Positions 1 to 32,000 of a DNA stretch of 32,000 nt are shown here, in pieces (the first letter of the stretch is position 1; every line of letters begins with the position of its first letter). Both the position numbers and the translations under genes were made by a program. A model generated the notes under the pieces. That model was not told the DNA's origin. It did no database searches and saw only the letters and a program-made list of their open reading frames with translations. This DNA is from Erysipelothrix inopinata (lineage in GTDB: Bacteria > Bacillota_I > Bacilli_A > Erysipelotrichales > Erysipelotrichaceae), in the NCBI RefSeq assembly GCF_014396165.1, contig NZ_CP060715.1:1980001-2012000 (forward strand), written 5' to 3'.

Positions 1-525
1 CGATAAGAATACAAGAATGATACTAAAGATTGCGGCAACAATCCCAACAATATCATAGCTATAGTTCACGATAAGATAACCGGTTAGAAGAGAACCCAAT
101 GCCCATCCTAAAGAACCTAGAGCACGAATCAAACCAAATTTATCAAATAAACCATCAACTTCTAAGACCCACGTTTCAAAAAAACTTCCTAAAACACGGA
201 TGAGGCCTCCTGAAAATCCAAGTAGAACCAAGTGAACCCAAAAGTTCTTAGCTTCAAAGTGGTAAAACAAATAGCCACTGGCTGCAAGCATGAGTGTAAA
301 GAAAATAAAAAACTTCTTTATGGTTCCATAACGATCTGACAGATAGCCTGTAAGAATTTGTCCGAGCATTCCAACTATCGCAAAATATGCCAATAAGAAG
401 CCTCGCTCTGAAGATGAGTACCCAACATGTGTTAGATAGGGTACAAACTGTGTATAGAGAAATGAGTGTGACCAAAAGACCACAAACATCACGACACTAA
501 ATTTAAATGTTTTACTTTTTAACAT
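1..525 (-). CDS. MFS-type transporter, N-terminal part (gene runs off the window start)
   Basis: Not in the ORF track because no stop lies in the window. Manual reverse-complement translation from ATG at 525 gives MLKSKTFKFSVVMFVVFWSHSFLYTQFVPYLTHVGYSSSERGFLLAYFAIVGMLGQILTGYLSDRYGTIKK..., open to position 1. It has several hydrophobic helices and the MFS loop motif G-x-L-S-D-R-x-G between TM2 and TM3. The start overlaps the upstream gene's stop by 14 nt. Confidence 0.7.
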   Translation of the reverse strand, partial: MLKSKTFKFSVVMFVVFWSHSFLYTQFVPYLTHVGYSSSERGFLLAYFAIVGMLGQILTGYLSDRYGTIKKFFIFFTLMLAASGYLFYHFEAKNFWVHLVLLGFSGGLIRVLGSFFETWVLEVDGLFDKFGLIRALGSLGWALGSLLTGYLIVNYSYDIVGIVAAIFSIILVFLS

Positions 526-1060
526 GAATTATCCCTTCATTTGTTACGATTGCATCCAAGGCTATATCGTGTCCTTCTTGAAACTCTATGGCAACCTCTT
601 GGAAGTCATAGGCAATACCAATTTTATAAGGATTAATATCCTTGAGGTATGTATCGTAATAACCTTTACCATAACCCACACGATATCCGCTTCGATTAAA
701 TGCAAGAAGTGGCACAATCATAAAATCAATACAATCAGGGTTTGTTAATGCCCTAGTAATCGGTTCATGGACTCCAAAGTGTCCCGGTTCCAATTGTGTT
801 AGGCTTTCAATTTCGTAAAAATTCATCACGCTTCCCTCAATTTTCGGAACCGAAACTCTAATTTTTGAATCAAGGAGTGTTTGAATTAAGTGATGGGTGT
901 CGACTTCATCATTAAACGATACATAGATTCCGACATGACGTGCAGTTTTTAACACACCCAAACATGTCTCATAAATCACGCTTTGATAGCGTAGCGCTTC
1001 TTCACTCGACAGATTCGATCTTTTTCGTAACATTTCCTTTGCGATATCCTTTTTATGCAT
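512..1060 (-). CDS. 5-formyltetrahydrofolate cyclo-ligase
   Basis: The translation has the family hallmarks: ...VSFNDEVDT..., VPK...F..., and GYGKGYYD near the C-terminus. The ORF-track start at 1078 is a GTG. The ATG at 1060 (MHKKDIAKE...) lies 5 nt after AGGAGTGA, so I prefer it. Confidence 0.85.
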   Translation of the reverse strand: MHKKDIAKEMLRKRSNLSSEEALRYQSVIYETCLGVLKTARHVGIYVSFNDEVDTHHLIQTLLDSKIRVSVPKIEGSVMNFYEIESLTQLEPGHFGVHEPITRALTNPDCIDFMIVPLLAFNRSGYRVGYGKGYYDTYLKDINPYKIGIAYDFQEVAIEFQEGHDIALDAIVTNEGIIHVKK

Positions 1061-1089
1061 GTCTTTCACTCCTAACACTAATTGCTTCT

Positions 1090-1098
1090 ATTCTACCA
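1090..1098 (-). promoter_or_regulatory. Candidate extended -10 promoter (TGgTAGAAT on the minus strand) for the cyclo-ligase/MFS unit
   Basis: The reverse complement reads ...tatttGGTAGAATagaagc..., about 30 nt upstream of the ATG at 1060 and just downstream of the preceding terminator. No good -35 element. Confidence 0.3.
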
Positions 1099-1145
1099 AA
1101 TAATGAACGCAATAGGTATTAATTTTGGAGCTTTTTATATGACAC

Positions 1146-1180
1146 TTAAAACAAAAGGATGATTCTTAAATTCATCCCTT
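1146..1180 (-). terminator. Rho-independent terminator after the SGNH hydrolase gene
   Basis: The minus strand reads GGGATGA-atttaagaa-TCATCC followed by TTTTGTTTT. Stem arms are at 1157-1162 and 1172-1177. Confidence 0.6.
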
Positions 1181-1211
1181 TAATCAACACTGCTTTTATG
1201 CAGATTTTGGT

Positions 1212-1922
1212 TTATTGTTTCGTATATTTTATTATCTGATTCGCTATTAATCGATGGCCCTTTTTATTTGGGTGAACCCCATCTATCTTCAGACATGGTT
1301 TAAAGTTTAACGTTTGATCCATCATTGGCACAAACTGAAGCTCATGGTTTTGAGCGTAAGTCTGAAGTAAGTTTTCGATAGTGATAAGATGTTCGCGATT
1401 CATATCATAGTTATAGACATCTTGGTTGTGGACTTTATAAATAGGTGGTGGCCCTATCAGTACAATTTTGCATTGTGGGCTGGTGCGACGAACTTGATTT
1501 AGGAGTTCTTCCAAATCGCTAATAAACTGATCCTCCCCATGCCATACATCATTCTTAGAGTCATTTGTTCCCAGTTGAATGAATACCATTTGATACTTGT
1601 GTTTGACAGCTTTTTCCCAGTTAACATAATCCATAATACTGCGCGGATTGTTTCGACTCAAAGTCGCACCATTAACGGTCAGACCATAAAGTATAAAACT
1701 GTCTTTATAAGCTTCTTTAAGAATGTTTCGATACAAGTGCTTCTTGCGACACATTGCAAGCATACCAAAGCCAATGCTATCACTAATCAACAACGCATTG
1801 CTTTGAGTATCATCAACAGATGGGAAGGGATGCACATAATCCATGTAGTAATAAATAATAACTTTGTATGATATCCAACCAAGGACCACTGCTATCACAA
1901 CGCCTATTAGTATTGGTATCAT
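1212..1922 (-). CDS. Membrane-anchored SGNH/GDSL-family hydrolase (esterase/deacylase)
   Basis: N-terminal TM helix (IPILIGVVIAVVLGWISY). SGNH blocks are present: LISDSIGFG (block I Ser), QLGTNDS (block III Asn) and DGVHPN (block V Asp-x-x-His). The start shares one nucleotide (TAATG) with the upstream stop. Confidence 0.75.
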   Translation of the reverse strand: MIPILIGVVIAVVLGWISYKVIIYYYMDYVHPFPSVDDTQSNALLISDSIGFGMLAMCRKKHLYRNILKEAYKDSFILYGLTVNGATLSRNNPRSIMDYVNWEKAVKHKYQMVFIQLGTNDSKNDVWHGEDQFISDLEELLNQVRRTSPQCKIVLIGPPPIYKVHNQDVYNYDMNREHLITIENLLQTYAQNHELQFVPMMDQTLNFKPCLKIDGVHPNKKGHRLIANQIIKYTKQ

Positions 1923-2593
1923 TAGCGGTGCAACCTCTTACTTACTTCAAGTCTAAAGTTAGAATAAGATATGGATATCATGATAATCACAATAAGGATT
2001 GCTCCTGTTAAAGCTGCGACGCTTGGCCATATTACTGGAGATCCATGAATCAAACAAACGACAATTGGAAAAAGATTTAATCCTATCATTATTAAGACAT
2101 CTGATATTTTATCTTGATATTTGTCTCGATTGAGTAAAAGACTCATCATACAAAGTACCGATACCATCGTTCCCATAAGCGGGAAAATAAATACTATCGA
2201 CCATCCTATAAAACCATTCATAACATCAATAACAATACACATCACAACAAAGAATACATAGTTATTAATGATGCGACGCCCAAACTTTTTATGTTTATTA
2301 AACGTATCAAATAGAAATACGTTGGCGTACAAGCAACTTACAACGACAATAGGACTCCAATAGAATGAATTCACATGAAGCGTTAGTAAGTTCACAACTA
2401 CCGCTACAATCGAAATAAAGGCCATAAGAAGCCGGGATACTTTTCGAATGTTGAAGGCTTGTTGATTAGGGTTTTCTTGGTACTCTATATATTGAAAGGG
2501 ACTTTCGCCTTTTTCACCGACAGAGTGACCACATAAGGGGCAACATTCATGATTATCATAAACGTCAACCTGACAATGTTGGCATGTTTTCAT
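1922..2593 (-). CDS. Zinc-ribbon polytopic membrane protein of unknown function (DUF6320-like architecture)
   Basis: N-terminal CxxC...CxxC (CQHCQVDVYDNHECCPLCGH) followed by about 5-6 hydrophobic helices. The ORF-track start at 2641 overlaps the upstream gene. The ATG at 2593 (MKTCQHCQ) lies 1 nt after the upstream TAG and is preferred. Confidence 0.6.
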   Translation of the reverse strand: MKTCQHCQVDVYDNHECCPLCGHSVGEKGESPFQYIEYQENPNQQAFNIRKVSRLLMAFISIVAVVVNLLTLHVNSFYWSPIVVVSCLYANVFLFDTFNKHKKFGRRIINNYVFFVVMCIVIDVMNGFIGWSIVFIFPLMGTMVSVLCMMSLLLNRDKYQDKISDVLIMIGLNLFPIVVCLIHGSPVIWPSVAALTGAILIVIIMISISYSNFRLEVSKRLHR

Positions 2594-2594
2594 A

Positions 2595-3851
2595 CTATTC
2601 TTGACTCCATTCATTGGCATAAACCGAAACATTGAGGTCATAATTCTGGGATAACAATCTAAAGAATCTCCGAATCACGGCATTATCGGTATTTCTGTTA
2701 ATAAACGATACTGTCATTTGATTGCCATACGTAATAACACCACAATTAATCGGACTTTTTTTCGTTGGATACAAAAGTGCCTCCATTCCAAGAATGTGTG
2801 CTTTCATTGGATCCGGCATATCAACAATTCCAATATTTGATAACGTGACTGTTTTCGTATTTTCTCCCAAGAAGAAAGAACCCAAACTGATAATTCTATT
2901 TTTTAATGCTAAAGGAACAAACGCAGCTCCTGGTATTTTTTCATAAGCAACATTATTGGTAATAATACTTTGTAATGAGTTCGGACTTAATTCAAACTGA
3001 AGTTGTTCTTTAACCGATTCAATGACTTCTTCTGAAGTTAATGTTTCTTCCCAGACAACACCAATATTTGCTACCCCGAAGAAATTACTGAGCGTTTTTG
3101 AATCAAAATGCTTTCGTAGATTCACAGGTATCGAAACAACAATGGGTTTGCCTTTACTTTGATCGGTTTCAATCGCAATGGCTTCAATCAGAGTTGCAGT
3201 TAATAAAGTTGTAATGGACACACCCAAGCTTTTCGAAAGCTTATGAATTTCGTCGACCTTTAAATGACCATGGATTGCTCCATTACCACCATTAGCATAA
3301 GGATATCCTTGGATATGATAAGCAAACGGAAGTTTCTTCTTCACATTAAAATGAGGTCGATAATTTTTCAGGTAACTATCTTCATAGTCATTACGGTTTA
3401 AGGAATCGGTAGTGCGAACTTTCCCTTGTGCATCATCACCTTCTAAGTAGAAGAAAACCAGCGACTTAAGAAATTCTGTAGCACCTGTTCCATCCGTTAA
3501 GGTATGAAAGACCTCAACCGATATTCTATTATTACCATATAAAATTCGTATTAAATCCCTGCTGTATTCAAAATCAAAAGGTTTACAAGGATAGTCACAT
3601 TCTAGTGAGACTTGAATGGGTTCATCTAAAGAATTGAGATAATTCCAAAACAACCCTTTTCGAAGCTCAACCATATACATCGGATAGCATTCAAAAACTT
3701 TCATTGAGGCATTTTGTAACTGATCACCGTCAATTGTTTGATCTAAAATCATACTGACACGAAATACAGAAGAATTTTTTGAGTTCGCAACTGCTGGAAA
3801 CAGGTTTGCGGAGTTATCAAGTTTATACCATGAATTTTTCATTAGAGACAC
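2595..3851 (-). CDS. Condensation-domain / alcohol-acetyltransferase-like acyltransferase
   Basis: 418 aa with the HxxxDG catalytic motif of the condensation / WS-DGAT / PapA5 superfamily (VFHTLTDGTGATEF). The N-terminus (WYKLDNSANLFPAV) is typical of this family. AGGTG RBS 8 nt before the ATG. Confidence 0.7.
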   Translation of the reverse strand: MSLMKNSWYKLDNSANLFPAVANSKNSSVFRVSMILDQTIDGDQLQNASMKVFECYPMYMVELRKGLFWNYLNSLDEPIQVSLECDYPCKPFDFEYSRDLIRILYGNNRISVEVFHTLTDGTGATEFLKSLVFFYLEGDDAQGKVRTTDSLNRNDYEDSYLKNYRPHFNVKKKLPFAYHIQGYPYANGGNGAIHGHLKVDEIHKLSKSLGVSITTLLTATLIEAIAIETDQSKGKPIVVSIPVNLRKHFDSKTLSNFFGVANIGVVWEETLTSEEVIESVKEQLQFELSPNSLQSIITNNVAYEKIPGAAFVPLALKNRIISLGSFFLGENTKTVTLSNIGIVDMPDPMKAHILGMEALLYPTKKSPINCGVITYGNQMTVSFINRNTDNAVIRRFFRLLSQNYDLNVSVYANEWSQE

Positions 3852-3881
3852 CTATATATAACCTTTAATATCGTAAAGATA

Positions 3882-3912
3882 AGTATATACATTTGTGTTA
3901 CACCAATGTCAA
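3882..3912 (-). promoter_or_regulatory. MerR-type promoter: TTGACA, 19-bp spacer, TATACT, with a 21-bp imperfect dyad operator
   Basis: The minus strand reads TTGACA(3912-3907) ttggtgtaacacaaatgta TATACT(3887-3882). The dyad ACATTgGTGTaACACaAATGT (3889-3909) has 9 of 10 arm pairs. It sits immediately downstream of the merR stop and upstream of the acyltransferase gene. Caveat: a 17-bp spacer with a weaker -10 (TATATA) can also be read. Confidence 0.6.
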
Positions 3913-3927
3913 GAACTCACGATTAGT

Positions 3928-4713
3928 TCACATTGCTTTCCCACTATATACTTGTACCAGATACTGCCACTTCAAGATTCCAACTACCATAACCTCTTGA
4001 ATCACAATTTTACTCTTATAATTATAATCGCGTCTCACCTTCTCTACAAGGTATTGAGTTACTTGATCGACCGTATCAGGATTGCTCTCCATACAAAGAT
4101 AGATACCACTAGGCACCACAACAAGAGGTATGGTTTCATCATAACGTTCACACACTGTAAAGAGTTTCGTTTCGTTTTTATTTAAGTAGAGACCAGCGAT
4201 ATTTTCAAATTTAAATTTATCACTAAAATCCGGACCCAACTGTGCATAAAAACTTGCATGATAGTTTTCAAGATTGTTTAAATTTGGAACATCATCTGTA
4301 TCAGATAAAAGCAAGACTCTCTTTGGATAGTTTATTTCAATGGCTTGATCTGCTCTAACATATTTCTTAGCCTTCTCTATAAAGTCCGCTTTAGCACGAC
4401 TTATCTTTTCTCGACTCTCATTTAAAAGTTTGATTTTCTCTTCTGCCTTAGCCTCTGCCTCGTTCATGAATGCAATAACATCATTAAAATTATCATATTC
4501 CAGCACTTCTTTAATCCGTGCTAACGATATATCCATTTGTTGAAGAGACAGTATCGCCGTGAGTATTACCAAGTCTTGATCTGAATAATAGCGATATCGC
4601 GTTTCAGAATCAGTTTTAGACGGAACTAAGATTCCAATACGATCATAATGACGTAATGTTTCAGTTGTAATTCCTGCTTTTTTGGCAGTTTCACCTATGG
4701 TATAAAACTTCAT
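3928..4713 (-). CDS. MerR-family transcriptional regulator with a C-terminal putative effector-binding domain
   Basis: N-terminal MerR HTH (YTIGETAKKAGITTETLRHYDRIGIL), a coiled-coil dimerisation helix, then a ~150-aa C-terminal domain with BmrR/GyrI-like architecture. The ATG at 4713 (MKFYTIGE), with AAAGGA 10 nt upstream, is preferred over the GTG at 4722. Confidence 0.85.
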   Translation of the reverse strand: MKFYTIGETAKKAGITTETLRHYDRIGILVPSKTDSETRYRYYSDQDLVILTAILSLQQMDISLARIKEVLEYDNFNDVIAFMNEAEAKAEEKIKLLNESREKISRAKADFIEKAKKYVRADQAIEINYPKRVLLLSDTDDVPNLNNLENYHASFYAQLGPDFSDKFKFENIAGLYLNKNETKLFTVCERYDETIPLVVVPSGIYLCMESNPDTVDQVTQYLVEKVRRDYNYKSKIVIQEVMVVGILKWQYLVQVYSGKAM

Positions 4714-4739
4714 CTGTATCACGTCCTTTTCTTTTTATA

Positions 4740-4768
4740 ATCGTAACATGATGCACTTTATCTCACAA
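4740..4768 (-). promoter_or_regulatory. Candidate merR promoter (TTGTGA, 17 bp, TGtTACGAT)
   Basis: On the minus strand, -35 TTGTGA is at 4768-4763, the spacer is 17 nt, and -10 TACGAT at 4745-4740 is preceded by TGt. Motif match only. Confidence 0.3.
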
Positions 4769-4857
4769 TAAAAGATTAGGAAGTTCGAAAGTAATCTTTA
4801 TTTCATATTAGTAAAGGTGGGATACTAATGTAAATAAGTTTTAAGCCAATTTCAATA

Positions 4858-4887
4858 TTGTACTTGGTTATAACTTATGTTATAACC
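4858..4887 (+). promoter_or_regulatory. Toxin-antitoxin promoter with an overlapping perfect palindromic operator
   Basis: -35 TTGTAC (4858-4863), 17-nt spacer, -10 TATAAC (4881-4886) preceded by TGt. A perfect 9-bp inverted repeat GGTTATAAC-ttat-GTTATAACC (4866-4887) covers the spacer and -10. RBS AGAGGTGA precedes the ATG at 4907. Confidence 0.55.
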
Positions 4888-4906
4888 AGGTTAAAGAGGT
4901 GATTTC

Positions 4907-5167
4907 ATGGCAACAATTAAGGTACGTAAAATTGGAAATTCAATGGGAATTATTTTACCCAAAGAAAGCGGGTTGCAAATTGGCGATAATTTAAGCTTTA
5001 GGAAAGAAGGGAAAAAATTGATCTTTGATACTGAAAATGTAGAAATAGAACATGATAAGAAACTCATTGAAGAAAGTTTTAGAGATTTCTCCAATAACAA
5101 TACACTGCATGAAAAGGATATGAAACGTAAATTTTCAAAGTATGGTTGGAATACAGATGAATTATGA
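4907..5167 (+). CDS. AbrB/MazE/SpoVT-fold type II antitoxin
   Basis: The N-terminus MATIKVRKIGNSMGIILPKESGLQIGD is the canonical swapped-hairpin SpoVT-AbrB motif (R-K-x-G-N-S-x-G-I-x-L-P-K). 86 aa, overlapping the downstream gene by 11 nt. Confidence 0.8.
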   Translation: MATIKVRKIGNSMGIILPKESGLQIGDNLSFRKEGKKLIFDTENVEIEHDKKLIEESFRDFSNNNTLHEKDMKRKFSKYGWNTDEL

Positions 5168-5471
5168 CTTAATCTTTTCTGAAAATTTTGTTTTGAATCT
5201 CGAAAAATTAATCTACCATTGGGAGTCCGAATTGGGATTTTCTAATGAGGAAATTAGTAAATTTGTGACGTCAATTGGAACATCACTAAAACTACTAAGA
5301 AAAGTTCCTGAAATGCACGAGGAAGTTTCTAAAATATATCATTTCGCAATACCTACATATAGAATCTTAATTGGAAAACAGTATGCAATCTTTTATCGGG
5401 TCGATCATAAGACTAAACAAGTACATATTGGATCACTATTTAGCCAAAAACAGATGAGAGTTCATTTCTAA
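5157..5471 (+). CDS. ParE/RelE-superfamily type II toxin
   Basis: 104 aa from the ATG at 5157 (MNYDLIFSENF...). The pattern Y-x-L-I-F-S...L..L...P...YR.L.GK.YAIFYRVDHKTKQVHIGSLF matches the ParE/RelE fold signature (Y.I.Y.vd.....v.I). The ATG at 5142 is an alternative start. Confidence 0.6.
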   Translation: MNYDLIFSENFVLNLEKLIYHWESELGFSNEEISKFVTSIGTSLKLLRKVPEMHEEVSKIYHFAIPTYRILIGKQYAIFYRVDHKTKQVHIGSLFSQKQMRVHF

Positions 5472-5493
5472 AAGTAGCATACGCTACTTTTTT
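5471..5493 (+). terminator. Rho-independent terminator after the TA pair
   Basis: AAAGTAGC-atac-GCTACTTT followed by TTT. Confidence 0.6.
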
Positions 5494-5501
5494 ATAAAAA
5501 C

Positions 5502-5533
5502 AAACACTAAATACAAATATGTACTTAGTGTTT
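5502..5533 (-). terminator. Terminator after sufB (convergent with the TA terminator)
   Basis: 9-bp arms AAACACTAA and TTAGTGTTT with a 14-nt loop. On the minus strand it is followed by GTTTTTAT. Confidence 0.5.
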
Positions 5534-5543
5534 ATTGAAAAGA

Positions 5544-6968
5544 TTACCCAACAGAGCCTTCCATTTCCATCTTCATGAGTTGATTTAATTCAACAGCATA
5601 TTCCATAGGAAGCTCACGTGTAAACGGTTCTAAAAATCCGAGGATAATTGTCTCCGAAGCTTGTTCTTCCGAAAGTCCACGACTCATAAGATAGAAAAGT
5701 TCTTCTTCTGATATTTTTGATACCCGTGCCTCATGTTCAATAATTGAAGCATTGGTTTCCACAATGTTAACCGGCATTGTATCACTCATTGAGAGTTGAT
5801 CTAAAATTAAAGTATCACACTCAATCTTAGTTTTCGCATTTGTTGCATTCTTATCATGATGCACCACGCCTCGATAGTTAACGACGCCACCATTACGAGA
5901 TACTGATTTTGAAATAATGGTACTTTGAGTATTAGGTGCTTTATGAATCATTTTAGCTCCCGCATCTTGCCATTGGTTCTTACTTGCTACAGCAATCGAA
6001 ATTGTCATTCCTTTTGCATAAGGGCCATTAAGAATACAAGATGGGTATTTCATTGTTTTATAGGCACCAATGTTTCCATCAATCCATTCCATAATACCAT
6101 GTGCTTCTACCATTGAACGTTTCGTTACCAGGTTATAGACATTGCCCGACCAGTTTTGAATGGTTGTGTAACGGCATTTTGCGTTCTCATGAACGAAGAT
6201 TTCAACAACAGCTGCATGCATGGAGTTCTTAGAATAGATTGGTGCTGTACATCCTTCAACGTAGTGAACGTCTGCCCCTTCATCAACAATAATTAAAGTT
6301 CTTTCAAACTGCCCCATTTGTTCGGCATTAATTCTAAAGTAGGACTGGAGTGGTTTATCAAGAACAACACCTTTAGGAACATAAATAAAGGATCCCCCTG
6401 ACCAGACCGCTGTATTAAGCGCAGCAAACTTATTATCATTATAAGGAACAAGTGTATTAAAGTATTTCTTGACGATTTCAGGATAATCTCTCAATCCTGT
6501 ATCCATATCAAAGAATAAGATCCCCTTATCTTCAACTTCCTTCAACATGCTTGCATAAACAACTTCAGAATCATATTGTGTAGCAACTCCGGATAAATAT
6601 TTTGCTTCTGCTTCTGGAATCCCTAATCTCTCAAATGTATTCCGAATGTCTTCGGGAACATCTTCCCAGTTTGTTTCTGCACGTTCACTTGCACGTAAGT
6701 AATAAATATACTCATCGAAGTTTACACCACTAAGATCTGCTCCCCATTCTGGCATTGGCATAGCTTCAAAAGCATGAAATGCTTTTAAACGTAACTCCAA
6801 CATCCATTCCGGTTCTTGTTTGATTCGAGATATTTCACGAACCACATTTTCATTCAGTCCTTTATCAAATTCAACGACCGCTTGAACGTTATCATGAAAC
6901 CCATATTGATATTCTTCATTGGGTAAACGATCGCGATCGGTTATCTTATCATCACACATCGGATTCAT
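5544..6968 (-). CDS. sufB: Fe-S cluster assembly scaffold protein SufB
   Basis: Highly conserved SufB sequence throughout (e.g. ...[23 protein letters not shown]...IQNWS...). Last gene of a sufCDSUB operon. The ATG at 6968 follows GAGGAGG; the track start at 6980 is a TTG inside that RBS. Confidence 0.95.
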
Positions 6969-7392
6969 GTCCCTCCTCAATTATCTTCACAGCACCACGC
7001 CAGCCTAAAGTCGCACAGGTAATACGATTGGCTTGACGTCCAACATTTTTAAAAGCAACTGCCTCTTGCAAGAGCTCCTCATTATAAGATTCAAGATGAA
7101 CCATACGATTAAACTCAGCAATGATTGCTTCTGCTTCTTCAATTGTTTTTCCTTTTAAGAGCTCAGTCATGATTGAAGCTGATGATGTTGCAATAGTACA
7201 GGCTTGACCATCAAAGCAAATGTCTTCAATAACATCGTTTACAATTTTCACTTGAATTGTAAGGTCATCAATACATGAATCAGTACTAACTCTTGCATGA
7301 GGGTAGTCTGCTTCTGTTCTTTTATTTCTTGGATTTTCATAGTGATCCATAATTATTTGTCTTAAAAATTGGGGATCATCAAAATAATTCAT
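6952..7392 (-). CDS. sufU: SufU (IscU-like) sulfur-transfer protein
   Basis: 146 aa with the three conserved Cys contexts ([26 protein letters not shown]). Sits between sufS and sufB as in Gram-positive suf operons. Confidence 0.9.
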
Positions 7393-7403
7393 ATTATCCC
7401 TCC

Positions 7404-8615
7404 TTATATATAGAGATCAATGCATTTCTCAAGCGTAATGGTACGCATTGCCTCTAAGAATTGTTGAATCTCAGCTTCTGTATTATAGAAATACAGAGAT
7501 AAACGAATACTTTTTTCTGCATGGAGGACACCATTTAACATCTTGGCACAATGTTCTCCAGATCTTACATATACTTTTTCTTTATTTAAATAGGCTGCGA
7601 CATCTTGAGCAAAGATGCCATCGACACTAAAGGATACAATCGCAGAATCCGATTCGGGGTTATAGACCTTTACATGTTCCATTTCAAGTAAGCCATCAAT
7701 CACTTTTTTATGAAGTGGATCAACAATTTCATGAATGTTAGCCATGCCCAGATCATTTAAATAATCTAAAGCTGCACCAAATCCGATAACACCTTCGATA
7801 TTAGGCGTCCCAGCTTCAAATTTTGCAGGAGCCTCTTTTAAGACAACTTCACCACAAGCATTAAAACGAACATTTGATCCACCACCATGGGCAATCGGAT
7901 TCATTACTTTAAGCAGTTCTGGTTTTCCGTAAAGAACTCCCACACCTGTAGGACCTAACATTTTATGAGCAGAGAATGCGTAGAAATCGACATCTAATTC
8001 ATTCACATCAACAGGCATATGCCCAATGGATTGCGCACCGTCAACACACAACACTGCCCCAAACTCATGAACAATTTGACCGATATGTTTTATATCATTA
8101 ATATAACCCAAAACATTTGATATATGTGCGATTGATACGACCTTTACATCATCATGCATTGCGTTTCGCAGTGCAGTCTCCGTGATTCTTCCATTAGAAT
8201 CTAATTTAATGAATTCAACTTTAATTCCAATATCTTGTGCTAAGGAATACCAAGGTAACGTATTAGAAGCATGTTCAGATTCGTTCAGTAATACAACGTC
8301 GCCCGCTTTCAAACAAGTCTTACCATAACCATAGGCCACTAAGTTTAAGCTCTCACTCGCACCGGAAGTAAACACAATGTTTTTTGCTTCGGTATTAATG
8401 AATTGTGCTGTTTTTTGTCGTGCAGACTCATATTTCTGACTGGTGATTAATGATGTTTCGTAATCACCACGATGAATGTTTGAACTTAAGTTTTCATAAT
8501 AGTCCGTTACGGCATCAATCACGCACTTTGGTTTAAGTGTGGTTGCGGCATTATCAAAATAAGCGATATCTGGATGTTTAACAATAAATGGAAAATCATC
8601 TCTTATTCTTGCCAT
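7404..8615 (-). CDS. sufS: Cysteine desulfurase SufS (class II aminotransferase V)
   Basis: PLP-lysine motif SAHKMLGPTGVGVLYG and active-site Cys motif RSGEHCA. Confidence 0.95.
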   Translation of the reverse strand: MARIRDDFPFIVKHPDIAYFDNAATTLKPKCVIDAVTDYYENLSSNIHRGDYETSLITSQKYESARQKTAQFINTEAKNIVFTSGASESLNLVAYGYGKTCLKAGDVVLLNESEHASNTLPWYSLAQDIGIKVEFIKLDSNGRITETALRNAMHDDVKVVSIAHISNVLGYINDIKHIGQIVHEFGAVLCVDGAQSIGHMPVDVNELDVDFYAFSAHKMLGPTGVGVLYGKPELLKVMNPIAHGGGSNVRFNACGEVVLKEAPAKFEAGTPNIEGVIGFGAALDYLNDLGMANIHEIVDPLHKKVIDGLLEMEHVKVYNPESDSAIVSFSVDGIFAQDVAAYLNKEKVYVRSGEHCAKMLNGVLHAEKSIRLSLYFYNTEAEIQQFLEAMRTITLEKCIDLYI

Positions 8616-9415
8616 TGGTTATTCACCTTCTCCATAATTTCTTGTACCAGTGTTTCTTTGATACCTTCATCGTCTATTGCATCAACAATAGGCATGAGAT
8701 ATCCGGTAATGATTAATTTTAATGCATCAAGACGCGTTAAACCACGAGACTGAAGATAATAGACTTGCTCTTCATCAGGTTGCCCTACAGATGCAGCATG
8801 TGATGCCGCAACATCATTTTCATCAATCAATAACATTGGGTAGACCATACCATGTACATTCTCCCCTAAGTTCATTATCCGACTCATTTGATGGGTTTCG
8901 GAACCACTGTTTCCTTTTGAAATGCTTCCAATAATTTCAAGTTTCAACCGTGCATTATCTAAAACAATGGCATTACAAGTTACCATTGCATAACTCTTCT
9001 TAGCTTGATGATCTGCAAGGATTTTCCAATCAAGGGTATCAAAAGCAACAACAGCCCCTCTAAAATCAACATGAGAACCGAGCCCACAATATTCAATATG
9101 TGTTTCTTTCTTATGATTTCCCAGTGACATCTCACCATAGTTCGCAACAAAATGTGCATTTTCATTCATGATAATATGTTCTTTAACATGTAACACTTCG
9201 TTACTATGGTTAATCCATAGATACTTCCAATTACTATTTTCACCAACATGAATATCTAATGTCATGCTTCCTGAACCTAAAACTTCTAAATAGAGTGTTC
9301 CTTGTGTGTTAGGAAGAATTTGAAGTGTTACTGCGATATCATCACGAACATTCACTTGAAAGTGATTTAAGCCTTCACTAAGACTTAGTGTTTGTGTTTG
9401 ATCTATATTTCGCAT
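8603..9415 (-). CDS. sufD: Fe-S cluster assembly protein SufD
   Basis: 270 aa between sufC and sufS. The C-terminal SufB/D-type beta-helix and helical tail (QVYYLQSRGL...A..L) are typical of the family. Confidence 0.9.
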   Translation of the reverse strand: MRNIDQTQTLSLSEGLNHFQVNVRDDIAVTLQILPNTQGTLYLEVLGSGSMTLDIHVGENSNWKYLWINHSNEVLHVKEHIIMNENAHFVANYGEMSLGNHKKETHIEYCGLGSHVDFRGAVVAFDTLDWKILADHQAKKSYAMVTCNAIVLDNARLKLEIIGSISKGNSGSETHQMSRIMNLGENVHGMVYPMLLIDENDVAASHAASVGQPDEEQVYYLQSRGLTRLDALKLIITGYLMPIVDAIDDEGIKETLVQEIMEKVNNQWQE

Positions 9416-9416
9416 C

Positions 9417-10232
9417 TTATTTACCTACACGATCACGAATTGCACACGATTCTAAAGCGATTCGTTGTTTGTATTCCTTCTCTGTCTCGGCAGGTTTCGC
9501 ATCAATCCAATCATAACCATCTTGGTCAATCTTAGTAACAAGAGATGCATCGGATGACAATACAATCTTTCCATCCATCATGACATGTGTATGTGTTGGA
9601 CGGATAAGTTCAAAGAATCTCTCATAGTGACTCACAATGATTAAACCCATTTTACGTTTGTCTTGTTCTTCTTTTAAGACACGTGCTACAAGACCTAAAG
9701 CATCAATATCAAGTCCTGAGTCAATTTCATCAAGCATTGCGAATCGTGGTTCAAGAAGAATCATCTGTAAAATTTCATTGCGTTTCTTCTCACCGCCACT
9801 AAAGCCTTCATTTAAGAAGCGGTGTGCAAGATCCTCTTTCATTTTCAAACGCTCAACACCGGTTTCCATTGATTTAACAAACTCAAACAATCCAATGGGT
9901 GAGTCACGACGTGCATTCATTGCAGATTTCATAAAATCTGAATTAGTAACACCAGAAACTTCTTGTGGATATTGCATTCCTAAAAATAGTCCCAACTTAC
10001 TTCGTTCATCAACTTCAAGCTCTAAAACATTGATATCATCAATCATGACAGATCCTTCTGTTATCTCGTAACGTGGGTGTCCCATAATAGCTGAAAGCAA
10101 GGTAGATTTTCCATTACCATTAGGTCCCATGATAGCATGAATTTCATTTTCATTTACCACGAGATCAACACCTTTCAAGATTTTTTTACCTTCAATTTCT
10201 ACGTGAAGATTTTCAATTTTTAACTGTGCCAT
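9417..10232 (-). CDS. sufC: Fe-S cluster assembly ATPase SufC
   Basis: Walker A GPNGNGKST, ABC signature FSGGEKKR, Walker B AMLDEIDSGLD. The track start at 10268 lies inside the predicted -10 box. The ATG at 10232 (MAQLKIENL), preceded by AGAGGAAA, is preferred. Confidence 0.95.
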   Translation of the reverse strand: MAQLKIENLHVEIEGKKILKGVDLVVNENEIHAIMGPNGNGKSTLLSAIMGHPRYEITEGSVMIDDINVLELEVDERSKLGLFLGMQYPQEVSGVTNSDFMKSAMNARRDSPIGLFEFVKSMETGVERLKMKEDLAHRFLNEGFSGGEKKRNEILQMILLEPRFAMLDEIDSGLDIDALGLVARVLKEEQDKRKMGLIIVSHYERFFELIRPTHTHVMMDGKIVLSSDASLVTKIDQDGYDWIDAKPAETEKEYKQRIALESCAIRDRVGK

Positions 10233-10266
10233 TTTTCTTCGTTTCCTCTCTGATAATCGTGAATTC

Positions 10267-10275
10267 ATTATAACA
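10267..10275 (-). promoter_or_regulatory. Candidate suf operon promoter, extended -10 (TGtTATAAT)
   Basis: The minus strand reads tcTTGTGTTATAATgaattc. TATAAT corresponds to 10272-10267 and TGt to 10275-10273. No convincing -35. Confidence 0.45.
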
Positions 10276-10326
10276 CAAGATAATTTTGTTTACCTCAGTA
10301 ACTCGGTGCAAAATACACTGATATTA

Positions 10327-10355
10327 TTGCAATGGGTTTCTAAATAACCTATAAT
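10327..10355 (+). promoter_or_regulatory. Near-consensus sigma-A promoter for the PrsA-like gene pair
   Basis: TTGCAA (10327-10332), exactly 17 nt, TATAAT (10350-10355). AAGGAGGA RBS at 10368-10375, ATG at 10381. Confidence 0.65.
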
Positions 10356-10380
10356 TAATAAGATACAAAGGAGGAATCTA

Positions 10381-11349
10381 ATGATTGACAATTTAAAAAA
10401 ATATTGGTTTGTCATCGTTATTGGATTAGTTTTCATTGTTGGAATCGGATATTATAGCTCTCAACAAATGAATTCGGTTTTAAAAGGTAAAAAAGTCGAC
10501 GGTAAACATGTCGTATCAGAAATTTCAGGTGTTAATTATTTAGCTGATGACTTATATACTGATGTAGTAAAACAAAACGGGAATGGCGAACTTTATAAGT
10601 TGTTTGAAAAAGAAGTAATTTCTTCAGTTCCAACAACGGATGAAGCAAAAGAATATGGTGAAAAACAAGCTAAAGCTTTAAAATCCCAATTCGCAGAAAC
10701 AGGTAGCAAAGGATTAAAAGAAGTAGAAAACTATCTTAAATCAATGGGCTACAAAGATATTAACGAATTAAATATTTTCTTTGAAAATATGCATAAACGT
10801 GATAAATTAGTTTTTGATTTTGCAAGTGAAAACGAAGCAGAATATATCACACCGTTCTTAACACAAAATAAACCACGTATCGTGAAACACATTCTTGTGA
10901 AGATGGAAGATCCTGCAAACCCAACTGAAGCTGAACAAGCTAAGATGGATGAAGTTATTGCATCACTGAATGCAGGCGAAACATTCGACAAAGTTGCATC
11001 TGCAAAATCAGATGACACAAACTCCGCACTTCAAGGTGGACTTGTAGGTTATGTCGATGTATCCAATACACAATTAGTTCAAGAATTTAAAGATGCTGCA
11101 GTTGCTGCAGAAAATGGCGTTGTAACTGACTGGGTTCAAACAAACTTTGGTCGTCACTTAATCTTAGTTGATACAAGCATTGATAGCTTGAAAGCAAATG
11201 ATGATTTCGTAGCTGCATTTGAAAATGCAAATCCTACTGTTGGATACAAAGCAGTTTGGAAACACGCACAAACCCTTGATATTAAATATAAAGATGACGC
11301 AACAAAACAAAGTCTCTTAGATTTCATGGGCATTAAGGAGGCAGAATAA
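10381..11349 (+). CDS. PrsA-like parvulin-type peptidyl-prolyl isomerase, N-terminal TM anchor
   Basis: TM helix (YWFVIVIGLVFIVGIGYY). The parvulin domain keeps both catalytic-site His contexts (VKHILV ... FGRHLILV) and aligns with B. subtilis PrsA by eye. Confidence 0.8.
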   Translation: MIDNLKKYWFVIVIGLVFIVGIGYYSSQQMNSVLKGKKVDGKHVVSEISGVNYLADDLYTDVVKQNGNGELYKLFEKEVISSVPTTDEAKEYGEKQAKALKSQFAETGSKGLKEVENYLKSMGYKDINELNIFFENMHKRDKLVFDFASENEAEYITPFLTQNKPRIVKHILVKMEDPANPTEAEQAKMDEVIASLNAGETFDKVASAKSDDTNSALQGGLVGYVDVSNTQLVQEFKDAAVAAENGVVTDWVQTNFGRHLILVDTSIDSLKANDDFVAAFENANPTVGYKAVWKHAQTLDIKYKDDATKQSLLDFMGIKEAE

Positions 11350-12215
11350 TGAAGAAAATATTAGCTGTTTTACTTACATTAATAATGCTAACCGGTTGCT
11401 CGACAGATGCAAATGCTAAGATTTCTAACTCAGGAGAACTTGTTAATGTAAATGGTAAGTCCATTTCAGATAATGATGTCTTCGGATTAATCAAGAATGC
11501 ATATGGTACACAAAAAGTATTACAACAATCACAAAGTCAACTTGTAGAAACTATTTCAGATGAAGAAGTTGATGGTGAAGGCCGCAAGATGTTGGAAGAA
11601 TATAAGAAAACATTCGGCGATGAATTTGAAAAACTATACCAACAAATTGGTTATGAAACTGAGGAAGCATACTACAAAGATAATATTCTTGCTCAATTAA
11701 AAATGGTTAAACTCTTAAAGAATGAAATGGAAGCTGATTTCGATACACTCGTAGCTGAAAACAGCCCTCGCAAGATGAGCATCCTTCAAGTAGATAATGC
11801 TGACGATGCAGCTAAGGCTCGCGAACGTATTGCTGCTGGTGAATCAATGCAGACAGTTGCTCTCGATTATCCGAAAGCAGGTTCAACATTTAGTGGTGTT
11901 GAACAAATCTACCTTGTAAAAGGTACAGAGTTCCCTGCAGTAGTTTCTCAATTTATTAAAGAAAATGATGTTCCTGTATTAAGTGATGTCCTAGCTGTTG
12001 ATGGTGAAAACGAATCACTCAAAACAAACTACATTGTTCAACTTGTAGAAACTGATGCAAAAAACATGAAAGAAGAAGTTCTTGATACCTTTGCTAAGAA
12101 CCAAACAATGAATAATAAATACCTAGCAAAACTATTCCAAAAGAACAACTTCAAAGTTTATGATCGTCAAATTTTTGACCAAGTAACAGAAAAATATCCT
12201 GACTATCTTAAATAA
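11349..12215 (+). CDS. PrsA/SurA-like foldase lipoprotein with a degenerate parvulin domain
   Basis: Lipobox LTGC (MKKILAVLLTLIMLTGCS). Domain order resembles PrsA, but the two parvulin His positions read SILQV and YIVQLV. The start shares a TAATG overlap with the upstream gene. Confidence 0.7.
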   Translation: MKKILAVLLTLIMLTGCSTDANAKISNSGELVNVNGKSISDNDVFGLIKNAYGTQKVLQQSQSQLVETISDEEVDGEGRKMLEEYKKTFGDEFEKLYQQIGYETEEAYYKDNILAQLKMVKLLKNEMEADFDTLVAENSPRKMSILQVDNADDAAKARERIAAGESMQTVALDYPKAGSTFSGVEQIYLVKGTEFPAVVSQFIKENDVPVLSDVLAVDGENESLKTNYIVQLVETDAKNMKEEVLDTFAKNQTMNNKYLAKLFQKNNFKVYDRQIFDQVTEKYPDYLK

Positions 12216-12217
12216 TT

Positions 12218-12245
12218 AAAACCTCCTTCTCGGAGGTTTTTTCTT
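12218..12245 (+). terminator. Rho-independent terminator after the PrsA-like pair
   Basis: AAAACCTCC-ttctc-GGAGGTTTT followed by TTCTTTT. Confidence 0.8.
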
Positions 12246-12275
12246 TTACTGATGTGATATTTGATGACTGTGTTG

Positions 12276-12281
12276 TATAAT
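12276..12281 (+). promoter_or_regulatory. Candidate -10 box (TATAAT) for the HIT gene
   Basis: TATAAT lies 24 nt upstream of the ATG at 12305, with GAAGGAGA RBS in between. The -35 is weak. Confidence 0.35.
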
Positions 12282-12304
12282 ATTGACATAAGAAGGAGAA
12301 TGAT

Positions 12305-12706
12305 ATGAAAACATTATTTGAAAAGATTGCAGATCGAGAAATACCTGGAAAAATCATATGGGAAGATACTGATGTCATCGCCTTTCTAGACATCTCACAA
12401 GCTACAAAAGGACATACGCTTGTCGTACCTAAGAAAGCAACAGAATCAGTCTTAACAGCCCCTGCTGAAGTTGTAAGCAAAGTTAACTTAGTAGCCCAAA
12501 GACTCGCAAAAGATCTTGTAGAGATATTTGGAGCAGAAGGCGTCAATATCATTACTAATGCTGGTGAAACATCTGGACAAACTGTTCCCCATTACCATGT
12601 CCACATAATTCCACGTTATGCTAAAGACGAATTCAAGTTTGTACCACAACCCAATGAAATTGATATCGAAGAAGTTTACGAAACTATTATTAATACTATT
12701 AAATAA
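12305..12706 (+). CDS. HIT-family (histidine triad) nucleotide hydrolase
   Basis: Histidine triad HYHVHIIPR plus the HTLVVPKK motif. 133 aa. Confidence 0.9.
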   Translation: MKTLFEKIADREIPGKIIWEDTDVIAFLDISQATKGHTLVVPKKATESVLTAPAEVVSKVNLVAQRLAKDLVEIFGAEGVNIITNAGETSGQTVPHYHVHIIPRYAKDEFKFVPQPNEIDIEEVYETIINTIK

Positions 12707-12715
12707 TATAAACAA

Positions 12716-12741
12716 AGGTTCCCATCAAATGATGAGAACCT
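12716..12741. terminator. Shared bidirectional terminator between the convergent HIT and pnp genes
   Basis: AGGTTCcCATC-aaat-GATGaGAACCT (11-bp stem, 1 mismatch). T-rich tracts follow on both strands. Confidence 0.6.
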
Positions 12742-12748
12742 CTTTTAT

Positions 12749-14914
12749 TTATTTTTCTTCAGGAGTAGCAGGTTTTGCTTCTTCTGTTTTTACTTCTTCT
12801 TTTTTAACTTCTGGTTTAGGTAGCAATGCTTTACGAGAAACATTGATTCGACCACGATCATCAATTTCAGTTACTTTAACTTCAATGACATCACCTAGTT
12901 TTAGTACATCTTCAACTTTTTCTACACGTTCATGTGCAATCTTGGAAACATGGAGTAATCCATCTGTAGTTCCCCATAGATTTACGAATGCTCCGAATTT
13001 TTCGATACGAACAACTTTAGCCTTGTAGATTTCCCCCACTTTAGCTTCCTTAACAATTCCTTCAATGATAGTTTTCGCTTTGTTGATAGCTACTAGATCA
13101 GTATGGTAAATTACAACACGACCATCGTCTTCAATATCAATCTTTACATTGTCACAGTCTTCAATGATTTGGTTAATTACCTTACCACCTTGACCAATAA
13201 CATCACGAATCTTATCTGGAGCAATTTGTAATTGAGCAATCTTAGGAGCATATTCACCTACAGTATCACGTGGTTCAGAGATTACAGCATCCATTGCTGT
13301 CATCATTTCTGCACGACCTACTTTAGCTTGAGCAAGTGCTTCACGAAGAATTTGTTCACTTAAACCTTTAATTTTAATATCCATTTGAAGTGCTGTGATA
13401 CCTTGTTTAGTACCAGCAACTTTAAAGTCCATATCTCCAAAGTGATCTTCCATACCTTGAATATCAGTAAGGATTGTATAGTCATCACCATATTGAACAA
13501 GACCCATAGCAATACCACTTACTGCAGCTTTCACAGGAACCCCTGCAGCCATCATAGCGATTGATCCTGCACAAATTGAAGCTTGTGAGGAAGAACCATT
13601 TGACTCAAGAACTTCAGCAACAAGTCGAATTGTATAAGGGAATTCTTCAAAACTTGGTAATACATATGATAGCGCACGTTCACCTAAAGCACCGTGACCA
13701 ATTTCACGACGTCCTGGAGCTCCCATACGTCCTGTTTCCCCTACTGAATATGGAGGGAAGTTATAGTGGTGTAAGAATCGTTTTGATTCTACTTCTGTTA
13801 AGTCATCAATAATTTGAGTATCGCCGGTTGCACCTAATGTACAGACTGATAATACTTGAGTTTCACCACGAGTAAATAAACCACTACCGTGTACACGTTT
13901 CAATAAGTCGATTTGTACATCCAATGGACGAACTTCATCAACTTTACGTCCATCAGGACGAATCTTTTCAATTGAAATTAAACGACGAACTTCATCAGCA
14001 ACAATACTGTGTGTGTATTCTTTTACAAATTTTACAGCTTTATTCTTATCAGCTTCTGTTTCGTATTCCTTAGCTTCAAAGTGATCTGCAGCTTTTTCTT
14101 CAAGAACATCAATTGATTCATAGCGTTCTAGTTTCTTTTCGATTGCGACTGCTTTTCTAAGTTCAACACCAACAAGTTCTTCAATTTCGTTTTTGATTTC
14201 TTCTGGAATTTCATAAAGTGATACTTCCATCTTTTCTTTTGCTACTTCTTTAGCAATCTCAATTTGGAAGTCACATAGTTCTTGAATGTAACGGTGTCCA
14301 AACATCATAGCTTCTAAGAATTCTTCTTCAGAAACTTCTTCAGCACCCGCTTCAACCATATTGATAGCATCTTTAGTTCCCGCAACAATTAAATGCATAC
14401 GTGAACGTTCTTGTTCTTCAATAGTTGGGTTAATGATATATTCTCCATCAATTAATCCAACAACTACACCAGCAATTGGTCCTTCAAATGGTACATCTGA
14501 AATACAAAGTGCTAGAGAAGCTCCAAACATTGCAGCCATATCTGGCGCACAATCTTGATCAACAGATAAAACTGTATTCACAACTTGAACTTCATTTCTA
14601 AATCCTTCTGCAAATAAAGGACGAATCGTTCTATCAATCAAACGTGACGTTAAAGTTGCATGTTCGCTTGGACGACCCTCTCTACGTAAAAATCCGCCTG
14701 GAATCTTTCCAACAGCGTATAGTTTTTCTTCATAAGTTACTGTTAACGGGAAGAAATCGATATCTTTAGCTTTCTTACTTGCAGTTGCAGCAGATAGAAC
14801 TGCTGTATCTTCATAACGTACAAGAACTGATCCTCCAGCTTGTTTCGCAATTTCCCCAGTTTCAACGCTTAGACTTCTGCCACAGAAATCTAAATTAAAT
14901 ACTCTCTTACTCAT
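12749..14914 (-). CDS. pnp: Polyribonucleotide nucleotidyltransferase (PNPase)
   Basis: 721 aa with two RNase PH domains, KH ([11 protein letters not shown]) and S1 ([20 protein letters not shown]). A Lys/Glu-rich C-terminal tail follows. GAGGTGAA RBS. Confidence 0.97.
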
Positions 14915-14940
14915 AGGTTCACCTCAAATGTTCTGTACCA

Positions 14941-14949
14941 ATTTTAACA
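14941..14949 (-). promoter_or_regulatory. Candidate extended -10 promoter (TGtTAAAAT) for pnp
   Basis: The minus strand reads atataTGTTAAAATtggtac, about 25 nt upstream of the pnp start. Motif only. Confidence 0.35.
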
Positions 14950-15163
14950 TATATTTCACATCTTTCCCATTAAAAGTAATAAAGTGCTTTTACTTTGGTT
15001 TCATATCTAAATCAAATACGTAAACTCAATGTAGATAGTGGACCAGTAGTCTTTGCAAAACGTACATCTATATACACTCAAAAACATCTTTAACTGATGA
15101 TCCGTGGGTAACGATTCCACTAGTACTACTATCCTCGTCTTATGGAATTTCTTCACGCAATCA

Positions 15164-15340
15164 TGTGCGATTGCCCAATCCATCATAGTCATGTGTAATA
15201 TATTTACCATAGTTATTGGCTATATCTGTGAGTTGATTTGAAGCATCGCCCCCATAAATCTCTTTTAGACTATTTGAATATGCTTTATCATACTCATAGA
15301 GGCGTGTTTGTTGTTTACCGTCATTACATTCAGAATAATT
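15164..15340 (-). pseudogene. Possible relic of a YD-repeat/RHS-family gene (start-less fragment)
   Basis: Minus-strand frame reads NYSECNDGKQQTRLYEYDKAYSNSLKEIYGGDASNQLTDIANNYGKYITHDYDGLGNRT*. It contains two YD-type motifs (YEYD, DYDGLGNR). No start codon or RBS, and the flanking frames are broken. Confidence 0.25.
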
Positions 15341-15360
15341 GAAAATATAATAACAAGAAT

Positions 15361-15396
15361 AGAAAAAACTCCACTACAGCTTAGTGTGGAGTTTTG
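15361..15396 (-). terminator. Rho-independent terminator closing the giant surface-protein operon
   Basis: The minus strand reads AAAACTCCAC-actaagctgta-GTGGAGTTTT followed by TTCT. Core stem arms are at 15368-15374 and 15386-15392. It lies about 100 nt after the last gene's stop. Confidence 0.6.
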
Positions 15397-15496
15397 AGTG
15401 ATAATCAATCATATTGCACTGTATCGACTATATAAGTTTGACACTTAAACATATCAAATCGTGCTAGATTAAATTAGTATTTAGTAATTCATTAAA

Positions 15497-15961
15497 TTAT
15501 TCACTTGGCTGTGTTTCAAAACCACAATCAAGTTCTGCTTTAACAGTATAGTCTTTTTTACCAAATGGATCTTTTGGATAAATAACAGCACGGGTATTAT
15601 TGATATCACATGCTGTTTTTGTTTCTTGATTAATGAATGATTCTACGATCGTTGCATTCTTACCGTTGTCATAACGACTTAGGTTATCAAGATTGATTTT
15701 AATGCCACTTTCTGTAAAACGATTGAAGAAATCTTTAGCATCGGCTTCATCCATGTTTGCACTAACATTATCAAAGTAGAAGTTTTCATAAAAATCTGCT
15801 CCCATTTCTGTTAGTTTTGTTTCAAGAACTTTAGGTCCTTCTTTAGGTTTTAATTGAGTAAAAATTAAATAGCCAACAAGAATTACTAATACTACTCCCG
15901 TAGCAATAAGAATTCCCTTCGTTTTATTAAATCCTTTTTTCTTTTGTATTTCGTTTTCCAT
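15497..15961 (-). CDS. Small N-terminally anchored membrane protein, unknown function (last gene of the operon)
   Basis: 154 aa with a basic N-terminus, one TM helix (GILIATGVVLVILVGYLIF) and a ~115-aa extracytoplasmic domain with two Cys (KTACDINN, ELDCGF). GAGGG RBS 5 nt upstream. The start is 15 nt after the upstream stop. Confidence 0.6.
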   Translation of the reverse strand: MENEIQKKKGFNKTKGILIATGVVLVILVGYLIFTQLKPKEGPKVLETKLTEMGADFYENFYFDNVSANMDEADAKDFFNRFTESGIKINLDNLSRYDNGKNATIVESFINQETKTACDINNTRAVIYPKDPFGKKDYTVKAELDCGFETQPSE

Positions 15962-15976
15962 TTTTCCCTCTAATTT

Positions 15977-17656
15977 CTAGATCTTCTCATCGTGTTGGGA
16001 TTTTTCGTAGACAATCGTTTTTGGTTTTTTGCGAGTCATAATAAATACTACCGCAAGAATGAGTATCCAGATTGTACCGACACCTGCCCATAAGACACTA
16101 TGATCCAATTTAAATCCAGTTGATTCTGATTCACGAATAACTTCGATTACATAAGTATTCATAATACCATCGGCATTACTTGCATGAATCTTAATGTAGT
16201 TGATGCCTTCTCTTAGTGTATTGTTTGCAGCGATGTTGATATTGGTATTCGCATCTTTCGGTGCTGCAGTAACAGCAAGATGATTAACATCATGCTCCAC
16301 AATCATGTTATAAAAGAATACATCTTCTTTAAATCCTGGATTTAGTGCATACCCTCCAACAGAAATCGATGATAAGTAAGCACTACTTTCTGTTTCGCTA
16401 CGATTAACGTTAATTGTAATGTCACGTTTTTCGCCACTTGGAGAAGTCACAGTAATCGTAATTTGATTGGCACCAAATGTCAATGATTCGTGACCCGTAA
16501 TATTAACAGATGCATTTTGATCTTCAGGTGTTACTTTTAGATTTAAACGATCCGTATTTTTACCTACGTTGGCATGATACTCATTAACATCATGGCTTAA
16601 GTTAGGTTGTAGTGATATCCCTTCAATAGTACTGATGTAATTATTGACAGAGTTATTGTTGATGATTGTTGTATTTCCGTTTGAATCTTTACCTGTTTCA
16701 GACGTTGGTTTATCCGTATCTGGTTTGGGCTTTTCTTCTTTATCACCCGGAGTTGGTTTCTCTTCCGGCTTAGGATCGGGTTTTTCTTCAGGTTTTGGAT
16801 CTGGCTTTTCGCCACCAGGATTTTCTTCTTTATCCTTATCCTTCTTTGTTACCACAACTGTATATGTTTTTTGAGTCCCATCTTCTGCTTCAACGACAAT
16901 CTTAATAATGTTCTCACCTGGCTTAAGTTCATGACTTCCAGTTCCAGAAATAACTTTAGAGTGTTCATCTACTGGTAAAGCACTAATATCAATCGTATTG
17001 GTATTTTCACCAACCTCTAGTTTATAATCCAAAGTATTTTCATTGAATTTAGGATTTAACTCTAATTTAGTATCACCATCTTTAATGATTAGCTCTTTAA
17101 GTTGATTATTCGAAGATTCTTCTGGATTACTTTTATCTACAATATTAAGAACACTTTCCTTTGTAGATGCATCCAGTTCATTGAATTGTGTATCTGCAAC
17201 TGCAGCATTTTTAATTGCAATTTTTGTTGCGCCCGAAGGTGCACTCTCTAAGATTTCAACTTCAATCTCAAATGCTACTATATCTTCTTTTTGTGCAATA
17301 TTAGGTGGGTTATCATCATAACCAACAAACTTAATTTCTCCAGATGTTGGAGCGGTAGAAAACGCCCAACCTGATATTTTATTTTTTGCCTCTATAAATG
17401 TGAGGACACTGGGATCATACTGAAATGTTCCTGAGTACCCTTCAACACCATTTTTAAATGCCTGAACCTCTGATAGTTTAACTTGAAGATGGACACGTTC
17501 ACCGCGTGTCACATCTTTTTGTTCGGGTTCAATAATTAACTTAGGTGTGGTAGCAGAAAGAGGAATTACTAATTGCAAAACAAGCATTGATAAAATCATC
17601 AGTAAAACGACGATTCCACGAATCAAAGTTGTTTGATTTCTCATTGTTTTTTTCAT
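15977..17656 (-). CDS. Membrane-anchored cohesin protein (putative anchoring scaffoldin)
   Basis: 559 aa with signal peptide, cohesin, Cadherin-like module, Pro/Glu/Lys linker, two Cadherin-like modules, a C-terminal TM helix and a basic tail. GAGG RBS. The start is 13 nt after the upstream stop. Confidence 0.85.
   Translation of the reverse strand: MKKTMRNQTTLIRGIVVLLMILSMLVLQLVIPLSATTPKLIIEPEQKDVTRGERVHLQVKLSEVQAFKNGVEGYSGTFQYDPSVLTFIEAKNKISGWAFSTAPTSGEIKFVGYDDNPPNIAQKEDIVAFEIEVEILESAPSGATKIAIKNAAVADTQFNELDASTKESVLNIVDKSNPEESSNNQLKELIIKDGDTKLELNPKFNENTLDYKLEVGENTNTIDISALPVDEHSKVISGTGSHELKPGENIIKIVVEAEDGTQKTYTVVVTKKDKDKEENPGGEKPDPKPEEKPDPKPEEKPTPGDKEEKPKPDTDKPTSETGKDSNGNTTIINNNSVNNYISTIEGISLQPNLSHDVNEYHANVGKNTDRLNLKVTPEDQNASVNITGHESLTFGANQITITVTSPSGEKRDITINVNRSETESSAYLSSISVGGYALNPGFKEDVFFYNMIVEHDVNHLAVTAAPKDANTNINIAANNTLREGINYIKIHASNADGIMNTYVIEVIRESESTGFKLDHSVLWAGVGTIWILILAVVFIMTRKKPKTIVYEKSQHDEKI
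16034..16096 (-). other. C-terminal transmembrane anchor of the 559-aa protein
   Basis: VLWAGVGTIWILILAVVFIMT is followed by RKKPKTIVYEKSQHDEKI. No LPxTG, SLH or choline-binding motif is seen. Confidence 0.75.
16667..16846 (-). repeat. Pro/Glu/Lys/Asp-rich low-complexity linker with a tandem KPDPKPEE unit
   Basis: KKDKDKEENPGGEKPDPKPEEKPDPKPEEKPTPGDKEEKPKPDTDKPTSETGKDSNGNTT. The antisense reading produces the spurious GFSSG ORF at 16644-16874. Confidence 0.85.
17138..17545 (-). other. Cohesin domain of the 559-aa anchor protein
   Basis: KLIIEPEQKDVTRGERVHLQVKLSEVQAFKNGVEGYSGTFQYDPSVLTFIEA...GEIKFVGYD...DIVAFEIEVEILESAPSGATKIAIKNAAVAD matches the cohesin pattern (G..v.v.v.l......g..g....l.YD...L......g.i.f......g.l..i.F.v....G). 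Confidence 0.75.
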
Positions 17657-17669
17657 CTTTTGCCTCTAT

Positions 17670-20600
17670 CTATTTTTCAAATAGATTTTTACTTCCTAGA
17701 ATATGACTTCGTATTAAGATAAGGTCTGCAACCCCAACTTTTTTATCATGGTTAGTATCCGCTGCAACCTTCTGAGCATCATTTAGTGTTCCACCTAGTA
17801 TATAGGTTCTAAGATTTACGACGTCAGCAACCCCAATGCGACCATCTCCGTTTACATCACCTTTTACAATCAATGTTTTTTCATCATACTCAACACCTTC
17901 TACAATCAATTTAATGATTGCACCGGTTCCAACGAGTTCTTGGTCTTCAAGGACACGTCCTTCACGATATATTGCCAGTGTTTCATTCTCATTTAACATT
18001 TGATTCTTCACGTCAAGTACGGTTTGCTTCTCATGGATTGTCTCAATGTAGACATCACCAATAACATGAATTTCTGATTCAAGTTTTAGTTCTTTCACAT
18101 TGATTTCAACCGTATATTTTCTAGCTTCCATGTCTTCACGTGTTACGGTAATTGTAATTGTGTTTTTTCCAACCTTAAGTTCCGGTGCATCGATTGTTAC
18201 CTTAGCTTGCGGATCTTCTGGTATGGCATTAACATTTAATCTCAGTTTGTCTTTTTGGTGAACATCTGCTGTATAAGCTAAGACATCTTTCTTAAATGAA
18301 GGGTTTAACGCGATATCCTTCAAATCGAGATGTGCTAAGGCATTACTCTTAACATCACCACGATTAACAATGACATAATAGGTTGCTTCTTCATTACGGT
18401 TTCGGGTCACTTTAACAGGGAAAGTATTGCTACCCAGCTCAAGCTTATGACTGCCTGTCCCCGTAATTTTCGCATCCTGATTATTAGTCATCGCTGAAAT
18501 ATCAATGGATGAGATTGCTTCATCTACATTGACATAATAGGTTTTGATTTCTTTATCGAAGGATGGTGATAATTCCCCCTCACTAACTTTTAAAGAATCC
18601 AACCCAAAAGTATTACTGTGAGCACGGTTTACAAAGAGTGTATACACACGTTTTGATCCATCCTCTGCGATACTTTCAATTTCTAAAGTATTTCTTCCTG
18701 GTTGAAGTGCATGGATTCCAAGATTGGATACTTTTTGTTTAGCATCAATTGCTGTTGCAAAGACTTCGATTGTTTTCACATCAGCATCGACATCAATGTT
18801 GTAGGCTGTTTTATCAGCCGAGAACACAGGATCGAGATGACCTTTGTCAGTCCATAGATTTTGCAATCCTTTTTCTGATGAAGGTTTCTGATTAAATTGA
18901 ATCGTATAGATTCGAGGAATATTATTTTCACCTACAACTCTAACTTCATGGTTGTAAGGGAAGTCCGTAACGGTAATATTTCCGGTGCCACTAACCTTCA
19001 TCGATTCAGAAGCAGTGGCTTCAATCTCAAATGCATGGTCATCAACCACGTCTACAACGAAGACGTTTGTCTTAGGATTGAACTCCGGTGTTAGTTTATA
19101 GTTCCCATGGTTCTCACCTTCTACAGTTAATTTTTCTAAAACATTGTTTGATTGTGCCGTACGAGTTACATGAATACGATACGTATTTGTTTGATTTCGT
19201 TTGGTATTCACACTAACTTCCACAACATGATCACTTCCGACTGGGATGTTATTTTGATTCTTGATTTCAACAGTAGCATCATCGTTTGATTCGTAAATTG
19301 GTGTTATTGCATCCAATTCGTAAGGAATCGTGAGATAGTAGTCATTTTGAAGTGGATTGAATTTCGGATTTATATTTCCTTCTTTAACACTTAATTTCTG
19401 GAGTAGAACTGATTCATCCTGTTTTTCTTGTACTTCAATTTGGTATGTCCTTACTTGTTTGCTTTGTGAGGTAACATGAATCGTGACAACTTTCTTTTCA
19501 TCACTTTCTTTAGGATAGATAATTTCGACAGTTGCTTTTTCATGTTCTGAAATTGCGACAACATCAAGTTTTGTTTCTCGGTTTTCATACTGATATTCTT
19601 GAATCGTTTTCTCAAATCCTAAGAGTGCCTCATGATTAATATGAATTGATTTCAGATAGTTGTTGTCAGATGCTTCACGGTTAACTACGAACTCGTAGTT
19701 TTTCTCTTGACCATCTTTCGTTGTGACAGTCACGACATACGTTACTTTATCTTCTTCTATCTTAGGATCATTCACTTTAAACTTACTTTCTTTATCAGCA
19801 AGTTTCGCATCGATGAGCAATGTGTTCAAATTGGTATCACTTGGAACACTTACTTCATATTGCTGTGTTTCTTCATTCCAAGTTCCTGGCCATGAGTGTC
19901 CATCTTGTTTTACAGTAATAGAATCTATCGCCGTTTTATCTTTTTCTTTCACCACACGAACGGTGTACACAGACTGGTAGTTACCATTGGTTACAACCAT
20001 ATTTATATTCGTTGTATTTGGTAAAAGTGGTACGTTTTCAAAGGTACCTAGGATTTTAGCATTTGGATCTTCTGTTTTCGGATCAAAACTAATACTTAAA
20101 TCTTTTTCCAAGACTTTAAGTTCGTATTCTAGAGTACTACTATTGAAAGTTGGTGTTAGGTCCCCTTTATCAGGATTTAATGCAGATAAACGTGTCGACA
20201 ATCCTGCTTTAGCATGAATTGAGTAAGTTCTGATTTCACCGTTTTTGGCCTCTACTTTTACCTCAATCGTACGCGGTAAGGAAGAGACTTCGATATTTTC
20301 TAAAGCTTCTGGATTAAGAATACGAGCTTCGTATTTATCATCCAAGGTATAATAAACTCTAAAGTTTTCAACGCCTGGGAATAATGTAGCTTCATACTCC
20401 TGAATCTCTGGGTTAAACATTGGTGATAACATACCTTGGTTTTGTCCAATGTGTAGATCACTCAAATAGTTATACCCAACCTTACGTAATATAAGTTCAT
20501 AAGTTAGAGTTTCTTTTGACTCTGACTCCGTTTTTATACGGTAAATTGTATCGCCAGCATTTTTTATTATGGTAGCACTATCCATAAAGATATTAGTTTT

Positions 20601-23600
20601 CGTATGATTTGCTTCAGCAATAACATCACCCGAACCCCAAGTATCAATGTTTTGAGGTACTTCCACAACATAGGACATGACATCGGATTTAAATTCTGGT
20701 GTCAGTTTCAATTCTTTATTTTTTAAACTTAATGATTTTAAGGTTGCATCATGGGATGCTTCGCGACTCACTTCCAAGACATAGTTTACTTTAGCTTCGC
20801 CATCATAAGCTAAAGCCGTAAAATTAAATGTATTCTTGCCTGGTTTCAATTCCAAGTCTTTATTAACTTGTCCTTGCCATTTGACTGAACTGTCATTCGC
20901 AACTGCTTTAAGATTTTGAATGGTTGAATTAGCATCCAGGCTATCCTTAAGTTGGTATGTCATCGTATTTGTTTGAGCATCATATTTTCCAGATGCAACA
21001 TCAATATCTTGTGTTCCAAGTTTCAAGGATGTAAGTTCAATATCTTTATTCACAAGAATCTGATAAACCTGAGCCGGTGCGGAAGCATCTTCAGGTTGAA
21101 CACGAACCGTGAATACATTTTTACCCGGTCTTACTTTAAATGATTCCTGACCTTTAATGACATGAGCGAGTGCATCTTTTGGAGTCACGTCAATCATAAT
21201 TTCTTCCACATCACTAGGTACATGTTCAATTTCAAAGAGATCAAACGGTTCTTCATCAATACCATGGTTTAATGCTAATGGTTTGATGTTTCCATCTTTA
21301 TCTTTGTAGGTTATTTTCATATCTTGAAGACGTGCATCATCAGAGAGACTTCGTGTAAAGGTGAATTCATAAAGATTTGTTTTTGCTGTCTTTGAATCTG
21401 TCAATACGATTGTCTTCACTAAAGTTTGTTTCCCCGTCATATCGACTTTTTGAGATACTGATTCAATAATCTCAATGCCATCATCAAGGACGAGACCTAA
21501 ATCAAACTTTGGATTTTTATCTTTTAGGTAAGGATCCACATTTATTTCAAATGAAGATTCCCCTTTATATTCTGAAACATTTTTACCATTCAATGAAATA
21601 CCTTTTAATGTTGGAAGCACTTCTGCTTCTTTACGAACATCAATGTGGATGGTTGCGACATGTTCGTTACTTTGAGTGCTCAAATCAAATTTGAATTCAT
21701 TTTTCTCGGTATCACTTAGAGGTAAAGGATTCTTGTAGAATTTAGAAATTTGATATCCTTCTTCAAGTTTCGCATCACTTAAGTGTACATGTTTGTCTGT
21801 AAATTCTTTAAGATTACGCGGAACATATGCTACGTAGTAATAATGATTGGGTTCCGGATTTGAAATCTCCGTATCCTTATCGATAGAGATTACTGGATCT
21901 TTAATCTCAATATCTTTATCTTCATACTTCGTAAGTCGTTCTACATGTATTTCATAAACTTTTTTTGTTTTATTATCTTCTGCAGTAACTGTGATTTCTA
22001 TTTTGTTTTGTCCTGCTTTAAGATTTTGGTTGCCATTAATGGTAACTGTTGCATTTGCATCTAAAGTTTTTGCTTCAATGTTTAAAGATGACGTGTCAGA
22101 TGCAATGGGATCAAGTGTATATGACAACGTATCGCTAGAGAATCCAGGTACTGGTGTTCCCTCAACACTTAAGAGTGCGAGGTCTGCATTGGCACTTGAA
22201 TCTTTCATCACATTCAACGTATAAACACGTGTTGATCCTGTTTGTGAGGTAACTACAAAACTAATGGTATTCTTACCTTTTTTGACAGGAACACTCACCT
22301 TGTTTGTTGTAAGTAATTGACCATCAAAGCTTACGGTAGCATTCACATCTGTTTTTTCAATTTCAATTTCGACAACCTCAACATCATTACTTAGCGATGT
22401 TTCAGAAGTATAAATATTATTAACGAACTCTGATGTAATATCTTTCCCATCCAACTTAATGACAGAAAGCGTGTTTATTTCAGATGGTTTTTTCTCAATC
22501 TTAATCGTATATGTTTGCTTGGTTACTTTATTTTCTGCAACCACATCAATCTTAACTTCTTTTGACTGCGAGTCTAAAGTTACTTCCATTGGCATGGTTT
22601 GATTGATAGTTGCAAACTCGCTTGCACGACCACTCAAGATAACATCTTTCACATTACTATCTACGGTAAGAACGTATTCATAAGTATCAGGATTAAATGA
22701 TTTGTTAAAGTTACCTTGTGATGCTTTTAATTCTAGCAATTGAGCATTTGAATCATAAGCTCTCACAATCGTTAAAATGTATTTAGATTTAGGTTGCTTC
22801 ATATCTTCAGGTGATACGATAAATTGATATGTATTTTTCGACCCTGTTACAAGATCAAGGGGTTCATCAGCCTCAATACTTGCATTAGCTGGCAATGTAA
22901 ACGTTAAGTCATCAAGACTAAATGTCTTTTTAGAGTTTGGGACCTTAACGGTATAACGGTATACAAAGTCACCATCTTTATCTTTGTCACTATCTTTCGC
23001 AATGTCATCACCTTGTCCATTGGGATCTATAGGATTACCATCACCATCTTTTGGATCTGATTTAATATCATCTATCTGTGTTGGATCTTTGGGTTTAAAA
23101 GGATTGGTACCATTACCCTCTCCATCCGTTAGCTCTGAACTACTATTTCCCTTCATCGTAACAGTCAGAATATAAGTTTGTTTCTTACCACTTTCCGATA
23201 CGATTTGAATTGGAAAATCATGGTTCCCACTCGTTAGTGTTTGTTCTGTTAGCACGGAATCATTTTCTATTTTCGCGCCACTTTTCGGGTCAACACTTGC
23301 ATTGATTTTAATTTTTGTATTTTCCTTAAATTCAATCTCTCCTAAATCATAATTCAAGGTTTCAGGATTAAACGCAATGTTAATTGGTTTTCCGTCCAAA
23401 GTAACCGATAACTCTTGTAAGGTAGCATCATCATTTTGTTTACGTTTTAACGTAATACGATATGTATCCTTGGTGCCATCTTCTGCTCGAGTTTCGATTT
23501 CAACGATGTTATTTCCCTCAATCAAATTCAATTCTGATTCAAAAGTATTGTTGCTTTGAAGATTGGTTAAATCTTTCTTATTTAATGTTACACGATGAAC

Positions 23601-25031
23601 ACGTGCTTCATCGTATTGCATTTGCATCAAGATGTGAGAAAGTTTCGTATCACGATCAATTTCTACATCATAGTTACGTTCGTCTTTCTTCAAGTCTACA
23701 AGCGTATCGCCAACTTTGAGTTGTTTAAGGCTTGTGTCCTTTGATCCACGAACAAATGTCATTTTATAAAGGGCTTCCTTTACAATTGAAGGATCATCAT
23801 TTCCAAATAGTGTTTCATATTTTTTTAATCCTGATTCACTTTTTACAGTAACATCCAAATCTGTATTTGCAGTGGGATTTAATGTCAGTTTAGAACCTTC
23901 AATGACACCATTTGACACATAACTAATTTCATTGGTTGGTGCTGTAGCAAACAATTCAAGACTATCAACACTTCCCTGTGTTTTCACAATACCGTTTGCT
24001 GGTGGATTTGCACTTGAGTAAACAACGAACTTATCGTTTTCTCCTTCATATTGAGCAATTAAATCCAACGATGTTTTCACATCCAAACGTTTTACATTAA
24101 AGCGATAGATACCAAGTGTTTCACCTTGGTACGCATAAATACCTAAGAAAGTATTATCACCGACTTCTAAGGATCGGTCTGTACTACTTCCTTTTTCTTT
24201 TCCAAATTTGAAACTGGCATTGTCATCTGGGTGACTCAATACGATATCTTCTTTAATTTTCGTAACCGTGTGAGGGACTACAATTTCCGGATACTCAAGT
24301 ATTTTCTCATCAAACTGGGACCCAAGGTAGTCATGACCATCGGCACTGTTACCAAGTACATCCGCTTTAAGTGACACACCGTTTAGCGTTGGAGCAGGTT
24401 GTCCTGCTTCTTTTGCAACGTTGAGCTTAAAGGAAGTATCCGCTTCGATAGGTGTTACTTTAGTATTCGACATGTTATCGGCAACAACTAACTTGTTGTA
24501 TCTAAACTTAATTTCTTTGCCTGGTGTTGCATCGGCTTTAACACGGAAATACATGACCATCATTGGACCTGATGCACTCAAAGCATATTCTGGCTTCGCA
24601 ACAGTTTGTCCCGTGTAGATAATTAAATCATCAACAATATTGTGGTTAATCGTCCATACATGTACGCGATCTCGACCTTTTTTAACAGTCGGAAACACAC
24701 CACCCTCATCATCTTTAGGATAAATTAAATCTTGATCATCCACTTCTACAACTTCAAGAAGTGTCTTATCATAATAGATTTCATATTGAAACATCGAGAT
24801 ATTATGCGTTCCGTTGGATTCAAAATCAACATCCAATCGGAACACATCTCCCGGTTTCACCACAGACCCCGAAGCAAGCTTCGGAGAGTCTGCGATATCT
24901 TCATACGTATATTCAGATTCGTCATAAGCTTTAAAACGAACGATATTATTCGTAGCAGCAAAGACATCATAATTTGGAATAGTTGTGACAAGAATTGCGA
25001 CAAGCATTAATGTTATTAATTTATTTTTCAT
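17670..25031 (-). CDS. Giant secreted cohesin-(Cadherin-like)n-X-dockerin protein, 2453 aa
   Basis: Signal peptide (MKNKLITLMLVAILVTTIPNYDVFA|A), N-terminal cohesin, about 20 canonical plus 2 atypical ~90-aa Cadherin-like beta-sandwich modules, an X-module and a C-terminal dockerin. The start overlaps the upstream gene's stop by 11 nt. Confidence 0.9.
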   Translation of the reverse strand: MKNKLITLMLVAILVTTIPNYDVFAATNNIVRFKAYDESEYTYEDIADSPKLASGSVVKPGDVFRLDVDFESNGTHNISMFQYEIYYDKTLLEVVEVDDQDLIYPKDDEGGVFPTVKKGRDRVHVWTINHNIVDDLIIYTGQTVAKPEYALSASGPMMVMYFRVKADATPGKEIKFRYNKLVVADNMSNTKVTPIEADTSFKLNVAKEAGQPAPTLNGVSLKADVLGNSADGHDYLGSQFDEKILEYPEIVVPHTVTKIKEDIVLSHPDDNASFKFGKEKGSSTDRSLEVGDNTFLGIYAYQGETLGIYRFNVKRLDVKTSLDLIAQYEGENDKFVVYSSANPPANGIVKTQGSVDSLELFATAPTNEISYVSNGVIEGSKLTLNPTANTDLDVTVKSESGLKKYETLFGNDDPSIVKEALYKMTFVRGSKDTSLKQLKVGDTLVDLKKDERNYDVEIDRDTKLSHILMQMQYDEARVHRVTLNKKDLTNLQSNNTFESELNLIEGNNIVEIETRAEDGTKDTYRITLKRKQNDDATLQELSVTLDGKPINIAFNPETLNYDLGEIEFKENTKIKINASVDPKSGAKIENDSVLTEQTLTSGNHDFPIQIVSESGKKQTYILTVTMKGNSSSELTDGEGNGTNPFKPKDPTQIDDIKSDPKDGDGNPIDPNGQGDDIAKDSDKDKDGDFVYRYTVKVPNSKKTFSLDDLTFTLPANASIEADEPLDLVTGSKNTYQFIVSPEDMKQPKSKYILTIVRAYDSNAQLLELKASQGNFNKSFNPDTYEYVLTVDSNVKDVILSGRASEFATINQTMPMEVTLDSQSKEVKIDVVAENKVTKQTYTIKIEKKPSEINTLSVIKLDGKDITSEFVNNIYTSETSLSNDVEVVEIEIEKTDVNATVSFDGQLLTTNKVSVPVKKGKNTISFVVTSQTGSTRVYTLNVMKDSSANADLALLSVEGTPVPGFSSDTLSYTLDPIASDTSSLNIEAKTLDANATVTINGNQNLKAGQNKIEITVTAEDNKTKKVYEIHVERLTKYEDKDIEIKDPVISIDKDTEISNPEPNHYYYVAYVPRNLKEFTDKHVHLSDAKLEEGYQISKFYKNPLPLSDTEKNEFKFDLSTQSNEHVATIHIDVRKEAEVLPTLKGISLNGKNVSEYKGESSFEINVDPYLKDKNPKFDLGLVLDDGIEIIESVSQKVDMTGKQTLVKTIVLTDSKTAKTNLYEFTFTRSLSDDARLQDMKITYKDKDGNIKPLALNHGIDEEPFDLFEIEHVPSDVEEIMIDVTPKDALAHVIKGQESFKVRPGKNVFTVRVQPEDASAPAQVYQILVNKDIELTSLKLGTQDIDVASGKYDAQTNTMTYQLKDSLDANSTIQNLKAVANDSSVKWQGQVNKDLELKPGKNTFNFTALAYDGEAKVNYVLEVSREASHDATLKSLSLKNKELKLTPEFKSDVMSYVVEVPQNIDTWGSGDVIAEANHTKTNIFMDSATIIKNAGDTIYRIKTESESKETLTYELILRKVGYNYLSDLHIGQNQGMLSPMFNPEIQEYEATLFPGVENFRVYYTLDDKYEARILNPEALENIEVSSLPRTIEVKVEAKNGEIRTYSIHAKAGLSTRLSALNPDKGDLTPTFNSSTLEYELKVLEKDLSISFDPKTEDPNAKILGTFENVPLLPNTTNINMVVTNGNYQSVYTVRVVKEKDKTAIDSITVKQDGHSWPGTWNEETQQYEVSVPSDTNLNTLLIDAKLADKESKFKVNDPKIEEDKVTYVVTVTTKDGQEKNYEFVVNREASDNNYLKSIHINHEALLGFEKTIQEYQYENRETKLDVVAISEHEKATVEIIYPKESDEKKVVTIHVTSQSKQVRTYQIEVQEKQDESVLLQKLSVKEGNINPKFNPLQNDYYLTIPYELDAITPIYESNDDATVEIKNQNNIPVGSDHVVEVSVNTKRNQTNTYRIHVTRTAQSNNVLEKLTVEGENHGNYKLTPEFNPKTNVFVVDVVDDHAFEIEATASESMKVSGTGNITVTDFPYNHEVRVVGENNIPRIYTIQFNQKPSSEKGLQNLWTDKGHLDPVFSADKTAYNIDVDADVKTIEVFATAIDAKQKVSNLGIHALQPGRNTLEIESIAEDGSKRVYTLFVNRAHSNTFGLDSLKVSEGELSPSFDKEIKTYYVNVDEAISSIDISAMTNNQDAKITGTGSHKLELGSNTFPVKVTRNRNEEATYYVIVNRGDVKSNALAHLDLKDIALNPSFKKDVLAYTADVHQKDKLRLNVNAIPEDPQAKVTIDAPELKVGKNTITITVTREDMEARKYTVEINVKELKLESEIHVIGDVYIETIHEKQTVLDVKNQMLNENETLAIYREGRVLEDQELVGTGAIIKLIVEGVEYDEKTLIVKGDVNGDGRIGVADVVNLRTYILGGTLNDAQKVAADTNHDKKVGVADLILIRSHILGSKNLFEK
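17673..17861 (-). other. Dockerin domain (two F-hand Ca-binding segments) of the 2453-aa protein
   Basis: GDVNGDGRIGVADVVNLRTYILGG...AADTNHDKKVGVADLILIRSHILG. Both loops fit D-x-N-x-D-x-x-x-x-x-x-D and each is followed by a helix. Confidence 0.85.
17862..18089 (-). other. X-module-like domain directly preceding the dockerin
   Basis: LKLESEIHVIGDVYIETIHEKQTVLDVKNQML...LVGTGAIIKLIVEGVEYDEKTLIVK. It shares the pattern VGT(G/S)..IKLIV..V.YDE..I.IKGD.NGDG with the upstream protein. Confidence 0.5.
18090..24395 (-). repeat. Array of about 22 diverged Cadherin-like beta-sandwich modules (protein-level repeats)
   Basis: The recurring frame is L..L.V..G.L.P.F......Y...V.......I.A......A.V...G...L..G.N...I.VTAEDG....Y.I.V.R. 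An example is LDSLKVSEGELSPSFDKEIKTYYVNVDEAISSIDISAMTNNQDAKITGTGSHKLELGSNTFPVKVTRNRNEEATYYVIVNR. Confidence 0.8.
22968..23135 (-). other. Asp/Gly/Pro/Lys-rich insert (possible Ca-binding or hinge segment)
   Basis: ELTDGEGNGTNPFKPKDPTQIDDIKSDPKDGDGNPIDPNGQGDDIAKDSDKDKDGD (residues 633-688 by my count). Confidence 0.6.
24417..24956 (-). other. N-terminal cohesin domain of the 2453-aa protein
   Basis: ...SVVKPGDVFRLDVDFESNGTHNISMFQYEIYYDKTLLEVVEV...GPMMVMYFRVKADATPGKEIKFRYNKLVVAD.... It has the cohesin core motifs and a ~40-aa insertion relative to the anchor-protein cohesin. Confidence 0.7.
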
Positions 25032-28000
25032 GTGTTGCTCCTATTCCATTCAATGAATCAAGGACTTTCAAGATAAAGTTCAAGATAAATCCTTGATCCA
25101 AGACGTCAACTTCAGTATCTTCGTTAACATCTGCAGCAATCTTTTCAATCGGTGTCATCGTGTAAGTTTGGGTAATGGCGTTAGAACTTAATCCTTCGTC
25201 CAAGACGTCAACTTCACCATCACCGTTGAGATCACCTTTTATTGCTATTTGTAACTCATCGTAAGTCACATCATTAACGATAAGTTTAATACGCATCGAA
25301 GTTCCGACATATCGGGAATTATCTTCGATAGTTTGCGATTCTTTATCAAATATAAAGAGACTTGTTTCTTCATTGATAAAGTATGACTTGTATGTTGCGA
25401 TATCGGTTTGTGGTTCGCCACCGACAACATAATCACCAACATCTTCATGAGCCAATCCATCATCCAATCGTTTAATATCTAATGTTTCGCTGGTTAGTGT
25501 AAGGTTCATAACCGTAACACCAATCTGTGCTTTAACATTTGGATTTTGAACACTTGAGACAGTAACCATTGCACCACCTGGTTTTATAGCTTTAAGGTTA
25601 CCGGCGGCATCAACTGTCACAACATCTGGATTACTGCTTGACCACGTAATTTCTTTGTTGGTTGCATTTTCTGGTTCAATACGAACCGCTAATTGTTTCA
25701 CTTCATCCACACTCATCAAGATATTTGATTGTTCAAGATGCAATGCATGTATTTCTCGATTTCGTGTTATGTGAATTGTGATGGTTTCTTGAGTCTTATG
25801 GTCCTCAGAACTTACAGTAATGATTCGCTTATTCTCACCATATTGAAGATCTTCCATAGTATGCCCTGATATCAGTGCATTCTTACTATCTGTCAGTACT
25901 TCAAATTCAATTTCACTTACACGATCTTCGACTTCCATCGTATACTCTTTGATACTTTGATCAAACTTAGGCGTTAGGGTGCCTGCACTTGGAATGATAT
26001 CCAGGATTTTAGCACTTGTTGCACTTGGTCTCATAATTTCAAACGTGTAGATATTTGTTTTCCCTGATTCACTCGTTACTTCAATTTGATGTGTATTTTT
26101 TCCAGGTTGGATTGCGACAACACCATCTCCCTTAACCTGACTTCCATCAGGAATGGTTACCTTGAATTCAACGTTTTCTTGACCTTCAATCGTATTGACA
26201 ATGTAAGGACCAAGATCACTTGGATCAAATGTTTTCTCAAGGGTACCACCAATAACTTCAAGACTTTCAAGAGAATGATTATCATTAGGTAAACGTGTGA
26301 TTCTAACAATATAACTTCGTTCAACATTTTCAAACGATGTTACGACAATACGATGTTCATTCACGCCTACTTTAAGATCACGAACCGTTCCTGTTCCACG
26401 AATTTGTGATTTCGCATCTTCAGGTGTTGCGATTACATCAATATCTGTAACCTCATAAGGCACTTCAATCTCGTAGTTATTGTGATATTTATCAAAACTT
26501 GGAGAGACATGACCTTGATTTGTTATCAAGTCTTTGAGGTAGTTACTACTAAAGATTTGACGTGTAACGGTAAATTCATAGATTGTATCAGGAATATCGT
26601 GCTTACTGTGAACCACAACTTGAACAGTATTCGTTCCAACTTTCAAGTTTTTATTTCCTTTAATTTCGTAGGTAGCATTAATTGGATCTTCAAGTATGAT
26701 TTCATCCACCGTTAGATCGGTTACTTCATACGGCACTGATAATGTGTAGGCTTCAATATCTTTATCAAAGCGTGGATTTTCAATCATTGCTTCTTTAAAT
26801 CGTATTGATGTTGCTTTTGAACTTTGTACCGAGTCACGAGTGACATCTACGTCATAGACAGCAATTTCTCCGAATCGGCTGGTTACCACAACATCAAACT
26901 CATTCAGTCCAATTTCAAGATCATGCACACCATCACCCGTAATGAGTGCTGTTTCGTCCATAGCTCTCGCAGCAATTTCGACACGCTCTTGTTCATGCGG
27001 TACAGCAGCTGTATAAGCTGAACGAAGTGGCGTAAACTGTGGCTCTAACTTTCCAGGATGAATCATAAGATGTGCCAACATCGCACTGGCCGATGTATCC
27101 TTTTGAATCTTGACGACATAAGTCATCGTGGCATCATTTTTACCGGTTACCACAATTGGCACGGTTTTACTTTGAATTCCTTCCAGATCAATGATTCCTG
27201 CTCCCTCAATTGATTTCACAGCCGACTCATCTTCCGGTTTTGCAGTCAACAAGACTCGTTTAACATCAGCAGGTAATTTCAAGGTATAAGGACCACCATT
27301 CGTTTTATCAAATGGTTCAACAAAGATTCCCGTATTACTTGTAAGAGATTCTAAGTAAATACTTTGTTGTGAAGAGTGATAGACATTCACAATGTATGTC
27401 TCCGAGTTTTTACCATTCGCAGATTGAGTCACAATTTTTACGCGATTGTTGTCATCTTTCATCGGTTCATCGATACCATTTCCAGATACAGTCCACGTTG
27501 TTTGTTTCGAAGACGCTTTAATTTCTGGTGTTAGGTACTCTACCCCTTTAGGTACATAGAGTGCATACTCTTTACGCGTTTTCATAAAGAGTGGCGATAA
27601 GGAACCTTCTTTAAACCTTAAGTCTTGAAGACTAGCATCACCAGAGAGTGCTTGGTTAATAATCACTTCATAGATTCTTAAGACACCATCTTTACTCTGG
27701 ACTACAATTTTGAAACTATTACGTCCTGGTTTGACTTCAAAGGTTCCCACTCCTGAAAGGATGGTCGCATCGCTACTTTCCTTGACAGCATCGATCGTAA
27801 CCTCTGTCGTTTCCATATCAACATTCACAACATAACGATTGGTGTTAGGTTTGAAGGTTGGGGACATTGTTTTACTTGGTGTAACCGTCAAGGAACTCAA
27901 TCGGTTACTAAAGAGTGACGCATCTTGTTTCACAATTTTCAGTGTATAGTCACGTGTTTCTTTATTTTCAGCCTCAACACGAATTTCAACTTTATTTGTT

Positions 28001-31000
28001 CCTCTGTTTAGATTCTTAATAATATAGTTTCCATCGCCATCCTTTTCAGCATCGTGGCTAATAATTTTTACGGTTGCTTTAGGATCCTCTGGTTTAAGGG
28101 TTAGTGTTACAGATTGATGTTCATCTGAGATGAATGTTTCATAATCATGATGATCTTTCACGAATGTTGGTGATACCAATCCTTCACTAATTTCTAATAT
28201 TTCTAAGTAGTTATTAAAGGAAGCGGATCGCACAACTTTTACATTGTAAACCGATTGTGATCCATCCGGTGAAGAGACTGTCAATGGTATGTGGTTATCA
28301 CCAATTTCAAGTGACTTCCAACCGCCGCCACTGACTTGAGCAATCGGTCTATTTAAGGCGATTCCTTCAACCATCACTCTCTCAACATCCTGAGGTACCC
28401 AAACGACATATTCTAAGGTATCCATCTTAAAGACAGGATCCAATGTACCATGACTTAATTTAATCGATTGAAGTCGGTTGTCATACTCACGCACAATAAC
28501 GAGTGGGTATTCTTTAGTATCACCATTTTGTGCTTCAACTGAAATCATGAACTTGTTTTCGCCATAATCTAGGGCATAGTCACCGTTACCTTTAATCTTA
28601 GCAAGGGCATCATGTGCCTTCGCTTCAATGCGAACCATGTCTGTCGCAGAATTAACGTTATATCTGAATGCTTCTTCTGTTTCTAAATCAAATGATTTTG
28701 TGATATCATCATGCATTACTTTGAGACTGTCTAAACCATTTTCACCAGAGAGTTTCTTGTTTACCTCAACAAAGTATGTTTTTGTCTTCGTTCTGTCCTC
28801 ACTGGTTACGCTAATAGTTACATGGTTCTTACCATTTAATAACGGCTCATTACCACGAATCATGACCCGTGCATTGGGTGATGTCGGTGTGGCTTTAAAT
28901 TCAACACCTTGGGCATTCTCATCAAGATTTAACGTGTAGTAGAGACGATCTTGGCTAAAGTCACCTTCTTCAAATTGAAGATCTTTTAGACCTTCTTCTT
29001 GAATTGAGAATGGAATTAATCCTGCCAAGGTCGCATCACTCGACATGGAGCGAACGATATTGACGTTATAGATTGATACATTTCCTTCTTCAGGTTCTGT
29101 CGATAAGAGTGTTACTGGATTGTTTCCAGATTTCAGTTTAACTTCAACACCATTTTCAACTTTATTGGCTGTAGCATTGCCTGCAACACCTTGAACAAGT
29201 GTTGTATTAACTTGCGGTGTTCCTTCTACCAATACGATATCAGTATTGCCACCTACTTCAACAGAGTAGTCTTTCAACGAACGTTTAAAGCGTGGTGAGA
29301 AGTTTTCACCTTGGCTGATAACTTTACCGTTCTCACTCACAGTAATACCTTGAAGGTAGCTGTTGTGACGCGGTTCTTTAAGAACATGAAGAATCGTATC
29401 TTGAGTTCGACCATTTTCAGCACGAACGCGAACAATGACATCGTTGTTACCTTCGCTGAGATGTTCATTATTAATGATCTCTACTTGAGCTTTCGGATCT
29501 TGAGCAACAGCCTTAATATCAAGAGCTTGTGTATCTGTTTCAATTTCAACATGATACTCGTATTTACCTTCTTCAAATTCAAAAGGTTTTCGTGTATTAA
29601 GAATTTCTAAAGATTTAAGGCTGGTATCATCATTCCCATTACGATGAATGGTGATCATACGATCTTTTGTTAAACCGAAAGGTGTTACAGTCTCAATTCG
29701 GAAATCATTGTTTCCGTATTTAAGACTTAACTTACTTATATCTTGAGGGTTGTTGTACTTATCATAAACATTAATTGTTTGTGATGGATGGCCTTTCGTA
29801 ACTATAATACCGACACGATCGACTTCACGGGCAACACTGGTACGATATTGTGTCAATTGATTGTTGTAGGTAGGATCAACGCCTGCATTCTGTGCATCCG
29901 TAACTTCAATATTTTTTAAATCTAGAGTATTGGATAAGTTGCGTTTTAGAATGAGAACGTATTCGCGGATATCGCCACTCTCTGACTGAACTTGGATTGC
30001 GACTCGTGTCGAATCACCCAGTAGTTCTTTATCTCCAAGTGTAGAGAGTATCTTGGCTTTTGGATCTTGAGTAAACGCGCGAATTACAACTGATTTTGTA
30101 TCTTCAAGAAGCCCAACTTCATATTCAGTTACATTCGGATCGAAAGGTTGTTTGAAGATACTTCCCTCTATTTGAATTCCCGAGAGTGCGTTATTCTTAG
30201 AACGTTTATACGTTACATTGAATGTGTACGAGGTCTTCGATTTACCATTCTCACTGTGAACTGTAATGACGAATGGTTTTAACACATTCGCTTCTAATGT
30301 TATGGGTTCTTCTGTTTCGTAAATAATTGTTGCGTTAGGATCAGTAGCTGCAATTTTCTTGATGAATGACTTATCAAATGTTTGGTTATCATCCGTCAAC
30401 TCTAACGTGTAGTCAGTAACGTTAGGATTAAAGTTCTTATCGAGTGTTCCCGATTCAAATTCGATATTTTTTAGTTTCGAGTTATCACCGACTTCACGTT
30501 CCACTATAATACGGTACGTTTGCATCGTATAACCGTCTACTGCTCGAACTCTTATTTCATATATATTTTCTTGCGCAGTTTTCAATTCTAGGACGCCTGT
30601 TTTCTCAACAGTTGCATGCTTATCAACAAGATCAAAAATCACTTCATCACTCTTCAAGTTTGTTTTTGAGTTTGGAACTTTCAAGTGATACGTGAAGACA
30701 TCCTCTTGGAATGGTTCCTGAAGTTTATACCCTTTAACACTGAGATTTGATAGACGCGTTTCGTCAGTCTTAGCACGCCCAATGTTGATTGTATATTCTT
30801 TTACATCACCATTTTCAGCCGTTACTTTAATCACACGTACGCTTTCCCCTGTTGGGAGTAATTTTCGTTCATGTCCCGTAATTCTCGCATTACGATCTTC
30901 GGTGCTGACATCAAATGATAATGTATTGGTAACACTTTCCGTATTGAGTTGATACGTATCTTCCGTATAAATGAAGTTTGGTGTCAGAGCACCATTGCTT

Positions 31001-32000
31001 GGCTTGATGTTTGTAAGAGCATTATTATCTGAAGCAGGACGTGTGAGGTTGATGGTGTAAACACGATCTCGACCCGAATCACTGGTTACCACGACTTCAA
31101 GTTTGTTGTCTCCTACTTTAATTTTTTTCTGGCCACTACCAGATATTGTTGTGGCAAGACTCTTGACTCCTATATCGACACTCTCAGTTCCGATTGGAAC
31201 TGGATTCACAAGTGTATACTCTTGAATTTTAGGATCAAAGGCGGGTTTCATTTGAAGCACATCCCCTTTTAATTTGACACTTAAATCCTGCAAGTAATTC
31301 TCATGAGATCGACTTCTGTTTACAAACACATGGTAAGTTCTCGTGATACCTGTTTTTGAAGTAACGGGAATTTTAATATGTGTTTCCCCATAAGGAATAT
31401 CATAATTACCCAGTCCCTCAACTTTAGATGAAGTTAATGTTGCTTCTCCATCAAGTTTCAAGGTACTTTCTTCAGGTGTTAAATCTACGTTATAAACAAG
31501 TGTTCCCTTGTAAAAGCTTGGTGTCAACTTATTCTTATTCACAGCCAGATACTCTAAATAGTTATTTGCGTAAATTTGACGATAAGCATGAATCGTATAG
31601 GTTTCTTGGAGATCTTTCTCGTTAGAAGTAACCTCGATAGTTATCGTGTTATCCCCTACTTCAAGATTTTGATTTCCAGTAACTTTATAGGTAGCATTGG
31701 GATCTATTTTTTCAATTTCCATTTGTAATGTCGTAACTTCATTATCAACATTGATAAAGTACTCGTTGACATCTGAGCTAAATCCTTCATCAAATGGATA
31801 GTTATCAACTTTTAAGTTTTTGAGTTTTGCAGAATTAATCGGTGCACGATTCACAATAAATGTGAACGTTTTAACCGTTCCATTTTCTGCTGTAACGTTG
31901 ATATTGAATTGATTGCGGCCCACCTTAAGTTCATGAGTACCAATTCCTGTGAGGGTAGCATTTTTATCTTCTAAGATTCCATCAAATTGAATGGTTTCAT
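25021..32000 (-). CDS. Giant (Cadherin-like)n-Big_2-X-dockerin protein, at least 2326 aa (N-terminus outside the window)
   Basis: The track ORF starts at an internal Met (31923), but the frame stays open to 32000 (...ETIQFDGILEDKNATLTGIGTHELKVGRNQFNINVTAENG...) and is mid-module there. I count 22 complete modules plus one cut by the edge, then Big_2, an X-module and a dockerin. Confidence 0.9.
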   Translation of the reverse strand, partial: ETIQFDGILEDKNATLTGIGTHELKVGRNQFNINVTAENGTVKTFTFIVNRAPINSAKLKNLKVDNYPFDEGFSSDVNEYFINVDNEVTTLQMEIEKIDPNATYKVTGNQNLEVGDNTITIEVTSNEKDLQETYTIHAYRQIYANNYLEYLAVNKNKLTPSFYKGTLVYNVDLTPEESTLKLDGEATLTSSKVEGLGNYDIPYGETHIKIPVTSKTGITRTYHVFVNRSRSHENYLQDLSVKLKGDVLQMKPAFDPKIQEYTLVNPVPIGTESVDIGVKSLATTISGSGQKKIKVGDNKLEVVVTSDSGRDRVYTINLTRPASDNNALTNIKPSNGALTPNFIYTEDTYQLNTESVTNTLSFDVSTEDRNARITGHERKLLPTGESVRVIKVTAENGDVKEYTINIGRAKTDETRLSNLSVKGYKLQEPFQEDVFTYHLKVPNSKTNLKSDEVIFDLVDKHATVEKTGVLELKTAQENIYEIRVRAVDGYTMQTYRIIVEREVGDNSKLKNIEFESGTLDKNFNPNVTDYTLELTDDNQTFDKSFIKKIAATDPNATIIYETEEPITLEANVLKPFVITVHSENGKSKTSYTFNVTYKRSKNNALSGIQIEGSIFKQPFDPNVTEYEVGLLEDTKSVVIRAFTQDPKAKILSTLGDKELLGDSTRVAIQVQSESGDIREYVLILKRNLSNTLDLKNIEVTDAQNAGVDPTYNNQLTQYRTSVAREVDRVGIIVTKGHPSQTINVYDKYNNPQDISKLSLKYGNNDFRIETVTPFGLTKDRMITIHRNGNDDTSLKSLEILNTRKPFEFEEGKYEYHVEIETDTQALDIKAVAQDPKAQVEIINNEHLSEGNNDVIVRVRAENGRTQDTILHVLKEPRHNSYLQGITVSENGKVISQGENFSPRFKRSLKDYSVEVGGNTDIVLVEGTPQVNTTLVQGVAGNATANKVENGVEVKLKSGNNPVTLLSTEPEEGNVSIYNVNIVRSMSSDATLAGLIPFSIQEEGLKDLQFEEGDFSQDRLYYTLNLDENAQGVEFKATPTSPNARVMIRGNEPLLNGKNHVTISVTSEDRTKTKTYFVEVNKKLSGENGLDSLKVMHDDITKSFDLETEEAFRYNVNSATDMVRIEAKAHDALAKIKGNGDYALDYGENKFMISVEAQNGDTKEYPLVIVREYDNRLQSIKLSHGTLDPVFKMDTLEYVVWVPQDVERVMVEGIALNRPIAQVSGGGWKSLEIGDNHIPLTVSSPDGSQSVYNVKVVRSASFNNYLEILEISEGLVSPTFVKDHHDYETFISDEHQSVTLTLKPEDPKATVKIISHDAEKDGDGNYIIKNLNRGTNKVEIRVEAENKETRDYTLKIVKQDASLFSNRLSSLTVTPSKTMSPTFKPNTNRYVVNVDMETTEVTIDAVKESSDATILSGVGTFEVKPGRNSFKIVVQSKDGVLRIYEVIINQALSGDASLQDLRFKEGSLSPLFMKTRKEYALYVPKGVEYLTPEIKASSKQTTWTVSGNGIDEPMKDDNNRVKIVTQSANGKNSETYIVNVYHSSQQSIYLESLTSNTGIFVEPFDKTNGGPYTLKLPADVKRVLLTAKPEDESAVKSIEGAGIIDLEGIQSKTVPIVVTGKNDATMTYVVKIQKDTSASAMLAHLMIHPGKLEPQFTPLRSAYTAAVPHEQERVEIAARAMDETALITGDGVHDLEIGLNEFDVVVTSRFGEIAVYDVDVTRDSVQSSKATSIRFKEAMIENPRFDKDIEAYTLSVPYEVTDLTVDEIILEDPINATYEIKGNKNLKVGTNTVQVVVHSKHDIPDTIYEFTVTRQIFSSNYLKDLITNQGHVSPSFDKYHNNYEIEVPYEVTDIDVIATPEDAKSQIRGTGTVRDLKVGVNEHRIVVTSFENVERSYIVRITRLPNDNHSLESLEVIGGTLEKTFDPSDLGPYIVNTIEGQENVEFKVTIPDGSQVKGDGVVAIQPGKNTHQIEVTSESGKTNIYTFEIMRPSATSAKILDIIPSAGTLTPKFDQSIKEYTMEVEDRVSEIEFEVLTDSKNALISGHTMEDLQYGENKRIITVSSEDHKTQETITIHITRNREIHALHLEQSNILMSVDEVKQLAVRIEPENATNKEITWSSSNPDVVTVDAAGNLKAIKPGGAMVTVSSVQNPNVKAQIGVTVMNLTLTSETLDIKRLDDGLAHEDVGDYVVGGEPQTDIATYKSYFINEETSLFIFDKESQTIEDNSRYVGTSMRIKLIVNDVTYDELQIAIKGDLNGDGEVDVLDEGLSSNAITQTYTMTPIEKIAADVNEDTEVDVLDQGFILNFILKVLDSLNGIGATHEK
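25024..25236 (-). other. Dockerin domain of the upstream giant protein
   Basis: GDLNGDGEVDVLDEGLSSNAITQTYTMTPIEKIAADVNEDTEVDVLDQGFILNFILKV contains two D-x-N-x-D-x-x-x-x-x-x-D loops. Confidence 0.8.
25237..25503 (-). other. X-module-like domain preceding the dockerin
   Basis: LTLTSETLDIKRLDDGLAHEDVGDYVVGGEPQTDIATYKSYF...YVGTSMRIKLIVNDVTYDELQIAIK is related by eye to 17862-18089. Confidence 0.5.
25504..25743 (-). other. Bacterial Ig-like group 2 (Big_2) domain
   Basis: LHLEQSNILMSVDEVKQLAVRIEPENATNKEITWSSSNPDVVTVDAAGNLKAIKPGGAMVTVSSVQNPNVKAQIGVTV shows the canonical Big_2 pattern (L.v.v.P.nat.k.v.W.SSn..vatVd..G.v.a...G.a.itv). Confidence 0.8.
25744..32000 (-). repeat. Array of at least 22 diverged Cadherin-like beta-sandwich modules
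   Basis: Same motif frame as 18090-24395. Examples: LQSIKLSHGTLDPVFKMDTLEYVVWVPQDVERVMVEGIALNRPIAQVSGGGWKSLEIGDNHIPLTVSSPDGSQSVYNVKVVR and LKDLITNQGHVSPSFDKYHNNYEIEV.... Confidence 0.8.

Follow-up and report, generated by a model that had tools for sequence, protein, structure and literature searches.

A conserved Erysipelothrix gene cassette predicted to encode an enzyme-free surface fibre joined by two cohesin-dockerin pairs

What could two cohesins and two dockerins be doing in a compact gene cluster of Erysipelothrix inopinata whose products are dominated by long arrays of Cadherin-like modules? A sequence-only reading of this locus had suggested that they join the gene products end to end into a giant fibre tethered to the membrane. 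Our analysis of the same window (the whole stretch of 32,000 nt, positions 1,980,001 to 2,012,000 of contig NZ_CP060715.1) leads us to favour, on balance, a reading in which the four genes, here called B, A, C and D, make up a conserved cassette encoding a non-enzymatic surface fibre of three separately secreted proteins, which would be linked by two orthogonal, Ca-dependent cohesin-dockerin pairs. If this is true, cellulosome parts would be used for a very long, enzyme-free fibre on the cell surface.

Results

The ORF list places the four genes on the minus strand in the order B (25021 to >32000), A (17670-25031), C (15977-17656) and D (15497-15961), and the cassette is flanked by rpsO and pnp. 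Judging from these coordinates, B and A overlap by 11 nt, A and C are separated by 13 nt, and C and D by 15 nt. Shine-Dalgarno motifs lie upstream of the starts of A (AGGAG), C (GAGG) and D (GAGGG). On the 3' side of D, a terminator-like hairpin followed by a U-run (15361-15396, minus strand) has a dG of -15.1 kcal/mol (z = -3.9 versus shuffles); a consensus terminator scanner did not pick it up. The gene coordinates and spacings given by the sequence-only reading were thus reproduced, as were the ribosome-binding sites that it had assigned to each gene (a motif was located for A, C and D) and its terminator. The four domain families on which it had relied, Cohesin, Dockerin_1, Cadherin-like and Big_2, were all recovered by Pfam, with a cassette total of ~45 Cadherin-like modules within the window. 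Its count of two cohesins and two dockerins, with no glycoside hydrolase, CBM or catalytic module, also agrees with the Pfam search of the four genes and the 15 kb flank on the sequenced side, where we detected no GH, CE, PL, CBM, protease or other catalytic domain. Within A-D and the flanking 15 kb, the locus does not qualify as an ordinary cellulosome or amylosome: it contains no dockerin-bearing CAZyme, and neither A nor C has more than one cohesin.

The reading frame of gene B continues to the very edge of the window, so that the window holds its C-terminal 2,325 codons (25021..32000, minus strand) and its 5' end lies outside. Most of this fragment is an array of 23 Cadherin-like modules, the first of them partial, with a period of ~90 aa (25768..31998; iterated HMM; PF12733, E = 1.9e-126). 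Their mean pairwise identity is 23%, and no tandem repeats were detected in the DNA of the array. A Big_2 domain (25540..25725, fragment residues 2092-2153; PF02368, 44.2 bits), a pre-dockerin module (25246..25506) and a B-type dockerin (25078..25239, fragment residues 2254-2307; GDLNGDGEVDVLDEG... / DVNEDTEVDVLDQGFILNFILK; PF00404, 33.3 bits) follow on the same strand, which bears out the content proposed earlier (at least 22 Cadherin-like modules, Big_2 and dockerin). B orthologues measure 3,767-5,501 aa in strains 93-99% identical, a spread that may in part be an assembly artefact, and ~5,000-5,500 aa in relatives 93-95% identical. In a 95% identical MAG, the N-terminal part of B carries a signal peptide followed by five glycine-rich domains of the ALK/LTK type (ALK_LTK_GRD), and the view of B as nothing but a stalk had to be abandoned.

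Gene A (17670..25031, minus strand; ORF, Pfam and HMM) encodes 2,453 aa with a signal peptide, a cohesin, ~23 modules, a pre-dockerin module and a dockerin. Its orthologues have 2,453 aa in L001-L004, 2,442 aa in E. anatis, 3,180 aa in L007 and 2,334 aa in L017. The cohesin (A-type, residues 56-190; 24462..24866) is divergent and contains insertions; with 28.1 bits it barely clears the PF00963 gathering cut-off of 24.1 bits, and its orthologues score 25.6, 22.2 and 28.7 bits. All eight PDB matches of the A-type cohesin profile (A5) were cohesins (best E = 3.7e-4). The Cadherin-like array (18102..24326; E = 2.6e-87; Pfam and iterated HMM) includes an Asp-rich linker at residues ~625-690. The iterated HMM assigned 19 modules and Pfam two more in residues 200-446; neither assigned any module in residues 1030-1254 (~220 aa). 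The pre-dockerin module (17868..18095) shows 39-61% identity across four lineages, and its AF2 model had a pLDDT of 30.7, too low for a fold to be read from it. The A-type dockerin (17700..17864, residues 2390-2444; GDVNGDGRIGVADVVNLRTYILG / DTNHDKKVGVADLILIRSHILG; PF00404, 32.3 bits) has both Ca loops intact (DVNGDGRIGVAD and DTNHDKKVGVAD) and is 75% identical to its E. anatis counterpart. Pfam thus supported the cohesin, the dockerin and the Cadherin-like array that had been read from the sequence of A.

Both dockerins exceed the PF00404 cut-off (22.9 bits), and the dockerin profile (A3) matched solved dockerins down to 9e-15. The sequences and alignment A3 reveal two duplicated, internally symmetrical segments in each dockerin, and all four Ca loops carry D-x-N-x-D...D12; those of B (DLNGDGEVDVLD and DVNEDTEVDVLD) both retain D1, N3, D5 and D12. 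At the recognition positions, A has the helix motif VA...R[TS] and B has VL...[SL]N, each kept in its own orthologues; E. anatis and L007 both retain the B-type dockerin. Alignment A3 also shows that a conserved module of ~75 aa precedes both dockerins. It matched no Pfam family and, by sequence, no solved X-module, so that "X-like" or "X-module" is a label here and not a result.

The product of gene C (15977..17656, minus strand; 559 aa; Pfam and hydropathy), 100% identical to an NCBI E. inopinata protein, consists of a signal peptide, a cohesin, a Cadherin-like module, a Pro/Glu/Lys-rich (PEK) linker, two further Cadherin-like modules, a TM helix and a short basic tail. When full-length C was searched against Pfam, we obtained three Cadherin-like stretches, also found as three modules by the iterated HMM, and no cohesin call; scanned alone (residues 35-184), the C-type cohesin (residues 49-165; 17162..17512) reached 35.2 bits with PF00963 (E = 1.7e-8). 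The 26 best matches of a profile built from C and its homologues (A1) were cohesins, with 1g1k as the best (4.7e-11) and NagJ also matched. BLASTP detected no similarity between the C and A cohesins. The linker (16667..16843) contains a 24-nt tandem repeat (16754-16810) and is replaced in E. anatis by a length-variable (GNNGGNT)n. The C-terminal helix (residues 519-542; 16031..16102; hydropathy scan and sequence) is followed by the tail RKKPKTIVYEKSQHDEKI. The sequence-only content of C was hence correct, its cohesin becoming visible to Pfam once the domain was scanned alone. In A, B and C, neither an LPXTG-like motif towards the C-terminus nor an SLH match was found by motif scan and Pfam, and we discarded the class of sortase- or SLH-anchored surface proteins: C has a TM helix and a basic tail instead.

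Gene D (15497..15961, minus strand) encodes a bitopic protein of 154 aa with a TM segment at residues 14-38 (hydropathy and alignment A2) and an ectodomain of ~100 aa with two invariant cysteines. Its AF2 model (pLDDT 87) had no significant Foldseek match among PDB folds. A type IV pilin was considered and rejected: the best Foldseek match, the monoderm T4 pilin 8pfb_C, reached no better than E = 0.5, with a probability of 0.05 and a TM-score of 0.15, and a conserved motif for prepilin cleavage is absent from alignment A2. The uncharacterised D family comprises ~750 (748) clusters; in the three unrelated contexts that we inspected, its members lie near giant Cadherin-like proteins, two of the three giants having a called dockerin. 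The earlier description of D as a small TM protein stands, but it is not incidental: D is a signature component that is both conserved and widespread.

The order B-A-C-D is found in E. inopinata strains and MAGs, in E. anatis and, further away, in the genome GCA_964410635.1. The two dockerin types and the two cohesin types, mutually dissimilar, are conserved across the lineages with this order, and the composition of the cassette is kept enzyme-free in three lineages. Other arrangements exist: L017 has A-C-D with no adjacent B, and L013-16 a D-B-A-like arrangement. In L011, a papain-like protein (Peptidase_C1) ends in a pre-dockerin module of the cassette type and a dockerin, and directly 3' of its gene lies one for an anchor with signal peptide, cohesin, Cadherin-like region and TM helix. 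Identity to E. inopinata is higher in L017 than in L007 for the A dockerin and the C cohesin and the reverse for the A cohesin, a comparison of four taxa that is not significant.

Discussion

The polarity of the three large proteins is coherent. Signal peptides are N-terminal, and so are the cohesins that A and C carry and, as read from the 95% identical MAG, the B glycine-rich domains; the TM helix of C and the dockerins of A and B are C-terminal. The proximal connector is thus C-terminal and the distal one N-terminal in every protein. From this polarity and the gene order, we infer that the B dockerin and the A cohesin, and the A dockerin and the C cohesin, are partners. In the predicted chain, the TM helix would fix C in the membrane and its N-terminal cohesin would be held outward on three beta-sandwich modules and the PEK-rich spacer. 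The C-terminal dockerin of A would bind this cohesin, adding ~23 modules and displaying the different cohesin at the A N-terminus, to which the C-terminal dockerin of B, of the other type, would attach roughly 45-50 more. The five ALK/LTK-type glycine-rich domains in the distal third of B would be likely ligand-binding heads. D may be an obligatory accessory with a disulfide-bonded ectodomain, perhaps a co-anchor or an assembly factor at the membrane. Such a surface-exposed fibre could serve in long-range adhesion or spacing, with attachment to a host, a particle or a cell. The ~45 or more modules estimated earlier for the whole chain correspond to the Cadherin-like modules within the window, but the assembled total would be about 80 with the B length of relatives. 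The conserved B-A-C-D order, the paired types and the protease-dockerin/anchor analogue of L011 strengthen the idea of a chain, at the level of sequence comparison.

The pairs might nevertheless be wired differently. The A dockerin could bind the A cohesin, A polymerising head to tail with B and/or A docked to C, or the dockerins could be promiscuous. A does possess one module of each kind, the segments of both dockerins are internally symmetrical, and in L017 C- and D-like genes come after an A-like gene that has no B-like neighbour, so that the A cohesin may there have another partner or bind the A dockerin. We consider such rewiring unlikely: two distinct dockerin and two distinct cohesin types are maintained across lineages, as orthogonal pairs predict, the adjacency is consistently B-A and A-C, and an A that binds itself would still have to attach to the anchor through some other specificity.

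Competition for the A and C cohesins could also come from further dockerin proteins of the genome, enzymes among them. A second alternative is that the locus is a minimal cellulosome- or amylosome-like enzyme display, the A and C cohesins mainly recruiting dockerin-bearing hydrolases encoded elsewhere and A and B acting as long scaffolds or substrate-binding stalks. The pairing, in L011, of a homologous anchor with a papain-like protease that bears a dockerin would fit this possibility, as would the Pfam description of PF12733, which suggests a carbohydrate-binding role for Cadherin-like domains; the absence of enzymes covers only the cassette and the 15 kb flank. However, no CAZyme, CBM or protease occurs in that region of the sequenced side, the lone cohesin of each scaffold has exactly one counterpart among the dockerins of the same cassette, the enzyme-free composition persists in three lineages, and Erysipelothrix is, to our knowledge, no known fibre degrader. 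We regard enzyme display as distinctly improbable. Least probable, to our judgement, is that the modules are not partners at all, A and B being independently secreted or loosely wall-associated, their dockerins only Ca-binding or stabilising elements, and C an unrelated membrane protein: the A cohesin is highly divergent, and many non-cellulosomal cohesin/dockerin modules are described as having no demonstrated partner (PMC9012536, citing Peer et al. 2009), but the Ca-loop residues are intact in the four dockerin segments, the 2:2 set of cohesins and dockerins is strictly conserved within one cassette, and A and B lack LPXTG, SLH and any other means of anchoring besides their dockerins.

The favoured serial chain has clear counterparts among cellulosomal scaffoldins, such as the X-dockerin of Clostridium thermocellum CipA with the type II cohesins of SdbA/OlpB, ScaA-ScaB-ScaC of A. 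cellulolyticus and ScaA-ScaB-ScaE of R. flavefaciens. These chains share with our predicted one the polar serial assembly, in which a C-terminal (X-)dockerin binds the next cohesin and the final protein holds the chain on the cell, as well as different specificities at successive levels, and the best sequence matches of the cassette cohesins and dockerins are solved modules of scaffoldin systems. In contrast with them, cohesins occur singly in the proteins of the cassette and none is a multivalent scaffoldin; enzymes and CBMs are lacking; the spacers are 20-50 Cadherin-like modules and not short linkers; anchoring is by a C-terminal TM helix and not by an SLH or sortase signal; the terminal subunit has glycine-rich domains; and the pre-dockerin module has no sequence similarity to solved X-modules. 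The sequence-only reading had held the system to be undescribed. Our literature search indeed found no paper describing an enzyme-free cohesin-dockerin surface fibre, but adaptor and anchoring scaffoldins are already established to work by serial cohesin-dockerin anchoring, of which a monovalent serial chain is a variant and not a new principle.

Minimal adjacent cohesin/dockerin pairs can be functional, as shown by ClcC and ClcD of Cellulosilyticum lentocellum, which are encoded by adjacent one-cohesin/one-dockerin genes and form a complex experimentally; they enhance cellulase activity and have no giant stalks, second docking level or membrane anchor of the cassette type (PMC13487519). Cohesins and dockerins also serve a purpose other than cellulose degradation in the amylosome of the gut Firmicute Ruminococcus bromii, in which some proteins carry a cohesin and a dockerin together (PMC4611034). 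Our dockerin profile matched its Amy16, Amy12 and Amy10, but the amylosome is built of GH13 amylases and starch-binding scaffoldins, and the cassette has no enzyme. Another Firmicute with single modules per protein and a use unrelated to plant fibre is Clostridium perfringens, with the NagJ cohesin and the NagH mu-toxin dockerin (2OZN, 2JH2, 2JNK); the C-cohesin profile matched NagJ and the dockerin profile 2jnk. These pairs join secreted glycoside hydrolases, whereas the cassette has a membrane anchor and giant repetitive stalks with no catalytic domain.

In overall shape, the fibre would resemble giant single-chain adhesins (Gram-positive stalk proteins of the Ebh or SasG type, or the RTX adhesins SiiE, LapA and MpIBP), in which tens of tandem Ig- or cadherin-like modules project binding domains over hundreds of nm, with an anchor at one end and a ligand-binding region at the other. 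It would have in common with them a tandem beta-sandwich stalk and the opposition of anchoring and ligand-binding ends. Those adhesins are one chain, anchored covalently by sortase or via T1SS/outer membrane, whereas the stalk encoded by the E. inopinata cassette is split over three gene products, with predicted non-covalent joins and a TM anchor.

Gene layout and module content

Four co-directional ORFs lie on the minus strand and form what we refer to as the cassette: the giant repeat proteins B (25021 to beyond 32000, open to the window edge) and A (17670-25031), the membrane anchor C (15977-17656) and the small membrane protein D (15497-15961). Their positions agreed with an earlier sequence-only reading, as did their spacing (an 11-nt overlap, then gaps of 13 and 15 nt). 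That reading had also given each gene its own ribosome-binding site, and AGGAG, GAGG and GAGGG indeed precede the three internal starts. The proposed terminator at 15361-15396 consists of a hairpin (-15.1 kcal/mol, z = -3.9), which the consensus scanner did not list, followed by a U-run. C is 100% identical to an E. inopinata protein in NCBI whose sole annotation reads "cadherin-like beta sandwich domain-containing protein".

Most of the domains read from the sequence were recovered by Pfam, including the cohesin of A (residues 56-190, 28.1 bits for a cut-off of 24.1), the Dockerin_1 domains of A (residues 2390-2444, 32.3 bits) and B (residues 2254-2307, 33.3 bits), the Big_2 domain of B (residues 2092-2153, 44.2 bits) and the Cadherin-like arrays of A (E = 2.6e-87), B (1.9e-126) and C (4.7e-28). 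The cohesin claimed for C (17162-17512) behaved differently: hmmscan found none in the full-length protein even at E <= 1, a false negative, whereas the domain alone (residues 35-184) scored 35.2 bits (E = 1.7e-8) and a profile built with its homologues matched solved cohesins (4.7e-11). Routine annotation, or the HMM test that the sequence-only reading had itself proposed, would miss it. The cohesin of A is divergent, and all eight PDB matches to a profile of four orthologues were cohesins (best 3.7e-4); A-type and C-type cohesins show no detectable similarity to each other. The Ca-binding positions D1, N3, D5 and D12, as read from the sequence, are kept in the four dockerin loops of A and B. 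An NCBIfam scan returned a dockerin match only, and the AF2 model of the pre-dockerin module (a conserved ~75-aa segment ahead of each dockerin) and dockerin of A, computed from a 3-sequence alignment, had a pLDDT of 30.7, too low to be of use. As proposed, C ends in a transmembrane helix (residues 519-542) and D is a membrane protein, with an N-terminal helix (residues 14-38); no LPXTG motif is present. Domain scans of the cassette and its flanks likewise detected no glycoside hydrolase, CBM or other enzyme.

By iterated HMM search, the part of B within the window holds 23 Cadherin-like modules, A holds 19 and C holds three. Pfam added two to the count for A, both within residues 200-446, while the stretch from 1030 to 1254 of the same protein matched no family by either approach. 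The array of A is interrupted by an Asp/Gly/Pro/Lys-rich segment (residues ~625-690, window ~22962-23159; DPKDGDGNPIDPNGQGDDIAKDSDKDKDGD) with no Pfam match, which is similar to Ca-binding loops and might serve as a hinge. Mean pairwise identity between modules is only 23% and the DNA of A and B is devoid of tandem repeats, which rules out recent repeat amplification; judged by this divergence, the modules are old copies. There is no cysteine in the 5,337 residues of A, C and the window part of B (15977-31998). The linker of C (16667-16843) is PEK-rich and contains a 24-nt tandem repeat (16754-16810). The corresponding spacer is a (GNNGGNT)n repeat in E. anatis, with a length that varies by strain (proteins of 771, 811 and 823 aa), and a G/S/N/T-rich repeat in the genomic context L017; spacer length appears to evolve fast.

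The distal part of gene B

We read the N-terminus of B from a contig of a 95% identical MAG, not from E. inopinata itself. It starts with a signal peptide (MNIKKVSRAGGLGLLFFVVFLSSFQIFA), followed by five ALK/LTK-type glycine-rich domains (196, 135.5, 136, 135 and 135 bits), each with two or three Cadherin-like modules behind it, and then by an unbroken array. The window fragment begins at the position of residue 3,178 in an alignment with the MAG protein, so complete B should measure ~5,500 aa. Its orthologues in 93-99% identical strains span 3,767-5,501 aa and also carry PF12810, the ALK/LTK glycine-rich domain. Among near-identical strains, recorded lengths were 3,767, 5,038 and 5,501 aa, and the gene is split in one MAG; either the number of modules truly varies or repeats were collapsed during assembly. 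B is more than a stalk, and the chain length first proposed (about 45 or more modules) was too low: we arrive at ~80, plus the five distal glycine-rich domains of the MAG protein.

Conservation of the cassette

The same gene order was found in E. anatis (4,627, 2,442, 771 and 161 aa for B, A, C and D, respectively) and in the more distant genome GCA_964410635.1 (3,809, 3,180, 636 and 144 aa). B and A are neighbours in four lineages, and A and C also in four. Extracted orthologue sequences revealed two dockerin types tied to the position in the cassette, an A-type (GDVNGDGRIGVAD..R.YILG / ..VGVADLI.IRSHILG) and a B-type (GD.NGDG.V[DN]VLDEG.. / ..V[DN]VLDQG[FY]I.N[FY]ILK). Proteins with a signal peptide, a cohesin, several Cadherin-like modules and a transmembrane helix are widespread, and a similar one occurs in Roseburia hominis; by its architecture, this anchor type is generic. 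In one context (L011), the gene immediately upstream of such an anchor encodes a 980-aa Peptidase_C1 protein that terminates in the same pre-dockerin module and dockerin as the cassette proteins. Read from its domains, this pair is a two-gene counterpart of the cassette in which the cargo is an enzyme. Overall, the cassette is more elaborate and more widespread than the sequence-only reading had held.

A putative extracellular chain

These genes would encode a chain running membrane - C - A - B - glycine-rich heads, held together by two orthogonal cohesin-dockerin pairs, the dockerin of B in the cohesin of A and the dockerin of A in the cohesin of C. With two orthogonal pairs, each module used once and all proteins attached to the cell, only this arrangement fits, and it is the conserved gene order in reverse. 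Its strongest internal argument is polarity. In each protein, the proximal connector stands at the C-terminus, as a transmembrane helix for C and a dockerin for both A and B, and the distal element stands at the N-terminus, as a cohesin for C and A and as glycine-rich heads for B. Every protein of the chain has an N-terminal signal peptide, that of B being known from the 95% identical MAG. The adjacency of B to A and of A to C, together with that of cargo and anchor in L011, supports B/A and A/C as probable functional neighbours. The identities between modules point faintly the same way: compared with E. inopinata, the dockerin of A and the cohesin of C are both nearer in L017 than in GCA_964410635.1 and the cohesin of A shows the opposite, four taxa being too few to decide. 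Assuming from Ig-like folds that each of ~80 modules spans ~4 nm, the fibre would reach ~0.3 micrometre. We infer binding, pairing, surface location and function alike, and we consider the chain as a whole somewhat probable.

A different wiring, including self-polymerisation of A, is rather unlikely; in its favour, L017 has an A-like gene with no adjacent B. Somewhat harder to uphold is a role in displaying dockerin-bearing enzymes whose genes would lie elsewhere in the genome: the L011 protease indicates that this anchor family can carry enzymes as cargo, but the closed set of two cohesins and two dockerins is conserved without them. That the cohesins and dockerins do not interact at all is quite improbable, given their intact Ca-loops and the lack of any other anchoring device in A and B.

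Protein D, a conserved fourth component

The sequence-only reading had listed D as a small transmembrane protein. In comparison with other genomes, D is a conserved fourth component and its family was linked to giant proteins in all three unrelated genomic contexts that we inspected. One context (L013-16) has the order D, a 3,100-aa protein with glycine-rich, Cadherin-like, Big_2 and dockerin domains, and an A-like protein; another (L017-19) has an A-like protein with a cohesin (28.7 bits) and a dockerin, a C-like anchor and D; in the third (L020), D lies near a 5,855-aa protein with glycine-rich, Cadherin-like and Big_2 domains. On these grounds, D is a signature component of the cassette. 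None of its 93 homologue clusters had a Pfam domain, and a family profile retrieved 748 clusters at 50% identity (541 at E <= 1e-10). D has exactly two cysteines, both invariant in 34 aligned homologues, and the conserved motifs DFYENFYY and GIKINLDNLSRY. AF2 modelled D with confidence (pLDDT 87), and the model bears no significant resemblance to solved structures. We discarded the possibility of a type IV pilin, as the cleavage motif is absent and the fold match insignificant.

In L020, a metagenomic context, genes for a small membrane protein and for an exosporium-type (BclA_C) protein lie between the D-like and the giant genes, and a 609-aa K/N-rich membrane protein precedes them (3380-4381 and 291-2120); lacking a cohesin, the latter was rejected as a C-like anchor.

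Relation to known systems

Cohesin-dockerin pairs outside cellulosomes are an established phenomenon, with C. perfringens as one example, and the two modules have been known there for many years, as Peer et al. (2009, cited in PMC9012536) reportedly showed. The proposed chain shares its working principle with the adaptor and anchoring scaffoldins of cellulosomes, where the X-module and dockerin of one scaffoldin dock into the next one's cohesin and the final member is attached to the cell. However, the cassette has neither the enzymes nor the multivalent scaffoldin of cellulosomes and amylosomes and, therefore, does not belong among them. It resembles single-chain giant adhesins in its putative function, but not in construction or anchoring. 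Non-cellulosomal cohesins and dockerins are on record from many genomes (PMC9012536), mostly without assigned partners or roles. In Omnitrophota, an attachment role has been put forward for giant proteins that contain dockerin repeats (bioRxiv 10.1101/2023.11.21.568195). Full-text literature searches, in which subscription papers were thinly covered and absence is not proof, yielded no description of a Cadherin-like/cohesin/dockerin fibre, nor of anything similar in Erysipelothrix. The distal-to-proximal chain first suggested is plausible and strengthened by comparative genomics, and an enzyme-free fibre of this kind may be undescribed, but its assembly principle extends known scaffoldin logic and is not in itself new.

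We tentatively suggest that the cassette might stand for a class of surface appendages that is widespread among Firmicutes and has not been described. It would be a giant adhesin in 'segmented' form, with stalk proteins secreted separately and joined outside the cell by orthogonal monovalent cohesin-dockerin pairs on a membrane-anchored cohesin base, with the D family (~750 clusters) as signature and ALK/LTK-type glycine-rich domains as distal heads. Should the chain form, adhesins of great length could be assembled non-covalently outside the cell, with no single ~8,000-residue chain to secrete; bacterial ALK-type glycine-rich domains would become candidate binding heads, D would define a new conserved membrane protein family, and the two naturally co-evolved orthogonal pairs could serve in protein engineering. 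A segmented adhesin of this kind would also assign a concrete structural role to the non-cellulosomal cohesins and dockerins catalogued over the years and provide a natural modular system for fibres of defined length (~0.3 micrometre). The cassette makes the purpose of such pairs testable, being a closed case with two cohesins, two dockerins, one anchor and no enzyme in a cultivable organism. Relatives of its parts occur in Firmicute metagenome contigs and, with the cohesin-Cadherin-like-transmembrane protein of the gut bacterium R. hominis, point to a system that may matter for colonisation.

Genomic setting

The window (G+C ~36%) also contains a suf Fe-S cluster operon and genes for a MerR regulator, a HIT protein and two PrsA-like lipoproteins. 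The latter two adjoin each other on the plus strand (10381-12215), ~3 kb from the cassette, to which they may be unrelated; a PPIC rotamase domain is recognisable only in the first, the second having no Pfam match.

Downstream of D lies pnp (12749-14914, minus strand), and in the 95% identical MAG contig rpsO (493-759) is directly 5' of gene B. These two genes are classic neighbours. As they are normally adjacent and here enclose the cassette, together with RHS genes in some strains, the rpsO-pnp interval looks like an accessory-gene insertion hotspot. In the relatives L001-L004, a 167-aa gene and DUF6531-RHS toxin genes of 2,000-3,000 aa directly follow D; the window has none of them, pnp being next. 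It does contain a 150-bp remnant (15141-15290, minus strand; translation ...THDYDGLGNRT*) sharing 84% identity with an internal stretch of a giant RHS/YD-repeat toxin gene in a 99% related strain (L001 19679-19828), which suggests that the RHS genes were deleted here and left a stub.
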